Origin: Gaiellales bacterium
Lineage (GTDB): Bacteria > Actinomycetota > Thermoleophilia > Gaiellales > Gaiellaceae
Assembly (NCBI GenBank): GCA_038237235.1
Contig: JBBRYW010000002.1
Location: 12,998 to 76,997, forward strand
Direction: 5' to 3'
DNA: 64,000 bases
In this document: piece after piece, positions 1-64,000 of the stretch
Position numbering within the stretch: position 1 is the first letter of the stretch
How the letters are laid out: every line of letters begins with the position of its first letter
Program-made: the position numbers and the translations under genes
The notes under the pieces: model-generated
What the model saw: the letters and a program-made list of their open reading frames with translations, nothing else
Database searches by the model: none
What the model was told of the DNA's origin: nothing

Positions 1-108
1 GACCGGTGGACGTCGGTCGAGCAGATGTGGGTCGCCGAGCGGGCCTTCCGCTCTGGGCGGGGCTTCTACCCGTGGCCGAACACCGCGCGAGCCTGCGGCC
101 TGATCTAG
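1..108 (+). CDS. 3' end of an Rpf/transglycosylase-like protein (partial, start outside window)
   Basis: Frame 1 reads ...EQMWVAERAFRSGRGFYPWPNTARACGLI then TAG at 106-108. This resembles the C-terminal end of resuscitation-promoting-factor type lysozyme-like domains. Only 35 codons are visible. Confidence 0.35.
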   Translation, partial: DRWTSVEQMWVAERAFRSGRGFYPWPNTARACGLI

Positions 109-139
109 CGCCAAGCCGCCCGTCGTCAGGAGCGTCGGC

Positions 140-159
140 CCCGGGACGCAAGTCCCGGG
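140..159. terminator. Perfect 8-bp GC hairpin between convergent genes
   Basis: cccgggac-gcaa-gtcccggg. It lies between the stop at 108 (+) and the stop at 176 (-). Confidence 0.5.
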
Positions 160-175
160 ACCGGGCCTGGCAGGT

Positions 176-559
176 TCAGGTCGAGAGCAGTCGCTCGAAG
201 AACGAGCGGTAACGCTGCAGCCCGACGCGAAGATCCTCGGTCGAGGCGTCGCCACCGCCGCTCCACTGCGCCTCGAGCGTCTCCCGCTCGGAAGCGAACG
301 TCTGGGCGAGCCGCTGCATCAGCTCGGCCACCAAGGCGTCCGCCTGCTCGACCGACTCGCGCGGAGCATCCACGAATCGCGTCTGAATCGAGCTCCACCG
401 GCCGCGGAAGCTTTCGGCTTCCTCGCCGGGAAGCAGCGACTCGAGGCCGCCGTTTCCTGTATCCGCGGCATCATCGTCGACAACCGCTGCCGAGTCGCTC
501 TCGGCGGCTTGTGGCTGGGCGATGTCAGCGGTGGTCAGGTTTCGATTCTCCTCGGTCAT
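176..559 (-). CDS. Hypothetical acidic protein, paralog of the C-terminal repeat of the next gene
   Basis: 127-aa ORF. It shares ...RFVD.P...V..AD.LV.E.M......F...R......STEDLR..L..YRS.FE.LL with ORF 556-1116. Its start overlaps the upstream stop. Confidence 0.6.
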   Translation of the reverse strand: MTEENRNLTTADIAQPQAAESDSAAVVDDDAADTGNGGLESLLPGEEAESFRGRWSSIQTRFVDAPRESVEQADALVAELMQRLAQTFASERETLEAQWSGGGDASTEDLRVGLQRYRSFFERLLST

Positions 560-1116
560 CGCTCGGCCTCCACACGCTCGGGCGCCCGCGTCTCGAGCAA
601 CTGCTCGAAGAGCGAGCGGTAATGGACGAGTGACTGGCGCAAGTCCTCGGTGGATGCCTCTCCCCGCTGACTCGCGACCGAGACGCCGTGGGCTGCGCGG
701 TAGTTCTCGACGATCTCCGGATGGTCGACCGAGATATCGGCTGCCCTCTGCTCGAAGTCGTCAGTCGGGTAGCCGCGCTCGCGCATGACCTCCTGCACGA
801 GACTGTCGGCGTCGCCGACCGCGCTCCCCGGATCGTCGACGAACCGTGCCTGCGTCTCGCGCCAGCGATCGAAGTACCGGTCGCGCGCCGCAGGCGTGAG
901 CGGCCGGATGTCGAGCTCCTCACGCCGTTTCTCGCGTTGCGCCAGCTCCGACTCGGCCTCCCGGCGGTTCCCTGTCTGCTCGACCGTCCGGTCGTACTCC
1001 GGCCCGAAGCCCTCCTGCAGATGCGCGGTGCGGCGCTTTCGGGTGAGGTTCCACGCGACCAGGCCGAGCACGAGAACGACCGCCGCGACGATCACGATCC
1101 ATACCCAGGTATCCAT
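556..1116 (-). CDS. Membrane-anchored protein with two copies of the same helical repeat
   Basis: 186-aa ORF with an N-terminal TM helix (WVWIVIVAAVVLVLGLVAW). Two repeats follow, each ending in ...TEDLR/...YR.LFE.LL-like motifs. Confidence 0.65.
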   Translation of the reverse strand: MDTWVWIVIVAAVVLVLGLVAWNLTRKRRTAHLQEGFGPEYDRTVEQTGNRREAESELAQREKRREELDIRPLTPAARDRYFDRWRETQARFVDDPGSAVGDADSLVQEVMRERGYPTDDFEQRAADISVDHPEIVENYRAAHGVSVASQRGEASTEDLRQSLVHYRSLFEQLLETRAPERVEAER

Positions 1117-1202
1117 TTTGTTCCTCCTTCTCCCCCGCAGCTCGTTGACCCGCGGGTCAATTGCCGACTGGATACCCCCTGATGGAAGCCGTAAACAGGG
1201 CG

Positions 1203-2654
1203 TCAGCCGAGCTTGGCGCGGAGGAGCTCGTTGACGACTCGCGGGTCGGCCTTTCCTGCGGTCTCCTTCATCACCTGCCCGACGAAGAAGCCGAGCAACC
1301 CCTGCTTGCCGGCCCGGTATGCCGCCACCTGCGATTCGTTCGCGGCCAGCACCCGATCGATCAGCGGCTCGAGCTCGCCCGAATCCGTGATCGACGACTC
1401 GGCCAGGTACCGATCGGCGGAGAACATCGGGTCGCCGCTCGCCGACAGCGCCTCGAGGAACGACGTGCGGGGGATCGTGGCTCGCGCGCCGATCAGCCTG
1501 CCGAGCTCGGTCGCGTCGACGAGCGCGGGATCGACGCTCGCTGCTGCGAGCTCGTTCATGAGTACGTTGGAGGCCGCCTTCGCGTCCGTTCCGGCGGCCA
1601 CGACCTGCTCGAAGAGGGCGGCGGTCGCGGCATTGCCGTTCAGCACGTCGGCGTCGTAGAACGACAATCCGTAGGCGCTCCGGAATCGGTGGACGCGGTC
1701 GCCAGGCAGTTCGGTGAGCTCGGCCCGGACGCTCTCGACGAGCGAGCGTGGCGGCTCGATCGGAACGAGGTCGGGCTCAGGGAAATAGCGGTAGTCCTGC
1801 GCCTCTTCCTTCGAGCGAAGCGGCGGCGCATCCTCGTGAGCCGGGTCGAAGTGGAGCGTTTCCTGCTCGATCTCTCCCCCCGACTCGTAGATCTGGATCT
1901 GCCGTTCGACCTCCCGGGCGATTCCTCGGGCGGCGAAGGCGAAGGAGTTCATGTTCTTCAATTCGGTGCGCGTGCGAAGCTCGGCGGAGCCCTGCGGGCG
2001 CACGGAGACGTTCACGTCGAAGCGAAACGACCCCTTCTCCATCTCCGCATCCGAGATCTCGAGCTCGACGACGGTCTGTCGCAGCAGCTGCAGAAAGCGT
2101 CTCGCGTCGTCCGCCGAGCGTAGATCGGGGCGCGTCACGATCTCGACCAGCGGAGTGCCGCCGCGGTTGAAGTCCACGAGCGTCCGCGTTGCGCCCGCGA
2201 TTCGCCCCTCGCTACCGCCGACGTGAACGCTCTTCGCCGCATCCTCCTCGAGGTGAGCGCGGACGATGCCCACCTCGGCGTCGGCGTCCGGGCCGGGAAC
2301 GACGAAGCGGCCGTTCACGCAAAGCGGCTCGTCGTACTGCGAGATCTGGTAGCCCTTGGGGGAATCGGGGTAGAAGTACGCCTTGCGGTGGAAGAGCGCG
2401 CGGGGCGAGATGTCGCAGCCGAGCGCGAGGCCGAGCCTGATGGTCCACGCGACAGCGCGCCGGTTCGGCACCGGAAGCGCACCGGGGTGTGCGAGGCAGA
2501 CCGGGCAGGTGAGGGCGTTCTCGGCCTCCCCGTAGGCGACGGCGCAGCGGCAGAACATCTTCGTGCGCGTCTTCAGGTGGATGTGGATCTCGAGGCCGAT
2601 CACGGACTCCCAAGCGGTCGTGCCGGGCTCGGCTTCGACCGTCGGGGTCGTCAC
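1203..2654 (-). CDS. gatB: Asp/Glu-tRNA amidotransferase subunit B
   Basis: WESVIGLEIHIHLKT...KMFC, GATRTLVDFNRGGTPLVEIV and a C-terminal GatB/YqeY tail. I place the start at the GTG at 2654, which overlaps the gatA TGA (GTGA). The longer tracked ORF to 2798 runs antisense-free but Arg-rich into gatA. Confidence 0.93.
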   Translation of the reverse strand: MTTPTVEAEPGTTAWESVIGLEIHIHLKTRTKMFCRCAVAYGEAENALTCPVCLAHPGALPVPNRRAVAWTIRLGLALGCDISPRALFHRKAYFYPDSPKGYQISQYDEPLCVNGRFVVPGPDADAEVGIVRAHLEEDAAKSVHVGGSEGRIAGATRTLVDFNRGGTPLVEIVTRPDLRSADDARRFLQLLRQTVVELEISDAEMEKGSFRFDVNVSVRPQGSAELRTRTELKNMNSFAFAARGIAREVERQIQIYESGGEIEQETLHFDPAHEDAPPLRSKEEAQDYRYFPEPDLVPIEPPRSLVESVRAELTELPGDRVHRFRSAYGLSFYDADVLNGNAATAALFEQVVAAGTDAKAASNVLMNELAAASVDPALVDATELGRLIGARATIPRTSFLEALSASGDPMFSADRYLAESSITDSGELEPLIDRVLAANESQVAAYRAGKQGLLGFFVGQVMKETAGKADPRVVNELLRAKLG

Positions 2655-4072
2655 AGGATCGCCTCCGCGAGACGTGGCGGCACGACGTCGAAGCCAAGCG
2701 CGCGCTCGAGCGCGTGGCCGGCTCGAAAGAGCGTGTTCTCCGAGAACTGCGCGCCGACGAGCTGCAGGCCCACGGGTAGTCCGTCCGAGAGCCCGCACGG
2801 GAGCGAGAGGCTGGGAAGGCCGGCCATGTTCGGCGGGATCGCGAGCACGTCCGAGAGATACATGGCGAGCGGGTTCCCGGTCTTCGCGCCGAGGGGGAAA
2901 GCAACCGTCGGGGACGTTGGCGACACGAGCACGTCGAACCGCTCGAGGGCCTCCGCGAACTCGCGCCGGATCACCGTCCGTACCTTCTGCGCCTGCCCGT
3001 AGAAGGCGTCGTAGTAGCCCGCCGAGAGCGCGTAGGTGCCGATCATGATCCGCCTCTTGGGCTCGTCGCCGAAGCCCGCGTCGCGCGTCCCCTCGTACAT
3101 CTCCCGCACCGAGCCATGCGTCTCGGCGCGGAGGCCGTACCGGACGCCGTCGTAGCGCGCCAGGTTGGACGAGGCCTCAGCGGGAGCGATCACGTAGTAG
3201 CAGGGCAGGCCATAATCAACCGACAGGGGAAGCCTGCACTCCCCCACTTCTGCGCCCAGCTCGCGGCAGAGCTCGATCGCCCGCCCGACCGCGGCGCCGA
3301 CGCCGGGCTCGATTCCCTCGACCTCGTTCAGCTCTCGCGGGACGCCGACGCGCAAGCCGCGCAGATCCTCGGCCTCCGGCAGCTCCACCGCCGCGGGCAG
3401 CTCGACCGTGGTCGAGTCACAGGGGTCGCGGCCGGCTATGACCCGGTACAGCAGCGCGCAGTCCCGCACCGTCTTCGCGAGCGGGCCGACCTGGTCGAGA
3501 CTGGAGGCGAACGCGACGATGCCGTAGCGCGAGACAGTCCCGTACGTCGGCCTCAGGCCAACGATCCCGCACAGGGCGGCGGGCTGCTTGATCGATCCGC
3601 CCGTGTCGGAGCCGAGCGCCCAGGGGGCGAGGCCACCAGCGACGGCGGCCGCCGAGCCGCCTGACGAGCCGCCCGGGACGCGTTCGGGATCCCACGGGTT
3701 GCGGGTAGGCCCGTACGCCGAGTTCTCCGTCGACGAGCCCATCGCGAACTCGTCCATATTCGTCTTGCCGATCAGCGGCAGCCCCGCGTCCCCGCAGCGC
3801 GTCGCAACGGTCGCGTCGTAGACCGGCCGGTAGCCCTCGAGCATCCGCGAGCCTGCCGTCGTCTCGATCCCGCGCGTCGAGATCACGTCCTTGAAGGCGA
3901 CGGGAACACCGTCGCCGCTTTGGTATTCGACCGTTCGGAGGTAGGCGTGCAGCTCGCCGTCGCGCTCGTCGATCGCGCTCAGGTAGGCCGCGTGCAGCTC
4001 GGCGGCCGAGATTTCACGTACTGCGATAAGCCGCGCCGCCTCCTCGGCGGTCAGACGTAGCGTGTCGATCAT
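2651..4072 (-). CDS. gatA: Glu-tRNA(Gln) amidotransferase subunit A (amidase signature family)
   Basis: 473 aa with GGSSGGSAAAVA and the KTNMDEFAMGSSTENSAYGPTRNPWD amidase signature. It sits in a gatC-gatA-gatB arrangement. Confidence 0.95.
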   Translation of the reverse strand: MIDTLRLTAEEAARLIAVREISAAELHAAYLSAIDERDGELHAYLRTVEYQSGDGVPVAFKDVISTRGIETTAGSRMLEGYRPVYDATVATRCGDAGLPLIGKTNMDEFAMGSSTENSAYGPTRNPWDPERVPGGSSGGSAAAVAGGLAPWALGSDTGGSIKQPAALCGIVGLRPTYGTVSRYGIVAFASSLDQVGPLAKTVRDCALLYRVIAGRDPCDSTTVELPAAVELPEAEDLRGLRVGVPRELNEVEGIEPGVGAAVGRAIELCRELGAEVGECRLPLSVDYGLPCYYVIAPAEASSNLARYDGVRYGLRAETHGSVREMYEGTRDAGFGDEPKRRIMIGTYALSAGYYDAFYGQAQKVRTVIRREFAEALERFDVLVSPTSPTVAFPLGAKTGNPLAMYLSDVLAIPPNMAGLPSLSLPCGLSDGLPVGLQLVGAQFSENTLFRAGHALERALGFDVVPPRLAEAIL

Positions 4073-4359
4073 GCCGGCGGCACCCGGAAGAAGCCTCCCT
4101 CACGCTCGGGCGCAGTCGAGAGAGCCTCGTCGAGGGCGAGCGACGGCCGAGGATCGTCCTCCCCCCAGACGTTCGATACGGCGAGCGGATGTGAAGTCGG
4201 CTCAACGTCGGAGAGGTCAAGCTCGGCCACCTTCCCCACGGCCTCGAGGATCGCGTTCAGCTCCTCCCCGAAGCGCTCCGCCTCTTCGTCGGTGAGAGCC
4301 AGACGCGCCAGCCGCGCCACGTGAAGCACGTCATCCCTCGTGATCGGCACTTGCATCAC
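4069..4359 (-). CDS. gatC: Glu-tRNA(Gln) amidotransferase subunit C
   Basis: 96 aa with ITRDDVLHVARLARLALTDEEAERFGEELNAILE... It overlaps the gatA start by 4 nt. Confidence 0.9.
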   Translation of the reverse strand: MMQVPITRDDVLHVARLARLALTDEEAERFGEELNAILEAVGKVAELDLSDVEPTSHPLAVSNVWGEDDPRPSLALDEALSTAPEREGGFFRVPPA

Positions 4360-4376
4360 ATCCTTCCAGAAGCGAA

Positions 4377-4399
4377 GCGGGCCCCTGTCCGGGGCCCGC
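4377..4399 (-). terminator. 9-bp GC hairpin downstream of the cold-shock gene
   Basis: gcgggcccc-tgtcc-ggggcccgc. It lies between the csp stop (4423) and the gatC start (4359). Confidence 0.5.
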
Positions 4400-4422
4400 G
4401 GTGCAGTTGGTGCGAACTCGTT

Positions 4423-4623
4423 CTAGATCGGTTGAACGTTCGCCGCCTGCAGGCCCTTGTCGCCCTGCACGATCTCGAACTCGACGCGCTGCCCCTCGGT
4501 CAGAGAGCGGTAGCCCTCGGCCGTGATGGCGGAATAGTGGACGAAGACGTCCTCCGCTCCCTCGCGCTCGATGAAGCCGAATCCCTTGTCGTTTGAAAAC
4601 CACTTGACGGTGCCCTGAGCCAC
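4423..4623 (-). CDS. cspA: Cold-shock protein (CSD, CspA family)
   Basis: [30 protein letters not shown] carries the RNP1/RNP2 motifs. The GTG at 4623 is preceded by GGGAGA, so the tracked upstream extension is unlikely. Confidence 0.9.
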
Positions 4624-4703
4624 CAAAATCTCCCTTCGCTTGCAAAAACACGACGGCCCGGGCACCGAGCCGCCGACCCTGCATACAGCGCGCGAATGCT
4701 ATC

Positions 4704-5555
4704 TCACCGGCTTGGGAAGGCAAGCAAGCCGCGCCGGTAGCGCGCCGCCTGCAGGGTGCTGCGGAGCAACATCGCGATCGTCATCGGGCCGACGCCACCC
4801 GGGACGGGCGTGAGGAAGGCCGCTCGCTCGGAGATTCCCTCGCCGACGTCGCCGACGAGACCGGCGCCGGTGCGCGTCAGGCCGACGTCGACGACCGCCG
4901 CTCCCTTCTTGACCATTCCGGCCGTGATCAGTCCCGGGTGCCCGACCCCGGCCACGAGGATGTCGGCGGCGAGCGTGTGCTGATCGAGATCGCGCGTACG
5001 CGAGTGGCAGACCGTGACCGTCGCGTTCGCATGCAGGAGAAGCATCGCCATCGGCTTTCCCACGATCGCGCTGCGTCCCACGACGACAGCGCGTGCACCC
5101 CCCACCGGGATGCGGTACTCCTCGAGGAGGCGCATGACGCCGAGCGGCGTCGCGCCGACGTGTGTCGGGCGCCCTAGGTAGAGCTGGCCTGCGTTGAGCG
5201 GATGGAGGCCATCGACGTCCTTCACCGGCTCGATCGACCGCATCACCTCGTCCTCGTCGATCTGCGGCGGCAGGGGAGTCTGCACGAGTACGCCGTCGAC
5301 CGAGTCGTCTCGGTTCAGCTCCGCGACGAGCTCGAGCACCTGCTCCTGGGAGGTGTCCGCGCCCAGTCGCTTGTCGAGCGGCCCGATGCCGACTTCCTCG
5401 GCTGCCTCGTGCTTGAGACGGATATAGACCTGCGACGCGGGGTCGTCCCCGACAAGCACCGTCGCTAGCCCCGGGCGACCCAGTTCCTCGACCCGGGCGG
5501 CGACCTCCCGGCGAATTCGCGCGGCAAGCGCGCGGCCATCCATCAGCGTCGCCAT
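4704..5555 (-). CDS. folD: Bifunctional methylenetetrahydrofolate dehydrogenase/cyclohydrolase
   Basis: MATLMDGRALAARIR...VLVGDDPASQVYIRLKHEAAEEVG...VVGRSAIVGKPMAMLL...PGGVGPMTIAML. ATG at 5555. The tracked 400-aa ORF has an Arg/Pro-rich artefactual extension. Confidence 0.92.
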   Translation of the reverse strand: MATLMDGRALAARIRREVAARVEELGRPGLATVLVGDDPASQVYIRLKHEAAEEVGIGPLDKRLGADTSQEQVLELVAELNRDDSVDGVLVQTPLPPQIDEDEVMRSIEPVKDVDGLHPLNAGQLYLGRPTHVGATPLGVMRLLEEYRIPVGGARAVVVGRSAIVGKPMAMLLLHANATVTVCHSRTRDLDQHTLAADILVAGVGHPGLITAGMVKKGAAVVDVGLTRTGAGLVGDVGEGISERAAFLTPVPGGVGPMTIAMLLRSTLQAARYRRGLLAFPSR

Positions 5556-5584
5556 GGTGCGCGAAACGTTAGCCTCTTGCTGCG

Positions 5585-6406
5585 ATGGAGACGGAGGAGC
5601 TCGCGAAGGCGCCGGCCGGAGCCGCCGAGGAAGGCGGCGCCTTTGCCGCCGTGCTGCGCTACTACGAGCTGGCGAAGCGGGCCGAGTGGCAGGTTCGAGA
5701 TCTCCCCTGGGGCGAGATTCCACCGCTCCCGGAGTCGACCGGCTCGCCGCAGAAGGTCGCCCGCCGCGGGGACATCTGGCGGTCGGTGATGACGCAGCAG
5801 CTCCAGGCCGACGAGCTCGCCGTCGAGATGGCGACGCAGCTGTTCGCGGTCGCGCCCGACCCCGAGGCGAGGCTCTACTACACGACGATGGTGCAGGACG
5901 AGGCACGCCACACGGAAGCGTGGCTGAAGCTAGCTGCCGAGACGGGCGGCACGGGAGAGCGCGACCCGCACCTCGACCGGCTCGCGCACATGACGCTCGA
6001 GGCGGACACGCTCGAGGAGAAGGTCCTCGTGATGCAGGTTTTCTACGAGCGGCTGATCATTCCGCGCTTCCGGATGATCGCCCGCAGCTCGCCCGGGACG
6101 GTGCTCGAGGATCTCTGCAACCGACTCACTGTGGACGATGGGATTCACCACCGCGCCGGCATGGCCTATGAGCGCGTCCTGCTCGCAAGAGCCGACAAGC
6201 GGACGAAGGTGCGACTCGTCGAGGCCGCCAACCGGATGCTCCCGGTCTTCGTGCAACACGCGCTGTGGCGCCCGAAGGCGCGCGAGGTGATCGGCCGGCT
6301 GATGCGTGAGACGGACATCCGGATGCTCCACGAGGACATCGAGACCGGCGTCCGCAACGCACAGGCGCTCGGCCTCGACGTGAGCGAGATCAGCCTCAGC
6401 TTCTGA
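5585..6406 (+). CDS. Ferritin-like diiron-carboxylate protein (AurF/R2-like oxygenase fold)
   Basis: 273 aa with two E..H-type motifs (VQDEARHTEAW and VDDGIHHRAG) in predicted helices. The N-terminus is WQVRDLPWGEIPPLPE. Confidence 0.7.
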   Translation: METEELAKAPAGAAEEGGAFAAVLRYYELAKRAEWQVRDLPWGEIPPLPESTGSPQKVARRGDIWRSVMTQQLQADELAVEMATQLFAVAPDPEARLYYTTMVQDEARHTEAWLKLAAETGGTGERDPHLDRLAHMTLEADTLEEKVLVMQVFYERLIIPRFRMIARSSPGTVLEDLCNRLTVDDGIHHRAGMAYERVLLARADKRTKVRLVEAANRMLPVFVQHALWRPKAREVIGRLMRETDIRMLHEDIETGVRNAQALGLDVSEISLSF

Positions 6407-6431
6407 GCGCGAGCGGCAAGGGCAGACCGCA

Positions 6432-7649
6432 ATGGAGCTTCGCCGCTGGCCCCGCAAGAACGACGCCGCCTCGGTTCGGGCGCGGCAGGACGCGCTCCGC
6501 GAACTGACCGCGGACGGCGAGGTCTTCGGCCACGACCTCGAGCCGTTCGCGCGTGCGACCGAGATCGTCACCGGCGTCGCCGTCGTTCCGGTCGCCGTCG
6601 TTCCGCTGCAGGTCGAGCTCGGCGACTACGAGCTGTCCGAGCCCGAGGGAGCTGTCGTCGAGCGCGGCCGCGCGTCCGAGAGCGTCTACGTGCCGCTCGC
6701 CAACACTGAGGGCGGCCTCTCGCTCTCGGCGTACCGCGGCGCGCGAGCCGCGGAGGAATCAGGGGGCTTCCGCACGTACGTGCTGGCGGATCGGATGACG
6801 CGCGCCTGCGCCTTCCTCTTCGCAGATGCCGCAGAAAGCACGGCATTCTCGATCTGGATCGAGGCGCAAGTCGGCGAGATGCAACACTGGCTCCAGGCCG
6901 CGTCGATGGAGGGTCTGTCGAGGCACGCCAGGCTGCGCGAGATCGAGACGCACGTGGTCGGTCCTATGTGCCACGTGATGTACGCCTTCACGACCGGCGA
7001 CGCGGTCGGGCTGAACATGGTGACGCGCAACGCCTACGCGCTGAACCACGGCTTCGTGGCGGAGCGAAGCCCGGTCGAGCCACGCCGCTCGATGCTCGAG
7101 GGGAACATGGGCGGCGACAAGAAGCCGTCCCACCGCTACTTCGAGCGAGGCGGTCACGGCAAAACGGTGATCGCGGAGGCGATCCTGACCGCGGAGGCCG
7201 TCCGCCGCGTGCTCTCCACGTCGATCGACGACCTGCTCGAGCTCGCCTTCATCGGCACGCATGGAGCCGTCGCCTCCGGCATGCAGTCGGTCGCGTTCAC
7301 CCCCGCCACGGCGATCGCCGCGATCTTCACCGCCACGGGCCAGGACATCGGGATGGTCGGGACGAGCTCAATGGCACACGGCACTGCGTACGCGGTCGAG
7401 GGCCGTCTGCACGTCGCGATCCGCCTGCCGGGGCTCGAGGTCGCGACGATCGGCGGCGGCACGACGCTGCCCTACGCGCGCTCCTGGCTGGCGCTGATGG
7501 GCTGCGCCGGAGCGGGGAACGTCTACCGTTTCGCCCAGATCGTCGCGGCGGCCGCGCTGTCGCTCGAGATCTCCGCCTCGGCCGCGATGGCATCGGCCGG
7601 CTCGCGCGAGTTCTTCAGGGCGCACCACACGCTGGGCGGCCTGCGGTAG
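6432..7649 (+). CDS. Class-I-like HMG-CoA reductase family protein (soluble catalytic domain only)
   Basis: 405 aa with PLANTEGGLSLSAYRGARA, TGDAVGLNMVT, GDKKPS, GHGKTVIAEA, ATGQDIG, IGGGTTLP and a C-terminal AHH. These are the positions of the HMGR E/K/D/H catalytic residues. Confidence 0.8.
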   Translation: MELRRWPRKNDAASVRARQDALRELTADGEVFGHDLEPFARATEIVTGVAVVPVAVVPLQVELGDYELSEPEGAVVERGRASESVYVPLANTEGGLSLSAYRGARAAEESGGFRTYVLADRMTRACAFLFADAAESTAFSIWIEAQVGEMQHWLQAASMEGLSRHARLREIETHVVGPMCHVMYAFTTGDAVGLNMVTRNAYALNHGFVAERSPVEPRRSMLEGNMGGDKKPSHRYFERGGHGKTVIAEAILTAEAVRRVLSTSIDDLLELAFIGTHGAVASGMQSVAFTPATAIAAIFTATGQDIGMVGTSSMAHGTAYAVEGRLHVAIRLPGLEVATIGGGTTLPYARSWLALMGCAGAGNVYRFAQIVAAAALSLEISASAAMASAGSREFFRAHHTLGGLR

Positions 7650-7657
7650 CCCGGGCA

Positions 7658-8088
7658 GAGTTCAGGCTCGGGGCGTTCGCCGTCATCTTCGACGACTACG
7701 GGCGAGTGCTCTTATGCCGTCGACCCGATCTGGGGATCTGGAATCTCCCGGGCGGCGGCGTAGAGAGCGGAGAGACGCCCTGGGAGGCAGTCGTTCGGGA
7801 GGGGAAGGAGGAGGTCGGGCTCGAGGTCCGAGTCGAGCGGCTCGTCGGCGTGTACGCGAAACCGAACGCCGGCGAGGTCGTCTTCTCGTTCGGCTGCCGG
7901 ATCGTCGGCGGCTCGCTCTCGTTGACCGAGGAGGCCGATGCGATCGAGTCGTCACGAGCGCTCTCCCGCTGCGGACTGCCCCCAAGCACGCCGAGCGGAT
8001 CCACGGCGCCGTCACGGGCGCTCTCCCGCTGCTCAAGGAGCAACTCGGCCCGCCGTCGCGCACGCTGGTCGAACGGGGCCGCCTGTGA
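7658..8088 (+). pseudogene. NUDIX hydrolase, apparently damaged (no canonical start, frame switch near 7940)
   Basis: - **Nudix box:** GGGVESGETPWEAVVREGKEEVGLEV lies in the frame of ORF 6968-8248.
- **C-terminus:** the typical tail (ALPL.TAPKHAERIHGAV...) lies in the frame ending at 8088.
- **Start:** the first canonical start in the Nudix frame is the GTG at 7706, after the first beta-strand.
- **Alternative call:** an ORF caller could instead report the open frame through 8248. Confidence 0.5.
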
Positions 8089-8244
8089 CGAACCCCGCTC
8101 GCATTCCGTCCTAGCACGACCCGTCTTGCGTGTCCCGCTCGACCATTCCCTCGTAGACCCCGCAAGGCGAAGCCGCCGGCCGGCGGCTCGCCGGCACCTG
8201 AGCCGGTGCCTGGCCGGAAGAGCTGCTCGCGTAGCATCCAGTCG

Positions 8245-9492
8245 ATGACCGGGCGACGGCTAATGCAGGGTCTCATCGTCGCGGCGGCGGGGGCGATCGT
8301 GCTCGGCGCCGGCGGCGCGGCACGCGGAGCCTTCCCGGGCCAGAACGGGAGGATCGCGTACGTCATGGAGGTCGATGCCAACTGGGACGTCTACGTCATG
8401 AACGCCGACGGCAGCGGGCGGCGCCGGCTCACAAGCGAGCGCCTCGCCGACCTTTCCCCCTCGTGGTCCCCGGACGGCAGCAGGATCGCTTTCCGCAGTG
8501 ACCGGGCCGGGAACCCGGAGATCTTCGTCATGAACCCCGACGGGACGCACGTCGTGCGCCTGACGCATCGCAGCCTGGCCGACTCGCGGCCGACGTGGTC
8601 GCCGGACGGCGCCCGCATCGCCTACCAGCGGGGCACACTCGGAGGCACGGGGCTCGATCCTCGACGCACGGACGTGGCCGTGATGAACGCCGACGGAACA
8701 TCCCAGCGAGTGCTGACGAAGGGCCCGTACGACAACGTCAACCCGAGCTGGTCGCCGGACGGACGCCAGATCGTCTTCCGCACGAACCGGGACGGTGACT
8801 GGGAGATCTACCGCATGCGCGCCGACGGCACTCAGGTTCGCCGGCTGACAAGCTCGAAGTCCTTCGACACGCAGCCGAGCTGGTCGCCCGACGGAGCGAG
8901 GATCGCCTTCGCGAGCGACCGCGGCGAGAGTCGCGATTTCGATATCTACGTCATGAACACGAACGGAGGCGAAATTCGGCGCGTGACGACCGACCCGGGA
9001 GCAGACATCGAGCCCACCTGGTCCCCGAGCAGCGACCGGATCGCCTTCACGAGCGACCGGGGGGGCGCTGTCGACATTTACTCAACGGATCTGGCCGGTG
9101 GCGACGTCCGGCAGCTGACGCGCGGGGGCAGCGGCCTGAACCGCACCGCCGACTGGCAGACCTACTGCACGAGGCGCGGAACGGCGCATGGGGACGTGAT
9201 CCGCGGCACGCCGGGCCGTGACGTCATCTGCGGCCTCGGCGGCAACGATACGATCGACGGGCTGGGCGGAAACGACATCATCTTCGGCGGCGACGGCGCC
9301 GACCGCCTTTCCGGCGGCGCCGGAAACGACATCCTGACGGGACAGGCAGGTGCCGATCGGCTCTACGGCGGGCCAGGCGCAGACCTCGTCTCGGCTACGG
9401 ACGGCCGGCGGGGAAACGACCTGGCGAACGGCGGCCCCGGGCGCGACAACTGCGTCGCCGACCCGCGCGATCGCAAAATCGGCTGCCCGTAG
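8245..9492 (+). CDS. Secreted TolB-like beta-propeller protein with C-terminal RTX calcium-binding repeats
   Basis: The signal-like N-terminus is followed by about 7 PD40 repeats (WSPDG.RIAF.SDR.G..EI..MN.DG). Then come GGNDTIDGLGGNDIIFGGDGADRLSGGAGNDILTGQAGADRLYGGPGAD. The start was chosen at the ATG at 8245; 8206 is also possible. Confidence 0.8.
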   Translation: MTGRRLMQGLIVAAAGAIVLGAGGAARGAFPGQNGRIAYVMEVDANWDVYVMNADGSGRRRLTSERLADLSPSWSPDGSRIAFRSDRAGNPEIFVMNPDGTHVVRLTHRSLADSRPTWSPDGARIAYQRGTLGGTGLDPRRTDVAVMNADGTSQRVLTKGPYDNVNPSWSPDGRQIVFRTNRDGDWEIYRMRADGTQVRRLTSSKSFDTQPSWSPDGARIAFASDRGESRDFDIYVMNTNGGEIRRVTTDPGADIEPTWSPSSDRIAFTSDRGGAVDIYSTDLAGGDVRQLTRGGSGLNRTADWQTYCTRRGTAHGDVIRGTPGRDVICGLGGNDTIDGLGGNDIIFGGDGADRLSGGAGNDILTGQAGADRLYGGPGADLVSATDGRRGNDLANGGPGRDNCVADPRDRKIGCP

Positions 9493-9521
9493 GCGGACCG
9501 GGCGAGGCTTGGAGTGCGGGT

Positions 9522-11036
9522 CTACTTGGTGACGCGGGCCTGGTAGTCGAAGCGGCGGTTGTCGTCGATGGGCGTGCCCTCACACGAGAGGCGCGTGCGG
9601 CTTCGGCAGTGAAAGCGCTGGCTCGCGTTGGTCAGGACGAGGATCACCTTGGAGACGGCCCCCCGCCCGAACGGCACGCTCACCGTCGCGTTTCCGCCGA
9701 CGTCGAGCTGCAGCCGCTTGGCATCGAGCTTCCCCGAGCGCTCGAAGGTCAGGAGCGTGGCTTCCGAGCCCTCGGTCACCGGCGGCAAGTCGAGGGTGAC
9801 CGCCAGAGTCGCGTTCGTCTTGAGCCCCGCCCCCGGGACGAGGGCGACGTGCCGATTGGTCAGGTGGTCGAGCGTGAGCTTCTGCGGCCCCGTCTGCATG
9901 CGCTGCGCGGAGAGGGCGAAGGTACGGTCGAGCGGCGAGGCGGGGTAGTTCGCGCCCTCCTGATAGAACGAGCGCGGGGCTGAATTGACTACGCCGAAGG
10001 CGGCGAAAGCGGCACGGAGGCTCGACCCCTTCTCCCGGGCGACAGCGTCGGCCGCTGACAGCGAGTACAGGTCGGGCGCGCCGGCGCTCGCGTCGGCGAA
10101 CTCCCACACGCGCCGGATCACCGTGGGATCGCGCGGCTTCTCAGCCGGCGAGAACAACTCCTCGAAGAAGCGCCAGAAGATCCAGGCGCCATACTGGTAC
10201 AGCTTGCCGGGGGTGTAGTAGTCGACGGGAACTTCCGGATGGACGAGCGGACTGTCGAGCAGGTAGGCGTAGCCCTCGTTGATCGAGTTGTAGACCTCGT
10301 CCTCCATCCAGACCGCCGTGCCCTCGAGCAGCCAGGTGTCGTCCGTGAAGTCGTATCCGAACTGGACCGCGTGGAAGAACTCGTGCGCGACCGTCAGCTC
10401 CAGCTCGACCTTGCCCCCGTAGGAAGGCGGGCCGACCTGCGCGAGCGAGTAGTCGTTGTCGAGCACGCAGTAGCCCGACGAGTCGAACGTCTGGGTGAAC
10501 GGCTCCGGCGCGCAGTAGCCCAGAACGTCGTTGGCGATGTCCTTGAGGTAGACGTCCAGGCGGCCGTCAGGCCCGTGGTCGGGAACGGCGAGGTCGGACT
10601 TCGGAGGTCGGAAGCCGAACTCGACGATCTCCTTCTGCCAGACCTCCTGCAGCACCGCCATCGTCGTCTCCACCCAATCGGGCCTCCCGTTCCCGTTCGC
10701 GTCGCGCGGGGGCGGCGCGTCCGGGCCCTTGGAATCCCAGTGCAGGCAGACGACGGTGCACCAGACCTGGTCGGTGAGCCCGGGGCGCGCCAGCAGAGCG
10801 CTCGCCCGCCGCGCGTCTCCCGCCGACAGCTCGCGGCGGTACTCGGCGAGGTCGCGCAGTGCGAGCGTGGCGTCTCGCCCGTTCGCATGCGGCGCGAACG
10901 CAGCGCGGGCGGCTGAGAGGGCGTGCGCCGCGCGGGCGGAGCTCGCCCGCGTGCCGGTCGCACCGGCCGAGCCCGCAGCGCAGAGCGCGAGAGCGCAAAC
11001 GAGGATCGGCGCGACCCGAGCGAGGAGCATGCGCAC
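9522..11036 (-). CDS. Secreted putative zinc metalloprotease (HExxH)
   Basis: 504 aa with a signal peptide (MRMLLARVAPILVCALALCAAGSAGA), the motif TVAHEFFHAVQFGYD and a C-terminal beta-rich region. Confidence 0.7.
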   Translation of the reverse strand: MRMLLARVAPILVCALALCAAGSAGATGTRASSARAAHALSAARAAFAPHANGRDATLALRDLAEYRRELSAGDARRASALLARPGLTDQVWCTVVCLHWDSKGPDAPPPRDANGNGRPDWVETTMAVLQEVWQKEIVEFGFRPPKSDLAVPDHGPDGRLDVYLKDIANDVLGYCAPEPFTQTFDSSGYCVLDNDYSLAQVGPPSYGGKVELELTVAHEFFHAVQFGYDFTDDTWLLEGTAVWMEDEVYNSINEGYAYLLDSPLVHPEVPVDYYTPGKLYQYGAWIFWRFFEELFSPAEKPRDPTVIRRVWEFADASAGAPDLYSLSAADAVAREKGSSLRAAFAAFGVVNSAPRSFYQEGANYPASPLDRTFALSAQRMQTGPQKLTLDHLTNRHVALVPGAGLKTNATLAVTLDLPPVTEGSEATLLTFERSGKLDAKRLQLDVGGNATVSVPFGRGAVSKVILVLTNASQRFHCRSRTRLSCEGTPIDDNRRFDYQARVTK

Positions 11037-11097
11037 GGATCGAGGATAGCGGCCCCCCGAAGAGACCAGCCTCGCGCGTCCGGGTAAGCTCGCCGGC

Positions 11098-12228
11098 GTG
11101 CCGAGTGCGCTCGTCGTCGGGGCCGGGGTGTTCGGTGTCTCCCTGGCGCACCGCCTCGCACTGAGAGGGTGGAACGTCGACCTTGTCGACCGCTATCCGC
11201 CCGGCCACGTTCGCGCCGCCTCCGGCGGCGAATCCCGGCTGATCCGATACGGGCACGGCACCGACGAGTGGTACACGCGGTCGGCTTGGCGCGCCCGTCA
11301 GCTGTGGCGTGAGATCGAGCAGCAGGCCGGGGTCGAGCTGCTCGTGCAAGTTGGAATGTTGTGGTTCGCCCACGCCGAGAACGGCTGGGAGGCCGAGAGC
11401 GAGCGCGTGCTGCGGCAGCAGCGCATCCCGGTCGAGCGGCTCCCGCCGGATGCTGCCCGCGGCTTCTTTCCGGACGTTAGCGCGGAGGATCTTTCCTTCG
11501 TGCTGCACGAGCCGGAGGCCGGAGTGCTCCGCGCCCGCGAGGCGGTCAGGGCCACGTACCGGCTCGCGCTCGCTGCCGGGGTCAGTTTCATTCCGGGTGG
11601 TGCAGAGCCGGCCGGCTCCGACGCGCTCGTTGACGGTCGGCGGCGCTCGGCCGACCTGATCGTCTGGGCGTGCGGCGCGTGGCTGCCCAGCCTGTACCCG
11701 AACCTGGTCTCGATCCGCGTCACCAAGCAGGATGTCTTCTTTTTCGGCGCGCCGATCGCATGGGAGACGCCACCTCGGCCGGCGTGGGTCGACTACGACG
11801 CCGCCTTCTACGGCCTCGGCGACCTCGACGGTCGCGGGGTCAAGGCGGCGCATGACCTGGAGGGGCCCGACTTCGATCCGGAGGCGGAGCCGCGAGTCGC
11901 GTCGGCTGCAGGCGAGAGCGCCGCTCGCGGCTACCTCGAGGGCCGCTTCCCCTCGCTGGCCGGGACCCCGCTCATCGGCTCGCGCACCTGTCCGTACGCG
12001 CTCACGCCCGACACCCATTTCCTGCTCGCCCCGCACCCCGAGCACGACCGCGTGTGGCTCTTCGGCGGCGGCTCGGGCCATGGGTTCAAGCACGGGCCAG
12101 CGCTCGCGGAGTATGCCGCCGACGTGCTCGAGGGCTCGCAGCCGCTCGAGCCGCGCTTCGCCCTAGGCCCGAGAGCCCTGGGCCGGAGTCTCCGGACGGC
12201 GGGGATCAGCTCTTCGCCTCACGATTGA
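11098..12228 (+). CDS. FAD-dependent oxidoreductase (DAO/sarcosine-oxidase-like)
   Basis: 376 aa with an N-terminal VVGAGVFGVSLAHRLALRGWNVDLVDR dinucleotide-binding motif and a C-terminal GGGSGHGFKHGPA. Confidence 0.85.
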   Translation: MPSALVVGAGVFGVSLAHRLALRGWNVDLVDRYPPGHVRAASGGESRLIRYGHGTDEWYTRSAWRARQLWREIEQQAGVELLVQVGMLWFAHAENGWEAESERVLRQQRIPVERLPPDAARGFFPDVSAEDLSFVLHEPEAGVLRAREAVRATYRLALAAGVSFIPGGAEPAGSDALVDGRRRSADLIVWACGAWLPSLYPNLVSIRVTKQDVFFFGAPIAWETPPRPAWVDYDAAFYGLGDLDGRGVKAAHDLEGPDFDPEAEPRVASAAGESAARGYLEGRFPSLAGTPLIGSRTCPYALTPDTHFLLAPHPEHDRVWLFGGGSGHGFKHGPALAEYAADVLEGSQPLEPRFALGPRALGRSLRTAGISSSPHD

Positions 12229-12258
12229 CGCGGCGCGGGCGCGGGTAAGAAAGCGGCC

Positions 12259-12459
12259 ATGATCGGAACACGAATCGGGCTTGCCGCGACCGGCCACGGC
12301 TGGCGCGAGAAGGCGGCCGACTGGCTTACTGACCCACTCGCGCGGCAACTCCCGCTGTCGGCCGAGCAGGTGAGAGCGCTTCTCGGTCTGCTCTTCGTCG
12401 CCAGCTCGGCTACCTACCTTGCGCGCACCGCGCGACGAGCAAGCAGAGGGAAGGCGTAG
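12259..12459 (+). CDS. Small hypothetical protein
   Basis: 66-aa ORF with one hydrophobic helix (LLGLLFVASSATYL). It abuts the tRNA-Cys. There is no other support. Confidence 0.3.
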   Translation: MIGTRIGLAATGHGWREKAADWLTDPLARQLPLSAEQVRALLGLLFVASSATYLARTARRASRGKA

Positions 12460-12530
12460 AGGCGCGGACCGGAGTCGAACCGGTGTGCGAGGCTTTGCAG
12501 GCCTCTGCCTAACCACTCGGCCACCGCGCC
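12460..12530 (-). tRNA. tRNA-Cys (anticodon GCA)
   Basis: The reverse complement is GGCGCGG-TG-GCC..GGC-A-GAGGC-CTGCAAA-GCCTC-GCAC-ACCGG-TTCGACT-CCGGT-CCGCGCC-T. The cloverleaf is complete and CCA is not encoded. Confidence 0.9.
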
Positions 12531-12583
12531 GTCGAGCCCCGTCATCGTATCGGCGGGCCCCGTACGCCCTCGCCTCGGGCCCG

Positions 12584-13210
12584 TCACGCTCGGCGCACAC
12601 GTACATCCCCGGCCGCGACGTCGATCAGGCCGACTGCGAGGATGACCGATGCGGCTTCGAGCGGCGCGCGGGCGCCCAGGCCGGAGACGGCGAATCCCGC
12701 TCCGAGGGAGCCGGCTCCGATTCCGAGCGCCTCGGCAGTCGTGACCCAGGTCATGGCCTCGACTCCCGCGTCCGGCGCCACCCCGTCGATCAACTCGAAG
12801 AGGGAGATCGTCGCTGGCCCGAAGCCGGCGCCCGCGAGCAGCGCGGCTCCCGCGAGGAGCAGGAGCGGCGGCGCGAGCGGAACCACGGTGAGGCCCCCGA
12901 CGAGCCCGGCCGATGCAAGCCGGTAGCGTCGCCACGGGCTTGCCTCCACTCCCGCCGCGCGAAGAGCACGGCGCTCGCCGCGCTACCGAGCCCGAAGGCG
13001 CCGAGCAGGACGCCGCTCAGCCCACGAGCCTCGTTCGCAATCGCCTCCGCCGGCAAACCGACCTCGATCAGGCCGAGCGCGCCCCCGAGTAGAACCGAGA
13101 GTCCGAGCAACTCGCGAAAGAGACGGCGGCGCAGCAGCGCAGGCGCCGGCTGGTCCTCCCGCCTCGCGGGAGCGACGACTACCCTGCTCGCGCTCACGGC
13201 GGGCCTCCTC
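12584..13210 (-). pseudogene. C-terminal half of an MFS transporter, frameshifted near 12950
   Basis: LFRELLGLSVLLGGALGLIEVGLPA...GVLLGAFGLGSAASAVLFARR lies in one frame. RLASAGLVGGLTVVPLAPPLLLLAGAALLAGAGFGPA... lies in another. No N-terminal six-helix half is present. Confidence 0.5.
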
Positions 13211-13259
13211 GTTCTCGCGGTGCACGGCATTCGCCCGCGCCTCTCCAGATCTCGAAGAC

Positions 13260-13985
13260 TCATCGGGCCTGGCGGCTGTAGTCGGCGAGCACCTCCTCGA
13301 TGACGTGTCGGGCGCTCAGCCGCCATCCGAAGCGGAGGCTGGCGAGGTCTGCCTGGGCGCCGTTCGCCTTCGGGGCCTGGACGAGCGTGATGAGCGCCTT
13401 CCAGAGCGCCCAGCCACGGCCACGCGCCCAGGTCGCATCGTCCACGGGAAGCCGGTCCCGGAACGCCTCTCGGCTGTCGCCGAAGAAGAACGTCCACGCG
13501 ACGGTCAGGTCGCAGGCCGGGTCGCCTACTCCCGAGCATCCGAAGTCGATGACGGCACTCAGGCGGCCGTCGACGACGAGCAGGTTGGCGGCAGTGACGT
13601 CTCCGTGGATCCACACCGAGGGGCCGTGCCATGTCGATGCGAGGGCTACTTCCCACACCTCGGTCGCAGCGTCCTTGTCGATCTCCGCCTTCAGGCGAGA
13701 GATCGCCTCTCTCACCTCGCTGTCGTAGGTGGGTAGCTCGCGCGCGACGAGGTGCTGACCTTCGAGGCGGCCCTCCACGAAAGAAGTTGTGCTTGCCGGG
13801 CTCCGTACCGCCTGCGGGATCGACTTTGTAGAGGGCGGCGAGGAAGTCGGCCATGTCGGTCGCGAACCGGTCGAGATCCCCGACTCGATCCGTCGTCGCG
13901 TGCTCGCCCGCGAGCCACTGGTATACGGACCACGGCCTCGGGAACCCGCTCCCGGGGTTCCTGCCCGACCCGCCGCCGTCGCTTC
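13260..13985 (-). pseudogene. Aminoglycoside/phosphotransferase (APH) family gene, 5'-truncated and frameshifted
   Basis: FPRPWSVYQWLAGEHA...MADFLAALYKVDPAGGTEPGKHNFFRGG is in one frame. LPTYDSEVREAI...WIHGDVTAANLLV...IDFG is in the next, with the shift near 13770. An in-frame TGA near 13990 cuts the gene and the ATP-binding N-lobe is absent. Confidence 0.6.
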
Positions 13986-14004
13986 AAAGCGAGGAGTGGG
14001 TTGA

Positions 14005-14741
14005 CGCGTTACCAGATCAAGGCTTACGGCGCAGCGAATAGCAGCTTGCGCAGCGGCGACGAGACGAACGTCGCCAGGTTTTGGTCCGCGAACGTCGTCC
14101 GCCAGTACAACCGGGTCGGACGCGACATCGCCGGCGCGCGCAGTGCCGGCTCGCTCGAGACGGCGCGGCTACTGGCGATGGTCAATGTCATCGGCGCCGA
14201 TGCGCTGATGTCGGGCTTGCACGCCAAGTATCACTTCCTGTTCTGGCGGCCGGTCACGGCGATCGACCCGGCCGCCGTCACCGCGGACGGCTTCGGCCCG
14301 GTACCGGGCTACAACGACGGTAAGCCGGCCACGGCGGAGCAGACGGGCTGGCGGCCGCTCCTGCCGACGCCCAACCATCCGGAATACCCGGCTGCACACG
14401 GCGTCATCACGTCGGCGATGGCCGAGGTGTTCAGCACCTTCCTCGGCACCAACCAGATCGACCTGGACATCCACGGCTTCGAGCCCGCCGGGCCGGCTGG
14501 AAACCTGAACGCGGCGCGGCACTTCAACATGCCCAACGACCTTCTCCAAGAGATCATCGACGCCCGACTCTGGGCAGGGCTGCACTACCGCTTCTCGAGC
14601 GTCGCCGGTGTCGTCCTCGGTCGGAACGTCGCGAAGTACGACCTCAGGCACGCCTTCCACAGCCGGAACGGTGTAGGACGCACCCGTGGGCGCGCCCACA
14701 TGGGCGCGCCCCGATGCCCGACACTCGATTCCACGCTCTGA
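14005..14741 (+). pseudogene. PAP2/vanadium-haloperoxidase-like protein, 5'-truncated
   Basis: ARFWSANVV...HFLFWRPVTAI...NHPEYPAAHG...ARLWAGLHYRFS are the acid phosphatase/haloperoxidase motifs. The expected N-terminal 150 aa or more are missing and no start is present. Confidence 0.55.
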
Positions 14742-14762
14742 ACGTCGACCTCGGGACGGCAG

Positions 14763-14975
14763 ATGACCTCTTCCACGTGGGCCGCATCGTTCGAGGCAGC
14801 AGACATCTCGGCTATGCAGATCTACGAAGACGTGCTCGTGCCGAGGCTCTTCACGCCCTGGGCCCGGCTGCTCCTCGACCGTCTCGACCTAGGGCCGGGT
14901 GAGGCGGTTCTCGACGTTGCGTGCGGACCCGGGTCCGTGACCCGCCTTGCCGCGATCGAAGTCGGCCGTTGCGGC
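14763..14975 (+). pseudogene. N-terminal fragment of a class I SAM-dependent methyltransferase
   Basis: YEDVLVPRLFTPWARLLLDRLDLGPGEAVLDVACGPGSVTRLAA contains motif I. The sequence then degenerates into Arg/Ser-rich text with no post-I motifs. Confidence 0.45.
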
Positions 14976-15280
14976 CGGCGGTCGACGACGCGTTACATGC
15001 CGAGGCCGTCGCGCACCTCGCCTTCGCCCGCCGCGCTCCCTACGCAGCGACGAGAGCAGCTCGTCCTTGCGCTCGAACGAAGGCTCGCGGGCGCGTAGGA
15101 TGTCGCGGTTCTCAAGCGCACGGCCACGCTGTGTTGCCTAGCTCGACACCATCCCGACTACACGCGTACTACACTGGCTGTGCGGGGTGGCAGTCGGTCG
15201 TAGCCGGTTCGCTCGGCGGCGAAACGCCCGCTCCAGCGGGTAATTCCGGGTCGCAGCCGGCTGTAGCGGTTGAGCTTGTA

Positions 15281-15327
15281 TCGGTCTGTCACGCCGGAGG
15301 TCGCGGGTTCGAGTCCCCTCGCTCCCG
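15281..15327 (+). other. tRNA-Asp-like 3' fragment (anticodon arm to acceptor end), not a complete tRNA
   Basis: TCGGT-CTGTCAC-GCCGG-AGGTC-GCGGG-TTCGAGT-CCCCT-CGCTCCC-G. There is no complementary 5' acceptor strand or proper D-arm upstream, and the T-stem has one mismatch. Confidence 0.35.
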
Positions 15328-15645
15328 GAAAGTCCCTGCAAATTTGCTTGTTGTGTTGTTGTGCTGTCGCTTCAGACGCCAGATCGGAGCCGACCACACC
15401 GACTGTCGATCGAGGCAACCCGAAGACGATTTCACAGCCGAATTCGCCCGAGCCGACGGCGACCTCGAAGCGCAACGTGGTCCCGTTGTCGACGCAGGCA
15501 CCACCTCCGCCACACACCTGCCACACGCCCTCTGCCGCGCGGCAGCCCGGTCAGAGCCAGTTCGGTTCGGCAGCGAAACGCCGGCTGTTGCCGGTAGCCA
15601 GCACCACGGCGCTGGGACAAGTCTTGGGACAAAGTTGCGTTTCTA

Positions 15646-15663
15646 GTTCTCAAAATTGAGAAC
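15646..15663 (-). terminator. 7-bp hairpin just beyond the leftmost tRNA-Gly 3' repeat
   Basis: gttctca-aaat-tgagaac is AT-rich relative to its surroundings. It is positioned as a terminator downstream of the (-)-strand tRNA 3' end. Confidence 0.35.
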
Positions 15664-15689
15664 TGAACAGCTTGGTTTGCAGGTCTTTT

Positions 15690-15733
15690 AGAGCGGATGA
15701 AGGGACTCGAACCCTCAACCTTCTGCATGGCAA
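15690..15733 (-). repeat. att-type direct repeat 1: copy of the 3' 44 bp of tRNA-Gly(GCC), one mismatch
   Basis: agagcggatgaagggactcgaaccctcAaccttctgcatggcaa. It is identical to 41542-41585 and 59962-60005 except for A at 15717. Confidence 0.85.
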
Positions 15734-15986
15734 CTCGTCCGGGGCCAGTCGGATTGACGCTACAGCCGCATGGTTGGGCCACTGTTCGTTCAGATACGTC
15801 AGGCTAGATCTGCCTATGCGGGGACAAAGTTCGGGACAAATTACGTTAGCTCCTCTGGCAACTGAGATTCTTGCCGCCTGCGCTGTCGGGGAGCCCGTAC
15901 GCCCCAGTGAAGCGCCCTCGACTCCGGTATCAAGGGCGCCGTGACGGAAGGAGGCGTCGAGTCGCGCCAAGGCCTGGCGGGCTCGT

Positions 15987-17222
15987 TCACACCGGGACCG
16001 CGGCCTCGCGCAGTAGCGCCTCTCTCACCCACTGTTCGTCCGGCTGGCCGGTAATGCCAAGGTCGGTTTTGAAGACGCGGCATGAGAGGGCGAAGTCGTC
16101 ACGCTGGTCGGTTTGCGGGTCGACGTCGACGCCGCCGATACGGATCGTCGGCGAGCCGAGGAAGCGCAGCTCCTGCGCCTTCCTCTGATCCGAGACGTTG
16201 ACGAGCTCGATCCGCGGCTCGATCTCGAGCTCGGCACTCACGCGCTCGACGAGTGCGATTGCAGGATAGTGATTCGGGCAGCCGTCGAAGTAAAGGATCT
16301 CGACGAGCGGGCCGCCGCGTTTCGAGCTGGCGGCCTCTGTTACGAGATCGGCTGGTGGGCAGCAGTCGTGGCTCAAGGCATTCTCCTCGTTCGTGTCGGG
16401 GTTCGTAGTTGCGACTCGCGCATGACCAGACGCGATGGCATGACGACGGCGGGCGGAGCGGTCAGATGCGAGCGCCGCTGCTGCGACGATCGCTGTCGCT
16501 GCGACGGCGATCGCCGATCGGACGGCGAGGCTCTGTTCGCTGTGTCCGAGGCTCACGGCCGCCAGGCCGATTTCGCGGGCCAACAGAACGACGGCAGCGG
16601 CGAGCACGACAGCGCCGGCGAGCCGCGGGACGATGCGAATGATCGGTCGCAGCCGCTGTGCTCCTTCACCGGTGATCGCGGCGGCGAGCGCGACGAGCGC
16701 GAGTACCGTTCCCATCCCGAGTGCGAAGCCGACGAAGCCGCCGATGCGGGTCAGCCACGGCTCGCCGGCCGCGATGCCGAGCGTGAGGATGAAGACCGGC
16801 AGCACGCATGACAGCGAGCCGAGCGCGTAGGCGACACCGAAGCCGAAGACGGTCGAGACGCCGCTGCCAGTGCTCACACGACGGCCGACGTTGATGCCCG
16901 GCGCGTGTCCGGCGGCGAGAAGCACCGTCCCCAGCCAGGCAAGGACGAGCGCAATCAGCATCCCGGCGATCGGCAGATACTGGCCAAGCGCGGAAAAGCC
17001 GAGGCTGAACACGACACCGGCGATGCCGAAGACGGCAAGAAACGCCAGCGTCGCGACGCCTCCCGCCTTGAGCGCGCGCAGCAGGCGCGCCAGCAGGTCG
17101 TCGCCTGAGCCTTCCCCTGTGACGAGCACGGCCGCCCAGCCTGGAAGGAGCGCGAAGCCACAGGGATTGAATGCTGCCAGAGCCCCCGCTGAGAAGGCGA
17201 CGGAAACCGCGCCGCCGCTCAC
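15987..17222 (-). CDS. CcdA/DsbD-type thiol-disulfide transporter fused to a C-terminal thioredoxin-fold (GCPNH) domain
   Basis: 411 aa with TM cysteines in FNPCGFALLP and GSLSCVLPVF. The C-terminal domain is ILYFDGCPNH...FLGSPTIRIGGVD. Confidence 0.7.
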   Translation of the reverse strand: MSGGAVSVAFSAGALAAFNPCGFALLPGWAAVLVTGEGSGDDLLARLLRALKAGGVATLAFLAVFGIAGVVFSLGFSALGQYLPIAGMLIALVLAWLGTVLLAAGHAPGINVGRRVSTGSGVSTVFGFGVAYALGSLSCVLPVFILTLGIAAGEPWLTRIGGFVGFALGMGTVLALVALAAAITGEGAQRLRPIIRIVPRLAGAVVLAAAVVLLAREIGLAAVSLGHSEQSLAVRSAIAVAATAIVAAAALASDRSARRRHAIASGHARVATTNPDTNEENALSHDCCPPADLVTEAASSKRGGPLVEILYFDGCPNHYPAIALVERVSAELEIEPRIELVNVSDQRKAQELRFLGSPTIRIGGVDVDPQTDQRDDFALSCRVFKTDLGITGQPDEQWVREALLREAAVPV

Positions 17223-17830
17223 GACCGGTTGAGAGCGCTCCTGATTTGGTCGGTGCTCAAGCCGATCCCGTGACCGACCTCGCGCCCGCGGGCGTCGAAG
17301 ATCAGATAGCTTTCGATCTGGCGGATGCCGAAGGCGGCGGCGGTGCGCTGGCCTGGGTCGGCCGCGTAGAGAATGCCGTTGCCCGCATGCACGTCATGGC
17401 CGAACGCAGCCAGGCTGGTCGCTGCCGCTACCGGATTCCTGCCCGGCGGCACGTTGAGGTTGATCGCGACGGTGCGAACCCCGTTCTTGCGGAGCGCAGC
17501 CAGCGTGTGAAGCGTGTTCACGCAGCTCGTGCAGTCCTCGATCACGAAGGCTGCGACCGTCGGTTGGCCGACGAGGTCTCGACTGCTGAAGGACGCTCCG
17601 TTCGCGAGCACCGTGCGGAAGCGGCCCGACGCTTGGAGCGCGGCGACCGGCGTCTGCGCTTTCTCGACCTTGCCGCGTCCGCCGAAAGCGACGACGGCGA
17701 CGACGGCGGCCGCACCGAGAGCCAAAGCGATGATCGCGACAGAGAGCAGACGCCGCCGATTCGTGGTCGAGCCGGTTACCTTCTCCGCGATCCCCTGCTG
17801 CTGCTCGCGGCGGCTCTTCTTTGCACTCAT
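17219..17830 (-). CDS. Membrane-anchored TlpA/ResA-like thioredoxin-fold protein (CTSC)
   Basis: Start at the ATG at 17830 (MSAKKSRREQ...), one TM helix, then FVIEDCTSCVNTLHTL. It overlaps the downstream gene by 4 nt. Confidence 0.7.
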   Translation of the reverse strand: MSAKKSRREQQQGIAEKVTGSTTNRRRLLSVAIIALALGAAAVVAVVAFGGRGKVEKAQTPVAALQASGRFRTVLANGASFSSRDLVGQPTVAAFVIEDCTSCVNTLHTLAALRKNGVRTVAINLNVPPGRNPVAAATSLAAFGHDVHAGNGILYAADPGQRTAAAFGIRQIESYLIFDARGREVGHGIGLSTDQIRSALNRS

Positions 17831-17843
17831 CGCGAACCCTCCC

Positions 17844-18041
17844 TCAAGACGCACTCTTCGGGCGCGTTCGGCGCCGTAGGACAACGAACGAGAAGGCCGC
17901 AATCGCGACGACCGCGCCGACGACAAGACCTCCCCAGGCAAGCGCCGCGAGGCTGATGCTGGCGGCGACGAGCAGGGGTAGAGCGGCGCAGCAGACGACC
18001 GCAAGAGAAGCTAGGCCGACGGCTCCGAGACTCGCCCGCAT
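17844..18041 (-). CDS. Small two-helix membrane protein with vicinal Cys pair (MerF/MerT-like putative Hg(II) importer)
   Basis: 65 aa with VVCCAALPLLVA inside TM1. It lies directly downstream of the ArsR-type regulator in the mer-like operon. Confidence 0.5.
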   Translation of the reverse strand: MRASLGAVGLASLAVVCCAALPLLVAASISLAALAWGGLVVGAVVAIAAFSFVVLRRRTRPKSAS

Positions 18042-18419
18042 CTACGCCTTCTCCTTGATCCGGCAGCAGGCGGCAACGTGCTCCTCGTTGTCCTCGAGCA
18101 GCGCATTTGCGAGGTCGAGCATCTTCACGACCCGCTGGTCGGCGATCCGGTTGTAGACCGTCCGGTGCTCGCGCCGGGCCTCGATGAAGCCGCACCAGCG
18201 CAGACAGGCGAGATGGTTGGAGACCTTCGGCTGCGGCTCACCGAGCCGCTCGACAAGCTCCCCAACCGTCAACTCACCCTCCGCCCGCAACAGCGCCAGG
18301 ATGCGCAGTCGGGTCGGGTCGCCGAGACCCCGGAAGTACTTCGCAACGAGGTCGGCTCGCTCAGGAGCGGCCGGCAAGCGGAACGGGGCCTCGAGCGTCG
18401 ACACAGCTGCTCCCTTCAT
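18042..18419 (-). CDS. ArsR/SmtB-family metalloregulator
   Basis: LGDPTRLRILALLRAEGELTVGELVERLGEPQPKVSNHLACLRWCGFI is the wHTH. C-terminal cysteines are in HVAACCRI. Confidence 0.85.
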   Translation of the reverse strand: MKGAAVSTLEAPFRLPAAPERADLVAKYFRGLGDPTRLRILALLRAEGELTVGELVERLGEPQPKVSNHLACLRWCGFIEARREHRTVYNRIADQRVVKMLDLANALLEDNEEHVAACCRIKEKA

Positions 18420-18440
18420 ATCTAGACTATCTTATATCAG
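18420..18440 (-). promoter_or_regulatory. AT-rich operator/promoter motif abutting the arsR-type start codon
   Basis: On the minus strand, CTGATATAAGATAGTCTAGAT sits directly before the ATG. It shares ATAT..AGTCT(T)AGAT-ATG with the site at 21450-21472. No Shine-Dalgarno is present. Confidence 0.35.
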
Positions 18441-18498
18441 AAAGGGTCGGTGCCTGACTCCTAACGAATCCTTGTTGGGTGTCGCTCCTGACCCCTCT

Positions 18499-19860
18499 TC
18501 ATGAAGTCGTGTTCTTCGGAAGCTGCCGCAGCGCGCTCACGTAGGCCTCGCTGAAGGTCGGGAACTGCGCGATCGTGTCTTTGAGCACCGCGACCGGGAT
18601 CTCGGCGCGGATCGCGAGCACCGCCTGGTGGATCCACTCGCCTGCGAGTGGCGCAACCGCCCAGGCGCCTACAACAAGCTCTCGGTCGCGGTCGACGAGC
18701 AGCCCGAACGAGCCGCGCGGGGTCTCCTCGTAGGTGTACGGCCGCGCGATCGCGTTCGGAAGGTCGAGCGTCACTTCGTCGACCGTGAGCCCCTGCTCCT
18801 TCACTTGCGCGGCGGTCAGTCCGACCGCCGCCACCTCCGGGTCGCAGAAGACGACGCGGGGGACGGCGCGGTAGTCGGCGACGGCGTCTTCGCCGAGGAT
18901 GTTCGCCGTTGCCACCCGCGCCTGGTACTTGCCGACGTGGGTGAAGAGCGAGACACCGGTCGCATCGCCGATCCCCCAAACGCCCGTTGCGGCGCGGCAG
19001 TGCTCGTCGATCGGGATGCCTCGCTTACCTGTGTCGACTCCGACGGTCTCGAGGCCGAGGCCCTGGACGCGCGGCCGCCGCCCGGCGGCGATCACGAGCG
19101 CTTCGCCGCGAACCTCGCTGCCGTCGTCGAGCTCGACGACCCGCTCGTCGCCCTCGAGCCGGACACGGATCGCGCGCCTGCCGAGCGCAAGCTGGACACC
19201 GTCGGCCGCAAGCTCTGCGCCGATCAGGCGGCCGATCTCCGGATCCTCGCGGTTGAGCAACGCGTCGGCGCCCTGGACGATCGTGACGTTCGAGCCGAAG
19301 CGGGCGAGCATCTGTCCGAGCTCGACCCCGACCGCGCCGCCGCCGATGAAGACGGCGCTCTTCGGGATCTCCTTCAGCGTCGTCGCCTCCCGGTTTGTCC
19401 AGTAGCCGGCTTCGGCGAGACCCTCGATCGGCGGTATCAGGGGGTCGGAGCCGGTGGCGACGATCACGTGCCCTGTCTCGATCACCTGCCCGTCGACCTC
19501 CACCCGTCCCGGCCCGGCGAGCTTGCCGGAGGACTTGAAGACGGTGACCCCCTGCTCCTCGTAGCCGGCGACGGCACCGGAGTCGTCGAAGTGGCGGATC
19601 ATCCAGTCGCGGTAGGCAGCGACCTGCTTCCAGTCGAGCTCCGGCTCCGACACACCGGCGATCGCAGCACTCTCGTGCCTTGCCTCCGTCGGCCGCAGAA
19701 GCGTCTTCGACGGAATGCAGGCCCAATAGCTGCACTCGCCGCCGACAAGCTCACGCTCGACCAGCGCGACCTTCAGTCCCGCCTCGGCCAGGATTCCCGT
19801 CGCGACCTCGCCGGCAGGCCCCGCGCCGAGGACGACCGCGTCGTAGCGTCCGTTACTCAT
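18499..19860 (-). CDS. Class I pyridine nucleotide-disulfide oxidoreductase (mercuric/mycothione reductase-like paralog)
   Basis: AVVLGAGPAGEVATG and the redox-active GGECSYWACIPSK, plus a dimerisation domain. The ATG at 19860 overlaps the merA stop (ATGA). There is no C-terminal CC pair. Confidence 0.85.
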   Translation of the reverse strand: MSNGRYDAVVLGAGPAGEVATGILAEAGLKVALVERELVGGECSYWACIPSKTLLRPTEARHESAAIAGVSEPELDWKQVAAYRDWMIRHFDDSGAVAGYEEQGVTVFKSSGKLAGPGRVEVDGQVIETGHVIVATGSDPLIPPIEGLAEAGYWTNREATTLKEIPKSAVFIGGGAVGVELGQMLARFGSNVTIVQGADALLNREDPEIGRLIGAELAADGVQLALGRRAIRVRLEGDERVVELDDGSEVRGEALVIAAGRRPRVQGLGLETVGVDTGKRGIPIDEHCRAATGVWGIGDATGVSLFTHVGKYQARVATANILGEDAVADYRAVPRVVFCDPEVAAVGLTAAQVKEQGLTVDEVTLDLPNAIARPYTYEETPRGSFGLLVDRDRELVVGAWAVAPLAGEWIHQAVLAIRAEIPVAVLKDTIAQFPTFSEAYVSALRQLPKNTTS

Positions 19861-21449
19861 GCTGCGCAGCACGACAGCTTCGAGACGTCGCGCGTGAAGA
19901 TCTGCGCGGCGAGCTTGAAGCCCTCGCTCATCGTCAGGTACGGCGCCCACGTGTGGGCCACCTCGTCGGTCGTCAGCTTGAACTGCACCACATAGACCGC
20001 GGCGAGAATCACGTCGCCGGCGTTCTCGGCGACGGCGGTTGCGCCGACGATGCGGCCAGATTCACCTTCGGCAACGATCTTCACGAAGCCGCGCGCATCG
20101 AGGTTCACCGCCGCGCGCGGAACCGCGTCGAGCGGCAGCGTGCGCACCTCGACGTCGAGCCCGCCCTCCTGCGCCTGCGCCTCGGTCAGCCCGACAGCCG
20201 CGACCTGCGGGTGTGTGAACGTGACGCGCGGCAGCGCCGTGTAGTCGAGCCGCTCATCGCCGTCTGCAAGCGCGTTCCTCGCCGCGGTCGCGCCCTGCGC
20301 GGCGGCGACGTAAACGAACTGCGGCGACGGTGTGCAGTCGCCCGCGGCGAAGACGCGCGGCTTCGTCGTCCGCTGCGTGTCGTCGATCTTGATCGCGCCG
20401 CGCTCGTCGAGCTCGACACCCGCGCGGTCGAGCCCTAGTTTGTCAGTGTTCGGCCGCCGGCCGGCGGCGATCAAGATCTCGTCACCCGAAAAGATCTGCT
20501 CCTCGCCATCGACGATCACGGCCAGCGTCTTCTGGTTCCCGTCGCGGCCGGCACGCACGACCTTGGCGCCGGTGACGATCGTGATGCCCTCGGCCTCGAA
20601 GATCCCGGAGAGCGTCTCCGCGACGTCCGGCTCCTCGAGCGGCGAGATCCGCTGCAGCATCTCGAACAACACCACCTCCGAGCCGAGGTGCGCGTAGAGC
20701 TGCCCCAGCTCCAGGCCGATGTAGTTGCCGCCAACGACCAGCAGCCGCGCCGGCAACTCTTTCAGCTCAAGGCCGCTCGTCGAGGTGACATAACCCGCGT
20801 CCTCGAGTCCCTCAATCGGCGGGATCGCCGGACGAGCGCCGCTCGCGACCAGATAGCGCCGCGCACGGACTGGCTCCCCGTCCACGACCAGCGTCTCCGA
20901 ATCCGCGAACTCGGCGTGACCCTTGACGAGCTTCCAGTCGTACTCGTCGATCAGGTCGCAGTACTTCTCCTCGCGCATCTGCTCGACGAGCTCGTCCTTC
21001 TGCGCGACGAGCGCATCGAGGACGACCAGGCCCGTCGAGGTTGGCGCGCCGCGGTGCGGATTTCGCCGAGCCGAGTCGTAGATCTCGCCGGCGCGCAGCA
21101 TCGCCTTCGAAGGCACGCAGCCGATGTTCACGCACGTGCCGCCGACTGTCCCGTGCTCGATCATCACCACCCGAGCGCCCCGCTCGGACGCCTGGATCGC
21201 CGCGGCGAACGCCGCCGCACCGGCCCCGACGATCGCGAGGTCGTACTCGAACTCGCCGTCTTCGCCGACGATGTCCTCTACCCGCTGCGGGGCACCGTCG
21301 CCCTCGATCGGCAGCGGCTTGCCCAACTCGTAGCCCGCGCCGCGCACGAACTCCCGCGCCTTCTCCAGATCCACCCCTTCCGGGTCGAACTCGCCAAAGC
21401 CACGCCGGTAATCGACAAACACACCCGTCGCGCCCACATCCTCCAACAT
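19857..21449 (-). CDS. merA: Mercuric reductase
   Basis: GGTCVNIGCVPSK active site and the diagnostic C-terminal ...VSKLSCCAA. About 75 aa of N-terminal extension lack a GMTCxxC HMA motif. Start chosen at the ATG at 21449 next to the AT-rich motif. Confidence 0.85.
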   Translation of the reverse strand: MLEDVGATGVFVDYRRGFGEFDPEGVDLEKAREFVRGAGYELGKPLPIEGDGAPQRVEDIVGEDGEFEYDLAIVGAGAAAFAAAIQASERGARVVMIEHGTVGGTCVNIGCVPSKAMLRAGEIYDSARRNPHRGAPTSTGLVVLDALVAQKDELVEQMREEKYCDLIDEYDWKLVKGHAEFADSETLVVDGEPVRARRYLVASGARPAIPPIEGLEDAGYVTSTSGLELKELPARLLVVGGNYIGLELGQLYAHLGSEVVLFEMLQRISPLEEPDVAETLSGIFEAEGITIVTGAKVVRAGRDGNQKTLAVIVDGEEQIFSGDEILIAAGRRPNTDKLGLDRAGVELDERGAIKIDDTQRTTKPRVFAAGDCTPSPQFVYVAAAQGATAARNALADGDERLDYTALPRVTFTHPQVAAVGLTEAQAQEGGLDVEVRTLPLDAVPRAAVNLDARGFVKIVAEGESGRIVGATAVAENAGDVILAAVYVVQFKLTTDEVAHTWAPYLTMSEGFKLAAQIFTRDVSKLSCCAA

Positions 21450-21472
21450 ATCTAAGACTGATGATATGTCAT
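21450..21472 (-). promoter_or_regulatory. AT-rich operator/promoter motif abutting the merA start codon
   Basis: On the minus strand, ATGACATATCATCAGTCTTAGAT sits directly before the ATG. It contains the inverted ATATC..GATAT and is similar to the site at 18420-18440. Confidence 0.35.
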
Positions 21473-21520
21473 AACGCGCATACGTGGTGGCACCTTTCCG
21501 ATGCGCGAGGCCCGGAAACC

Positions 21521-21895
21521 TCACGCTCGTAGGAGACCTCGCGACCCAGCGCGGAGCAGACGCGCAAGGATGCCGCGCCCGGAGCTGTTTGTGTGCGACC
21601 GCTCCTCTTCGGTCGGGACAACCTTCACGCCGCGCCAGAACGCGATGCGACCGCGCACGGCCTCAGCGGCAGGCTTCGGCTCGGGGTAGTACCAGGCGGC
21701 GTCAACGTTGCTCGCTCCGCCAATCTCGAGCGTGTAGTAGTTCGCCCTGCCCTTCCAGGGACAGACGGTCTGTCTGTCACTCTCGACGAGATACTCGCTC
21801 TTGACGGACTCGAGCGAGAAATAGTGGTTTCTTTCGACGACGACGGTGTCGTCACTCTCGGCGATCACCGCGCCGTTCCAGATCGCTCTCGGCAT
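21521..21895 (-). CDS. DUF427-family protein
   Basis: 124 aa with IWNGAVIAESDDTVVVERNHYFSLESV...CPWKGRANYYTLEIGG...DAAWYYPEP...IAFW. Confidence 0.7.
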   Translation of the reverse strand: MPRAIWNGAVIAESDDTVVVERNHYFSLESVKSEYLVESDRQTVCPWKGRANYYTLEIGGASNVDAAWYYPEPKPAAEAVRGRIAFWRGVKVVPTEEERSHTNSSGRGILARLLRAGSRGLLRA

Positions 21896-21944
21896 GCTGA
21901 AATGTGACCCCTCTCTTGATTCGTTGACGTTCTCGATGCGTTAG

Positions 21945-22304
21945 ATGAGGACGTCGGCGGCGGAGATTCTCGCGGGTGCTCACGACGTGAGTCCGCTCGG
22001 TCCATTGCCTGCATCGCTTCTGGCCTCGACCCCATCCAAGAAGACTGTGAGGCCAATGATCTTGCAGGGCTCGTGTGAGGAGACCGCCGAGTTGATGTCG
22101 GAGCACCTCGAAGACACGCTACGCGGCCTGCCTCGCTGGCGTGTCCTCCGTCACCTCGCTCGCTGCGTCCACTGCCCGGAGGTGCTGCGAAGCTTGCGCG
22201 CGACGATCGATGTCCTGCAACGGATCGGGCGCCACCAAGCGGCTGCTGACCCGTCTATCGCGGACGCGATCGTCGAGCGCCTAAGGAGGGAAGGCGACCT
22301 CTGA
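21945..22304 (+). CDS. Putative zf-HC2 anti-sigma-factor-like protein (no sigma partner adjacent)
   Basis: LMSEHLEDTLRGLPRWRVLRHLARCVHCPEVLRSLRATIDVL carries the H-x3-C-x2-C pattern. The start is uncertain; an internal M at MILQG is possible. Confidence 0.45.
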   Translation: MRTSAAEILAGAHDVSPLGPLPASLLASTPSKKTVRPMILQGSCEETAELMSEHLEDTLRGLPRWRVLRHLARCVHCPEVLRSLRATIDVLQRIGRHQAAADPSIADAIVERLRREGDL

Positions 22305-22480
22305 CGCCGCCGGTGCGTCGTTACATCGCGTTCATGCGACTTGGCCCAACGGCGCGGACGTGCGCCGCCGCGAGCGCGTCGTTCGCGGAGGCGCCGGATT
22401 TGCTGCCTGAGGCGAAGACAGCACTCCTGCATCTAACCGGCATGTAGTCGACGCCGACAGCGCGAGCGAAGGGAGACGGG

Positions 22481-24010
22481 ATGGCGACGGTGGAGGGACC
22501 GACGAAGGTCGATCGGAACGAGGTCTTTCTCGAGTACACGAAGTCGATCTGCCCGGTCTGCAAGACGGTGATCGATGCGGAGGTGAACATCCGCGAGAAC
22601 CGGGTGATCATGCGCAAGCGCTGTGCCGAGCATGGCCTGTTCGAGGCGCTCGTCTACTCGGACGCCGAGCTGTACATGGCGCAGCAGCGGTTCAACAAGC
22701 CGGGGACGTTGCCGCTCGAGTTCCAGACCGAGGTGAAGGACGGCTGCCCGCTCGACTGCGGCCTGTGCCCGGAGCACAAGCAGCACTCGTGCCTGGGCAT
22801 CATCGAGGTGAACACCGCCTGCAACCTCGACTGCCCGATCTGCTTCGCCGACTCGGGCCATCAGCCGGACGGCTACGGGCTGACGCTGGAGCAGGTGGAG
22901 TACATGATCGACGTCTTCGTCGCGGCGGAGGGCACTCCGGAGGTGATCCAGTTCTCGGGCGGCGAGCCGAGCATCCATCCGCGGATCGTCGAGTTCATCG
23001 AGGCCGCGCAGGCGCGCGGGATCGGCACGGTGATGCTGAACACGAACGGGATTCGGCTCGCCAAGGACCGCCGCTTCGTCGCCGAGCTCGAGCGGCTGCA
23101 GCCGCACATCTACCTCCAGTTCGACGGCTTCGAGCAGGCGACGCACCTGGCGATCCGAGGCAAGGACCTGCGCGAGCTGAAGGAGCGGGCGCTCGCGAAC
23201 TGCGCCCAGGCCGGGTTGAAGGTGACCCTGGTGGCGGCGATCGAGCAGGGCGTGAACGAGCACGAGGTAGGCGCGATCGTGCGCTACGGCGTGACACACG
23301 AGGCGGTCAAGTCGATCGTCTTTCAGCCGGTCACGCACTCCGGCCGCCATGTCGAGTTCGATCCGTTGAACCGGCTCACGAACGCGGACGTGATGAAGCT
23401 GGTCTGCGCGCAGCTGCCGGAGTGGTTCCGGCTGAGCGACTTCGTGCCGGTGCCGTGCTGCTTCCCGACCTGCCGCTCGATGAGCTACATGCTCGTCGAC
23501 GGCGACGGAGTGATCCCGTTCACGCGTCTGCTCGACGTCGAGGACCACCTCGACTACGTCGCGAACCGGATCAACCCCGACCCCGCGGTGCGGGGCGCGC
23601 TCGAGAAAATGTTTTCCTCGTCGGCGACGCCGGGGGCCGAGCAGGCGCTCGTCCTGTGCGAGTCGTGCGGGATCGACCTGCCCGAGGCGCTGCGCGACAT
23701 TCAGAGCCACTTCTTCATGCTCGTCGTCCAGGACTTCCAGGATCCCTACACGCTGAACGTGCGTCAACTGATGAAGTGCTGCGTCGAGGAGATCACCCCG
23801 GACGGCCGGCTGATCCCGTTCTGCGCCTACAACTCGGTCGGCTACCGCGAGCAGGTACGGGCGCAGATGTCCGGCGTCGCCGTCGATCCGGTCGTGCCGA
23901 ACGCGACGCCCCTGCAGCCGCTGCTGCACCCGACCCGCTACGGCTCACGCACGGCGAACGGGAACGGCGGCGGCCGCCGTGACGCGACGAACGTGGGGCG
24001 ACGGCTGTGA
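22481..24010 (+). CDS. Radical SAM enzyme with N-terminal zinc-ribbon, MJ0619/tetraether-synthase (Tes)-like architecture
   Basis: 509 aa with CPVCKTVIDAEV...RKRCAEHGLFE, then CPLDCGLCPEHKQH, then the IIEVNTACNLDCPICFADSG CxxxCxxC radical SAM core. GGEPSIHP follows. Confidence 0.8.
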   Translation: MATVEGPTKVDRNEVFLEYTKSICPVCKTVIDAEVNIRENRVIMRKRCAEHGLFEALVYSDAELYMAQQRFNKPGTLPLEFQTEVKDGCPLDCGLCPEHKQHSCLGIIEVNTACNLDCPICFADSGHQPDGYGLTLEQVEYMIDVFVAAEGTPEVIQFSGGEPSIHPRIVEFIEAAQARGIGTVMLNTNGIRLAKDRRFVAELERLQPHIYLQFDGFEQATHLAIRGKDLRELKERALANCAQAGLKVTLVAAIEQGVNEHEVGAIVRYGVTHEAVKSIVFQPVTHSGRHVEFDPLNRLTNADVMKLVCAQLPEWFRLSDFVPVPCCFPTCRSMSYMLVDGDGVIPFTRLLDVEDHLDYVANRINPDPAVRGALEKMFSSSATPGAEQALVLCESCGIDLPEALRDIQSHFFMLVVQDFQDPYTLNVRQLMKCCVEEITPDGRLIPFCAYNSVGYREQVRAQMSGVAVDPVVPNATPLQPLLHPTRYGSRTANGNGGGRRDATNVGRRL

Positions 24011-24738
24011 TGCTCGCCGCTGAAGAGGTCAAGGCCTGCTGCGCAACCGCCTACTCGAGCACCGCAGCATGGTTCCTGCTCGGCGACTCCTTCCACCCAG
24101 GCGGGGCGGCGCTGACCTCACGGCTGATCGCAGCGCTCCAGGTCGGGCCGGGACAGACAGTCGTCGACGTCGCAAGCGGCCCCGGCTCGAGCGCGCTCCA
24201 GCTCGCGCGCGAGACCAGCTGCGACGTGATCGCAGTCGACCTCTCGCCAAGCGCGGTAGACGACCCACGCGTGCGCGTGGTCGTCGGCGACGCCGAGGCC
24301 CTGCCGCTCGACGACGCATCGGTCGACGGCGCGCTCTGCGAATGCGCGCTTTGCACCTTCCCCGACAAGGAACGCGCGGCCGCCGAGCTAGCGCGTGTGC
24401 TCCGGCCGGGCGCACGCCTGGCGCTCTCGGACATGCTCGTCGAGGGGCCCCTGCCGACAGAGCTGACCTCGCTGCAGGCCTGGGTCGCCTGCATCGCCGA
24501 CGCACGACCGCTCGAAGAGGTCGCAACGCTCCTCGAACGCAGCGGCCTCACCGTCGAACAGACCGTGCGGCACGACGACGCGCTCGCCACCCTGCTAGAG
24601 CGCGTACGCGCCCGGCTGCGCGTCGCCCGCTTCCTCTCACCCGACGGGGCGCGCCGCGGGATCGAGCTCATCGACGCCGCGCGCGCCGCGTACGAAGCGG
24701 GTTTGCTCGGCTACGGTTCGATCATCGCGCGCCGGTGA
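24007..24738 (+). CDS. Class I SAM-dependent methyltransferase with N-terminal CC motif
   Basis: VKACCATAYSS...SFHPGG, then motif I VVDVASGPGSSALQLA. The start overlaps the radical SAM stop (GTGATG). Confidence 0.8.
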   Translation: MMLAAEEVKACCATAYSSTAAWFLLGDSFHPGGAALTSRLIAALQVGPGQTVVDVASGPGSSALQLARETSCDVIAVDLSPSAVDDPRVRVVVGDAEALPLDDASVDGALCECALCTFPDKERAAAELARVLRPGARLALSDMLVEGPLPTELTSLQAWVACIADARPLEEVATLLERSGLTVEQTVRHDDALATLLERVRARLRVARFLSPDGARRGIELIDAARAAYEAGLLGYGSIIARR

Positions 24739-25535
24739 ACGAAGGCGACGCCTGGACGGCCGAGGTGCTCGCCCAACTCAAGGCCGGGCACTTCTCCCCG
24801 CGCGCTTGGTCGAGCTTCCTCGCCCGCTCGTTCGCGCGGGCGCGCGAGGCGCGGGCCGAGCGGCGCCACGAGCATCGGCAAACACTCGCGCTCGGCGCGC
24901 TCGGCCTCGCGGCCTGGACGGGAGTGGCGCTCGCCGGCCGGCCCTGGCTCGCGCTCGTGGGCGTGCTCTGGTGGGTGCTCGTGACACTGATGCTCGACTG
25001 GCACCTCGGGATGCTCGACGAGCAGCACCGACTCGGGCTCGCGAACATGCTCTCGATTCTGCGCGCCGGAGTCATTCCGGTCCTGCCCGTGCTCCCGCCG
25101 GCGCTGCTCGCAGCGGTGCTGATCGCGGCCGGGGTGCTCGACGGGCTCGACGGGCCGATCGCCCGCGCCCGCGGCGAGACGACGCGGCTCGGGCACTGGC
25201 TCGACGGCGGCGTCGACGGCCTCGTCCTCGGCGCCGCGGCCGTCGGCGCCGCCCGCGGCGGCGTCCTGCCGCTCTGGGCCGCCGCCCTCGTGCTGGCCCG
25301 GCACGGGCTGCAATGGCTGGTCGTGGCCGCGGCCTACTTCGCGCAAGCCCGTCCGCCCGCCCTCGACGCGGTCGTCCCCGGGAAGCTGCCGGGGCTCGTC
25401 CTCTTCGCAGGACTCGCGCTCGCCGCTCTCCACCTGCCGGGCGCCACGGCGCTCGTCGCGCTCGGCTCGCTCGGAGGGCTCGCAACGTTCGCGCTCACCC
25501 TGCTCCGCTCCCGCCCGGCGGAGGCGGTCCCGTGA
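24735..25535 (+). CDS. CDP-alcohol phosphatidyltransferase family membrane protein
   Basis: DGLDGPIARARGETTRLGHWLDGGVDGL matches D-G-x2-A-R-x8-G-x3-D-x3-D, with multiple TM helices. The GTG at 24735 overlaps the upstream TGA. Confidence 0.75.
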   Translation: MNEGDAWTAEVLAQLKAGHFSPRAWSSFLARSFARAREARAERRHEHRQTLALGALGLAAWTGVALAGRPWLALVGVLWWVLVTLMLDWHLGMLDEQHRLGLANMLSILRAGVIPVLPVLPPALLAAVLIAAGVLDGLDGPIARARGETTRLGHWLDGGVDGLVLGAAAVGAARGGVLPLWAAALVLARHGLQWLVVAAAYFAQARPPALDAVVPGKLPGLVLFAGLALAALHLPGATALVALGSLGGLATFALTLLRSRPAEAVP

Positions 25536-25645
25536 CCTGGCTCGTGCTCGCGCTGGTGGTAGCGCTCGCGTTCGCGAACGGCGCCAACGACAACTTCAAA
25601 GGCGCCGCGACGATCCGCCTCGGCTTCTATGTGATCCTCGGCTGA
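25532..25645 (+). pseudogene. 37-codon N-terminal fragment of a PiT-type anion/phosphate permease
   Basis: VTWLVLALVVALAFANGANDNFKGAAT... followed by a premature stop. The GTG overlaps the upstream TGA. Confidence 0.4.
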
Positions 25646-26031
25646 GTGCTCGCACTCTTCGTCCACGTCCCGACGAGCGTCGGCTACTGGCTCGTCTTCC
25701 TGCTCGTGACGGGTGAGACCGCCGCGGCGAGGAGTTCTTCGAGCGGCACGGGCCGAAGGCCGTCTTCCTCGCCCGCTGGATCCCCGGCCTACGCCTCGTC
25801 GGCGCCTGGTTTGCCGGCGCCGCGCGGATGCGCTGGCGTACGTTCCTGCCGTGGAACGCGCTCGGCGGCATCTGCTGGTCGGCCTCGATCTCCGGCAGCG
25901 CGTACCTGGTCGGACACACGGCCGGCGGCGTCTTCGCCGCAATCGGCGCGGCGCTCAGCGTAGCCATCGTGCTCGCCGTCGCACACCGGTTCTGGCGTCG
26001 CCGGGGCGACGGTGGGATGCCGCGGCGGTGA
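25646..26031 (+). pseudogene. DedA-family membrane protein with internal deletion/frameshift
   Basis: The N-terminus GYWLVFLLVTGETAA lies in one frame. FERHGPKAVFLARWIPGLRLVGAWFAGAARMRWRTFLPWNALGGICWS... lies in another. About 80 central residues are missing. Confidence 0.5.
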
Positions 26032-26153
26032 AGCTGTACCGCTGCAAGGCGCCGACCGACCGGCTCTGCCCCTGCGGTGAGTTGCGCGGGGAGCTGAAGG
26101 CTGCCGGGCATGAGTTCGAGGTCGAGCGGATGCGGGCCGGCCATCCCGGCTGA
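26028..26153 (+). pseudogene. Truncated glutaredoxin/GST-N-like fragment
   Basis: VKLYRCKAPTDRLCPCGELRGELKAAGHEFEVERM, then a stop after 41 codons. The usual second half of the fold is absent. Confidence 0.35.
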
Positions 26154-26214
26154 GCAGGCGCGCGAGGCTCATCGCCTGTGTGGCTGCTGCCGACAACGAG
26201 CATCTTCCCGCACG

Positions 26215-27639
26215 TCAGTCTACTTCGGCCAGCAGCCGCCCGAGCGGCGAAATCTGCGACTCCGCCTGCTGCACGGCGAGACCCATCGTCGGATAGGCGT
26301 GGATCGTCTGCGCGAGCCGGCCGGCGAAGCAGCGCGTCCGCATCGCGAGCGCGCACTCCTGGATCAGCTCGCCCGCGCGCGGACCGACGATCTGCGCCCC
26401 GACCAGCACGCCGCCACCGAGGCGGCCCAGCACGAAGCGACGCGCAGAAACGAGTTTCACGAAGCCGGCCGGCCGCTCCATGATGCGTGCCCGGTCGACG
26501 TGGCTCATCGGGAAGACGTGCACCTCGACGTCCTTGTGTTGCTCGCGTGCCTCCGCCTCTTTCAGGCCGACATGGGCGACCTCTGGATCGGTGAACGTGA
26601 CCCACGGAACGACACGCTCGTCCTTCTTCGCACGCCCGCCGGCGGCGTTGCGGCCGGCGACGATCCCCTCGTGCGAGGCGACGTGCGTGAACTGGAGCCC
26701 ACCTGTGATGTCGCCTGCGGCATACATGTGCGACAGGCTCGTGCGGCAGCGCTCGTCGACCTCCACGCAGCCGCGGTCGAGCTCGAGCTCGAGCCCCAAT
26801 CCCTGGGCGGAGCTCTTGCGCCCGGCTGCGACGAGCAGCGCGTCGCAGACCACCTCGTCGCCGTTCAGCCGGAGCACCGTCTCGCCCTCGCGTCGCGCGA
26901 CAGACTTGACCCCGGCGCCGAGCCGCAGGTCGAGGCCCTCCTCGCGCAAGGCCTGCGCGACGAGCTCGCCCGCCTCGGGCTCGTCCCTTGGCAGCAGGCG
27001 CTCGAGCAGCTCGACCACCGTCACCTCGCTGCCAAGGCGGCAGAACGCCTGCGCGAGCTCGAGCCCGATCGGCCCGCCGCCCAGGACGGCGAGCCGCCGC
27101 GGCAGCCGCTCGAGTTCGAAGATCGTCTTGTTCGTGAGGAACGGCACCTCCGCCAGGCCGTCTACCGGCGGCACCGCCGGCAGACTGCCGGTCGCGAGCA
27201 CGAAGCGCCGCCCCCGAAGCGTCCGTTCCCCGACCTCGAGCCTGTGCTCGTCGGCGAAGCGGGCGCCGCCGTGGACGACCTCGATCCCGGCCCTCGTGAA
27301 GCGCTCGTCGCGCTCGTCGCGCGCGATCGCCTCGACGATCCGCGCCCGGCGGCGCATGATCGCCGCGAAGTCGAGCTCCGGGACGCTGCCGATGATCCCC
27401 TCGGCCGCGGCGCGGCGGGCGTCCTGTGCGAGCTGGGCGACCTCGATCAGCGCCTTCGAGGGCACGCAGCCATAAAAGGTGCAGTCGCCGCCGATCCTCG
27501 GCTCCTGCTCCACGAGCGCGACCGAGGCGCCCTCGTGCCGGGCCGCAAGCGCAGCAGTCAGACCGGCGGTGCCCCCGCCGACGACGATCACGTCGAAGCT
27601 CACGGTCGTTAGATGCGCTCGTACAGCGGTTGGATTCAT
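26215..27639 (-). CDS. Class I pyridine nucleotide-disulfide oxidoreductase (third paralog in island 1)
   Basis: ATG at 27639 with FDVIVVGGGTAGLTAALAA and GGDCTFYGCVPSK. The tracked 551-aa ORF has an artefactual N-terminal extension. Confidence 0.85.
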   Translation of the reverse strand: MNPTAVRAHLTTVSFDVIVVGGGTAGLTAALAARHEGASVALVEQEPRIGGDCTFYGCVPSKALIEVAQLAQDARRAAAEGIIGSVPELDFAAIMRRRARIVEAIARDERDERFTRAGIEVVHGGARFADEHRLEVGERTLRGRRFVLATGSLPAVPPVDGLAEVPFLTNKTIFELERLPRRLAVLGGGPIGLELAQAFCRLGSEVTVVELLERLLPRDEPEAGELVAQALREEGLDLRLGAGVKSVARREGETVLRLNGDEVVCDALLVAAGRKSSAQGLGLELELDRGCVEVDERCRTSLSHMYAAGDITGGLQFTHVASHEGIVAGRNAAGGRAKKDERVVPWVTFTDPEVAHVGLKEAEAREQHKDVEVHVFPMSHVDRARIMERPAGFVKLVSARRFVLGRLGGGVLVGAQIVGPRAGELIQECALAMRTRCFAGRLAQTIHAYPTMGLAVQQAESQISPLGRLLAEVD

Positions 27640-27745
27640 CGTCTCTGTCAGCGTTCCCCCCGTGCCGCACACACTCCGCCGCTCACGTGTTCTCCGCGCA
27701 CGAGCCGGGCAGGCTCGAGCCAACCGACAAAAAGGAGGCCGATCG

Positions 27746-28426
27746 ATGGCCCGTCCGGCGCTTGTCATCTTCGACGTCAACGAGACGCTCTCCGACCTGG
27801 AGCCGCTGCGCGCCCGCTTCGAGCATGTCGGCGCGCCGGGACAGCTGCTGGAGGTGTGGTTCGCGAGCACGCTTCGCGACGGCTTCGCGCTCGCCGCAGC
27901 CGGCGCCTACGCCGGTTTCCGCTCGGTGGCGGCGGCGGTGTTGCGCGGACAGCTCGCGCAGGTCGACGCGCTGCAAAGACCGACCGAAGACGCTGTGGAG
28001 TACGTGCTCGACGGCTTTGCCGAGCTCGATGTCCACCCCGACGTGGCAGAGGGTATGCGCCGGCTCGCGCAGGCCGACGTGCGGATGGTGACGCTGAGCA
28101 ACGGAGCCGCCGAGATCGCCGCGAGGCTGCTCGAGCGCGCCGCCCTCGCCGACCTGGTTGAGCGCTGCCTGTCGGTCGACGAGGTGCGCCGCTGGAAGCC
28201 GGCCCCGGAGCGCTGCCTGCACGCCGCCAGCGCGTGCGGCGTCCCACCTGAGCGGTGCGCGCTCATCGCGGTGCACCCGTGGGACATCGACGGCGCAAAG
28301 CGAGCCGGGCTGAAGGCGGGCTGGCTGAACCGGCGGAACAGCCCTTACCCGACAGTCTTCCGGCCGCCGGACGCGAGCGGCGAATCGCTCGGCACGCTCG
28401 CCGACGCTCTCCTTCTGTCGGCGTGA
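27746..28426 (+). CDS. HAD-superfamily hydrolase, haloacid dehalogenase type II-like
   Basis: AAGGAGG lies 7 nt before the ATG. Motifs are LVIFDVNETL (DxD/N motif I), TLSNG and WKPAPE...VHPWDIDGAKRAG. Confidence 0.85.
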   Translation: MARPALVIFDVNETLSDLEPLRARFEHVGAPGQLLEVWFASTLRDGFALAAAGAYAGFRSVAAAVLRGQLAQVDALQRPTEDAVEYVLDGFAELDVHPDVAEGMRRLAQADVRMVTLSNGAAEIAARLLERAALADLVERCLSVDEVRRWKPAPERCLHAASACGVPPERCALIAVHPWDIDGAKRAGLKAGWLNRRNSPYPTVFRPPDASGESLGTLADALLLSA

Positions 28427-28445
28427 AAGCGGCCCGGCAGCCGTC

Positions 28446-29021
28446 TCACTGGTCGTGCTCCCAACGTTCGAGAGCCTCCCTCAGCTGCATGCGCCCGCGG
28501 TGGATCCTGCTCTTCGCCGCTGCGAGGGAGATCTCGAGTGCCGTGGCGACCTCTTCGTTCGAGAGGCCTTCGACGTCTCGCAGCACGACCGCCGTTCGAT
28601 AGTCGATCGGTAGCTGGCGCAGCCGCTCGATCAGGAAGGCGCGCGCGCCTGCGGCCGCGTACGCGTCCTCTCCGCCCGCGACCATCGTCTCCTGGAGCTC
28701 GCTCGTCGGAAGCGTCTTGCGTCTGCGGCGCATCAGTGCCTCGTTGACGGCGATCCGGTACAGCCAGGTGTAGGGCGCGGCGTCGCCGCGGAAGCGCTCC
28801 AGGTTTCGCCACGCCTGCATGAACGTGTCCTGCACCGCTTCGTCGACATCCCGCGCGTCGTCGAGCAGCCGGTAGAGAACGGTGCGGATCCGTCGCTCGA
28901 AGGTGCGCACGAACTCGGCGAAGGCCTCGAGGTCGCCGTCCTTCGCCTGCTCAAGCAGTTCGCGTTCTGTCAATGCCACGGCTGGACGATCGTAGTGGCG
29001 GAATCGTTCGCGCCCGACCAC
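28446..29021 (-). CDS. ECF-type RNA polymerase sigma factor
   Basis: 191 aa. Region 2 is VQDTFMQAWRNLERFRGDAAPYTWLYRIAVN. Region 4 is VLRDVEGLSNEEVATALEISLAAAKSRIHRGR. Confidence 0.85.
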   Translation of the reverse strand: MVGRERFRHYDRPAVALTERELLEQAKDGDLEAFAEFVRTFERRIRTVLYRLLDDARDVDEAVQDTFMQAWRNLERFRGDAAPYTWLYRIAVNEALMRRRRKTLPTSELQETMVAGGEDAYAAAGARAFLIERLRQLPIDYRTAVVLRDVEGLSNEEVATALEISLAAAKSRIHRGRMQLREALERWEHDQ

Positions 29022-29044
29022 GCATCTACGATGAAGAGGACCGG

Positions 29045-29311
29045 ATGAGATCGCTGATGGACATGATGGTCGGGTCGTGCATGGAGACGCGCGAGCAGCT
29101 CTCGGCTCATCTCGAGGGAGAGCTGACGGGTCTGCGCCGCCTGCGCGTGCGTCTCCATCTCGCCGGTTGCTCCGTCTGCTCGGCTGGCGCCCGGTCGCTG
29201 CGCAAGACGATCGAACGGTTGCATCAGCTCGATCAGGCCTTCGCGCCGGGCCCGTCGCCGTCGGTCGTCCCGGCCGTCCTCGAGCGGATTCGCGAATCCC
29301 GCCAGGAGTGA
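29045..29311 (+). CDS. zf-HC2 anti-sigma factor, divergent from the ECF sigma gene
   Basis: CMETREQLSAHLEGELTGLRRLRVRLHLAGCSVCSAGARSL. Start chosen at the ATG at 29045. Confidence 0.6.
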   Translation: MRSLMDMMVGSCMETREQLSAHLEGELTGLRRLRVRLHLAGCSVCSAGARSLRKTIERLHQLDQAFAPGPSPSVVPAVLERIRESRQE

Positions 29312-29376
29312 TCTCGGCTGATCACCCCGGCGAAGGACGCCCGCGGGGGAGAGTCATCGAGGGGATCGCTTTCTGC

Positions 29377-29583
29377 ATGGAGCGGCCGAACCTGCGGCGC
29401 ACCTGCACGATCGCTCTGATCGTCGGTTGTGTCCTCACCTTGATCAACCAGGGTGACATCTTGATCGAAGGCCGTGCGACGGCTGGAACGGCGGTCAAGA
29501 TCGTCCTCAACTTCTGCGTCCCCTTCATCGTCTCGAACCTGGGCGTCATCACGGGCAGCCGCACGGTCTCCGGTCCGCGATGA
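29377..29583 (+). CDS. NrtS-like small membrane protein
   Basis: 68 aa with RRTCTIALIVGCVLTLINQGDILI...KIVLNFCVPFIVSNLGV. Confidence 0.5.
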   Translation: MERPNLRRTCTIALIVGCVLTLINQGDILIEGRATAGTAVKIVLNFCVPFIVSNLGVITGSRTVSGPR

Positions 29584-29614
29584 TCAGTAGATACAGACGC
29601 GGGGCGGAGATCGG

Positions 29615-30165
29615 ATGCCACTGAGTGGGGCCCCTTCTCTCGGCGAGTACGCGTTTCCGCTCGAGCTCCGCGACCTGCGCGGCAACCTGGCCCGGCTGGA
29701 GGACCTGCGGGGACGGGCGGTGCTGCTCGTCTTTCTTCGTCATGCCGGCTGACTGATCTGCCGCGCGCACCTCGTGAAGGTGCTCCACTACCGGCACCAA
29801 ATCGATGCTCTCGGCACCGTCCTCTTCGTCTCCTTCGACGAGCCGGAGCAGCTCCGGCGCACGCTCCTGCGCGGGCTGGAGCTGCCCTACGCGCTGCTCG
29901 TCGATCGCGATCGCGCCGCCTATCGCGCCTGGGGCTCGAACGGGGGTCCGTCCTCCGCGTCTGGGGCGACCCGCGTGTCTGGCTGCGCTACGCCGGTGAG
30001 ATCGCGCGTGGCGAGCGACTCCCTTGGGGGGGGCGACACGCTGCAGCTGGGGGACGACTTCGTCGTCGATCCCGACGGGACCGTCAGCTATCGCGGCCGC
30101 CGCAGCGCGACGACCGGCCGCCCGTCGCCGAGCTCGTGCGCGCGCTCGAGCGGGCCGCCGGGTAG
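29615..30165 (+). pseudogene. AhpC/TSA-type thioredoxin-fold protein with in-frame TGA at the first CxxC cysteine and three frame switches
   Basis: VLLVFLRHAG-TGA-LICRAHL, with the TGA at 29750-29752. Conserved text continues in shifted frames after the G4 run at 29931, the G8 run at 30026 and about 30100. It ends DDRPPVAELVRALERAAG-TAG at 30165. Confidence 0.55.
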
Positions 30166-30213
30166 AGCCGCGCTACGGGAATCGGATGCGACCGCCCGTG
30201 CGTCAAAAGAGGC

Positions 30214-31197
30214 ATGAAGCATCTGGCGCTTGCCGCGGCGGTTACGGCGCTTGCGCTCGCGGCGGCCGCGCAGGCGGCCGATCCCGCACTCACGAGAGGC
30301 TGGAGGACGGATTTCTCCCGCCACCTGGTACCGCTGTCCGAGTTCCAGGCCGGAGGACCGGACAAGGACGGCATCCCGGCGCTCGACCATCCGCGCTTCG
30401 CGTCCGCCTCGTCGATCGGCTGGCTCGCTTCCCGCGAGCCGGTGATCGAGCTCGCGGTCGGCCGGGACGTGCGCGCGTATCCGCTGCAGATCCTGATCTG
30501 GCACGAGATCGTCAACGACCGCATCGGCGGCGTCCCAGTCGCCGTCACTTTCTGCCCGTTGTGCAACACGGCGCTCGCGTTCGACCGGCGCATCCGCCGG
30601 CGCACGCTCTCGTTTGGCACCACGGGCAACCTGCGCGATTCGGATCTGGTCATGTACGACCGCCAGAGCGAGTCGTGGTGGCAGCAGTTCGGCGGCCAGG
30701 CCTTGGTCGGTCGCTACGCCGGTACCAAGCTGCGTCAGCTGCCGGCGCGGATCGTCGCCTGGCGCACGTTCGCGCGTCTTCATCCGCGCAGCCTCGTGTT
30801 AACTCGCGCCACCGGCTTTTCCCGCCCCTACGGGAAAAACCCTTACACAGGCTATGACGATGCCTCAAGCCCGCCGTTCTTCCCCACCGCGCACTCCGGC
30901 GACCACCGGCTCCAGCCGAAGGAGCGCGTCGTCTTCCTGGAGCGCGGCGACGAGGCAGTCGCGGTTCCATTCACGCTGCTTCGGCGCAGGCACGTGATTC
31001 ACGTCACGGTGGGCAGGCATCACCTTGTCGTGCGCTGGCGGGGAGGTGTTGCGTCGGCGCTCGACTCAGGGCGGATCCCGCGCGGACGCGACGTCGGCTC
31101 GGCCAGCGTCACCGAGAAGGGCAAGCCGGTCGCCTTCGACGAGCCGTTCTGGTTCGCGGTCGCGGCCTTCCGACCGCGTACGCGGATCGTCCGGTAG
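30214..31197 (+). CDS. Secreted DUF3179-family protein
   Basis: Signal peptide, then DGIPALDHPRF, WHEIVNDRIGGVPVAVTFCPLCNTALAFDRR and GNLRDSDLVMYDRQSESWWQQ. Confidence 0.8.
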   Translation: MKHLALAAAVTALALAAAAQAADPALTRGWRTDFSRHLVPLSEFQAGGPDKDGIPALDHPRFASASSIGWLASREPVIELAVGRDVRAYPLQILIWHEIVNDRIGGVPVAVTFCPLCNTALAFDRRIRRRTLSFGTTGNLRDSDLVMYDRQSESWWQQFGGQALVGRYAGTKLRQLPARIVAWRTFARLHPRSLVLTRATGFSRPYGKNPYTGYDDASSPPFFPTAHSGDHRLQPKERVVFLERGDEAVAVPFTLLRRRHVIHVTVGRHHLVVRWRGGVASALDSGRIPRGRDVGSASVTEKGKPVAFDEPFWFAVAAFRPRTRIVR

Positions 31198-31791
31198 GGC
31201 GCTCCAGCGGGGGTGATGGCGGCGCGCCCATCGTTCGTCGACCGTGCCGCGGGTGATGCCGCTGAGCGCGTGCCGGGTCGCCGGGTGGATGAGCGAGAGG
31301 TAGAGATGGCCGGCGAGCAGAACCAGCGCGACGTACATGAGCCCGTCATGGAGGAGCAGCGCGTTGGCGAGCCGGAAGCGGGTGTCGCGCTCGCCGTACC
31401 AGAGCAGGAAGCCTGAAACGGAGAACAGCACCGCGAACGCTGCCGTTGCGATCGCATTCAGCTTCTGGCCCGCGTTGAAGCGCCCAGGCTGCCCGCCGCG
31501 CTGTAGCAGCCAGCGCCGGTCTTCGGCGTCGAAGCGGTCGAGCTCCCGAATCGTCTTCATCAGTCCGGTGCGGGCGCCGACCGCGCCGAGAAGCGTCATC
31601 GCCACCGCCCAGGCGAGCGCCGTATAGAGGTGTACCTGTTTCACGAGCTGCCGGCGCGCGACGAGCTCGGACAGCCGCGGCACGTACAGCACGAGCCCGG
31701 AGCCGACCAAGACAAAGAAGGCGCTTGCGTGCACCCAGTGCAGAGCGCGCTCGGTGCGCGAGAAACGCTGGATCCTCACTTCAGGCGTCAT
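31066..31791 (-). CDS. Di-haem cytochrome b membrane subunit (FdnI/MsrQ-like)
   Basis: RFSRTERALHWVHASAFFVLVGSGL...FNAGQKLNA...LLHDGLMYVALVLLAGHLYL. ATG at 31791. The 3' end overlaps the convergent DUF3179 gene, so the true stop may be effectively earlier. Confidence 0.65.
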   Translation of the reverse strand: MTPEVRIQRFSRTERALHWVHASAFFVLVGSGLVLYVPRLSELVARRQLVKQVHLYTALAWAVAMTLLGAVGARTGLMKTIRELDRFDAEDRRWLLQRGGQPGRFNAGQKLNAIATAAFAVLFSVSGFLLWYGERDTRFRLANALLLHDGLMYVALVLLAGHLYLSLIHPATRHALSGITRGTVDERWARRHHPRWSALPDDPRTRSEGRDREPERLVEGDRLALLGDAGRADVASARDPP

Positions 31792-32467
31792 GGCCGTTGG
31801 AGTGGCCGACCCAGGCGTCCCGGTCGTAGCCGAGCTTCTCCCAGAACCCGTCGGCCGCGCGCGGGACGAGCTCGATCCGCTCGACCCATTTGACATTCTT
31901 GTAGCCGTACATCGCCGGCAGCACGACTCGGACCGGCGCGCCGTGGGGGCGGGAGAGCGGACGGCCGTCCATCGCGTGGGCGAGCATCGCGTCCGAGCGC
32001 AGCGCCTGTTCGAGGGTGAGCGTGTCCTCGTAGGGGACCTCGCCCGAGACGAACCGCACTGCGTGCGCTGCCGGGAGTGGCCGCGCCAGTGCGAGCAGAT
32101 CCTGGAAGCGGACGCCGGCCCAGCGGACGTTGTTGACCGTCCAGCCCGTCACGCAGTGGAAGTCCGAGGTCTGCTCGGCTCGCGGCAGTCGCAACAGCTC
32201 CTCGTAGCGCAGTTCCTGCGGCTGCCTGACGAGCCCGTCGATCCGCAGCCGCCAGGTCAACGAGTCGAAGCGTGGCATCGAGTCGCCGATCGTGTAGATC
32301 CGCCAGCCCCGTGAAGGAAGTAGCCCTCGCGCGCCAGCGGGCAGTACGGAGTCGATCAGTCTGAGGGCCGGCGAGGCCCAGGCGAGCGAGGAAAGGCCGC
32401 CGGCGACGAGCAGCAGGAAGCCGCGACGGCCGTACGGCTTTCCGTCGGGCTCAGGTTGTTGCGACAA
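31781..32467 (-). CDS. Molybdopterin-dependent oxidoreductase (sulfite oxidase/MsrP family), Tat-exported
   Basis: GRRGFLLLVAGGLSSLAWA is the Tat signal. FHCVTGWTVNNVRWAGVRF...PVRVVLPAMYGYKNVKWVERIELV follows. Start proposed at the TTG at 32467. Confidence 0.75.
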   Translation of the reverse strand: MSQQPEPDGKPYGRRGFLLLVAGGLSSLAWASPALRLIDSVLPAGARGLLPSRGWRIYTIGDSMPRFDSLTWRLRIDGLVRQPQELRYEELLRLPRAEQTSDFHCVTGWTVNNVRWAGVRFQDLLALARPLPAAHAVRFVSGEVPYEDTLTLEQALRSDAMLAHAMDGRPLSRPHGAPVRVVLPAMYGYKNVKWVERIELVPRAADGFWEKLGYDRDAWVGHSNGHDA

Positions 32468-33020
32468 CGGCGTTCGGCTGACCTGGAGGCGTGACCCAAA
32501 AGCGCGACCAGTTCCGTCCGCCCGGGAGGTTGAAGCGGGCACGGCAGGCTCCGCTCGGGTCGACCATGAAACGGCCGACAGTCGTCGCCGACTGTCCGTC
32601 GCCTTCTGCCCACAGTACGTAGACATTCGCATGCCGGCGGGGCAGTCCGCGCGCAACGAGCGAGAGCGACGTGTTCTCGGCGTCGGCACGCGCCAGAACC
32701 GCCTGGCCGATCGATTGTCCCGAGGCCGTTCGCAAGGTGAACTGCCCGGCACGGTTGCTGTGGGGGAAGAAGAGCACCAGCAGCGCGACGGCGGCGACGG
32801 CGACGAGCCCGGCGGGGAGACGCAGCCGGCGGCCCCTGCTGGCCCGGCGGCGTTCCCTCCGGCGTGCGGGCGCGGCGTCGCGGAGCATCCGATCGACGCG
32901 GCCGAGCAGGAAGAGTTGCCTTTGACAGTCGTGGCAGCCGGCCAGGTGAACGAGCAGCGCCGGCTCGTCGCGATCCTCGAGCAGGTCGGGCAGCCGCGTC
33001 CAGGCGTGCTCGTGCCTCAC
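32451..33020 (-). CDS. Anti-sigma factor (zf-HC2 N-terminus, one TM, RskA-like extracytoplasmic domain)
   Basis: LLVHLAGCHDCQRQLFLLGRVDRML, TM GLVAVAAVALLVLFF and C-terminal YVLWAEGDG...GRFMVDPSG. It overlaps the sigma gene stop by 4 nt. Confidence 0.7.
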   Translation of the reverse strand: MRHEHAWTRLPDLLEDRDEPALLVHLAGCHDCQRQLFLLGRVDRMLRDAAPARRRERRRASRGRRLRLPAGLVAVAAVALLVLFFPHSNRAGQFTLRTASGQSIGQAVLARADAENTSLSLVARGLPRRHANVYVLWAEGDGQSATTVGRFMVDPSGACRARFNLPGGRNWSRFWVTPPGQPNAVVATT

Positions 33021-33631
33021 CCCGGCTCCTCTCCGAGCAGCGTCGCGAGTCGGCTGAGGCCGCGGCGCGTCCAGCTCTTCACCGAGCCGAGAGGGACGTC
33101 CAGCTCCGCCGCGATCCGGCTCTGGCTGAGGTCGTCGAAGTACGCGAGCTCGATCACCAGCCGCTCGCGCTCGGGCAGCCGCTCGAGCGCAGCGTCGAGC
33201 CAGAAGCGCTCGATGTCCGGCGGCTCGACCGCGCCCGCTTCGTCCGGCAGCTCGACCGGTAGCGGCACCCGCCGGGCCTGCCGCAGGTTGAGCGCCGTTC
33301 GCCGCGCGAGCGTCAGCAGCCAGGCAGGGGCGCTGCCCCGGTCGCGGTCATAGAGCGGCGCCTTGCGCCAGATGCGGACGAAAACCTCCTGCGCGCAGTC
33401 CTCCGATTCGGCGCCGACGATCGCGCGGCAGGCGCGCTCGACCGCGCGGCGGTAGCGGTGGCGAAGCTCTTCGAAGGCAGGCTCGCTTCCCCGGCCAATC
33501 GCGTGCAGCAGGTCGGCGTCAGTCGCGTCGGCGCGAGCTGCCGCGTCTGTGTTGGGTGGCGCCTCGAGCTGCTGCGGGATCACATCAGGAGGTACAGGCG
33601 CCATCACCCACTTGGATGCGGCGACGCGCAC
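33017..33631 (-). CDS. ECF-type RNA polymerase sigma factor
   Basis: AQEVFVRIWRKAPLYDRDRGSAPAWLLTLARR... and ELAYFDDLSQSRIAAELDVPLGSVKSWTRRGLSRL. Confidence 0.85.
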   Translation of the reverse strand: MRVAASKWVMAPVPPDVIPQQLEAPPNTDAAARADATDADLLHAIGRGSEPAFEELRHRYRRAVERACRAIVGAESEDCAQEVFVRIWRKAPLYDRDRGSAPAWLLTLARRTALNLRQARRVPLPVELPDEAGAVEPPDIERFWLDAALERLPERERLVIELAYFDDLSQSRIAAELDVPLGSVKSWTRRGLSRLATLLGEEPG

Positions 33632-33686
33632 GATCGGAGCAGGCCAGTTGGGCCGAACGTCGGTGCGGCCCCAAATGGCGCCGCAG

Positions 33687-34493
33687 CTACTTGATGCTCA
33701 CCGTCACGGAAGACTGAGCGCCGATCGTCGGCGCGTGCGTGTTGTCCTCAAGGATTGCGATGAACTTGTGCTGGCCGGGCTTGATCCCGGCGAGGGAGAC
33801 GTGGACGGAACTTCCGCAGCTCATCCCGAGCATCGTCCCCATCCCCATCATCCCCATCGATGTCGTGTCGACGTTAGCGTGCCAGTGGCCGTAGCCCTTT
33901 ACGTTCGCCTTCCCGTAGAGGTCGCAGGAGAGCCGGAAGTTCTTCGCGGCGACAACGAGGTCGAACCCTCCGTGGACCGTCGCGCCCGGCTTGGGCGAGA
34001 CGACGCTGATCGACGGCTTACCGGCGAAGCTGAGCGGCTTCACCGCCGGCAGCGGATGCGCGGGCTTGTAGGTGAAGCTGATCTGCTTCATCGCCTTCAC
34101 GTCGTCGGCGTGGTCGTTCGCCGCCGGGATGAACTGGACCGTGTGCTTGCCCGGCTTGACGTCGAGCATGCTGATGCTCGAGCGGGGCCTGCAGATCATG
34201 TTGATCAGCGACCTATCCAGCTCGATGTGGTAGTGGCCGATCCCCTTACGGTTCGCGGTGCCCCCATACCGGCAATCAGTCTTGAAGCGCGTGATCGAGA
34301 CGCGCGTGCTCAGCGTGTTGCCGGTCAGCGTCGTGCCAGTCTTCGGCGTCAGCACCTTCAGCTTCGCTCCCGTGTGAGCCATCATCATCGGCGGCGGCGG
34401 CGCACCGAGCGCGACCGCGGCCCCGTACACGACGCTCAGCACCGCGATCGCTGCAACACCTATCCTGGCTTTGCTCCAACGCATCTGCATCAA
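33687..34493 (-). CDS. Secreted Met/His-rich protein with two DUF4399-like domains (putative copper binding)
   Basis: Signal peptide. The motifs GIGHYHIELD and GYGHWHANVD are duplicated. Met clusters are PPPPMMMAHTG and TSMGMMGMGTMLGM. Confidence 0.65.
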   Translation of the reverse strand: MMQMRWSKARIGVAAIAVLSVVYGAAVALGAPPPPMMMAHTGAKLKVLTPKTGTTLTGNTLSTRVSITRFKTDCRYGGTANRKGIGHYHIELDRSLINMICRPRSSISMLDVKPGKHTVQFIPAANDHADDVKAMKQISFTYKPAHPLPAVKPLSFAGKPSISVVSPKPGATVHGGFDLVVAAKNFRLSCDLYGKANVKGYGHWHANVDTTSMGMMGMGTMLGMSCGSSVHVSLAGIKPGQHKFIAILEDNTHAPTIGAQSSVTVSIK

Positions 34494-34592
34494 CCCTCCT
34501 TGACGACGTGACCGAAGGCGCGCGTGGCGCCAAGGCCGCTTTGGCCTTATCCGGAGGTACAGCCGCGGTCCGCAGTTCGGATGCAGACGCGT

Positions 34593-34958
34593 TCAGGAAA
34601 CGGTGAAGCTGCCGTGCATGATCGTCAGGTGCGGATCGCAGCGATAGCGGTAGAAGCCCGGCTTCAGCCGGACCGTCCAGGTCGTGCTGCCAGTGCCCTG
34701 CACCGAGGTCAGCGTGTGCACGCCAGGACCGAACAGGTGGAAGTTGTGAATCGGCGAGAGATCGCGAATCCGGATCGTGTACGTGCCGGCCTTCAGCTTC
34801 TTGACGACAGCCCCCTGCGTCTTGAGCGCGATCGTGAAGCCTGGCCCGACGGTGCCACTGAGCGCCGCGGCTTGCGCCGCTGCGCTGCTACGTCTCGGCA
34901 CAGCGAGTACGGCGAAAAGCAACACCGGCGGCAGGGTCAGAGCGATGATGCGTTTCAT
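34593..34958 (-). CDS. Secreted cupredoxin-fold (blue-copper-like) protein
   Basis: 121 aa with a signal peptide, IHNFHL and the YRCDPHLTIMHG ligand pattern (H...C..H....M). Confidence 0.65.
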   Translation of the reverse strand: MKRIIALTLPPVLLFAVLAVPRRSSAAAQAAALSGTVGPGFTIALKTQGAVVKKLKAGTYTIRIRDLSPIHNFHLFGPGVHTLTSVQGTGSTTWTVRLKPGFYRYRCDPHLTIMHGSFTVS

Positions 34959-35522
34959 CCTGAAAGTCCTTTCGTCCGGTGACCTCGAAGAGCGGCCGTG
35001 TAGCCGCCACGAGGAGATACAGCCCGCTGGTTGGCGGTGGATGTCGGCACCCAGGATCTCGAGCAGCGGTCCTTGCCGAACCGCGTCGGAACCGGCGCGA
35101 GCTGCTCCGGAGCCGCAGCGAGCCCGATCGTCACCTGCGCACCCGCAACCGCCAGACGGCGGGCGGCGACCAGGCCACCCCTCCGTTCCCCGCCCAGCCC
35201 GGCCAGCACCCCGATCGAGGGCCTGCGCGCGTCACCCCCGAGCAGATGCCGGGCGAGCTGGGCCCGGGTTGCGGCCGGGGTTCTCCATCATCCGCACCAG
35301 CAAGATGCCGAGCTCGTGAACATCACCCGGCCGACCTCGCGCATCTGCTCGACCGACAATCATGGCACCGAACCAGACTCGACCGTCGGATCGGCTCTCT
35401 TCCGATCGTCGTTATCGTCTTCCTCCTCTCTGCGCTCGTCGACGGGAATCGGATCGGCGTCCGCTGGTCATCTAACCCGACAGAGCAAGAACATCCAAAC
35501 CAGGACAGCGAGGGAGACTTCC

Positions 35523-35879
35523 ATGTTGAAGGCGGCGATCATCGTGCTCGCGGATACCGAAACGCATGGCGAGCTCGGACGGCTGGTCAATGCGCTCTCG
35601 ACCGCGGACGAGTTCCGCGAGCACGGCGACGAGGTGACGATCATCTTCGATGGCGCCGGTGTGCGCTGGGCGGCGGAGCTCTCGAACCCCGAGCACCGCC
35701 TGCACGAGACGTTCGAGCGCGTCAGGGACAAGGTCGCAGGCGCCTGCCACTACTGCGCGGGCGCGTTCGAGGTGCGCGACGAACTGGAGCGGATCGGATT
35801 CCCTCTGCTCCGCGAGCGCAAGGGACACCCGAGCCTACGCTCGCTCGTCCACGACGGCTACGAGGTGATCACGTTCTGA
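35523..35879 (+). CDS. DsrE/DsrF-like family protein
   Basis: 118 aa with KAAIIVLADTETHGELGRLVNAL...VTIIFDGAGVRW...GACHYCAGAF. Confidence 0.65.
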   Translation: MLKAAIIVLADTETHGELGRLVNALSTADEFREHGDEVTIIFDGAGVRWAAELSNPEHRLHETFERVRDKVAGACHYCAGAFEVRDELERIGFPLLRERKGHPSLRSLVHDGYEVITF

Positions 35880-36593
35880 TGCGTCGTCGTCTCTGATCCG
35901 GCGGTCGATCTGATCGAGGAGCGCGGCGGCCGCCTCTACGTCTGGCTGAAGAAGGGCCGCTACTGTGGCGCGTTGAGGACGCTTGCGACCTCGAGCGAGC
36001 CTCCGGGAGGGAAGGAGTTCTCCCGCGCCGCGGCCAATGAACGCTTCGAGCTCTACGCTCCTGCGGGACTCGCCCGGCTCCCGGCCGCCATCGACCGGGG
36101 AGATCCGGCAGCTTCGTGTGAGACCCCTGACTGCCATGACCGCCGACAGTGCGAGCAGCGCAATCGACGCGAGGCTGAGCGGCAGGAACCACCGATGCAC
36201 GGCCAGATTGACGCTGAGGGCAGTCGTGCCGCTAGCCCCCAGAAGTCCGGCGAGGGCGGGCACGAGAAGAGGCGAACAGCACGAGACCGCAGCCAGCCCG
36301 GTGAAGGAGCTGACGGCGAGCCCGGCGCCGGCTCGGGCGCGCGCCGCCGCCCGCAGTCGTCGTAGCGCCGCAAGCTGAAGTGGGACGACGAGGCTGAACT
36401 CGAGGCTCATCGCACAGATGGCGGCTGCCCGTGATGGTTGAAGGTCCCAGTAGAGGCCACCGATCGGGGAGCGCACGACAACCTGTCCCGCCCACGACAG
36501 CAAGACTGCGCTTCCCGCAGCGACGACACCGGCGAGGGCCAGGTTGAACGGGTCTCGGAAGACCTCTGCGGCAGTGCTTGGGGAGGGTCTCAC
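35835..36593 (-). CDS. Polytopic membrane protein with TM vicinal-Cys motif, coupled to the DUF929 gene
   Basis: The GTG at 36593 overlaps the DUF929 TGA. It has several TM helices, one with AAVSCCSPLLVPALAG. The 3' 200 nt are doubtful because a better-looking (+) ORF lies at 35889-36090. Confidence 0.45.
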   Translation of the reverse strand: MRPSPSTAAEVFRDPFNLALAGVVAAGSAVLLSWAGQVVVRSPIGGLYWDLQPSRAAAICAMSLEFSLVVPLQLAALRRLRAAARARAGAGLAVSSFTGLAAVSCCSPLLVPALAGLLGASGTTALSVNLAVHRWFLPLSLASIALLALSAVMAVRGLTRSCRISPVDGGREPGESRRSVELEAFIGRGAGELLPSRRLARGRKRPQRATVAALLQPDVEAAAALLDQIDRRIRDDDASERDHLVAVVDERA

Positions 36594-37450
36594 GACAACT
36601 GGTTCTGGAGGGCGGTAACAGTCGTCGCGGAGCAGACCGCTGCCGGCTTTTCGCCGGTCAGCTTGCACAGCAGCGCCGTGATCGCGTCGGCCTCCGCGTC
36701 GATCGCCTTGACGGTCGGGTTGCGGACGCCTGCCGCCAGCGCTTGGCGGAGCTTGTCGAAGCTCTGACCCTTGAGCAGTCCGGGCGAGAACGCCAGCCCG
36801 ACCGTGTACTGACCGCCCGACCCACTGGCGACGGTGAACGGAATACTGCCCCCGGGGTCGTAGCTGTTCACGAGGCCGTTCTCGAGGCCGTCGAGCGACT
36901 CGAGCTTGTTGCCGGAGACGTCCGCGACCTCCTTGTGGCGCAGGGAGATGAGATCGCTTCGGTAGTGGGCGCCCGCGAGATCGTAGGTGGGAAGGCTGGC
37001 GAAGCCGTCGACGCCGCCCTGGCTCTGGAGAGAGCGCAGGTTGGTCCAGGTGCCGAACCGAGAGGTGGCCCTGACAAACGCCCATCGATCCGCCGCGCAG
37101 AACGGGCAGAACTGGCCGCCCATGAAGAACACGACCGGCTTTCCCGCCTCCACCAAGGGCGCGTCCGAAACCCGCTGGATCGCGCCGAGCGCGCGAGAGG
37201 CGTCACCGGCCGAGGAGGCCAGGGGGCCGCCCTTGCTGTGGAATGCACTGGCGCTCTCGACGCCCCCGCCGCCCCGGCCGATCACGGCCAGCGCCCCGAC
37301 GACGACAGCTGCCGCAGCGGCCACCACGAGGGCCCAGGCCCAGAGGGAGTGGCCAGCAGCGATTCCCGGGCGGCGCTCGGTGTCCTTCGCACCCCGCTGC
37401 GCCTGCGCACGCATCTGCTGCCGCGCCTGTTTTGCCTTCCGCTGACTCAC
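36590..37450 (-). CDS. DUF929-family thioredoxin-like membrane-anchored protein
   Basis: GGAAGGAG lies 7 nt before the GTG at 37450. There is one TM helix, then PVVFFMGGQFCPFCAADRWAF...SLPTYDLAGAHY. Confidence 0.75.
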   Translation of the reverse strand: MSQRKAKQARQQMRAQAQRGAKDTERRPGIAAGHSLWAWALVVAAAAAVVVGALAVIGRGGGGVESASAFHSKGGPLASSAGDASRALGAIQRVSDAPLVEAGKPVVFFMGGQFCPFCAADRWAFVRATSRFGTWTNLRSLQSQGGVDGFASLPTYDLAGAHYRSDLISLRHKEVADVSGNKLESLDGLENGLVNSYDPGGSIPFTVASGSGGQYTVGLAFSPGLLKGQSFDKLRQALAAGVRNPTVKAIDAEADAITALLCKLTGEKPAAVCSATTVTALQNQLS

Positions 37451-37576
37451 CGACCGGCTCCTTCCTCGTTGTGCGATCCGGGAGATCCGACGCCCACATC
37501 CATCAGATGCAATCCACCGGGCGATCGATTCCAGCCGCCGCAGCGCAGCCGAAACTCTGCGACTAGCCTCCTGAGG

Positions 37577-38446
37577 ATGTTGTTCAGCTCGGCGCGTCTT
37601 CTTGTCGGCTTCGCCGCCCTCGCGATTGCCCTGGTACAGGGTGCACCAGCCGCTGACGCCGGTTTCGTGATCGAACGAAACCTCGTCTACCGACACGTCG
37701 GGAGTAGGACGCTGGCGCTCGATGCGTACGTACCATCGGCCGCGCACGGCCTGCGAGCTGCAGTCATGTTCGTCCATGGCGGCGGCTGGCAGGCCGGCGA
37801 CAAGACGACCTTCGCGCCAGGACAGCGACCTTTCGCCCCGACAGCGCTTCAACTCGTACGCGCGGGCTTCGCGGTCTTCTCGATCGACTATCGGCTCGCA
37901 CCGAAGGACCGGTTCCCCGCTGCCGTCTCCGACGTCGGCGCGGCGGTGGAGTGGCTGCGTACGCATGCGGCGAGGTTCCATGTCGACCCGCGCCGGCTCG
38001 CGCTCTTCGGCGCCTCCGCCGGGGGAAATCTCGCCGCCCTCGCCGCCACCGAACGACACGGACGCCTTGACCGCGGCGCGCGCGTACGTGCGGCCGTGTC
38101 GTGGTCCGGACCGATGGATCTCCGCCGCTTCGACGCCGAACTTGGTGGCCCGACGCGCCGCCCGTTCGTCGAGAGCTATCTGGGCTGTCCGCCTACGATC
38201 TGTCCCGGCCGATACAAGGCTGCCTCTCCCGTCACACACATCGACTCCACCGACCCGCCAACCCTGATCGCGAACAGCACCCACGAGATCGTTCCACTCG
38301 CCCAGGCAGAAGAGATGGCCAGGCGGCTAGCCGACGCGCACGTCCCGCACCAGCTCCTGATCATCCAGGGCAGCCGCCACGCCGCCGACTATCAAGCCGA
38401 AGCCTGGGCCGCGACCGTCCGCTTCCTGCGTCGCTATCTACACTGA
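37577..38446 (+). CDS. Secreted alpha/beta-hydrolase (esterase/lipase, HGGG type)
   Basis: Signal peptide, VMFVHGGGWQAGDK, the nucleophile elbow LFGASAGGNLA and C-terminal GSRHA. Confidence 0.8.
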   Translation: MLFSSARLLVGFAALAIALVQGAPAADAGFVIERNLVYRHVGSRTLALDAYVPSAAHGLRAAVMFVHGGGWQAGDKTTFAPGQRPFAPTALQLVRAGFAVFSIDYRLAPKDRFPAAVSDVGAAVEWLRTHAARFHVDPRRLALFGASAGGNLAALAATERHGRLDRGARVRAAVSWSGPMDLRRFDAELGGPTRRPFVESYLGCPPTICPGRYKAASPVTHIDSTDPPTLIANSTHEIVPLAQAEEMARRLADAHVPHQLLIIQGSRHAADYQAEAWAATVRFLRRYLH

Positions 38447-38477
38447 AGAAGAACAGCCACGCACGGCGACCTGCGGA

Positions 38478-38925
38478 TCAGCTCGCGCGCCGGAGCCGAA
38501 GCACCGGACGACACATACGTTGCCGCCGCCGCCCGATCTGGAGTGTGATCGAGAGAAGGAGAGCGCCGAGTCCGGCGTAGAACGTGATCGGCTCGGCCCG
38601 CGCCGCGGTGTGAGCATGGTTCATCGCCATCATGGTCATCGAGTCGCTGCCACCGCCGCCGAGTTCGAACATGCTCAGGTAAAGCAGCAGGCTGCCGACG
38701 GCAGCAAGCAGGGCGACGACGCGGGAGCAAGCAAGCGCGCCGGCGATCAGCAGGATCGCCGAGACGATAAAAGAGTGGCTGCGCCGCACCGGCGAAGGCG
38801 CCCGAGCCGCTGATCCCGACCGCCCCGACCGCGCCGGCAAAGCCAGTGGGGAGCGAGGTGGCCATCGCCGCGCAGCCCAGGGCCGTACCGGCTGTCCCGA
38901 ACATCGTCAACAGCGGTCTCGGCAT
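38478..38925 (-). pseudogene. Small polytopic membrane protein, apparent frameshift near 38790
   Basis: MPRPLLTMFGTAGTALGCAAMATSLPTGFAGAVGAVGISGSGAFAG is in one frame. SFIVSAILLIAGALACSRVVALLAAVGSLLLYLSMFELGGGG... is in the next. Confidence 0.4.
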
Positions 38926-38954
38926 CGCAGGGCCAGGGTAGCCTCGGGAGCGAG

Positions 38955-39707
38955 ATGGAGCCAACAACTGACCTCGAGCGCGGCAGCGCGGCGCTCGCCG
39001 TGGAGCGGCTGACAAAGATCTACGACGACGGAACGACGGCGCTCGACGAACTCGACCTGCGTATCCCCGTCGGCTCGTTCTTCGGGCTACTCGGCCCGAA
39101 CGGTGCCGGGAAAACGACGCTGATCGGTGCAACCGCCGGGCTCGTCCGTATCCCCGCGGGACGCATCTTCGTGTTCGGCCACGACGCCGCAGTCGACCTC
39201 AGATCGCGTCTGCTCCTCGGCGTCGCGCCACAAGAGGTGCGCCTCGACCGATTCCTGACCGCGCGCGAAGTCCTTACCTATCACGGGCGCTATTTCGGGA
39301 TGCCGAAGCTCGAGGCCGAGCAGCGCGCCGACCACCTGCTCGAGGCCTTCGACCTGAACGTGAAGGCGAAGACGAAGCCGAACCGGCTCTCCGGCGGCAT
39401 GCGGCGGCGGCTGCTGATCGCCCGTGCGCTTGTCCATCACCCCCGGCTCGTCATCCTCGACGAGCCGACCGCAGGAGTCGACCTCGAGCTCCGTTACGAG
39501 CTCTGGCGCTATCTGCGCAGCCTGCACGTCGAAGGCGCAACGGTGCTGCTGACGACGCACTACATCGAGGAGGCCGAAGCGCTCTGCGAGCGGGTCGCCT
39601 TCATCCGCGCCGGCCGGATCATCTCCGAGGGCGCCCCGACCGAACTGATCGACCGCTACGGCGGCGACCGGCTCGAGGATGCCTACCTCGAGGCGATGCG
39701 GCTATGA
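38955..39707 (+). CDS. ABC transporter ATP-binding protein (ABC-2/DrrA-like)
   Basis: Walker A GLLGPNGAGKTT, signature LSGGMRRRL and Walker B LVILDEPTAGVD. Confidence 0.9.
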   Translation: MEPTTDLERGSAALAVERLTKIYDDGTTALDELDLRIPVGSFFGLLGPNGAGKTTLIGATAGLVRIPAGRIFVFGHDAAVDLRSRLLLGVAPQEVRLDRFLTAREVLTYHGRYFGMPKLEAEQRADHLLEAFDLNVKAKTKPNRLSGGMRRRLLIARALVHHPRLVILDEPTAGVDLELRYELWRYLRSLHVEGATVLLTTHYIEEAEALCERVAFIRAGRIISEGAPTELIDRYGGDRLEDAYLEAMRL

Positions 39708-40486
39708 GCACCGCAGAGCTGCGGATCCGGCAGCGTCGCGCTACGGCCGCGCTCGCGGGCCGCGAGACGCGACGCGTCCTCGCGCTCTGGACGCAGACGA
39801 TCCTCCCACCGGTCCTCACCGCGATCCTCTTCCTCGCCGTCTTCGGCGGTGCGCTCGGAAACCGCATCCACCACGTCGAGGGACTTCCCTACCTGAGCTT
39901 CATCCTTCCCGGTCTCCTCGTGATGACCGTGGCGGCACAGTCGTTCGCGAACTGCTCGACGAGCCTCTTTCAAGCAAAGAACGAGGGCTACATCGAAGAC
40001 ATCCTCACCTCACCGCTCCGGCCCTGCCAGCTCGTCCTCTCCTACCTCAGCGGCGGCCTCGTCCGCGGCCTCCTGGCCGCTCTCGCCGTCGCGCTCCTCG
40101 CGCTGCCGTTCGCGCACGAGTCCCGCCACCCCGCGCTCACCACACTCGCGCTGCTGCTGACCGGGCTCGTGTTCTCCTCCCTCGGAGTGATCACCGGGAT
40201 CTGGGCCGAAACGTTTGACCAGCACGCCTTCGTCGCGAACATCGTGATCACGCCGCTCGCGCTCGTCGGCGGCGTCTTCTACTCCGCGCGCACCCTTAAC
40301 CAACCGTGGGCCACCCTCACACGGATCGACCCCCTCTACTACCTCGTCGACGCGACGCGGGCAGGACTCACCGGCTTCAACGAAGCAACCATCTGGGTCT
40401 CGATTCTCGTCACAGCCGCAGTAGCAGCCGGAGCGTTTCTCATCGCCACCACGGCGATCACCCGCGGCTGGCGGCTGAAGCCGTAG
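39704..40486 (+). CDS. ABC-2 type transporter permease
   Basis: 260 aa with six predicted TM helices. It overlaps the ATPase stop by 4 nt. Confidence 0.85.
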   Translation: MSTAELRIRQRRATAALAGRETRRVLALWTQTILPPVLTAILFLAVFGGALGNRIHHVEGLPYLSFILPGLLVMTVAAQSFANCSTSLFQAKNEGYIEDILTSPLRPCQLVLSYLSGGLVRGLLAALAVALLALPFAHESRHPALTTLALLLTGLVFSSLGVITGIWAETFDQHAFVANIVITPLALVGGVFYSARTLNQPWATLTRIDPLYYLVDATRAGLTGFNEATIWVSILVTAAVAAGAFLIATTAITRGWRLKP

Positions 40487-40668
40487 CTTACTTTCCTCAT
40501 TCGTCTGCTTGGTCTGTAAATCAGCGGGCGTGCGCCAATAGTCCGGACCAACCGTAGTCCGGACCAACCGCACACGCTGACCTTGGCCGCGTCGCACTCG
40601 CTTCACGGGTCTGAGAAAGCGAGATTTCGCTCAAGAGAGAGCACGCCAGCTAGCGTAGGCGAGAGCTG

Positions 40669-41273
40669 TCAGCCAAAGACATCCGAAAGCGCCTTTGCGT
40701 CGAGCAGGAGTGTCCCGGCGATCCCGAGGGCGATCACGGCGTAGCCGGTGCGTGGCCTGCGGCGCACTGTCGGTGGTGTCAGGCGGTCGATCAAGGCTGC
40801 CCCGGCAACGCCGGAGAGGAAGAACACGATCGCAAACAGGCAGACGCTGAGCAGCCTGGGAACGATCGCGAAGTCTTCCTTGTTTCCCTCGATGGTGATC
40901 GCAGTGGCGCCCAGAGCGACCAGTGCGCCGAAGCTTGCGGCCCGAGGGCCGGGCCTTCGCGGCAGCCATGGTCTGAGCACGACGTAGGCCAGCCCGAAGA
41001 GAGATCCGAGAAACGCGCCCGCCAGCATTACCCCGGTCAGGGTTCCCCGGTGGTAACTCGCCCGACTGTCGCGCCGGAAGCGGTGGTGAAACCAAATCTC
41101 GACCGGTCTGCGAGAGCGATGATGCGCATCGCGATTCGCGATCCGCCGCCGGCAACGAGGAATCCGGTGGCCGCACCGCCGACAATGCCCATTCCTACCC
41201 GCCGAAGGCCGGCCATCCTGGCAAGGGACGTCTGCGATCTCGTCACTCGCAAGCCACTCATCGCAACTAGCAC
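40669..41273 (-). pseudogene. Membrane protein, apparent frameshift near 41040
   Basis: MGIVGGAATGFLVAGGGSRIAMRIIALADRSRFGFTTASGATVGRVT is in one frame. LTGVMLAGAFLGSLFGLAYVVLRPWLP...TM helices are in another. The switch is at a C-run. Confidence 0.4.
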
Positions 41274-41541
41274 ACGTACCCCCGCAACGAAGCTCGGTCA
41301 AGTCCCAACCCGACCGAATCGTCCATCGCGCGCTGATTCGCGTCTTTTCGTGAGACGAACACTGACCCAGGCCGAGGAGAAGACCCCCCAAGTGGGCGTC
41401 TACGCGCTACCGGGGTCCGGGTCTCACGAATTCTTCGCAACGCCGCAGGGACGCGACCCCGCCACAGGCCGCATCTTGGGACAAAGTTGCATTTCTCGTT
41501 CTCAGATCTGCGTACTCAACATCAGTTTTTGCAGGCCTTTT

Positions 41542-41585
41542 AGAGCGGATGAAGGGACTCGAACCCTCGACCTTCTGCATGGCAA
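41542..41585 (-). repeat. att-type direct repeat 2: exact copy of the 3' 44 bp of tRNA-Gly(GCC)
   Basis: agagcggatgaagggactcgaaccctcgaccttctgcatggcaa. It is identical to 59962-60005. Confidence 0.9.
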
Positions 41586-41706
41586 AACTCGACGGCGCGT
41601 CTGCGCGGCCGACCGTTCTTGCCTGAAAAGCGCTACTGAGCAGGGATGTCTAGGCTCGCTCGTCTGGGTTGATCTGCGCCCGAAAGTGGCCTTCTGCGCC
41701 TCTGCT

Positions 41707-41725
41707 GTACCATCCACGTACCATG
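41707..41725 (+). repeat. Terminal 19-bp repeat of island 2 (left copy), candidate integrase arm-type site
   Basis: gtaccatccacgtaccatg, versus gtaccacccacgtaccatg at 59883-59901. Same orientation, one mismatch. Confidence 0.6.
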
Positions 41726-41816
41726 GAGTTGTCGCCTGTTTAGCTAACAGGCAACACTCTTTCGCACCTTGGTGCATATGCGTCTCGGCGCTGGTCGGTG
41801 CCGGATTGGAGCCAGC

Positions 41817-44681
41817 GTGCTGAGCGTGGCGAAGCTGACGGTGGGCCAGGAGACCTACTACGAGCAGCAGGTCGCGGCTGGGCTCGACGACTACTACGCT
41901 GGCCGCGGCGAGTCGCCGGGGATCTGGTCCGGCCGCGGGGCCGAGCTACTCGGCCTTGGGGGCGTGGTCGAGGAGGGCGAGCTCGGCACGCTTCTTCGCG
42001 GCGTCGACCCAGCGAGCGCGGCGCGGCTGCGGACTCCGGTGCGCGAGCGGACGATCACCGTTCGCGTGCTCGACACTGAGAGCGGCGAGTGGCGGGAGGA
42101 GACGAAGCGGCTCGCGCCGGTCTCGGGTTTCGACCTCGTCTTCTCGTGCCCGAAGAGCGTCAGCATCCTGCACGCGCTCACCGACGACGAGCGTGTGCGC
42201 CAGGAGATCAGCGAGGCGCACGAGGCGTCGTGGCAGGCGGCGCTCGGCTATCTCGAGCGCGAGGCCTGCGTCGTGCGTCGCGACCGCGGCGGCGCGATCC
42301 GGGAGCACGGCGGCGGCTTCGTCGCGGCCGCCTTCCGGCATCGCACGAGTCGGGCACAGGATCCCCACCTACACACGCACGCGATCGTGGCGAACGTGGC
42401 CCGCTCCGCCGACGGCGAGTGGCGCGCGCTCGACGGCGAGGCGATCCTGCGGACGTACCGGCTCACCGCCGGCTACCTCTACGAGGCGAACCTCCGCCAC
42501 GAGCTCGCGCAGCGGCTCGGTGTCGGCTGGACGCAGCCGGTCAAGGGCATGGCCGAGCTCGAGGGCGTCCCCGAGGAGGCGATGCGCGCCTTCTCGACTC
42601 GGCGGCAATCGCTGCTCGAGCACATGGAAGCGCGCGGGTCGGAAGGCTTCGCGGCTAGCCGAGTCGCCGCGCTCGCAACGCGGGAGGCGAAGGAGCAGGT
42701 TGATCTTCCTCGGCTGCGGGAGGAGTGGACGGCGCGAGCCGCCGAGCACGGGCTCGGCCGTCGCGAGTTGCGCGCACTCGCGGGTCCACCCCGCCCCGAT
42801 CGAGCGATCGACCTCGGCGACGCCGCGGAGCAACTACTCGGCCGCGACGGCCTCACAGCGAAGCAGACGACGTTCACGATGCCAGAGCTCGTCTACGCCG
42901 TCGCCGGCGCGGTCCGCCACGGCGCCAGCACCGAAGATGTGCTCGGGACGGCGGAGAAGCTGTCGGCGTTCCCGAGTGTCGAGCTGGTCGAGCCCGAGTG
43001 TGCGCCAGGACGGCCCGCTCGATTCACGACGCGCGAGTTGCTCGAGGTCGAACGGGAGGCTCTCGAGATCGCACTGGCCGGTCGCAACGTTGATGCACCT
43101 CGCGTAGCTCCGGGCGGCGTCCCGATCGAACAACGCGCCGAACTCACGGACGAGCAGCGGATCCTCGTGCGCGAGGCGTGTGTGAGCCGCGACCGTATCG
43201 TCTGCGCCGTCGGTGTCGCGGGCTCAGGAAAGACAACCGCCCTTCGCGTCCTCGGCGCGGCCTACCGCCAGGCAGGCATCCCAGTCCTCGGCGCCGCGCC
43301 CAGTGGCCGGGCCGCCGACGAGCTCGCAACCGCGACGGGCATCCGCAGCACGACCATGCACCGGCTCCTCGTGGACGCGCAGCATCAAGGCGGTCTGCCG
43401 CGCGGCTGCGTCGTGGTCGTCGACGAGGCGGGCATGGCCGAGACGCGCGTTCTCACGCCGCTTCTCCGGCTGATCGACGATGTCGGAGGGAAGGCGATCC
43501 TGGTCGGCGACCCCGGCCAACTTCCGGCCGTCGGCGCCGGCGGACTCTTCCCCGCCCTCTGTGACCGCCTCGGCGTCATCGGCCTGTCGGAGAATCACCG
43601 CCAGCACGACCCGGTGGAGCGCGACGCGCTCGCGCAGCTCCGCTCCGGCGACCCCAAGCCGTACCTCGCCCATGCTGTGTCGAGCGGACGGCTGCACCTC
43701 GAGGACGACGCGACCTCGGCCAAGAGCCGACTCCTCCAAGACTGGTGGCGGGCGGCGGAGCGCGACCTTGACGGAACGGTCATGCTCGCCTACCGGCGCG
43801 ACGATGTCCGCGAGCTCAACGACGCCGCCCGCGACCTGATGCTGAGCGCCGGTCGGCTCGGACCCGAGGCGCTCCAGTTCGACCGCCGCGAGTTCCGTGC
43901 CGGTGATCGCGTCATCTGCCGGCAAAACGATGCGCGCTGCGACGTCCGGAACGGCACGCGCGGGACGGTTGTCGATCTGGATGTCGCGGGCGAGACCCTC
44001 CTGCTTCGGACGGACGCCGGCGCCCTAAGCCACATCAGTTCCCTGTACGCAGCCGAGCACCTTAACCACGCCTACGCCCTCACGGGCCATGCTTCCCAGG
44101 GCGCGACCGTCGACCGCGCCTTCGTGCTCCTCAGCGACGAGGGCGTGCTCCGCGAGTGGGGCTACGTCGCCTGTTCCCGCGCACGTGAGGAGACGCGCCT
44201 CTACATCGCCAGCGACGCGCACGAACGAGAGACGCACGGACGCGACCTCGAGCCGACGCACGCTTCGGTACGGATCGCCCGTAGGCTGACCGCACCGTCG
44301 TGCGAGCAGCTCGCGCTCGAAAGCGCAGCGGTTCCTTCGCCTAGCGATGCCAGCCTCCTTGCCCTCGCTCACCGCCGGGAACAGCTGGAACGCCCGCGTT
44401 GCCGAGCCGAAGAACGCCTCACCGAGGCCGAGACGAAGCTCGAGCAGCTCGGCTGGCGTGGCCGCCGGAGACATGGCGCCGAACTTCGAGCCGAGATCGG
44501 CTTTCAACGCGCGGCGTTCAGCATCGCGGCCAAGCAACTCGCGGAGATCCCGTCCGTCCCTCTACCGCCGACCTCGCGACGAGCCGATCAGGCCCCCGAC
44601 CGGGCCACGTCTCGTGAGCATGCATTCGTGAACCATCACACGCCGGCGCCGGAACCGCGCGGACTCGACCTAGGGCTCTGA
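41817..44681 (+). CDS. MobF/TrwC-type conjugative relaxase fused to RecD-like helicase
   Basis: The GTG at 41817 follows GGAG. Motifs are LSVAKLTVGQETYYEQQVAAGLDDYY, FDLVFSCPKSVS, HRTSRAQDPHLHTHAIVAN (3-His), Walker A GVAGSGKTT and VVVDEAGM. Confidence 0.9.
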   Translation: MLSVAKLTVGQETYYEQQVAAGLDDYYAGRGESPGIWSGRGAELLGLGGVVEEGELGTLLRGVDPASAARLRTPVRERTITVRVLDTESGEWREETKRLAPVSGFDLVFSCPKSVSILHALTDDERVRQEISEAHEASWQAALGYLEREACVVRRDRGGAIREHGGGFVAAAFRHRTSRAQDPHLHTHAIVANVARSADGEWRALDGEAILRTYRLTAGYLYEANLRHELAQRLGVGWTQPVKGMAELEGVPEEAMRAFSTRRQSLLEHMEARGSEGFAASRVAALATREAKEQVDLPRLREEWTARAAEHGLGRRELRALAGPPRPDRAIDLGDAAEQLLGRDGLTAKQTTFTMPELVYAVAGAVRHGASTEDVLGTAEKLSAFPSVELVEPECAPGRPARFTTRELLEVEREALEIALAGRNVDAPRVAPGGVPIEQRAELTDEQRILVREACVSRDRIVCAVGVAGSGKTTALRVLGAAYRQAGIPVLGAAPSGRAADELATATGIRSTTMHRLLVDAQHQGGLPRGCVVVVDEAGMAETRVLTPLLRLIDDVGGKAILVGDPGQLPAVGAGGLFPALCDRLGVIGLSENHRQHDPVERDALAQLRSGDPKPYLAHAVSSGRLHLEDDATSAKSRLLQDWWRAAERDLDGTVMLAYRRDDVRELNDAARDLMLSAGRLGPEALQFDRREFRAGDRVICRQNDARCDVRNGTRGTVVDLDVAGETLLLRTDAGALSHISSLYAAEHLNHAYALTGHASQGATVDRAFVLLSDEGVLREWGYVACSRAREETRLYIASDAHERETHGRDLEPTHASVRIARRLTAPSCEQLALESAAVPSPSDASLLALAHRREQLERPRCRAEERLTEAETKLEQLGWRGRRRHGAELRAEIGFQRAAFSIAAKQLAEIPSVPLPPTSRRADQAPDRATSREHAFVNHHTPAPEPRGLDLGL

Positions 44682-44730
44682 GGCGCCGCGCAATATTCAG
44701 CGACCTCTGTTCACGAGCCAAACCGGCCTG

Positions 44731-45474
44731 TCAATCGTGGAGGATCGATAAGCAGAACTCCCCGCGCTCGAGATTGAGGTCGCGTGTTGGCAGCCGCTGC
44801 TCCGCGCGCCAATCATCGAATGCACGGGCTGGGTAGAGCGCTGCGAGCAAGAGCTGGAGCTGGGCGAGCCCGGTCGTGTCACCGAAGACGGCGACGTAGG
44901 TCTCCTCGAGCGTCTCGACGACGTGGACGACGAGCCCGACGGGCTGCGTCGTGCCGATCACACGCCGCTCCTCGACGCCGGGCTGGGCACGGGCGGCAGC
45001 GAGAAGATCCTGAGTCTCGACGCTGACGACAGCGGCGAACCGTTCGGCCCGGTCGTCGCGGAGCGCCTCATAGTCGGCGGCCGTAGGACGCACGAGCCCC
45101 GCCCCGATCAGCTGCGGAAATCGTTCGAAGGCGTCGGAGGGCTCCCCGGAGCGGTGGCGCGCGTAGGCACAGAGCCAAACGACGTTCTCCTCGGCGTCGA
45201 ACCAGGTCGCGCCGCGGTGATGGTGGCCGTAGCGCAGAACCCATAGCGTGTCGTCGCCGGCGGCGGGGCCGACCGTGTCCGTCCCGTGAACGACGGTGTG
45301 GCGCTGGTTGCGGAGCGCCCTGACCATCTCGTGGCGCAGGAGCGTGTCGAAGTCCGTATCGCGGCCGAACCCTAGATCGTCGACGACGCACCGCTCGGTG
45401 ACGCGCAACTCGTGCCCGGCCCGGCAGACGAACGATCGCAGATGGCATTCCCCGATGTTGCGGTTGCCGGGCAA
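44731..45474 (-). CDS. Hypothetical protein, second gene of the unit divergent from the Ubl operon
   Basis: 247-aa ORF with normal composition (WVLRYGHHHRGATWFDAEENVVWLCAYARHRSGEPSDAFERF...). It lies 25 nt downstream of the wHTH gene. I recognise no motif. Confidence 0.55.
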   Translation of the reverse strand: MPGNRNIGECHLRSFVCRAGHELRVTERCVVDDLGFGRDTDFDTLLRHEMVRALRNQRHTVVHGTDTVGPAAGDDTLWVLRYGHHHRGATWFDAEENVVWLCAYARHRSGEPSDAFERFPQLIGAGLVRPTAADYEALRDDRAERFAAVVSVETQDLLAAARAQPGVEERRVIGTTQPVGLVVHVVETLEETYVAVFGDTTGLAQLQLLLAALYPARAFDDWRAEQRLPTRDLNLERGEFCLSILHD

Positions 45475-45499
45475 TCGGACCCGACTGTAGCGGCGGGTG

Positions 45500-46369
45500 C
45501 TACTTACTCAGGCGGGCGGCGCGGGCCTCGGCCTGCTTCTTCGAGTACCGCTTCGAGAACCGCGCCAACTCGTCCTTGTCGCCGCTCTTGATCGCAGCGC
45601 GCAGGGCGTCGTGGTCGGCGGCGAGCTGATCCTTGTGGGTGTCGAGGAACTCGTGCCACGCCGAGGCGAGAAGCGCTCCCGGCTCGCTTCCCTGCATGCC
45701 GGCGAGTGCCTTGACGTCGCTCCGCAGAGGCTGCGGCAGCGAGAAGTCGCCGCTCGTCGGGTCAGCGGGATCCTCTTTCGGCGTCCCGGCCCGCGGGTCG
45801 ACGAAAAGGAGTCCCTCGCGGCGCGGTCGCTCGACGCGGTGGACGAAGCCCTTCTGGAAGACGTTGACGAGGCGGTTTGTCGCGGCGCTCGGCTCGAGCC
45901 CGGTCGCCTGCGCAAAGTTCGCGACGGTCACGCGGCCGCCGAGGCGCCGAAGAACGTCGAGCGTCTCATGCTCTGTCGGCGTCAGCGAGCCGAGTGGCTC
46001 CGCCTCTGACAACCGTTCGACGGAGGGAGCGACGAAGAGGGCGAGGTCGTAGGTCTGGGCGAGCGAGCGAAGTACCTCGCGCATCCCCTCGTCCTCGGTG
46101 CAGAGAACGACCGCCAGCGGCCCGAGCGTGCGGCCGCGCGCCGCTTGGCCGAGCGGAACGACGAGCTCTAGAAGGACTGACGCCGAGGGGAACCTTCCCT
46201 CGAGGTTCAAGGCCAGCACCGTTGGCTCTCTGACGCCACTTGGCAACAGCCACTTGCGGAAGCGCGCCATGAGTCCCCGATCGAGGAGAGGCCCGGCCGT
46301 GCCGTCCGGTGTGAACGGAGCACGCAGCTCGAGGAGTGGAAGGCGATGAGAGTGGAGCAGGGAGTTCAT
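45500..46369 (-). CDS. Winged-helix DNA-binding protein with unknown N-terminal domain and helical C-terminus
   Basis: ATG at 46369 (MNSLLHSHRLP...). The central MarR-like wHTH is LTPTEHETLDVLRRLGGRVTVANFAQATGLEPSAATNRLVNVFQKGFVHRVERP. It is divergent from the Ubl gene. Confidence 0.65.
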   Translation of the reverse strand: MNSLLHSHRLPLLELRAPFTPDGTAGPLLDRGLMARFRKWLLPSGVREPTVLALNLEGRFPSASVLLELVVPLGQAARGRTLGPLAVVLCTEDEGMREVLRSLAQTYDLALFVAPSVERLSEAEPLGSLTPTEHETLDVLRRLGGRVTVANFAQATGLEPSAATNRLVNVFQKGFVHRVERPRREGLLFVDPRAGTPKEDPADPTSGDFSLPQPLRSDVKALAGMQGSEPGALLASAWHEFLDTHKDQLAADHDALRAAIKSGDKDELARFSKRYSKKQAEARAARLSK

Positions 46370-46379
46370 AGAGAGGCCA

Positions 46380-46489
46380 TATCGGCAGAAGCGGAGCCTG
46401 ACACAAATAGCAGCCGAGTGTGTGGTGCCATCGGTTACTTCTGCTATATTCACTGAGTTCAGTGAAGTTACTGTGGAACTCTGCCGATA
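46380..46489. promoter_or_regulatory. Divergent promoter/operator region with nested symmetry
   Basis: TATCGGCAGA (46380-46389) and its exact complement TCTGCCGATA (46480-46489) lie 100 bp apart. The perfect palindrome TTCACTGA-GT-TCAGTGAA is at 46449-46466, flanked by GTTACT direct repeats. The region is AT-richer than its surroundings. Confidence 0.45.
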
Positions 46490-46501
46490 AGGAGGAAGGA
46501 C

Positions 46502-46762
46502 ATGCCCCCGAAGCAGATCGAGATCGCAATCGTCGTCAACGGCCAGCCGACGGTCGTCCACGCCAACCCCAACTCGCCCCTCAAGACGGTGATTCCGAAG
46601 GCGCTCGAGGCGACCGGGAATACCGGTCAACCGCCTGAGAACTGGGAGCTCCGCGACGCAAATGGCACGCTCCTGGACACTTCGAAGAAGATCGGGAGCT
46701 TCAACTTCCCGGCCGGCATGCGTCTGCTCCTGAACCTGAAGGCCGGGGTGGGCGGCGCGTGA
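46502..46762 (+). CDS. Ubiquitin-like beta-grasp protein (multiubiquitin-type), C-terminus ...GVGGA
   Basis: 86 aa. AAGGAGGAAGGA lies before the ATG. The sequence is IEIAIVVNGQPTVVHANPNSPLKTVI...WELRDANGTLLD...GMRLLLNLKAGVGGA. The stop overlaps the next start. Confidence 0.75.
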   Translation: MPPKQIEIAIVVNGQPTVVHANPNSPLKTVIPKALEATGNTGQPPENWELRDANGTLLDTSKKIGSFNFPAGMRLLLNLKAGVGGA

Positions 46763-47379
46763 GCACGTCCCCGCAGCTCGCCGACCCCCAGGTTTCGCGC
46801 ACGAAGTTCGCCCGCGAAGTCGAGGAGTTCCGGCAGCTCGCCGGCGACTACTCTCGCCGCGGATGGCTACTGGTCGAAGCGGAGTTCCCGCGCATCTTCG
46901 TCATCATGGCCGCGCCGCAGCTCAAACCGTCGCCGATCGTCACCGGCCTTCTGCTGGACTACACCGACTATGACCTAAGGCCGCCCTCAGTCCAGCTCGC
47001 CGATCCGTTCAGCCGCGCGCCCTACAAAGCCGGCCAGCTCCCGACGAACCTGCTGCGCCAGGTCGAGACCGACGCGGTGCCGATCGGGCTGGCGCTTCCG
47101 CCCGGCTTCGCCGCGCCGCGGGTGATCCAGCAGCAGCCGCTCATGCAGAGCTATGGGCCTGAAGAGCTTCCGTTCCTGTGTATTGCCGGCGTCCGCGAGT
47201 ATCACGAACACCCCGCCCACTCCGGCGACCGCTGGGAGCTCCATCGCCGAGATGGCGCCGGCAGGCTCGTGCGCATCCTCGAAATCATCGACACCTACGG
47301 CGTCCGTCCGCTGAATGGCTACGGCGTCACCCTTGTCCCACAGGTGTCAGGACTGACACAAGGCGAGGTACCGGCGTGA
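46759..47379 (+). CDS. Prokaryotic E2-like (UBC-fold) conjugating enzyme
   Basis: 206 aa. The only cysteine lies in PFLCIAGVREYHEHPAHSGDRWELH. The gene is coupled by GTGA overlaps on both sides. Confidence 0.75.
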   Translation: MSTSPQLADPQVSRTKFAREVEEFRQLAGDYSRRGWLLVEAEFPRIFVIMAAPQLKPSPIVTGLLLDYTDYDLRPPSVQLADPFSRAPYKAGQLPTNLLRQVETDAVPIGLALPPGFAAPRVIQQQPLMQSYGPEELPFLCIAGVREYHEHPAHSGDRWELHRRDGAGRLVRILEIIDTYGVRPLNGYGVTLVPQVSGLTQGEVPA

Positions 47380-47849
47380 CGCTGGAGGGGGTCGAGAAGT
47401 TCTCCGTCCCCGAAGACGTCGTCGCGAACACCGAGCGCAGCCTGCGCCGAGCCGGGCGCGATGGCTACGAGCTATTCGTCCTCTGGAGCGGCATGCACAA
47501 GAACTCCTCGTTCCGGGTCAGCACGGCTCACGTGCCCGAACAGAGCTCCTACCGCTTGAAGGGCGGGCTCTGCGTCCGTGTCGAGGGCGAGGCGCTCCAC
47601 AAGCTGAACGTCTGGCTGTTCGAGAATGAGGAGACGCTCGGCGTGCAGGTACACGCCCACCCGACCGACGCCTACCACTCCAACACCGACGATACCTACC
47701 CGATCGTCACCATCCTCGGCGGGCTCTCTCTCGTCGTCCCCGACTTCTGCCACGCCGGGCTCTTCGCCCGCAGCGCCGCCTACCGGCTCTCGCGCGACGG
47801 CTGGCACGAGGACTCAAGACCCGTGACCCAGCTGATCGAGGTCGTCTGA
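47376..47849 (+). CDS. JAB/MPN (JAMM) metalloprotease
   Basis: 157 aa with YELFVLWSG (Glu) and VQVHAHPTDAYHSNTD (HxH...S..D). The GTG at 47376 overlaps the E2 stop. Confidence 0.8.
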   Translation: MTLEGVEKFSVPEDVVANTERSLRRAGRDGYELFVLWSGMHKNSSFRVSTAHVPEQSSYRLKGGLCVRVEGEALHKLNVWLFENEETLGVQVHAHPTDAYHSNTDDTYPIVTILGGLSLVVPDFCHAGLFARSAAYRLSRDGWHEDSRPVTQLIEVV

Positions 47850-49339
47850 TGCTCGCCGACTACTACCTGCGCAACGCCGCCGCCGCCGCCCAAGTCCTCT
47901 CGGGCTTCGACGAGGAGCTGTTTCGCTCGCGGCTCGAATCGACGCCGGTCGGGATCTCGCTCGGCGCCGACGTGGAATCAGGCGAGGGACGCGCGGTCGC
48001 CGACCTCCTCGTCCGCCTCAGCGCTCGGCTCTACCCCACGCTGGCCCTCATCGGTGAGCCAGCCACGGTAGCCCCGCTCGCCGAACTCGCTAAGGCGATC
48101 AACCCAATGATCGACCTCGTCGACGAGGCGACCATTGGCGTCGCCGTCAGCGACGGCAACGCCTTTCAAACGACGATCTACGCTGGCTCAGATGGCTGGG
48201 ACGGGTTCGTGAGCGCGACAGAGCCGCAGAGTCTCGGCGCGAGCGACAACCCGTTCGGCGCCGGGGTCGCGGCCTGCCTCGCCGCCGCCGGCCTCTTCCG
48301 CGCTGTCTTCCTGCCCGACTGGAAGGAGCGCGTCGACGAGCGCGCGCGCTTCTCGGCCCTCGCAGGCGACGCTGTCGAAGCCGCGACCAACTCTCCCTCC
48401 ACACCTTGGCGCCTTGAAGAAGATGCCGTATTGGTCGGCGCCGGCGCTGTCGGCCAAGGCGCCCTCTGGGCTCTCTCCCGGGCGCCCTTGAGCGGGCGGC
48501 TGCATGTCGTCGACATGGAGGTCCTCGAGCTCAGCAACCTGCAGCGCTACGTCCTTACCGAGCGCACCGACGAGATTCGCGACAAGGTCGAGATCGCGGC
48601 CACGCTCGACTCCACCCTCGAACTCGTCCCGCACGCGGAAGACCTGGCCGCTTTCCTTGCGAAAAACGGCTACCGCTGGAGCGCGATGCTCCTCGGGCTC
48701 GACAGCGCCCGCGACCGTGTCAGCGCGCAAGCGTCTCTGCCGCGCTTCGTCGCCAACGCCTGGACGCAACCTGGCGATCTCGGCGTCGCCGCTCACTCGC
48801 GCTTCGGCGGCGAGGGGGCCTGCGTCGCCTGCTTCTATCTTCCGGAGGCGCGCCTCAAGAACGAGGACGAGCTCGTCGCCGAGACGCTCGGCGTGTCGCA
48901 GTTCCTCATGCAAGTGCGTACGTTACTGGCAACCGGTGAGCCAGTCGACCGCGGATTCTTGGAGGCGGTTGCCCAGGCAGTCAGCCAACCTTTGGAGGCG
49001 CTCTTGCCCTTCGAGGGCAGGACAGTCCGCGAGCTCTACGTCGAGGGCTTTTGCGGCGGCGCAGTGATCCCGATCGGCAGGGCCGGCAAGCTCCACCAGG
49101 TTGCGCAGGAAGTGCACGTCCCGCTCGCGCACCAGTCTGCCCTCGCCGGCGTCCTCCTCGCCGCCGCGCTCGTCCGCCACGCTATCGCGGGCGAGGAGGA
49201 GCTGACGCACGTCACGCGGCTCGACGTCTTAAAGCCGGTCGGTCAGTTCCTGCGACAACCGCTACGCGCGCGGCGCGATGGACGCTGCATTTGCGACGAC
49301 GCTGACTTCGTCACGGCTTACGCGGCGAAGTACGACTGA
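47849..49339 (+). CDS. E1-like ThiF/MoeB-family adenylating enzyme
   Basis: 496 aa with VLVGAGAVGQGALWAL, HVVDMEVLELSNLQRY and paired Cys motifs GACVACFY and DGRCICDD. The ATG overlaps the JAB stop (TGATG). Confidence 0.85.
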   Translation: MLADYYLRNAAAAAQVLSGFDEELFRSRLESTPVGISLGADVESGEGRAVADLLVRLSARLYPTLALIGEPATVAPLAELAKAINPMIDLVDEATIGVAVSDGNAFQTTIYAGSDGWDGFVSATEPQSLGASDNPFGAGVAACLAAAGLFRAVFLPDWKERVDERARFSALAGDAVEAATNSPSTPWRLEEDAVLVGAGAVGQGALWALSRAPLSGRLHVVDMEVLELSNLQRYVLTERTDEIRDKVEIAATLDSTLELVPHAEDLAAFLAKNGYRWSAMLLGLDSARDRVSAQASLPRFVANAWTQPGDLGVAAHSRFGGEGACVACFYLPEARLKNEDELVAETLGVSQFLMQVRTLLATGEPVDRGFLEAVAQAVSQPLEALLPFEGRTVRELYVEGFCGGAVIPIGRAGKLHQVAQEVHVPLAHQSALAGVLLAAALVRHAIAGEEELTHVTRLDVLKPVGQFLRQPLRARRDGRCICDDADFVTAYAAKYD

Positions 49340-49388
49340 TCAGGTCCAGCCCGTGTCTGCCGGCCGCGGCTGCTCGTAGCTTTGCGCT

Positions 49389-49712
49389 ATGCAGATCTCG
49401 AAGCGGACCAGGTTCAAGTTCGGCGAGTTCGCCACCGCGTACGCCGTCTTACGCCAGATCGATCTCGTCTTCATGAGCGAGGATTTCGAACACGTCGTGG
49501 AGTGGCTAGACCTCGATTCCGGCATGCGCCGAAGCCTCGTATCTGGCTACCACGCCGCGATCGACTTCTCTGATCCGGTGCAGCTCGGACGGCTAATCCG
49601 CGTCTACGCGGATGCCATCACCTCCTGGGGCCGTGACGAGCACGGCGACCTGGTTCCAACCATGATCCGACCTGAGATCGGGCTGCCCGGGGGATTGTTC
49701 CGTTCGACTTAG
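49389..49712 (+). CDS. Hypothetical 107-aa protein downstream of the E1 gene
   Basis: The ORF starts 50 nt after the E1 stop in a lower-GC stretch. Its composition is protein-like (FEHVVEWLDLDSGMRRSLVSGYHAAIDFSDPVQLGRLIRVYADAITSW). I recognise no motif. Confidence 0.4.
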   Translation: MQISKRTRFKFGEFATAYAVLRQIDLVFMSEDFEHVVEWLDLDSGMRRSLVSGYHAAIDFSDPVQLGRLIRVYADAITSWGRDEHGDLVPTMIRPEIGLPGGLFRST

Positions 49713-49841
49713 TTCCGTCCGACTTGGCTAGGCGGCCCGAGCTGGCGCCTGACACCGGAGGTTCTCGGCTTCATTCTGCGTCGTGCGGATGCACGACATC
49801 GCCGGCCTCCTCGGAGTGAGCACCGACTGTGCCTGCCGAAC

Positions 49842-50627
49842 CTATGCCTCGAACCGGCTGATCCGCTCGAGCAGCGCCTCGGGGTCGACGCCCGTCGGCA
49901 CCTCGACCTCGTCGACGATCCGGCCGTCGAGGATCCGAACGACCCGGTCGCAGCGGCTCGCGATCACCGGGTCGTGGGTGGCGACGACGACGGTCATCCC
50001 GTGCCGCTCGCGCAGGTCGAGCAGAAGCTGCATCAGCTCGAGCGCCGTCTGGGAGTCGACGTTGCCGGTCGGCTCGTCGGCGAGGAGCAGGATCGGGTCG
50101 TTGATCAGCGCGCGCGCGATCGCAACCCGCTGCTGCTGCCCGCCCGACATGCGAGAGGGAAGGGATGCCTCGCGCCCTTCGAGGCCGACCGCGGCGAGCA
50201 GCTCGCTCGCTCGCGCGAACTTGTCGAACTCGGTCTTGTAGGGCAGCAAGGGCGCCGCCACGTTGTCGAGCGCGGTCAGCACGGGCAGCAGGTGGAAGCG
50301 CTGAAAGACGAAGCCGATCCGGCGCCGGTAGGCGACCTGGCGCTGGCCGCTGAGCGCGGTGACCTCCTCGCCGGCGACCGTGATCCGTCCCTCGTCGACG
50401 ACGTCCATTGCGCCGACCACGTGCAAGAGCGTCGACTTCCCCGAGCCCGAAGGGCCGGTGATCGCAACCACCTTGCCGGGCTCGACCACGAGGCTGACGC
50501 CGTCGAGCGCCGTGATCGTCGCCTCGCCGAGCCGGTAGCGCTTACCGACGTCCTCCAGCTCCACCCGCGCGCCGGGGGCTTGTTGGCCGTTCTTGCTGCT
50601 GCGAAGATCCATCTGGCCGGCTAGCAT
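49842..50627 (-). CDS. ABC transporter ATP-binding protein (MacB/LolD/FtsE-like)
   Basis: Walker A GPSGSGKST, signature MSGGQQQRVAIARAL and Walker B ILLADEPTGNVD. Confidence 0.9.
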   Translation of the reverse strand: MLAGQMDLRSSKNGQQAPGARVELEDVGKRYRLGEATITALDGVSLVVEPGKVVAITGPSGSGKSTLLHVVGAMDVVDEGRITVAGEEVTALSGQRQVAYRRRIGFVFQRFHLLPVLTALDNVAAPLLPYKTEFDKFARASELLAAVGLEGREASLPSRMSGGQQQRVAIARALINDPILLLADEPTGNVDSQTALELMQLLLDLRERHGMTVVVATHDPVIASRCDRVVRILDGRIVDEVEVPTGVDPEALLERISRFEA

Positions 50628-50668
50628 ACATTGCGGCCATGCAGAAGCTAACTCGCTAAGGAAATCGC

Positions 50669-51274
50669 GTGCCGATCCAACATGCAGTGCTCGCCCTGCT
50701 CGCCACGGGCCCCGCCCACGGCTACGGCCTGAAGGCGAGCTTCGAGGACTCGATCGGCCCGCAGTGGGGCGAGCTCAACATCGGCCACCTCTACCAGGTG
50801 CTCGAGCGCCTGATCCGCGACGAGCTCGTGACGAAGCGCGTCGTCGCGCAGTCGGATCGGCCGGACAAGAACGTCTACCGCCTGACCGAGGCCGGCCGCG
50901 CCGAGCTCGAGCGCTGGCTGGAGACGCCGTTCGTGCGCCAGGGCGGCTACCGAGACGACTTCTTCCTCAAGTTGTTCGCGGCCGCCCGACTCGGCGAGGA
51001 GGAGCTCAGGGGCGTAATCCGCGTCCAGCGCCAGGCTTACATGGGGGAGCTGTCGGCGCTCGCCGAGCTCCGGCTCGAGCACCGCGAGGAGCCGCTCGTC
51101 CGCCTCCTGATCGAGGCGGCGGCCAAGCACGCTGAGGCGAACCTGCAGGTCGTGGAGCTGGCGGAGGTGGCGGCGGCCGAGCTGGTGGCCTCGCAGAGGG
51201 CGCTTCGGGTCGAGGAAGGCTCCGAAGACGAGCTCAGGCCCGAGGCAGCCGGCGAGCGCCACCAGCGAACCTAG
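50669..51274 (+). CDS. PadR-family transcriptional regulator
   Basis: IQHAVLALLATGPAHGYGLKASFEDSIGPQWGELNIGHLYQVLERLIRDELV. It is divergent from the ABC ATPase gene. Confidence 0.85.
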   Translation: MPIQHAVLALLATGPAHGYGLKASFEDSIGPQWGELNIGHLYQVLERLIRDELVTKRVVAQSDRPDKNVYRLTEAGRAELERWLETPFVRQGGYRDDFFLKLFAAARLGEEELRGVIRVQRQAYMGELSALAELRLEHREEPLVRLLIEAAAKHAEANLQVVELAEVAAAELVASQRALRVEEGSEDELRPEAAGERHQRT

Positions 51275-51313
51275 ATTGCCTCTTACATCGTCGCAAGGTA
51301 TGCTTCACTAATC

Positions 51314-51826
51314 ATGGGCCGCGCTCGCACAGTGACCGCGATCATCGTTGCCAGCTGCCTGGTCGTTGCGGCCGACGCAACCGCGACAGTGCGGCTGAAC
51401 AAGGGGATCGGGCGAGTCAACCTCGGCATGACCTCGAGTCAACTGATTCGTACGTTCGGCAAGCCGCTGGGCATTCGCACTGGCGGCCTCTCGCCGGTCG
51501 CCAGACGCTTCTCCACCGATCGGACCTACGTCGAGTACGAGTACTTCTCGAAGAACGGCTACACGGTCGGGCTTGCGAGGCGGAGCGGCAAGATGCGCGT
51601 GGTCTTGGTCGCCGTCTACATCAGCGGGCAGCGCACGCCTCAGGGGATCGGCGTGGGCTCCTTGGCGGGCGACGTCCGCGTCAAGTATCCGAGCGTGCAC
51701 TGCGGACTCCTCGACGAGGTGAGCCAGTCTTGCGTCCTGCCGAGCCGCGCCAAGGCGGAGACGGTCTTCGTCGTGGACACGCTCAGGTCGCGCGTGAGCG
51801 CGGTCGCGGTGCGCGCGCGCACGTGA
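51314..51826 (+). CDS. Secreted hypothetical protein
   Basis: 170 aa with a signal-like N-terminus (TAIIVASCLVVAADATA). It lies between padR and the permease gene. Confidence 0.5.
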   Translation: MGRARTVTAIIVASCLVVAADATATVRLNKGIGRVNLGMTSSQLIRTFGKPLGIRTGGLSPVARRFSTDRTYVEYEYFSKNGYTVGLARRSGKMRVVLVAVYISGQRTPQGIGVGSLAGDVRVKYPSVHCGLLDEVSQSCVLPSRAKAETVFVVDTLRSRVSAVAVRART

Positions 51827-51842
51827 GCTGTGCCTCGCGGGC

Positions 51843-54566
51843 GTGCTGAGATTCCTCGCCGCGAACCTCCGCCACCGCCCAAGCCGTGCGGTGGCTTTCG
51901 GCGCAGCCATCCTCGTCGCCGCAGTCTCTTTCGTGCTCCTCACCTCGGCGGCCAAGACGTCCGACCTCCGCGTGCGCGGCTCTGTCACGCAGAACTTCCG
52001 AAACGCCTATGACATCCTCGTACGCCCGCGCGGCTCCTTCACCAAGATCGAGCGCGAGAGCGGGCTTGTTCAGGCCAACTACCTGAGCGGCATCTTCGGT
52101 GGGATCACGCTGAGGCAGTACGGCGAGGTCAAGCAGATCCGCGGCGTTCAGGTAGCGGCGCCAATCGCCAACGTCGGCTACATCTTCCCCTTCGTCAACA
52201 AAGCGGTTCTGATCGACGATCTCGTCTCTGGCGCTCCCGCGCAGATGTTCCGACTGAAGCAGTCGTACGTCGCTCAGCGCGGCCTGTCTCGCTACCCAGC
52301 GAACGACTGGTACGTGTACTACACGACGCGCGACCGCCTGCTCTACGACCAGGGCGGCCTGCACCAGGTCCTGCCGGATGGACGCATGGCCGACGTCTGC
52401 AAGAGCTTCGCGAACGAGATTCCCTCTGAAGGCGGCCCATTCCGCCGCCCCTCCTACATGAGCTGCTACTCCCGGCGCTCACCGGGGGAGGACTCCTCAG
52501 CATACAACAGCGATTTCCCAGTCGGTCGGCCCAGCGCGGTGATTGGATTCTACTTTCCGGTACTGCTCGCGGCGATCGACCCGGTTCAGGAGGCTCGATT
52601 GACGAATCTCGACCGCACGATTACCGCCGGGCGGTTCCTGAAGCCTCACGAGCGACCTCGGGTGGGACGCTTCGGGGGTAATTTCGTACCCATCATTGCG
52701 AGCGCGCGACCCTACCTCGACGAGCACCTTTCGATCGAGGTGTCGCGATTGCCAGTCCTCCCTGCAACACCGTTCGCCCTTCGGGTCGGCGGGCCGGACG
52801 CGTACCGCTTCGTCACCCACCTGCCGGCGGGCAAGCTCCTGGCCACGAAGAGAGTCTCGCTCGTTCGCGCCTACGAGCGACTCCTGAGAAGCCGCTTATT
52901 CTCCGATATCTATTGGACACCTTCGAACGTGCGCTACCGCCGAGCTACTGGCGGTCGGCTCTCGGCTATCACGACAGCCAATCCAGAGTCAATCTGGAAA
53001 TCACATATCTACACAGGAGGCTACTTCGCCCCGCCGCACGACAACGCGGACGCACAGTTTCGACGTCTTTACGCCTACAACGGGCGGAATACGTTCGACA
53101 ACCGCGGCGTCTACCGAACCCCGGCTTTTCGGCTTCGAGGCCGCTACGACCCCGCCAAGCTCCCCGGCTTCAGCCCGCTCTCGCGCCTGCCGATGGAGAC
53201 TTACTACCCGCCGCTTGTCGAGGGCGGCGATGCCCGCAGCAGGCGCCTGCTGAAGGGAAAGCCGCTCCTGCCGACGCAGAACGTCGGCGACTACATCCAG
53301 CAGCCGCCGCTGTTTCTGACGACGCTCGAGGGAATGCGGCCGTTCCTCAACCCGGAGTTCTTCCCGGGCGCGAGCGCGAGGGCGCCGATCTCGGTGATCC
53401 GGATCCGCGTTGCTAACGTCAAAGGCCCCGACCCCGAGAGCCGCGCGCGCATCAAGGCGGTCGCGCTCGAGATCCGCGACCGAACCGGCCTCGACGTCGA
53501 CATCACGGCCGGCTCCTCGCCGCGCGAGCTCTTGATCGACCTGCCGGCGGGCAAGTTCGGCCGCCCGGAGCTGCTCTTGAAGGAGGGCTGGGTGAAGAAG
53601 GGCGTCTCGGTCACTTTCTTGAAAGCGCTCGACCGTAAGCGCCTTTTGCTCTTGGCGCTGATCCCGCTCACCTGCGGCTTCTTCCTCATCAACGGTGCCT
53701 TCGCCGCCGCACGGGCGAGGAGACGGGAGCTGGGGACGCTGCTCTGCCTCGGCTGGCCGCGGCGGGCGATCTTCACCGCTCTACTCGGCGAGCTGGCGCT
53801 CGTCGGGCTCGTCGCTGGGTTGCTCGGAACGGCGGTCGCGGCAGCGATCGTTGAGGGCTTCTCGCTCGATGTCTCGCTCGCTCGCACCTTGCTCGTCGTC
53901 CCGCTCGCGCTCGTCCTGCCCATGCTGGCGGGGCTGGTGCCGGCGCTTCGCGCCTCACGCGAGGCGCCGCTCGCCGCCGTGGCGCCGCCGGTCGTCGCCT
54001 CGACGAGCGTCCGCTCAGTGCGAAATCTGCACGGGCTCGTCCTCGCAAACCTCGCCCGCGTGCCGCAGCGGACGCTGGTCGGCGTTCTCGGCATGGTCGT
54101 CGGCGTCGCGGCGCTGACGCTGATCGTCGGCATCGACCACGCCTTCCAGGGCACGCTCGTCGGCACCCTGCTCGGCGACGCGATCCTGTTTCGGATCTCG
54201 GGGCTCGACTTCGTCGCCCTGGGAGTGACGATCGCGCTTGCCGCCTGCTCGCTGGCCGACGTTCTCTTCCTCAACCTGAGCGAGCGCTCAGCCGAGCTCG
54301 TCACCCTGCGTACGCTCGGCTGGCGCCAGCGCCACCTGGCGCGGGTAGTCGCGCTCGAGGCGGTTGGGATGGGCCTCATCGGCGCGCTCGGCGGGGCGCT
54401 GCTGGGCCTCGCGCTCGGGGCGGCGCTTGGGATCTCGCTCCTGCCCTTGCTGGCCGCAGCCGGGCTCGCGGGGGCGGGAGGCCTCCTCGTCAGCCTCGTC
54501 GTCAGCCTGCTGCCGCTGACCCGGGTGGCGGGACTAACGGCACCGGTGGTGCTTGCAGAGGAATGA
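51843..54566 (+). CDS. Large FtsX/MacB-type ABC transporter permease
   Basis: 907 aa with an N-terminal TM helix, a long extracytoplasmic domain and two C-terminal FtsX-like four-helix bundles. Confidence 0.8.
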   Translation: MLRFLAANLRHRPSRAVAFGAAILVAAVSFVLLTSAAKTSDLRVRGSVTQNFRNAYDILVRPRGSFTKIERESGLVQANYLSGIFGGITLRQYGEVKQIRGVQVAAPIANVGYIFPFVNKAVLIDDLVSGAPAQMFRLKQSYVAQRGLSRYPANDWYVYYTTRDRLLYDQGGLHQVLPDGRMADVCKSFANEIPSEGGPFRRPSYMSCYSRRSPGEDSSAYNSDFPVGRPSAVIGFYFPVLLAAIDPVQEARLTNLDRTITAGRFLKPHERPRVGRFGGNFVPIIASARPYLDEHLSIEVSRLPVLPATPFALRVGGPDAYRFVTHLPAGKLLATKRVSLVRAYERLLRSRLFSDIYWTPSNVRYRRATGGRLSAITTANPESIWKSHIYTGGYFAPPHDNADAQFRRLYAYNGRNTFDNRGVYRTPAFRLRGRYDPAKLPGFSPLSRLPMETYYPPLVEGGDARSRRLLKGKPLLPTQNVGDYIQQPPLFLTTLEGMRPFLNPEFFPGASARAPISVIRIRVANVKGPDPESRARIKAVALEIRDRTGLDVDITAGSSPRELLIDLPAGKFGRPELLLKEGWVKKGVSVTFLKALDRKRLLLLALIPLTCGFFLINGAFAAARARRRELGTLLCLGWPRRAIFTALLGELALVGLVAGLLGTAVAAAIVEGFSLDVSLARTLLVVPLALVLPMLAGLVPALRASREAPLAAVAPPVVASTSVRSVRNLHGLVLANLARVPQRTLVGVLGMVVGVAALTLIVGIDHAFQGTLVGTLLGDAILFRISGLDFVALGVTIALAACSLADVLFLNLSERSAELVTLRTLGWRQRHLARVVALEAVGMGLIGALGGALLGLALGAALGISLLPLLAAAGLAGAGGLLVSLVVSLLPLTRVAGLTAPVVLAEE

Positions 54567-54585
54567 AAAGGTCATCACTTCGCAC

Positions 54586-54635
54586 GAATCCGCGCCGCGC
54601 GGATCCGAACACGTTTCGGAATCCGCGCCGCGCGG
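54586..54635. terminator. Two copies of a 17-bp hairpin-forming repeat between convergent genes
   Basis: GAATCCGCGCCGCGCGG occurs at 54586-54602 and 54619-54635. Each contains a CCGCG/CGCGG stem. Confidence 0.4.
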
Positions 54636-54689
54636 TAACTCGGCATGATTTGGTGATCTGTGGGCCGTACGTCGTATGACCCACCTACG

Positions 54690-54971
54690 TCATCGGCATC
54701 GGCAGATGACTGTCCGGCACGGCTCCGTGTTCGCGAGGCACACGCAGCACTCGTCGTTGATGCAGCTGTCGTAGCAGCGGTACTTGTTGTAACCCTGTGC
54801 GCACGTGTTCGTACACGTGTCGTCGCGGCAGCACGCGTCAGCAGCGGACGCGGAGCTCGCTGTAAATAGCGCCATCCCCAAACCTACCGCTGCGAGTTTG
54901 CCCAGACGCCTGAGAAAGTGCGCGCGATTCTCCTGAGAGGTGGACTCGTTCTTTGCCTCGAACTCGTTCAT
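54690..54971 (-). CDS. Tat/Sec-signal precursor of a 12-cysteine small peptide
   Basis: 93 aa. The leader FLRRLGKLAAVGLGMALFTASSASA is followed by ADACCRDDTCTNTCAQGYNKYRCYDSCINDECCVCLANTEPCRTVICRCR. AAGGGAG lies before the ATG. Confidence 0.6.
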   Translation of the reverse strand: MNEFEAKNESTSQENRAHFLRRLGKLAAVGLGMALFTASSASAADACCRDDTCTNTCAQGYNKYRCYDSCINDECCVCLANTEPCRTVICRCR

Positions 54972-55020
54972 GAGGTCTCCCTTGATATCGGCCTCGGTCT
55001 CAACGGTGGTGCTGCGATCG

Positions 55021-55051
55021 CTCCCTTTCTTTCCCCCTTCCTTTCCTTCCT
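55021..55051. repeat. 31-nt pure polypyrimidine (+) / polypurine (-) tract
   Basis: ctccctttctttcccccttcctttccttcct. It lies between the thioredoxin-like stop and the Cys-rich peptide start. Confidence 0.7.
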
Positions 55052-55586
55052 ATCGCTTTGCCAAGTTCTGGATACTTTCGACTGAACCAGGAACGACGCT
55101 GTCCTGGACGACGCCACCGACACCCACGACATACGCCTGCGGGGTCGCGAGGTTGGTGAACGCGGCGGAGACTGCTCCTTCTGCCTGGTAGAGAACCTCG
55201 ATGGTGCTCGGCAGATTGATCGCACGGCCGATCGGCGAGTCTTCCATGACGATGTACAACGGAAGCCCATCCGTTGAAGCGCCTTCGCGCTCGAGCTCGG
55301 CGGCGAGGTTCGCGCACGGCTCGCAGCCAGGCTCCATGAAGAGATACATCGCGGGGGAGCGAAGGAGGTCCGTCGACGAAACGGGCGTGCCGTCACGTCG
55401 ACGCGCAACGAAGTTGCCGACCTTGTCACCCGGCGCCGCGCCGAGGTGCGTTGGGCGCGAAGCCAGCCGCGCCTCAACCCGCTCGAGCACAAGCGTCGCC
55501 CGGCGCAAGAAGCCGAGCTCAACCACGACCGATGTGAGAACAACCACCCAGAGAGCCGCGAACGCCCCGATCCACGGACCGCTCAC
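55050..55586 (-). CDS. Membrane-anchored thioredoxin-fold protein (MauD/TlpA-like, CEPC)
   Basis: 178 aa with an N-terminal TM helix and YLFMEPGCEPCANLAAEL. The GTG overlaps the MauE-like stop (GTGA). Confidence 0.7.
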   Translation of the reverse strand: MSGPWIGAFAALWVVVLTSVVVELGFLRRATLVLERVEARLASRPTHLGAAPGDKVGNFVARRRDGTPVSSTDLLRSPAMYLFMEPGCEPCANLAAELEREGASTDGLPLYIVMEDSPIGRAINLPSTIEVLYQAEGAVSAAFTNLATPQAYVVGVGGVVQDSVVPGSVESIQNLAKR

Positions 55587-56212
55587 GAGGCTCGCCCGGG
55601 TGGCGCGGCGATCAGGTTTCGGAAGCGCATGGCTGCGCGGGTGAGGCTGATGACGGCAAGAGATGCCGTGGTAGCGATCACCAGTGCAAGCGAGTCAGCG
55701 CTCGACATACCGCCGTAGCCGCCGATCAGTGCGTGGTCGAGCGAGAGAGGATTGGCCGAAGCCCAGACGACGACGAGCGCCGCAACTATCAGGACGAGAT
55801 TCCGCGCGACCGTCAACCGAGTGATACGCCTCGGTCCGGCGGCGCCGAGGCAGCCGCAGTCGATCTCGCGCCCGCGTGCGAGGTTGAGAGCAACAGCCGC
55901 GGTGAAGACGAGGAGCACGACGGCGAGCGCTCCGGCGACTCCGCGTGTCGCAAGGCCAAAGGCCAGGGCAAGCCCGCAGACGAGTTCGAGCGGAGGCAGG
56001 AGGCGCGCAATCACGCTCGCGACCCGCGCTGAGACGAGATCATAGGCGCGCACGGTTTTCTCGAACTCGCGCCGCCGTCCCAGTTTGGACGCGGCGGCCG
56101 TCAGGAACACCGTCGCGAGGACAACGCGGCACACGAGTGAAATCACCGTCACAGCCGACCTCCGGGGCGGCGCCGCGAACAGACGCGCCCCACGCCACGA
56201 GGCCGACGACAA
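55583..56212 (-). CDS. MauE/DoxX-family redox-associated membrane protein
   Basis: 209 aa with four TM helices, FLTAAASKLGRRREFEKTVRAYDLV and a CGCLG motif. Confidence 0.7.
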   Translation of the reverse strand: MSSASWRGARLFAAPPRRSAVTVISLVCRVVLATVFLTAAASKLGRRREFEKTVRAYDLVSARVASVIARLLPPLELVCGLALAFGLATRGVAGALAVVLLVFTAAVALNLARGREIDCGCLGAAGPRRITRLTVARNLVLIVAALVVVWASANPLSLDHALIGGYGGMSSADSLALVIATTASLAVISLTRAAMRFRNLIAAPPGRAS

Positions 56213-56542
56213 GCCGCAGATCGCGCAGAGTCGTGCCCTGCCACGCTGCCTCCCTACTTTCGGAGCCGGAACTCCGCTGGATGATACGGGTTCGCCTGCA
56301 TTGCGTCAACTCAGGCGGACTGCGTGGTCGCGCCGCGTTTGCAGCGGCGGCGCACCGAGCGGTCATTTACGCTTCCGGAGCGGCCGACGACGCCTCTTGG
56401 AGCCGGAACTCCGGGGTTCGTTCGTCGGCCGCGTTTATTGCGAGCGCGTTTCTTCCGGCACGGTGGGGTTCGGTGTGCAGACGATCTGGGATATCACCCG
56501 GCAGCGCGCTCGGGAGGGATCTTCGAGCCGCATCACACGCTC

Positions 56543-57463
56543 TCAGCTCATCGAGGAACTACACGAGTGTTCGCCATGCAAGACGAGGCCGCGGCGCGGC
56601 GGCGGCGGACCAGCTCGACGCCGCAGAGCTCCGGCACAGCCCGCCGTCGGGCGAAGGTGGGCCAGATCAGGCCGTCGTAGGGCCGGCCAGATCAGCTCGT
56701 CGCGCCCACGAGGAGGGAAACCGTCAGAACGCCCGCCTCCGGCCCCTGCGTCTACACCGCGCCAGCAAGCGCCCTCGGCGAGTTGCGTTATGCCCTTGGC
56801 CGGCTGTGAGGCCGTCCTCGATAACCCCGTTTCCGTCGTGAGCTCTGCGTCGCTCACCTTCGGAGGCGAGGAAACGGTCGATTGCGTCGAGCGCGGCGTC
56901 GGCGGGTCCGTCGACATCGAGCCATTCGATCTCGACATCGTCGCTCTCCGCATGTTTCCCACGCGCGGGTGGAGCCGCGTCCTCCTCGCTGCGCCTTGCC
57001 AACGATTTCGAGGAAGGCAGCGGTAAGAAGTCCTCCGAGACGGTTTTGCGAGCGCCTCGGAAGTGAAGCAGGAGGTCGGACCGAGGTCGGCGCGCAGCGT
57101 CTCATGCGGCACGGACATCGCCTCGATACGAGCGTCCAAGTGGACCGGTCGCGAGACCAGGGATACCTCGAGCAAATCCGCTTGTGTGACGACGCTGACG
57201 CAGAGCTGGCCGGTGTAGAGGCGACCGCGGATGTGCGGGCGGCCGTGGCGAGTCTTCCCACAGACCAAGCAGTGACGCTCACGCGCGACGTAGGCGACAC
57301 TCATGCCGACGCGGACATGCGCGAGCGCCACCGGGCAGCGCTGCTTGTACTCCCTGCCCTCGCGGTGCAGCTCCCAGCCCAACGTGCGGCGGACATACTC
57401 GCCGGGCGAGGTCGGTACCTGGTGCGCCTCCTCGAACTCGGGCAAGTCCTCGAGCCAGTCCAT
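56543..57463 (-). CDS. Hypothetical protein, boundaries very uncertain
   Basis: Only the segment MDWLEDLPEFEEAHQV...CLVCGKTRHG...LLEVSLVSRPVHLDARIEAM looks protein-like. The distal part of the open frame is Arg/Pro/Ser-rich and may be non-coding. Confidence 0.25.
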   Translation of the reverse strand: MDWLEDLPEFEEAHQVPTSPGEYVRRTLGWELHREGREYKQRCPVALAHVRVGMSVAYVARERHCLVCGKTRHGRPHIRGRLYTGQLCVSVVTQADLLEVSLVSRPVHLDARIEAMSVPHETLRADLGPTSCFTSEALAKPSRRTSYRCLPRNRWQGAARRTRLHPRVGNMRRATMSRSNGSMSTDPPTPRSTQSTVSSPPKVSDAELTTETGLSRTASQPAKGITQLAEGACWRGVDAGAGGGRSDGFPPRGRDELIWPALRRPDLAHLRPTAGCAGALRRRAGPPPPRRGLVLHGEHSCSSSMS

Positions 57464-57707
57464 TGCGCGGCGGAGCGTCGCCAGAGCGTCGCGGCCGTGG
57501 CACTCCACGTCGCGGCGCGAGTGGCGGCGACGGAGCAGGAACTCGATCTCTCCGATCTCGCGGCGGCCCTCTGCGTAGGAGCGTGCGGCCGCGCTCAAGC
57601 CGGGCCGCCGCGAAGGCGTACCGCCCCGGTACCGCGGTCGATCGCCCCGCTCCGCCCTCGCTGCAATCCCGCCGCGCGGTCTTCGGCTCAGTAGGCCCAA
57701 GCGGCGC

Positions 57708-58205
57708 TCAAAGGTCAAGGCCAACCCCGCGGTCGAGCTCAACGACGCGGCGCATCGTCTCCAAGGTGATCGCGTCGGCGGCGCCGTCGGCTTCGAGCAT
57801 GCGGACGAGGTCGCCGGCGCTGGCCACCTCAGTGCGCAGGCCGTCGCCGAGGGATTCTCTCCGCGCTCGGTGGCGCAGGTCTTCGTAGCCTCGGGTGCCG
57901 GTGGGTCGCGCGACGATCTTGATCTCGCCGGCGTCGCTCTCCAACAGGACGACCGGCTCCCGATCTGAGTCGAGCTCGCGGACGTCGAGCGCCTTCCCAT
58001 CCGGGCGGCGAGCGTTCAGGTTCTCGAGCGCCTCTCGGAGCTTCTCGAGGTTCTGCGGCCGCAGCGACGGGCTTAGGTCGAGGCCGCGGGTGACCTCGTC
58101 CGAGCCTTGGATCACCCGCGCGAGCGCTCCGATCACGACGAAGTAGACGCGGGCCTCCTGGAGCTCGCGTAGGACCGCGTACGGATCGAAACGGGTCGAG
58201 CTCAC
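57708..58205 (-). CDS. Minimal nucleotidyltransferase-fold-like protein paired with an XRE HTH gene
   Basis: 165 aa with FVVIGALARVIQGSDEVTRGLDLS. This resembles the G.xA...G..R.T.D.D motif, but the first Asp is replaced by Gly. It overlaps the upstream HTH gene by 4 nt. Confidence 0.5.
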   Translation of the reverse strand: MSSTRFDPYAVLRELQEARVYFVVIGALARVIQGSDEVTRGLDLSPSLRPQNLEKLREALENLNARRPDGKALDVRELDSDREPVVLLESDAGEIKIVARPTGTRGYEDLRHRARRESLGDGLRTEVASAGDLVRMLEADGAADAITLETMRRVVELDRGVGLDL

Positions 58206-58495
58206 TGTCCCTCGATCCGGTCGACCATCGCGCGAAGCCGCTCCTGAGGCGTCAGCCGACTCACCTCCTGAATCCGGGCGTCGCGTTCGAGGTCACGCTC
58301 GAACGGGACCAGTGCGAGCGAGAGGTCGAAGCCGCACGCCTGAAGGACGCGGCGCAGCGTCGAAAAGCCCGGCTCGACAGAGTCCGTCTCCCAGCGGGCG
58401 ATCGAACTCCGCGGCACGCCAAGCTTCTCTGCGAGCTGTTCCTGCGAGAGCTCGGCGCGCAGCCTAGCCGAGCGCATGAGATCGCCGGTCGTCAT
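58202..58495 (-). CDS. XRE-family helix-turn-helix protein
   Basis: LMRSARLRAELSQEQLAEKLGVPRSSIARWETDSVEPGFSTLRRVL. Confidence 0.8.
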   Translation of the reverse strand: MTTGDLMRSARLRAELSQEQLAEKLGVPRSSIARWETDSVEPGFSTLRRVLQACGFDLSLALVPFERDLERDARIQEVSRLTPQERLRAMVDRIEGQ

Positions 58496-58572
58496 CGACC
58501 GGCGAGGACCCGCCGCTTGGGACGCATCTTTAGTACGTGTCGCACTTCTGCTATCATAGCCGCTCGAGGCGA

Positions 58573-58779
58573 ATGACGACCTTGCCGACCTTTCTCACCG
58601 CCGATGAGCTCGCAGCGATCCTGCGCTGCCAGCCCGAGAAGGTCTACCGACTCGCCGCTCACGGAGAGCTTCCCTCCTACAAAGTTCAGGGTCGGCGACT
58701 GTTCGACCACGACGAAGTCGCGCGGTGGCTCGAGGGGCGTCGCGCCGGCGTGCGCTTCGGGGCCCGCGGAGCTGCCTGA
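58573..58779 (+). CDS. xis: Excisionase-family (MerR-like HTH) DNA-binding protein
   Basis: LTADELAAILRCQPEKVYRLAAHGELPSYKVQGRRLFDHDEVARWL. It lies immediately upstream of the integrase. Confidence 0.75.
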   Translation: MTTLPTFLTADELAAILRCQPEKVYRLAAHGELPSYKVQGRRLFDHDEVARWLEGRRAGVRFGARGAA

Positions 58780-58789
58780 GGGGAAGGCT

Positions 58790-59902
58790 ATGGCGTCGAT
58801 CCGCTCCTATCGGACCGCAGGTGGTGACCGCCGCTACTCCGTCCGCTACCGCGACCAGGCCGGGAGTAACCGCTCCCAGACGTTCTCGCTCCACAAGGAC
58901 GCGCAGGCGTTCAAGCTCGATGTCGAGCGCCGCCATCAGGCCGGCCTCCTCTACCAGGCGCCGCCCGAACGCTTCGAGGATGTCGCGCAGGCGTGGCTCG
59001 AGCGGTTCGTGATCGGCGCTGCCGGCCGTGTTCGCCCCCGCCCGAAGACGATCCGCGTCGCCGAGGACTGTCTGCGCTACCTCTCGCCGCTCAACGACCT
59101 CGCGATCGAGCGCATTCGCCGGCCGGTGGTCGAAGATCTCCTCGCGAGCATCGCGACCCATGCGCCGCGCCGCGCGGAGATGACGCTCACGCTGCTCAAG
59201 CGGATCCTCAAGGCAAGCGAGGAGCGCGGCCAGCAGGTCGACCGGACTGTGTACGGGACGCGCATCGCACGGGCGGAGGAGCGCGAGCCGCGCTTCCTCA
59301 CCTGGGACGAGGTGCTCGAGCTCCAGTCCTGGATGCCGGAGTACGTCTCTCGGATCGTCCCACTCGCCGTCCTGACGATGCTGCGCCGCGGCGAGATCCT
59401 CGGCCTTCGAGACGTCGACGTCGACCTCTCGAGCGGCTCGATCTCCGCTTTCTCGCAGCGCCAGGATGGCAAGCGCGTCCAGATGAAGACGCGCGCGGGA
59501 CGGCGAACAGTCGACGTCGGACCGGTCGCCGTCAACCTCCTGCGCGAGCAGCTACTCGCCCGGACGCCGACCGCCGAGGGCTACCTCTTCCCCGCTCCCG
59601 CGGGCGCGGCCTTCGACGGCGACAACTTCATGTCGCGCGTCTTCAAGCCGGCCGCCCGCCACGCCGGTATGCCCGAGCTCACCTTTCACGACCTCCGCCA
59701 CACGGGCGCCTCGCTGATGATCGCCGCGAGCTGTCACGTCAAGGTGATCGCGGAGCGGATGGGTCACTCGGACGGTGGGACGCTTGTCCTCAGACGGTAT
59801 GGACACCTCTACAAGGGCGCAGGCCGACAGGCGGCGATTGCGCTGGAATCGCAGGTTTTCGCCGGAATTGAAAAATTCCGCCGTACCACCCACGTACCAT
59901 GA
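58790..59902 (+). CDS. int: Tyrosine-type site-specific integrase
   Basis: The ATG at 58790 follows GAGGGGAAGG. The N-terminal SAM-like domain is YSVRYRDQAGSNRSQTF. The catalytic region is MLRRGEILGL...HDLRHTGASLMI...MGHSDGGTLVLRRYGHLY. It ends 60 nt from the tRNA. Confidence 0.9.
   Translation: MASIRSYRTAGGDRRYSVRYRDQAGSNRSQTFSLHKDAQAFKLDVERRHQAGLLYQAPPERFEDVAQAWLERFVIGAAGRVRPRPKTIRVAEDCLRYLSPLNDLAIERIRRPVVEDLLASIATHAPRRAEMTLTLLKRILKASEERGQQVDRTVYGTRIARAEEREPRFLTWDEVLELQSWMPEYVSRIVPLAVLTMLRRGEILGLRDVDVDLSSGSISAFSQRQDGKRVQMKTRAGRRTVDVGPVAVNLLREQLLARTPTAEGYLFPAPAGAAFDGDNFMSRVFKPAARHAGMPELTFHDLRHTGASLMIAASCHVKVIAERMGHSDGGTLVLRRYGHLYKGAGRQAAIALESQVFAGIEKFRRTTHVP
59883..59901 (+). repeat. Terminal 19-bp repeat of island 2 (right copy)
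   Basis: gtaccacccacgtaccatg inside the last codons of int. Its partner is at 41707-41725. Confidence 0.6.
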
Positions 59903-59961
59903 ACTGCGACTCTGGTAACAGTCTAGAAAACACGAAACCGCCCAGTTGCGGCGATTTCATC

Positions 59962-60005
59962 AGAGCGGATGAAGGGACTCGAACCCTCGACCTTCTGCAT
60001 GGCAA
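59962..60005 (-). repeat. att-type direct repeat 3 (within the intact tRNA-Gly)
   Basis: The same 44 bp as at 41542-41585. It spans the acceptor 3' strand, the T-arm and the 3' half of the anticodon arm. Confidence 0.9.
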
Positions 60006-60037
60006 GCAGACGCTCTAGCCAACTGAGCTACATCCGC
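59964..60037 (-). tRNA. tRNA-Gly (anticodon GCC)
   Basis: The reverse complement is GCGGATG-TA-GCTC-AGTTGGCTA-GAGC-G-TCTGC-TTGCCAT-GCAGA-AGGTC-GAGGG-TTCGAGT-CCCTT-CATCCGC-T. The cloverleaf is complete. Confidence 0.9.
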
Positions 60038-60330
60038 CGGGCGCGGCCAGTATAGCCGGCGCGCGACGCAAATCGAGGCACAGTCCGCGCGGCCTGTGCG
60101 CCTGGCGGTGCAGCTTGGTTACGCGCTCTGCTCGGCCAGGCAGTACTCGACGAGCGCCCCGAGTGCCCTTGCCGCGCATCCAACGCCACCCGCGCTCAAC
60201 CTAGCTTCTGGCTGGCCCTGCCGCCCGGGCTCTCTAGCGTGCCGATCACCTCGCTCCCCGACCGCAGCTCGAGGCGACGGCGATCGACTTTGGCGAGCTC
60301 GAGGGTCTCACCCACGCGCACCAGCTCAAC

Positions 60331-60744
60331 CTACCGCCGCGGCGAGCTCGCCGCGTCCAGAGCCTCGTTGACGAGCCGGTCGGCGAGCTCGTTGTGCTCG
60401 CGGCGAACCGCCCGGTAGGTCACGCGGCCGATCTGCCGCGCGACCGCGGCTGCTGCGAGCGAGAGAGCGCGAAGCGCTTCGTTTCTCACCCGGTATTCGC
60501 CTCGCATCTGCTTCACGATCAGCTCCGAGTCGGAGACGACCTCGAGCTCCGTGACGCCGAGCTCGCGTGCCCGCTCGAGTCCGGCCACGAGCCCGCGGTA
60601 CTCGGCGACGTTGTTCGTGGCCGTACCGATCGCCTCACCCTGCGCCGCCAGGACGTGGCCGTCGTCGGCTTCGAGTACGAAGGCGAACGCGGCCGGCCCT
60701 GGGTTGCCGCGCGCGCCGCCGTCGGTGGAGAGACGCGCCCTCAC
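60331..60744 (-). CDS. rnhA: Ribonuclease H (RNase HI family)
   Basis: DGGARGNPGPAAFAFVL...ATNNVAEYRGLVAGLE...LEVVSDSELIVKQM...REHNELADRLVNEAL carries the DEDD residues. Confidence 0.85.
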   Translation of the reverse strand: MRARLSTDGGARGNPGPAAFAFVLEADDGHVLAAQGEAIGTATNNVAEYRGLVAGLERARELGVTELEVVSDSELIVKQMRGEYRVRNEALRALSLAAAAVARQIGRVTYRAVRREHNELADRLVNEALDAASSPRR

Positions 60745-61061
60745 TCCACCGGCTCGGCCAGCACGTAGAGGTCGAACGCAGGCTCCTCGTACGGATGCGC
60801 TCCGCGGAGGGCGCCCACGATCTCCGCTTCGCGCTCGACCGGGTAGACGGTCTCGAGCCGCAGCTCGGGAACGCGCTCCTCGCGGCCGGCCATGCCAACA
60901 GCCGGCGACGCGCCTTCACCGCCGAGGAAGGTGCCCGTCCCCTTGGCATACCAGGAGCAGCGCTCGTACCCGCCGATCCGGCCGGCACCTGCCGCGAAGA
61001 GCGCCGAGCGGACGCCCTCGAGTGCGCCCGCCGGCACGAAGACGACGAGCTTTCGGTTCAC
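60741..61061 (-). CDS. Stand-alone NIF3/YqfO-insert-like (PII-fold) domain protein
   Basis: 106 aa with KLVVFVPAGALEGVRSALFAAGAGRIGGYERCSWYAKGTGTF...HPYEEPAFDLYVL. Confidence 0.55.
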   Translation of the reverse strand: MNRKLVVFVPAGALEGVRSALFAAGAGRIGGYERCSWYAKGTGTFLGGEGASPAVGMAGREERVPELRLETVYPVEREAEIVGALRGAHPYEEPAFDLYVLAEPVE

Positions 61062-61096
61062 GTTTTGGCACCACTCCGCGCGGGAATCGGATCACC

Positions 61097-61474
61097 GTGC
61101 CGAAGCTCGAGGTCCAGCCAAGGAAAACGCCCGAGGAGCGGGACGACGCGCTTGTCTCGGTCGAGGTCGATGAGGCTCTCGCGGGCAACGCCGAGATCGT
61201 CGAGGACTGGGTCGCGCCACGCCAGAACTGGGAGTTTGTGCTGCGTGAAGGTCACGACTTCGGCCGGGAGAACAACGTCGAGGGCCGCATCCTCTTCGCG
61301 GCAGGCGAGCAGACGTCCTCGTTCTCTTTCCGGCTCGACCAGCTGGACGCCGCGCTCGACACGGGCGACCAGCTGCTGCTGCGCTTCGAGGAGCGCGACG
61401 GCATCGCCAAGGTCGCCTACCTGAGCGAGAACGGGCTGGACGTCGAGCTGTTCCACATCCTCACCTTTACATAA
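61097..61474 (+). CDS. Hypothetical acidic protein
   Basis: The GTG at 61097 opens 125 aa (VSVEVDEALAGNAEIVEDWVAPRQNWEFVLREGHDFGRENNVEGRILF...). The antisense ORF 61058-61456 looks like a shadow frame. Confidence 0.4.
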   Translation: MPKLEVQPRKTPEERDDALVSVEVDEALAGNAEIVEDWVAPRQNWEFVLREGHDFGRENNVEGRILFAAGEQTSSFSFRLDQLDAALDTGDQLLLRFEERDGIAKVAYLSENGLDVELFHILTFT

Positions 61475-61495
61475 GCAAGCGTTTGGAAGCGGCGG

Positions 61496-62428
61496 TCACC
61501 GGCCACGCTCTCGTGACTCGCGCCACACGACAAACGCGACCGCCGCCACGATCACGACTGTCGCAAGGAGAACCGTAAGGGTCAGCTCCTCCGAGAGGAT
61601 CGCCCAACCGAGGACGACGGCGACGAGTGGATTGACGTAGGCGTAGGTCGCGACGGTGGAGAGCGGCGCATTCTGCAGCAACCAGACGTAGGCGGTGAAA
61701 GCGAGCAGGGAGCCGATGAAGATCAGGTAGGCGAGCGCGAGGAGCGAGCGGCTGGAGAAGCTGGAGACGTGGAACCTCGACCCCTCTCCGGCCGCGAGCC
61801 CCGAGGCGAGCATGATCGCGCCTGCAGTGATCATCTGGGCCGCTGTCGACACGAACGGATCGGCGGGCAGGCGAACCCGGGTCGACGCGAACGAGCCCGA
61901 CGCCCAGAGCGAGGCCGCGATGACGAGCAAGAGCAAGCCCCAGAGCGGCGCAGAGCCTGGCCGGTCTCCAGGCAGGACGAGGATCGCCACCCCGCAGAAC
62001 CCGACCGCGACGCCGCCGAGGGTCGCGCCTCCGATCCGCTCTCGCGCCGCAAGCCGCAGCAGGATGACCCAGAGCGGGATCGACGCGAAGATGAGTGCGG
62101 CGAGACCCGACGGAACGTCCTGCTCGGCCACCGACACGAGGCCGTTGCCCCCGAGCAGTAGGAGCGTCCCGACGACGGCCGCGCCCAGCAGCTCGCCACC
62201 GGAGATCGGAAGCAGGACCCGCCGGCGACGGAGAGCGAGCAGCACGTAGAAGATCGCGCCCGCCAGGAAGAAACGGGCGCCGGCGCCGAGAAGCGGGGGC
62301 ATCGTCTCGACCATGATGCGAATCGCCAGGTAGGTCGAGCCCCAGACGAGGTAGACCGTCCACAGGGCGAGCCAGAAGAGTCCGGAGCGGGCGTGAGCCG
62401 CCGGGCGTGGAAGCGCGACGACCCGCAC
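61496..62428 (-). CDS. EamA/DMT-family transporter
   Basis: Ten TM helices with LFWLALWTVYLVWGSTYLAIR. The GTG at 62428 lies just after the upstream TAA. Confidence 0.8.
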   Translation of the reverse strand: MRVVALPRPAAHARSGLFWLALWTVYLVWGSTYLAIRIMVETMPPLLGAGARFFLAGAIFYVLLALRRRRVLLPISGGELLGAAVVGTLLLLGGNGLVSVAEQDVPSGLAALIFASIPLWVILLRLAARERIGGATLGGVAVGFCGVAILVLPGDRPGSAPLWGLLLLVIAASLWASGSFASTRVRLPADPFVSTAAQMITAGAIMLASGLAAGEGSRFHVSSFSSRSLLALAYLIFIGSLLAFTAYVWLLQNAPLSTVATYAYVNPLVAVVLGWAILSEELTLTVLLATVVIVAAVAFVVWRESRERGR

Positions 62429-62429
62429 C

Positions 62430-63182
62430 TTACAACTCGTACCGCAGCCCGTCTCGGCCGACCTCGGAGGCGGCGAATCGCCCGCGCGCAAAGCGGAGCA
62501 GCTCCGCGTCGTCGCGCTGCCGCGGGTTGATATGGATCAGGCAGAGCTGCTCGACGCCGGCGGCCGCCGCGATCCGTCCCGCCTCGCCGGCGGCGCTGTG
62601 TCCCTCGTCATCCGTGCGGTCGGCGGCGACGAACGCCTCGTGGAGGAGCAGCGGCGCGCCGACAGCGAAGGCCGCGTTCCCCTCGTCGTAGGCCGTGTCC
62701 GTGCAGTAGGCGAGGCGGCCGTCGACCGAGAGGGCGAGCGTCGGGTCGGGATGGCGGTTCTGCACCCGCCCCTGCAAACGAAAGCGGCCGACGGGGACTT
62801 CCGCGACGGCGAGCTCGTGCACCTCGGCGACGTACTGTTCGAGGTCTGAGGGGCGGCGCAACAGGAAAGGCGGGCCGAGCAGCCGCTCGAGCAGATCGAC
62901 TGCAGGGGCTCCGCCGAGCAACGCTCCTGGCGCCCAGACGTGCGGTCGCACCGGCAGCGCCGGCAGGAAGAGAAGCCCCATCACGTGGTCGAGGTGGAAG
63001 TGCGTCAGCACGATGTCGACCCGCCGCACGCCGTCCAGGAGGGTCGCGTCGGTGACGAGCCGTCGAAGCCCGGTTCCCGCGTCGATCAGCAGGACATCGT
63101 CATCCCGGCGCACGTAGAGGCAGCATGTCTCGCGCTCCCCGGTGGGGACGAACCCGCCGCTGCCCAGCAGCCGCACCTCCAT
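62430..63182 (-). CDS. MBL-fold metallo-hydrolase
   Basis: 250 aa with LTHFHLDHVMGL, LLIDAGTG and CTDTAY. Confidence 0.85.
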   Translation of the reverse strand: MEVRLLGSGGFVPTGERETCCLYVRRDDDVLLIDAGTGLRRLVTDATLLDGVRRVDIVLTHFHLDHVMGLLFLPALPVRPHVWAPGALLGGAPAVDLLERLLGPPFLLRRPSDLEQYVAEVHELAVAEVPVGRFRLQGRVQNRHPDPTLALSVDGRLAYCTDTAYDEGNAAFAVGAPLLLHEAFVAADRTDDEGHSAAGEAGRIAAAAGVEQLCLIHINPRQRDDAELLRFARGRFAASEVGRDGLRYEL

Positions 63183-63799
63183 CTTCGGGCCCGTGGCCGC
63201 CCGTCGACCCGGCGTATCCAGGCCTCGATCCGCGAGTGATCGCTCCGGAGCACGAGGAACTCTCGTAAGATGTCGTGAAACGGCTCGTCGTCGGACTGGT
63301 TGCGGTCGAGCGCGTACTTCAGGAACGGAAAGGCCGCACAGTCGGCGGCCGAGAGCACGCCGAAGAGGTAGTCCCTCCCGTCGAGCAGGCGCTCGAAGCG
63401 ATCGAGCGTGTCGGCCAGCTCACGACCGAGCACCGCGACCCGGTCCTCGTCCACGTCGTGCTTCGTCCGCTCGGCCTCGATCTCGTTCGGGGGCCACTTC
63501 CACACCCGGTCGAACCAGTCGAGGAAGACATCGAGCTCGGCCCGACGCGCCTGGTGGCGGGGAAAGAGGGGCGGCTCCGGAAAGCGCTCCTCGAGGAAGC
63601 GGAGGATCGCGGTCGAGTCGGCGAGGACGTGCCCGTCCTCGACGAGCACGGGAACGAGATCCTGTCCGCTCAGGTCGTGCACGACCCGCCGATCGATGGG
63701 ATCGACCTCGACCCATTCCACCTCGGCGTGCTTGTGGGCGAGCGCGAGGGCCACCCGCTCGACGTTGGTCGAGTAGGGAATCCGGAAGACGCGGATCAC
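63086..63799 (-). CDS. Glutathione S-transferase family protein
   Basis: The GTG is at 63799. The N-terminal thioredoxin-like domain is FRIPYSTNVERVALAL...VPVLVEDGHVLADSTAILRFLEERFP, followed by a helical C-domain. The last about 30 codons overlap the MBL start and are Arg/Cys-rich. Confidence 0.75.
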   Translation of the reverse strand: MIRVFRIPYSTNVERVALALAHKHAEVEWVEVDPIDRRVVHDLSGQDLVPVLVEDGHVLADSTAILRFLEERFPEPPLFPRHQARRAELDVFLDWFDRVWKWPPNEIEAERTKHDVDEDRVAVLGRELADTLDRFERLLDGRDYLFGVLSAADCAAFPFLKYALDRNQSDDEPFHDILREFLVLRSDHSRIEAWIRRVDGRPRARRWRCGCWAAAGSSPPGSARHAASTCAGMTMSC

Positions 63800-64000
63800 T
63801 ACTCGACCGTGTCGATCTGGGCTCTTTGCAGCCTGCCGGAGTAGTCGACGTAGATCGACTTCCACTCAGTGAAGACGTCGAGCGCAGCCTGCCCGGCTTC
63901 CCGATGGCCGTTGCCGGTGTCCTTCGTCCCGCCGAACGGCAGGTGCACCTCGGCGCCGATCGTTCCGGCGTTCACGTACGTGATGCCCGTGTCGAGATCC
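63799..64000 (-). CDS. 3' end of an aldehyde dehydrogenase family protein (partial)
   Basis: ...[61 protein letters not shown], then TAG at 63799-63801. Confidence 0.7.

What the first reader, a model, noticed from the sequence alone, without database searches (positions are those of the whole stretch)
12460..60037. About 47 kb of accessory DNA stacked at one tRNA-Gly: three direct repeats define tandem islands between tRNA-Cys and tRNA-Gly
**The repeats.** The 3' 44 bp of tRNA-Gly(GCC), agagcggatgaagggactcgaaccctcgaccttctgcatggcaa, occur three times in the same orientation. The copies are at 59962 (inside the intact gene), 41542 (exact) and 15690 (one mismatch). This is the classic footprint of successive site-specific integrations into the same tRNA 3' end.

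**The two islands differ.** The distal island (15734-41541) has no recombinase and many broken genes, so it looks older or immobilised. The proximal island (41586-59961) keeps int and xis.

**Flanking homology.** The roughly 70 bp to the left of copies 1 and 2 are also similar to each other: cttgggacaaagttgc.tttct.gttctca...tttgcagg.ctttt.

**The leftmost stretch.** The 3 kb between copy 1 and tRNA-Cys consist only of gene fragments, so a third, almost erased element may lie there.

**Original arrangement.** In many actinobacteria tRNA-Gly(GCC) and tRNA-Cys(GCA) are immediate neighbours. That would make the whole interval inserted DNA. This last point is inference.
Basis: partly seen in the sequence, partly recalled or inferred. 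Interest (0 to 1): 0.7.

Follow-up and report, generated by a model that had tools for sequence, protein, structure and literature searches.

The report
Stacked mobile islands at tRNA-Gly
In this soil actinobacterium (order Gaiellales), about 44 kb of foreign DNA sits behind one tRNA-Gly gene as two islands inserted one after the other, a well-known way for bacterial genomes to grow, seen here in a little-studied lineage.

Summary
The 44-bp 3' part of tRNA-Gly(GCC) occurs three times in direct orientation (15690, 41542, 59962).

**Proximal island (41586-59961).**
- It is a complete integrative mobilizable element: MobF relaxase/helicase, HTH_3 regulator, excisionase and tyrosine integrase.
- A 19-bp motif sits in both arms.
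- Relatives of the integrase lie next to tRNA-Gly in other Gaiellaceae, and one 8.4-kb relative is bounded by the same 45-bp repeat.

**Distal island (15734-41541).**
- No recombinase or relaxase was found, but its genes are mostly intact, not broken.
- Its bounding repeat is really 112 bp (97/112 identical).
- Its left end carries a module also found, twice, around unrelated cargo in a metagenome contig: a degenerate tRNA 5' half plus GGGACAAAG motifs.

**What is wrong in the finding.**
- tRNA-Cys and tRNA-Gly are not native neighbours. In the closest genome they are 8.65 kb apart with a transporter gene between them; the window keeps only a truncated, frameshifted piece of that gene (12611-13185).
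- A third, erased element is possible but unproven.
- No truly empty site was found.

This is tandem accretion of a mobilizable element next to an integrase-less island, a known process: a new member of a known kind.

The parts
12459..12530 (-). tRNA-Cys(GCA), the left landmark. It is chromosomal and not part of the islands.
   Evidence: ARAGORN; Rfam tRNA 61.9 bits; syntenic with L001.
12611..13185 (-). Remnant of a chromosomal MFS-like membrane protein gene. It covers residues 191-382 of the intact 402-aa L001 protein, in two reading frames, and the N-terminal half is deleted. Synteny with L001 ends here.
   Evidence: tblastn of the L001 protein gives two hits, 12943-12611 and 13185-12943, in frames -1 and -2. 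BLASTN synteny stops at 13193.
13186..15621 (.). Degraded segment of uncertain origin. It holds a partial APH domain, a PAP2/VCPO-like ORF (13752-14741), a CMAS-like fragment, and a conserved ~180-nt element 'X' (15157-15327) that ends in a tRNA-Asp-like 3' half. It is either a remnant of a third element or old neighbourhood DNA.
   Evidence: Pfam partial matches; absent from L001; X is shared with L100 and L088.
15622..15689 (+). 68-bp arm left of copy 1. It carries GGGACAAAG (15626-15634) and the palindrome GTTCTCA-AAAT-TGAGAAC (15646-15663).
   Evidence: 54/68 identical to 41474-41541; also present in L086 (twice) and L089; motif search.
15690..15733 (+). Core copy 1 (1 mismatch), the left junction of the distal island.
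15734..15862 (+). Left-end module of the distal island. It holds a degenerate tRNA-Gly 5' half (to 15769), then GGGACAAAG (15821) and GGGACAAAT (15833).
   Evidence: Rfam tRNA model matches 15692-15769 at full length, below threshold (24.7 bits, E 0.015). 83-85% identical to two units in L086 and 74% to L089.
15734..41541 (.). Distal island, 25.8 kb, with no recombinase or relaxase found. Cargo is mostly thiol/redox and stress genes: a DsbD-like/DF-family protein, redoxin, ArsR, three pyridine-nucleotide disulfide oxidoreductases, radical SAM + methyltransferase + CDP-alcohol transferase, AhpC-like, DUF3179, Mo-oxidoreductase + cytochrome b561, two ECF sigma factors, DsrE-like, and an ABC-2 transporter.
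   Evidence: Pfam and NCBIfam; no integrase trace; absent from L001.
41474..41541 (+). 68-bp arm left of copy 2, the right end of the distal island. GGGACAAAG lies at 41478-41486, at the same offset (-64) as in copy 1.
41542..41585 (+). Core copy 2 (exact). It is the junction between the distal island and the proximal element (attL of the proximal element).
   Evidence: The sequence to its right (GGCGTCTGCGCGG) is shared with the attL of the L082 element.
41586..41768 (+). P' arm of the proximal element, with the 19-bp arm motif GTACCATCCACGTACCATG at 41707-41725.
   Evidence: The same 19-mer occurs only once more in the window, at 59883. L082 has a co-varying version at the same offsets in both arms.
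41769..44681 (+). MobF-family relaxase fused to a RecD-like helicase (970 aa).
   Evidence: Pfam TrwC 3.3e-78 and AAA_30 2.9e-50. NCBIfam MobF 236 bits against a cutoff of 100. About 31% identity to MobF relaxases of Corynebacterium plasmids.
46502..49339 (+). Cargo: a ubiquitin-like conjugation operon. It comprises DUF2604 (Ubl), a CEHH metal-binding protein, a JAB-like protein, and a Prok-E2_C + ThiF fusion. Matches to BilB, BilC and BilD are weak.
   Evidence: Pfam; PADLOC.
49842..54566 (.). Cargo: ABC ATPase (-), PadR regulator, a 170-aa ORF, and a 907-aa FtsX-type permease.
   Evidence: Pfam.
57708..58495 (-). Conserved backbone genes: a ~165-aa protein of unknown function and an HTH_3 (XRE-type) regulator.
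   Evidence: Pfam. The same gene pair precedes xis-int in L082-L084, L097, L098 and L101; L085 shows only the HTH_3 gene.
58537..58779 (+). Excisionase (HTH_17).
   Evidence: Pfam PF12728, 2e-13. Same position in relatives.
58790..59902 (+). Tyrosine integrase, 370 aa. The last ~20 residues of its relatives are encoded in another frame (59856-59915), so there is a frameshift near the C-terminus. The ancestral stop is at 59916-59918.
   Evidence: Pfam Phage_integrase; 90% identical to P0001 over residues 1-368 by tblastn (93% in the homologue search), with residues 356-375 in a second frame.
59883..59961 (+). P arm of the proximal element, with the arm motif GTACCACCCACGTACCATG (59883-59901). 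It is conserved with L081 and L082.
59962..60037 (-). Core copy 3 (59962-60005) inside the intact tRNA-Gly(GCC) (59963-60037); attR of the proximal element.

Best explanation
**Overall.** The DNA between about 15.7 kb and tRNA-Gly(GCC) is a tandem array. It was built by repeated site-specific integration into the anticodon-loop-to-3'-end segment of that tRNA gene.

**Proximal element (41586-59961, 18.4 kb).**
- It is the most recent arrival and an integrative mobilizable element.
- Its tyrosine integrase, helped by an HTH_17 excisionase, recombines an attP with the tRNA. This attP consists of a P arm, the 44-bp core and a P' arm, and each arm carries a GTACCA...ACGTACCA motif.
- The element's own copy of the core rebuilds the tRNA. 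This is an inference from how such elements work in general.
- Its MobF relaxase/helicase would nick an oriT, so that a conjugation apparatus encoded elsewhere can transfer the excised circle (inferred).

**Distal island (15734-41541, 25.8 kb).**
- It was already at the tRNA when the proximal element arrived. The proximal element inserted into the rebuilt tRNA and pushed the distal island outward.
- It has no integrase or relaxase of its own, but it keeps att-like ends of a different type. These consist of a 68-bp arm and a left-end module with GGGACAAAG motifs and a degenerate tRNA 5' half.
- It therefore behaves like an integrase-less, cis- or trans-mobilizable island.

**Left of the array.** A deletion removed half of a chromosomal transporter gene. 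If a third element ever existed there, the deletion took most of it.
For: **Shown.**
- Three direct copies of the core, one of them inside the intact tRNA.
- The proximal element has relaxase, regulator, xis and int in the same order as relatives in L082-L085, L097, L098 and L101.
- 329 integrase homologues at E <= 1e-20. Those that carry a source name are from Gaiellaceae or other Thermoleophilia/Actinomycetota.
- In L081-L084 and L097 the integrase abuts tRNA-Gly(GCC).
- L082 is an 8.4-kb element bounded by an exact 45-bp repeat of the tRNA-Gly 3' end.
- The P and P' arms are conserved between the window and L081/L082.
- The 19-bp arm motif occurs only at 41707 and 59883 in the window. In L082 it is replaced by a co-varying motif at the same offsets in both arms.
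- L098 shows int + core followed by other DNA instead of the tRNA, so tandem arrays recur at this site.
- Both islands are absent from the closest genome, L001, which is syntenic on both sides.
- The distal island's end module occurs twice, 8.4 kb apart, around unrelated cargo in L086, and once in L089.
- The three exact GGGACAAAG copies in 64 kb all lie within 130 bp of cores 1 and 2.

**Weaker support.**
- The islands have slightly lower GC than the flanks: 0.68 against 0.69. GC3 is 0.82-0.84 in the islands against 0.88 in the left flank and 0.85 in the right flank, so the difference is marginal on the right.

**Literature.** The three-step accretion model and the CIME concept are described in PMC5704250. 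Tandem arrays at tDNAs are catalogued in PMC4383910.
Against: - No empty site, excised circle or restored attB was observed.
- The order of arrival is inferred from geometry only.
- The integrase has a C-terminal frameshift, so the proximal element may no longer be active. It could also be a sequencing error.
- The distal island shows no remnant of an integrase or relaxase, so its origin by decay of a self-mobile element is not shown.
- Its arms differ from those of the proximal element, so mobilization by the neighbour's integrase is doubtful.
- A decayed version of the 68-bp arm lies next to the intact tRNA-Gly in L001. This could mean the arm is native flank rather than element DNA.
- No T4SS or coupling protein was found in the window, so transfer is inferred only from the relaxase.
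Confidence: 0.8

Rival explanations
1. Only the proximal element is an insertion. The distal block is old, lineage-specific chromosomal DNA. Copy 1 with its 68-bp flank is a decayed paralogue of the tRNA-Gly gene (an old duplication of the gene with its downstream flank), not an att site.
For: - Copy 1 plus 36 nt to its right matches the Rfam tRNA model over its full length, below threshold.
- The flank is shared with copy 2 and, in decayed form, with the real tRNA-Gly of L001.
- No recombinase lies in the distal block.
- Composition is close to the chromosome.
Against: - Copies 1 and 2 stop resembling the tRNA at exactly the same base, tRNA position 33, which is the boundary expected of an anticodon-loop att core.
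- The same flank + core + right-hand module brackets unrelated cargo in L086 (two units) and occurs in L089.
- The block is absent from L001.
- GGGACAAAG motifs on both sides of the core look like arm sites of one attP.
Confidence: 0.1
2. The two islands arrived together as one pre-assembled composite, transferred from a donor in which they were already in tandem, rather than by two integrations in this lineage.
For: - Transfer of composite CIME-ICE tandems is documented (PMC5704250).
- The relaxase gene lies at the junction with the distal island.
- Both islands are missing from L001.
Against: - Composite integration would need recombination that uses copy 1's junction. Copy 1 has arms of a different type from those of the proximal element's integrase.
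- Copy 1 has a mismatch and its flank is 79% identical to copy 2's flank, while copies 2 and 3 are identical. This suggests different ages.
Confidence: 0.08
3. The arrangement is an assembly artefact: contigs from different strains were joined at the shared tRNA fragment.
For: - The lineage is known mainly from metagenome-assembled genomes.
- An exact 44-bp repeat could mislead a short-k-mer assembler.
Against: - The junctions have the structure expected of real att sites, with arm motifs at the correct offsets on both ends of the proximal element.
- Flanking core genes show no excess of frameshifts against L001.
- Similar tandem structures occur in independent contigs.
Confidence: 0.02

Closest known systems
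Tandem accretion of an ICE or IME with a CIME (ICESt1/ICESt3 and CIMEs at fda in Streptococcus thermophilus: Pavlovic 2004, Bellanger 2011. IME_Sag2603_tRNAlys. Streptomyces pathogenicity islands: Zhang & Loria 2017. All as cited in PMC5704250.)
   Same: A self-integrating element lies next to the target gene and an integrase-less island lies further out. They are separated by direct copies of the att core. The incoming element used the rebuilt attR.
   Different: - Here the two islands have different arm sequences, so cis-mobilization by the neighbour is not evident.
- No trace of decayed integration or transfer genes is left in the outer island.
- The host is an uncultured Gaiellales lineage, and nothing has been tested experimentally.
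tDNA genomic islands with an anticodon-centred att site (Williams 2002; Islander database, PMC4383910)
   Same: A 3' tRNA fragment is displaced in direct orientation. The identity block runs from the anticodon loop to the 3' end. A tyrosine integrase lies next to the rebuilt tRNA.
   Different: Islander counts tandem arrays only when each member has its own integrase. The distal island would fail that filter.
MobF (TrwC/TraA-type) relaxase-helicases of actinobacterial plasmids, such as the Corynebacterium MobF plasmids
   Same: The same two-domain architecture, an N-terminal TrwC relaxase plus a RecD-like helicase. NCBIfam MobF is above its cutoff.
   Different: Only about 31% identity. The gene is carried on an integrated element with int/xis rather than on a plasmid.
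AICEs (actinomycete integrative and conjugative elements such as pSAM2 and SLP1)
   Same: Actinobacterial elements that integrate into tRNA 3' ends with int-xis at one end.
   Different: AICEs transfer double-stranded DNA with an FtsK-like TraB and carry a Rep protein. No such gene was found here; the element carries a relaxase instead.

Membership tests
tDNA-integrated genomic island (Islander criteria) | An intact tRNA gene plus a displaced fragment of it in direct orientation on the same replicon | tested here: met
   three direct copies, one inside the intact tRNA-Gly.
tDNA-integrated genomic island (Islander criteria) | An integrase gene inside the island | tested here: met
   Met for 41586-59961. 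Not met for 15734-41541.
tDNA-integrated genomic island (Islander criteria) | The identity block ends at a canonical sublocation (anticodon loop or T-stem) | tested here: met
   The core ends at 60005, which is tRNA position 33. The anticodon lies at 60001-60003.
Integrative mobilizable element (IME) | Own integration/excision module | tested here: met
   int and HTH_17 xis. Caveat: a frameshift in the last ~20 codons of int.
Integrative mobilizable element (IME) | A relaxase and/or oriT, but no complete conjugation apparatus | tested here: met
   MobF relaxase. No VirB4, VirD4 or FtsK-type match in the 20 ORFs scanned with Pfam. Several ORFs have no match at all, so absence holds only as far as Pfam and NCBIfam can see.
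Integrative mobilizable element (IME) | Excision and mobilization in trans by a conjugative element | not testable with these tools
   Needs read-level junction data or mating experiments.
Cis-mobilizable element (CIME) | Retains attL and attR | tested here: met
   A 112-bp direct repeat, 97/112 identical, with arm motifs.
Cis-mobilizable element (CIME) | [quoted passage not shown] | tested here: inconclusive
   None are present. No remnants were seen either, so 'lost' as opposed to 'never had' is open.
Cis-mobilizable element (CIME) | Its att sites are recognised by the integrase of the neighbouring element | tested here: inconclusive
   The core is identical, but the arms differ: GGGACAAAG type against GTACCA type.
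AICE | FtsK/SpoIIIE-like TraB and a replication initiator | tested here: not met
   No such Pfam or NCBIfam match; a relaxase is present instead.

The most novel reading that the evidence does not exclude
The distal island may belong to a family of integrase-less islands in Gaiellales that keep their own complete recombination module. The module consists of a 68-bp arm, the tRNA-Gly core, a degenerate tRNA 5' half, and GGGACAAAG motifs on both sides. Such islands would spread and stack at tRNA-Gly by using an integrase encoded elsewhere. They would be satellites of an as yet unseen helper, not decayed leftovers.
Probability: 0.25. Interest if true: 0.5.

Novelty: new member of a known kind. 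Interest (0 to 1): 0.3.

Why it matters
- It documents how genomes of Gaiellales, abundant but almost uncultured soil actinobacteria, gain accessory genes. A family of relaxase-bearing integrative elements targets one tRNA-Gly and carries variable cargo: a ubiquitin-like Bil-type operon here, and a SMODS protein (a CBASS-type domain) with a methyltransferase in a relative.
- It gives exact att sites and arm motifs that could be used to find such elements in metagenomes.
- The process itself, tandem accretion at a tRNA gene, is well known.

Tried and rejected
- **Window proteins in the assembly index.** Exact look-ups of the window's integrase with two different start codons found nothing, so the source genome is not in that collection.
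- **Search for an empty site.**
  - The closest genome, L001, has a different island (an HATPase protein plus a BsuBI/PstI restriction-modification system) between the transporter gene and tRNA-Gly.
  - L100 has an intact tRNA-Gly but 1.2 kb of unrelated DNA before the shared element X.
  - The spacers between X and the core in the window, L088 and L100 show no similarity above shuffled controls.
- **Homologues of the distal island's last gene (40667-41181).** They exist only on short contigs without the att region.
- **Search for an autonomous version of the distal island's module.** There were no matches in viral contigs or plasmids, and only ordinary tRNA-Gly genes in phages.
- **Integrase remnant to the left of copies 1 and 2.** tblastn finds none.
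- **Broken genes as sequencing error.** The alignment of the core genes with L001 shows no excess of frameshifts. An apparent in-frame stop at 35877 is the normal stop codon of a complete DsrE-like gene.
- **Rfam.** It finds no known RNA family apart from the two tRNAs.

Full report
**1.
- ARAGORN finds two tRNA genes, tRNA-Cys(GCA) at 12459-12530 and tRNA-Gly(GCC) at 59963-60037, both on the minus strand. Rfam confirms both.
All copies are in the same orientation, and none is expected in shuffled sequence.
- The block runs from the 3' end of the tRNA to position 33 in the anticodon loop. The anticodon complement GGC lies at 60001-60003.
- That is the 'anticodon-centred' class of tRNA attachment sites catalogued in Islander (PMC4383910).

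**2. Organism and native context.**
- A flanking oxidoreductase gene recovered a Gaiellales metagenome-assembled genome (L001, JBBSGR010000016) at 90% protein identity. More distant hits are Gaiellaceae, Thermoleophilaceae and Solirubrobacteraceae.
- L001 aligns with the window at 84-91% nucleotide identity over 946-13193 and again over 59963-60877. It brackets the region on both sides.
- In L001, tRNA-Cys and tRNA-Gly are 8.65 kb apart. Next to tRNA-Cys lies an intact 402-aa membrane transporter gene.
- The window keeps only residues 191-382 of that protein, split over two frames (12611-13185), and synteny stops there.
- The rest of the L001 interval holds an HATPase protein and a BsuBI/PstI-type restriction-modification pair, with a single copy of the core.
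- The two tRNA genes are therefore not native neighbours. The 655 bp next to tRNA-Cys are chromosomal, and L001 is not an empty site but carries a different island.
- Two further contigs (L099, L100) share the right-hand gene order GST, EamA, two small genes, an RVT_3 gene (and, in L100, tRNA-Gly; L099 ends within the tRNA). This gene order overlaps that beside the integrase relatives described below. The tRNA-Gly locus is thus conserved across the family.

**3. The proximal island (41586-59961) is a complete integrative mobilizable element.** From left to right it carries:
- a 970-aa MobF relaxase fused to a RecD-like helicase (Pfam TrwC 3e-78; NCBIfam MobF 236 bits against a cutoff of 100);
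- a ubiquitin-like conjugation operon: DUF2604, a CEHH protein, a JAB-like protein and a Prok-E2_C/ThiF fusion, with weak PADLOC matches to BilB, BilC and BilD;
- an ABC ATPase, a PadR regulator and an FtsX permease, then a MauE/DoxX protein;
- a 165-aa protein and an HTH_3 regulator on the minus strand;
- an HTH_17 excisionase at 58537-58779;
- a tyrosine integrase at 58790-59902.

No VirB4, VirD4 or FtsK-type protein was found. It is therefore not an AICE or a self-transmissible ICE as far as these libraries can tell.

**4. Relatives define the family and its att site.**
- The integrase has 329 homologues at E <= 1e-20. They are about 375 aa long, and those that carry a source name are from Gaiellaceae or other Thermoleophilia/Actinomycetota.
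- In L081-L084 and L097 the gene abuts tRNA-Gly(GCC).
- L082 is an 8.4-kb element with TrwC relaxase, MauE, a 166-aa protein, HTH_3, HTH_17 and int. It is bounded by an exact 45-bp repeat of the tRNA-Gly 3' end.
- The arm between int and the core is conserved among the window, L081 and L082. The sequence right of copy 2 shares GGCGTCTGCGCGG with the L082 attL.
- The window has a 19-bp repeat, GTACCAYCCACGTACCATG, at 41707 (122 bp after the core) and at 59883 (79-61 bp before the core), and nowhere else.
- L082 has GTACGG..ACGTACGG at the same two offsets. The two arms of each element match each other while differing between elements, which is what arm-type integrase sites should do.
- Cargo differs among relatives. 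L101 carries a SMODS protein and a large methyltransferase.
- In L098 the integrase and core are followed by other DNA rather than the tRNA. That is an independent tandem array at the same site.

**5. Caveat on activity.** The last ~20 residues of the relatives' integrases are encoded in a second frame at 59856-59915. The window's gene therefore has a frameshift near its end. The catalytic tyrosine region (LRRYGHLY) lies upstream of it. Whether the frameshift is real or a sequencing error cannot be decided here.

**6. The distal island (15734-41541).**
- About 35 ORFs were scanned. There is no integrase, transposase or relaxase and no tblastn trace of the proximal-type integrase.
- The cargo is dominated by thiol/redox and stress functions.
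- Its bounding repeat is longer than 44 bp. 15622-15733 and 41474-41585 are 97/112 identical.
- The 68-bp arm carries GGGACAAAG at -64 in both copies. The same motif recurs twice, 88 and 100 bp to the right of copy 1. These are the only exact copies in the window.
- The 36 nt to the right of copy 1 complete a degenerate tRNA (Rfam tRNA 24.7 bits, below threshold).
- A metagenome scan for flank + core found contig L086 with two ~410-bp units of arm + core + right-hand module. They lie 8.4 kb apart and are 87.5% identical to each other and 83-85% to the window's copy 1 region. They bracket unrelated cargo (Asp23, an LPG-synthase-like protein and BrkB) with no recombinase.
- L089 has one such unit.
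- The distal island thus carries the end module of a recurring type of integrase-less island.

**7. What the 68-bp arm is remains open.**
- *Reading A, arm of the distal-type elements.* The arm shares its motif with the right-hand module. It always accompanies the core. It is only about 61-66% identical to the L001 flank, while the neighbouring DNA is 84-91% identical.
- *Reading B, native flank downstream of tRNA-Gly.* A decayed version lies next to the intact tRNA-Gly in L001. A conserved ~180-nt element (15157-15327) just left of it also lies near tRNA-Gly cores in L088 and near the intact tRNA-Gly in L100.
- The spacers between that element and the core are unrelated in the three genomes. 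I put A at roughly 0.55.

**8. Mechanism and comparison with what is known.**
- The geometry fits the three-step model reviewed by Guédon et al. (PMC5704250). An element integrates at the 3' end of a target gene. It loses or lacks its mobility genes while keeping its att sites. A second element then integrates into the rebuilt target.
- Tandem arrays at tRNA genes are catalogued in Islander: 125 arrays of two or more and 4 of three or more among 3919 islands.
- Composition differs only slightly between the islands and the flanks, as expected for exchange among related hosts.

**9. Verdict.**
- The finding is real and its main interpretation is right, with three corrections.
  - The accessory block is about 44 kb, and at most 46.8 kb.
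  - The tRNA genes were not adjacent.
  - The distal island is not degraded.
- It is a new member of a known kind of structure. It is of moderate interest for the biology of an understudied lineage, and for the possibility that the distal-type islands form a satellite family.

Noticed in passing
window 15157-15327 (+), with a partial copy at 15499-15586; L100 3532-3712; L088 222-266: A conserved ~180-nt non-coding element. Its last ~50 nt look like the 3' half of a tRNA-Asp(GUC): anticodon stem-loop CCGGC-CTGTCAC-GCCGG, then a T-arm and acceptor strand. ARAGORN and Rfam call no tRNA here. It lies 0.26-1.2 kb downstream of the tRNA-Gly core in three genomes, with unrelated spacers between. Its function is unknown.
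   Followed up: partly
window 46502-49339 (+): A ubiquitin-like conjugation operon carried as cargo of the mobilizable element. It comprises DUF2604 (Ubl), a CEHH metal-binding protein, a JAB-like protein, and a Prok-E2_C + ThiF fusion. PADLOC matches to BilB, BilC and BilD are only weak, so it may be a divergent Bil-type antiphage system.
   Followed up: partly
window 59856-59918: The integrase gene changes frame about 20 codons before its end compared with its relatives (P0001, P0017). The conserved tail ...STYxExxLW is encoded in the other frame. This is either a real inactivating or attenuating mutation or a homopolymer sequencing error.
   Followed up: partly
window 15646-15663; L086 (both units): A perfect 7-bp palindrome, GTTCTCA-N4-TGAGAAC, lies between the GGGACAAAG motif and the core. 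It is kept in both L086 units and decayed in copy 2 and in L001. It may be a binding site for a dimeric protein or a hairpin that follows the tRNA.
   Followed up: no
L086 about 1100-1190 and 9550-9640: Each repeat unit in L086 ends with a tRNA-Ser(CGA)-like 3' part: a long variable arm, a T-arm GGTTCAAATCC and an acceptor strand. ARAGORN does not call it. It may be the remnant of another attachment site.
   Followed up: no
window 15987-38326 (distal island cargo): An unusual concentration of thiol/redox genes:
- a DsbD-like membrane protein fused to a DF-family (seleno)protein domain, here with Cys;
- a redoxin and an ArsR regulator;
- three pyridine-nucleotide disulfide oxidoreductases;
- AhpC-like and DsrE-like proteins;
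- a Mo-oxidoreductase with cytochrome b561;
- two ECF sigma factors with a zf-HC2 anti-sigma factor;
- a radical SAM enzyme (HMPTM zinc ribbon) with a methyltransferase and a CDP-alcohol phosphatidyltransferase.
   Followed up: no
L001 12513-19887: In the closest genome, the same interval downstream of tRNA-Gly holds an HATPase protein and a BsuBI/PstI-type restriction enzyme with a methyltransferase. The site is a hotspot for defence cargo in that genome as well.
   Followed up: partly
L098 11129-11300; L101 1-8226: Other members of the integrase family. In L098 the element is not next to the intact tRNA, so another island has been inserted after it. L101 carries a SMODS (CBASS-type) protein, a 1282-aa protein and a 1004-aa methyltransferase as cargo.
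   Followed up: partly

What the first reader, a model, noticed from the sequence alone, without database searches (positions are those of the whole stretch)
44731..46369. Divergent two-gene unit (wHTH protein plus 247-aa unknown) linked to the Ubl operon
Two genes are read away from the Ubl promoter region, 25 nt apart on the minus strand. The canonical four-gene operon does not account for either of them.

- **First gene (45500-46369):** an unrecognised N-terminal domain of about 110 aa, a clear MarR-like winged helix (LTPTEHETLDVLRRLGGRVTVANFAQATGLEPSAATNRLVNVFQKGFVHRVERP) and a charged helical tail.
- **Second gene (44731-45474):** no motif I can name, apart from a His-rich patch (YGHHHRGATWFD) and VWLCAYARHRSGEPSDAFE.

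The position suggests a sensor/repressor plus an accessory or effector protein dedicated to the conjugation system. This would parallel the dedicated regulators found next to other defence operons.
Basis: inference. Interest (0 to 1): 0.65.

Follow-up and report, generated by a model that had tools for sequence, protein, structure and literature searches.

The report
Bil repressor fused to toxin-antitoxin-like pair
Next to a bacterial ubiquitin-like anti-phage operon sit a repressor gene fused to an antitoxin-like tail and that tail's uncharacterised 247-aa partner gene. This arrangement recurs in about 20 soil-bacterial loci and has not been described as a regulator type for such operons.

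Summary
Two minus-strand genes (45500-46369 and 44731-45474, 25 nt apart) diverge from a Type II Bil operon (Ubl, CEHH-type E2, JAB, E1).

The six-gene layout recurs in about 20 distinct loci from Actinomycetota and Acidobacteriota, with unrelated flanking genes.

The pair is a composite of two modules.
- **Regulator part of gene 1 (aa 1-190).** It has an alpha/beta N-domain plus a MarR-type winged helix. It aligns collinearly with the published STAS-wHTH repressor CapS (hhalign 64-66%, E about 6e-5). It also occurs on its own, about 200 aa long, divergent from 16 related Bil operons. No CapK kinase is nearby.
- **Tail of gene 1 (aa 205-289) plus gene 2.** The tail is a ribbon-helix-helix (RHH) domain plus helices. 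It occurs elsewhere as a separate 85-90-aa protein immediately upstream of p247 homologues, in a typical type II toxin-antitoxin layout.
- **p247.** It matches no family in any library searched. Its AlphaFold model most resembles RelE/YoeB/HigB toxins, but weakly.

A covarying palindrome (46449-46466) lies 35 nt upstream of the Ubl start codon.

Best reading: a Bil repressor fused to an antitoxin, so that operon de-repression and p247 release are coupled. Toxicity, DNA binding and the trigger are untested.

The parts
45500..46369 (-). Gene 1, 289 aa: a fused regulator made of a CapS-like N-domain, a MarR-type winged helix, an RHH domain and a helical tail.
   Evidence: ORF. 84 homologue clusters. 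AlphaFold2 model with pLDDT 89. Always divergent from a Type II Bil operon in the loci examined.
45995..46369 (-). Gene 1, aa 1-125: alpha/beta N-domain, probably STAS-like as in CapS.
   Evidence: Predicted topology is beta-beta-alpha-beta-alpha-beta-alpha. hhalign of family A2 against the CapS profile A7 gives 63.7% probability, E 6.7e-5, 127 columns. Against a CapS member from L091 it gives 66%, E 5.6e-5, 178 columns. There is no Pfam hit. hhalign against SpoIIAA/RsbV is not significant.
45800..45985 (-). Gene 1, aa 129-190: MarR-type winged helix-turn-helix.
   Evidence: Pfam MarR_2 E 1.5e-4 and MarR E 3.2e-4, both below threshold. Foldseek top hits are MftR 8ylg, YusO and MarR, probability 0.99-1.0. 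N165 and R166 in the recognition helix are invariant.
45503..45757 (-). Gene 1, aa 205-289: ribbon-helix-helix domain plus three C-terminal helices. This is the antitoxin-like module that travels with p247.
   Evidence: It aligns to the stand-alone 85-90-aa proteins encoded just upstream of p247 homologues. Profile A8 hits CopG-family RHH chains 6iya (E 0.004) and 7etr (E 0.012). Pfam RHH_1 scores E 0.045 on the short form.
44731..45474 (-). Gene 2, p247, 247 aa: uncharacterised two-domain protein and candidate toxin or effector.
   Evidence: ORF. 155 clusters at 90% identity. 590 clusters at 50% identity with E<=1e-3. No family hit. AlphaFold2 model with pLDDT 91.
45100..45417 (-). p247, aa about 20-125: candidate RelE/ParE (BECR)-like domain, with topology beta-alpha-alpha-beta-beta-beta-alpha.
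   Evidence: 16 of the 30 best Foldseek PDB hits are RelE, YoeB, HigB2, RelE1/2 or PfiT toxins. The best is 2khe, E 0.03, probability 0.95, target-normalised TM 0.5-0.58. Which residues of p247 these hits align to is not reported; assigning them to aa 20-125 is my inference from the secondary-structure order. There is no sequence-level support. R24, R28, R58, R87, W91, W100, H107 and D114 are invariant in Bil-linked and stand-alone members alike.
44734..45087 (-). p247, aa 130-247: a long helix followed by an alpha/beta domain of unknown function.
   Evidence: Secondary structure. Only weak fold hits: the ExsC chaperone (probability 0.2-0.35) and the DAHP synthase ferredoxin-like domain (E 0.04). 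P130, D134 and E239 are invariant even at 25-36% identity.
46449..46466 (.). Perfect palindrome TTCACTGA-AC-TCAGTGAA: candidate operator at the bil promoter.
   Evidence: 0.01 matches expected by chance in the window. It lies 35 nt upstream of the Ubl ATG. It is conserved in position, and both arms change together in L007 (TTCACGG-GACT-CCGTGAA). The same half-site occurs in L065, whose regulator has no RHH domain.
46370..46501 (.). 132-nt divergent intergenic region. It holds the palindrome, a -10-like GTTACT (46467-46472, plus strand, inferred) and the Ubl Shine-Dalgarno sequence AAGGAGG (46489-46495).
   Evidence: Sequence. The -10 is inferred by alignment to TATACT in L065 and to TAGACT/TACATT in class B loci. 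The sigma-70 consensus scan found no site here.
46502..49339 (+). Type II Bil operon. Ubl 46502-46762, E2/CEHH 46759-47379, JAB 47376-47849, E1 47849-49339. Adjacent genes overlap at their start and stop codons.
   Evidence: Pfam DUF2604, Metal_CEHH, Prok-E2_C and ThiF. PADLOC BilB, BilC and BilD. The CEHH/6C operon equals Bil according to PMC10557695.

Best explanation
**What gene 1 encodes.** It encodes the repressor of the divergent bilABCD promoter. The repressor part (aa 1-190) has the CapS architecture: a STAS-like dimerising N-domain plus a MarR-type winged helix. It most likely binds the TTCAC...GTGAA palindrome beside the bil -10 region.

**The fusion.** In this lineage the repressor has been fused to the RHH antitoxin-like protein of a separate two-gene module. 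Gene 2 (p247) is that module's second protein. p247 has two domains, and one of them is RelE/ParE-like in fold.

**Proposed working model (inferred).**
- In resting cells the fused protein represses both bilABCD and its own operon. Through its RHH and helical tail it also holds p247 in an inactive complex.
- When the fused protein is lost or displaced, two things happen together: the Ubl-conjugation operon is de-repressed, and p247 is freed as a second, growth-arresting effector. Loss could come from proteolysis, or from failure to replace a labile protein after phage shuts off host transcription.

**Shown.**
- Gene anatomy.
- Conservation of the six-gene layout.
- The modular origin of the fusion.
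- Presence, position and covariation of the palindrome.

**Inferred.**
- DNA binding and repression.
- p247 binding to the tail.
- p247 toxicity.
- The nature of the trigger.
For: **Linkage.**
- The six-gene arrangement occurs in about 20 distinct loci at 36-84% p247 identity, with unrelated flanks such as resolvase, integrase, type I R-M, Mrr, RelA_SpoT and IS21.

**Regulator slot.**
- In related Bil operons the upstream slot holds a solo N-domain plus wHTH regulator (16 of 45 assessable loci).
- In others the same divergent slot holds XRE-HTH plus partner (L086 and L105). In L091 a GHKL kinase plus CapS sits upstream in the codirectional published arrangement.
- This matches published CapH/CapP and CapKS placement (PMC10557695; PMC13373217).

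**CapS likeness.**
- hhalign gives 63.7% probability, E 6.7e-5 against the CapS profile.
- It gives 66%, E 5.6e-5 against the L091 CapS member.
- Both alignments run collinearly over both domains.
- The best fold hit, 8ylg, is the same MarR-type structure used to model CapS on DNA.

**Operator.**
- The palindrome at 46449-46466 lies 35 nt from the Ubl ATG.
- L007 shows compensating changes in both arms.
- In class B loci the palindrome ATTCCCA-N10-TGGGAAT overlaps a clear -35/-10 pair.

**Toxin-antitoxin likeness.**
- All 10 non-fusion genome loci that hold a near-full-length p247 relative (8 stand-alone, 2 next to a different Bil-like operon) have an 85-90-aa RHH gene 30-40 nt upstream, with a GTAACA-N-TGTTAC palindrome in its promoter region.
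- The RHH profile hits CopG-family chains.
- L109 places the module next to a MazE/PIN pair and an integrase.
- p247's best fold matches are RelE-superfamily toxins.
- Core residues are equally conserved in Bil-linked and stand-alone p247.

**Precedent.** A Cap-type regulator has already been shown to double as an antitoxin: VapKSC (PMC13373217).
Against: - **RelE fold is weakly supported.** It rests on a weak Foldseek signal (best E 0.03) on a predicted model. No sequence or profile method sees it.
- **Catalytic-like residues vary.** H107 and R108 are not conserved in the most distant family members.
- **No evidence of toxicity.**
- **CapS homology is only moderately probable.** hhalign gives 64-66%. 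CapS's defining phospho-serine is not conserved here, and no kinase is present.
- **STAS is not detected directly**.
- **Promoter is unmapped.** The consensus scan found no sigma-70 site in the intergenic region. No RNA data exist for this organism, so promoter and operator positions relative to the transcription start are inferred.
- **Two DNA-binding domains.** The protein has both a wHTH and an RHH domain, and I cannot say which reads which site.
- **Independent function remains possible.** Stand-alone modules and solo regulators show that the two halves can work separately, so functional coupling in the fusion is plausible but not shown.
Confidence: 0.5

Rival explanations
1. p247 is not a toxin. 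It is a signal-sensing partner, playing the role that CapK or CapP plays for its repressor. On infection or stress it binds or modifies the RHH tail and releases the repressor from DNA. The stand-alone RHH plus p247 modules would then be small autoregulated stress switches.
For: - The slot is otherwise filled by sensor plus repressor pairs: CapH/CapP-like and CapK/CapS.
- p247 is large (247 aa), has two domains, and carries many invariant charged residues in both.
- The solo regulators in class B show that repression needs no partner, so the added partner could be an added input.
- p247 also accompanies a second, different Bil-like operon in L019/L021.
Against: - Stand-alone RHH plus p247 pairs have no obvious output gene. 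That suits a self-contained toxin-antitoxin pair better than a sensor.
- There is no kinase, peptidase or nucleotide-binding signature in p247.
- Its best fold matches are toxins.
Confidence: 0.22
2. The RHH tail plus p247 is an ordinary addiction module that stabilises the mobile island carrying Bil. The fusion to the regulator is an accident of gene fusion without regulatory consequence. Bil is controlled by the wHTH part alone.
For: - The locus sits next to a TrwC relaxase.
- In other genomes it sits beside integrases, resolvases and IS elements.
- Stand-alone modules lie in toxin-antitoxin or integrase neighbourhoods.
- The wHTH-only regulator of L065 uses the same TTCAC half-site.
Against: - The fusion is maintained across Actinomycetota and Acidobacteriota down to 33-40% regulator identity. 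That argues for selection on the fused form.
- An independent association of unfused RHH plus p247 with another Bil-type operon (L019/L021) suggests a functional affinity for Bil.
Confidence: 0.18
3. One or both proteins take part in the conjugation chemistry, as a substrate, an adaptor (E3-like) or a target-recognition factor for the Ubl, rather than acting as regulators.
For: Tight linkage to the operon. Type II Bil operons have no identified E3 (my own knowledge of Chambers et al. 2024 and Hör et al. 2024).
Against: - Most Type II Bil operons work as four genes. 83% of them encode only four proteins (PMC10557695).
- Gene 1 has two DNA-binding domains and sits at an operator-bearing promoter.
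- Half of p247 homologues have no Bil operon nearby.
Confidence: 0.05

Closest known systems
CapK + CapS (Chambers et al., EMBO J 2026, PMC13373217)
   Same: - CapS is a roughly 184-aa STAS plus MarR-type wHTH repressor that binds palindromes in its own promoter and in the immune operon's promoter.
- Gene 1 aa 1-190 has the same two-domain order and aligns collinearly with it.
- CapKS is found upstream of Bub, CBASS and five Bil operons.
- I found one such CapK-CapS-Bil locus, L091.
   Different: - There is no CapK kinase here or in the solo-regulator loci.
- The orientation is divergent rather than codirectional.
- CapS's invariant T51/D52/S54 phosphosite motif is not conserved.
- Gene 1 carries an extra RHH plus helical tail and is followed by p247.
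- Sequence relationship is remote (20-29% identity in the hhalign alignments).
CapH + CapP (Lau et al. 2022; 15% of CEHH/6C Bil operons, PMC10557695)
   Same: A two-gene unit, upstream of and divergent from bilABCD, sharing its promoter region. The first gene encodes a DNA-binding repressor.
   Different: - CapH is an XRE-family HTH and CapP an M78 metallopeptidase.
- Here the DNA binder is wHTH plus RHH.
- p247 has no HEXXH motif or peptidase signature.
- CapH/CapP-like pairs occupy the same slot in the more distant Bil loci L086 and L105.
VapKSC (same paper)
   Same: It shows that a Cap-type STAS protein can also act as an antitoxin, using a C-terminal helix to inhibit a toxin. This is the same logic proposed here for the RHH tail and p247.
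   Different: The VapKSC toxin is a PIN/VapC nuclease, its release is kinase-driven, and VapS has no DNA-binding domain.
RHH-antitoxin / RelE-ParE (BECR) type II toxin-antitoxin modules, e.g. RelBE and ParDE; multidomain BECR toxins (Gerdes 2025, PMC11980606)
   Same: - The RHH gene comes first and the partner follows 25-40 nt downstream.
- A palindrome lies in the promoter region.
- The C-terminal helices of the RHH protein could wrap around the partner.
- One domain of p247 is RelE-like in fold.
- The best RHH matches are CopG-family chains 6iya and 7etr. From memory, these are the CopA_SO antitoxin of a ParE toxin.
   Different: - p247 is about 2.5 times the size of RelE or ParE and has an extra C-terminal alpha/beta domain.
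- It matches none of the 13 Pfam BECR families.
- Toxicity is untested.
- The antitoxin is fused to a second, unrelated repressor.
MarR family
   Same: The winged-helix domain, by fold and by sub-threshold Pfam hits.
   Different: It lacks the MarR dimerisation helices flanking the wHTH. An alpha/beta N-domain takes their place.

Membership tests
CapS (STAS-wHTH immune-operon repressor) | N-terminal STAS domain followed by a MarR/ArsR-type wHTH, about 180-200 aa. | tested here: inconclusive
   hhalign of A2 against the 54-sequence CapS profile gives 63.7% probability, E 6.7e-5, aa 49-186 against CapS 38-169. Against the L091 CapS member it gives 66%, E 5.6e-5. STAS is not detected by Pfam or against SpoIIAA/RsbV (0.85% probability). 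CapS structures (9Z71-73) were absent from the fold-search results.
CapS (STAS-wHTH immune-operon repressor) | Invariant phospho-acceptor Ser (S54, within the TDxSFPRES motif). | tested here: not met
   T51, D52 and S54 are invariant in CapS. The aligned stretch in the gene 1 family (RFPxxxxL) is variable. Ser or Thr at position 61 occurs in about 16 of 20 sequences, with G, L and D also found.
CapK+CapS system | An adjacent HTH-STAS-GHKL kinase (CapK) immediately upstream, codirectional with the operon. | tested here: not met
   There is no HATPase_c domain in p247 or its neighbours. The orientation is divergent. As a positive control, L091 does show a kinase plus CapS.
CapH+CapP | XRE-family HTH repressor plus M78 (HEXXH) peptidase. 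| tested here: not met
   Neither protein hits HTH_3 or Peptidase_M78. There is no HEXXH motif in p247 (sequence).
CapH+CapP | Placed upstream of the immune operon, divergent from it, and sharing its promoter. | tested here: met
   A 132-nt shared intergenic region. The same slot holds an XRE-HTH pair in L086 and L105.
Type II toxin-antitoxin, RHH antitoxin class | Ribbon-helix-helix DNA-binding domain in the upstream gene product. | tested here: met
   Profile A8 hits CopG-family RHH chains 6iya (E 0.004), 7etr (E 0.012) and 9kkd (E 0.19). A2 aa 207-269 hits the same chains. RHH_1 scores E 0.045. The predicted structure is strand-helix-helix. The support is modest but consistent.
Type II toxin-antitoxin, RHH antitoxin class | Bicistronic layout with the antitoxin first, and a palindromic operator in its own promoter. 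| tested here: met
   All 10 short-form loci examined (8 stand-alone, 2 beside a different Bil-like operon) have the RHH gene 30-40 nt upstream of p247, with a GTAACA-N-TGTTAC-type palindrome upstream.
RelE/ParE (BECR-fold) toxins | BECR fold: an alpha-helical pair packed on a 3-4-stranded antiparallel sheet. | tested here: inconclusive
   16 of the top 30 Foldseek PDB hits are RelE, YoeB, HigB or PfiT. The best is E 0.03, probability 0.95, target-normalised TM 0.5-0.58. The hits come from a predicted model. hhalign against RelE finds nothing. None of 82 family members hits a Pfam BECR family.
RelE/ParE (BECR-fold) toxins | Growth inhibition that the cognate antitoxin neutralises. | not testable with these tools
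   This needs expression experiments.
Type II Bil (CEHH/6C) operon (context) | Ubl, CEHH-type E2, JAB deubiquitinase and E1, in that order. | tested here: met
   The gene order matches that described in PMC10557695.

The most novel reading that the evidence does not exclude
p247 founds a previously unrecognised, widespread family of two-domain BECR-fold effectors (about 590 clusters at 50% identity). Its RHH antitoxin has been fused to an immune-operon repressor. This creates a kinase-free switch in which loss of a single labile protein both turns on a ubiquitin-like anti-phage conjugation system and releases a toxin. It would be a new way of wiring transcriptional control to abortive infection.
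Probability: 0.3. Interest if true: 0.72.

Novelty: new variant of a known kind. Interest (0 to 1): 0.55.

Why it matters
How anti-phage operons are kept silent and switched on is an active question. [quoted passage not shown]

This locus suggests two more solutions for Bil operons.
- A CapS-like repressor that works without its kinase.
- The same repressor fused to an antitoxin whose partner is an uncharacterised protein family.

If the coupling is real, it gives a directly testable example of one polypeptide integrating transcriptional control of an immune operon with control of a toxin. It would also assign a first function to a family of several hundred unnamed protein clusters found mostly in soil and sediment metagenomes and genomes assembled from them.

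If it is not real, the finding still gives a correct domain-level annotation of the pair. It also adds two regulator types to the catalogue for Type II Bil systems.

Tried and rejected
- **Family libraries for p247.** Pfam, NCBIfam, PADLOC and PHROGs gave nothing significant. The only hit was the DAHP synthase ferredoxin-like domain at E 0.04.
- **PDB sequence search with the p247 profile.** Nothing.
- **hhalign of p247 against E. coli RelE.** No alignment of the relevant region. The RelE claim therefore rests on fold alone.
- **BFVD fold search for p247.** Only uncharacterised phage proteins, so uninformative.
- **STAS test with SpoIIAA/RsbV.** hhalign found the register I expected, but at 0.85% probability, so I do not count it as evidence.
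- **L7Ae/YbxF hits to the N-domain.** E 0.17-0.3; treated as noise.
- **Csa3/CARF and CasR hits (PADLOC, NCBIfam).** They cover only the wHTH part, so they give no evidence for a CARF domain.
- **Metallopeptidase idea for the His-rich patch of p247.** Rejected. There is no HEXXH motif, and only H107 is invariant.
- **Sigma-70 consensus scan.** No promoter found in the intergenic region.
- **RNA-seq search.** Only DNA metagenomes hold this sequence, so transcription starts could not be mapped.
- **GTAAC repeats flanking the window palindrome.** I considered them as an RHH site. They are not conserved in the closest relative, L006, so I dropped the idea.
Full report
**1. What is there**

The window is 64-73% G+C. 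The closest relatives of this locus come from Gaiellaceae and Solirubrobacteraceae genomes assembled from metagenomes.

On the plus strand, 46502-49339 encodes four genes that overlap at their start and stop codons:
- a DUF2604 ubiquitin-like protein;
- a Metal_CEHH (Y4jH-like) E2;
- a JAB protein;
- an E1 with Prok-E2_C and ThiF domains.

PADLOC scores three of them as BilB, BilC and BilD. This is the 'CEHH/6C', or Type II Bil, operon of Chambers et al. (PMC10557695).

On the minus strand, reading away from a 132-nt intergenic region, lie gene 1 (45500-46369, 289 aa) and gene 2 (44731-45474, 247 aa, called p247 here). They are 25 nt apart.

**2. The linkage is real**

Both proteins have many homologues (155 and 84 clusters at 90% identity), often on the same contigs.

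Look-ups of seven p247 homologues gave five six-gene loci and two stand-alone modules.

| Source | Loci | Breakdown |
|---|---|---|
| Species-representative genomes, p247 relatives | 20 | 8 have the full gene 1 homologue plus a Type II Bil operon. 2 (one element, L019/L021) have a different Bil-like operon. 8 have no E1/E2/JAB nearby. 2 are fragments. |
| Metagenome contigs, relatives of the window's E2 | 80, of which 45 have enough upstream DNA to judge | 8 have the long regulator plus p247. 16 have a shorter regulator only. 2 are cut by the contig end. 19 have no homologue of either gene. |

Across these sets there are about 20 distinct six-gene loci, spanning Actinomycetota and Acidobacteriota. 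Their flanking genes all differ (resolvase, integrase, type I R-M, Mrr, RelA_SpoT, IS21). This is the signature of a mobile unit inherited as a block.

**3. Gene 1 is a fusion of two modules**

*The short regulators.* They are about 190-210 aa and match only aa 10-194 of gene 1, that is, the N-domain plus the winged helix. They end there, and the genes downstream of them are unrelated (a NACHT protein, an integrase).

*The non-fusion partners of p247.* In the loci without the fused regulator, the gene just upstream of p247 encodes an 85-90-aa protein. This protein aligns to aa 205-289 of gene 1. It has the strand-helix-helix pattern of a ribbon-helix-helix (RHH) domain. Its profile hits CopG-family RHH structures (6iya at E 0.004, 7etr at E 0.012).

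*Conclusion.* Gene 1 equals a Bil regulator plus an RHH protein. The 'charged helical tail' belongs functionally with gene 2.

**4. The regulator part resembles CapS**

- The AlphaFold2 model (pLDDT 89) shows an alpha/beta N-domain followed by a winged helix.
- The winged helix's best structural matches are MarR-family proteins, led by MftR (8ylg).
- A 2026 paper (PMC13373217) describes CapS. It is a STAS plus wHTH repressor of immune operons, controlled by the kinase CapK, and was found upstream of five Bil operons among others.
- I took the CapS sequences from that paper's appendix and collected 965 homologues. I then compared profiles.
- The gene 1 family aligns to CapS collinearly over both domains: 63.7% probability, E 6.7e-5.
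- L091 is a metagenomic locus with a GHKL kinase, then a 209-aa protein, then a Bil operon. That 209-aa protein is a clear CapS member (97%, E 5e-11). It aligns to the gene 1 family at 66%, E 5.6e-5, over 178 columns.

I read this as probable remote homology, not proven. Two defining CapKS features are absent here. There is no kinase, and the phospho-serine motif is not conserved.

**5. Operators**

- The window's intergenic region holds a perfect palindrome, TTCACTGA-AC-TCAGTGAA, at 46449-46466. It lies 35 nt from the Ubl ATG.
- Relatives keep a palindrome at the same place while the sequence drifts. L007 has TTCACGG-GACT-CCGTGAA, with both arms changed in a compensating way. Others have ACACAC-N8-GTGTGT, ATATTACACT-N15-AGTGTAATAT, or CTTGACACAGT-N16-ACTGTGTCAAG.
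- In short-regulator loci, the palindrome ATTCCCA-N10-TGGGAAT overlaps a recognisable -35/-10 pair of the bil promoter.
- L065, whose regulator has no RHH domain, uses CTTCACT-N6-AGTGAAG. This suggests the winged helix reads the TTCAC half-site.
- The short-form RHH plus p247 modules carry a different palindrome, GTAACA-N-TGTTAC, upstream of the RHH gene.
- Repression of the bil promoter by gene 1 is therefore well motivated, but it remains an inference.

**6. p247**

- The family is large: 590 clusters at 50% identity with E<=1e-3. Members are almost always 240-260 aa. Every library leaves it unannotated.
- The model is confident (pLDDT 91). It shows an N-terminal beta-alpha-alpha-beta-beta-beta-alpha unit, a long helix, and a C-terminal alpha/beta domain.
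- In the PDB fold search, 16 of the 30 best hits are RelE, YoeB, HigB2, RelE1/2 or PfiT toxins, each matched over about 90-100 columns (TM 0.5-0.58 normalised to the toxin; best E 0.03, probability 0.95).
- That concentration on one small superfamily is unlikely to be chance. However, each individual score is weak, and no sequence method confirms the similarity.
- The output does not say which part of p247 is aligned. Placing the match on aa 20-125 is my inference from the secondary-structure order.
- The motif LR.G..HRGATW.D....VVWLCAY..HRSG resembles, by eye, the RelE strand region.
- The core residues R24, R28, C29, D33, R58, R87, W91, W100, H107, D114, P130, D134 and E239 are equally invariant in Bil-linked and stand-alone members. 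The Bil-linked copies are therefore not decayed relics.
- In the most distant relatives H107 and R108 vary.

**7. Model and rivals**

*Best reading (about 0.5).* The locus encodes a repressor-antitoxin fusion.
- The CapS-like part silences bilABCD and its own operon at the palindrome.
- The RHH and helical tail hold p247.
- Loss of the fused protein both de-represses Bil and frees p247.
- VapKSC, in the same 2026 paper, is a precedent for a Cap-type protein acting as an antitoxin.

*Rivals.*
- p247 is a non-toxic sensor that replaces CapK or CapP (0.22).
- The toxin-antitoxin module merely stabilises the island (0.18). A TrwC relaxase lies next door.
- The proteins take part in the conjugation chemistry (0.05).

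*Confidence in the separate claims.* That gene 1 is the Bil repressor: about 0.8. That the tail plus p247 is a toxin-antitoxin-like pair: about 0.55. That the two functions are coupled: about 0.4.

**8. Novelty**

The searchable literature reports CapH/CapP on 15% of these operons and CapKS on five Bil operons. I found no mention of a kinase-less CapS-like regulator, of an RHH fusion, or of the p247 family. Gerdes' survey of multidomain RelE/ParE toxins starts from Pfam families, and p247 matches none of them, so the survey would have missed it.

The finding is a new variant of a known kind (immune-operon controllers and type II toxin-antitoxin modules). It also involves an uncharacterised protein family.

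Noticed in passing
window 41769-44681 (+): A 970-aa TrwC relaxase fused to an AAA_30/UvrD-like helicase (MobF/TraA type), convergent with p247. The Bil locus probably sits on or beside a conjugative or mobilisable element.
   Followed up: partly
L091 3412-4299 (+), 4360-4989 (+), then the Bil operon from about 5076: A GHKL (HATPase_c) kinase followed by a clear CapS member (hhalign 97% against the CapS profile), directly upstream of and codirectional with a Type II Bil-like operon. This is the published CapK-CapS-Bil arrangement, found in a metagenome.
   Followed up: yes
L086 5071-5574 (-) and 4043-5074 (-); L105 5148-5612 (-) and 4099-5148 (-): An XRE-family HTH protein plus a roughly 345-aa partner with no Pfam hit, divergent from more distant Type II Bil operons. 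They are CapH/CapP-like by position, but the partner was not identified as an M78 peptidase.
   Followed up: partly
L019 and L021 (e.g. L021 6840-9524 minus strand, 9698-10732 plus strand): A different Bil-like operon with an unfused 85-aa RHH gene plus p247 divergent from it. The operon encodes a 118-aa Ubl ending in GGGV, a 158-aa protein with no Pfam hit in the E2 position, a Prok-JAB protein and a BilD-like E1. L019 is labelled Burkholderia but is about 98% identical to the Solirubrobacteraceae contig L021, so it may be mis-binned.
   Followed up: partly
L109 3187-4946: A stand-alone RHH (86 aa) plus p247 (246 aa) pair, immediately followed by a MazE-like/PIN pair and lying near an integrase fragment. 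This looks like a small toxin-antitoxin cluster.
   Followed up: no
L026 2379-5473: A stand-alone RHH plus p247 module about 1.6 kb downstream of smpB. Regions next to smpB and the tmRNA gene are common integration sites. I did not search for the tmRNA gene.
   Followed up: no
window 46377-46389 and 46480-46492: A 13-nt inverted repeat (CCATATCGGCAGA / TCTGCCGATAAGG, 92% complementary). One arm lies just before each of the two divergent start codons. Only part of it is conserved in the nearest relative, and its meaning is unknown.
   Followed up: partly
L065 4857-5678 (-) and L041 3082-3906 (-): Some solo regulators carry C-terminal extensions of about 60-80 aa that are not RHH domains and have no p247 downstream. 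The regulator's C-terminus appears to be a hot spot for added modules.
   Followed up: no
window 49842-54566: An ABC ATPase (minus strand), a PadR-family regulator and a 907-aa FtsX-type permease lie just downstream of the Bil E1 gene. A 107-aa ORF with no family hit (49389-49712) lies in between. None of these is conserved next to Bil in other loci.
   Followed up: partly
L024 and L025, around 10001-10474: p247 relatives that match only from about aa 76-80 onward, with no RHH gene upstream. They may be fragments or a variant with a different N-terminus.
   Followed up: no
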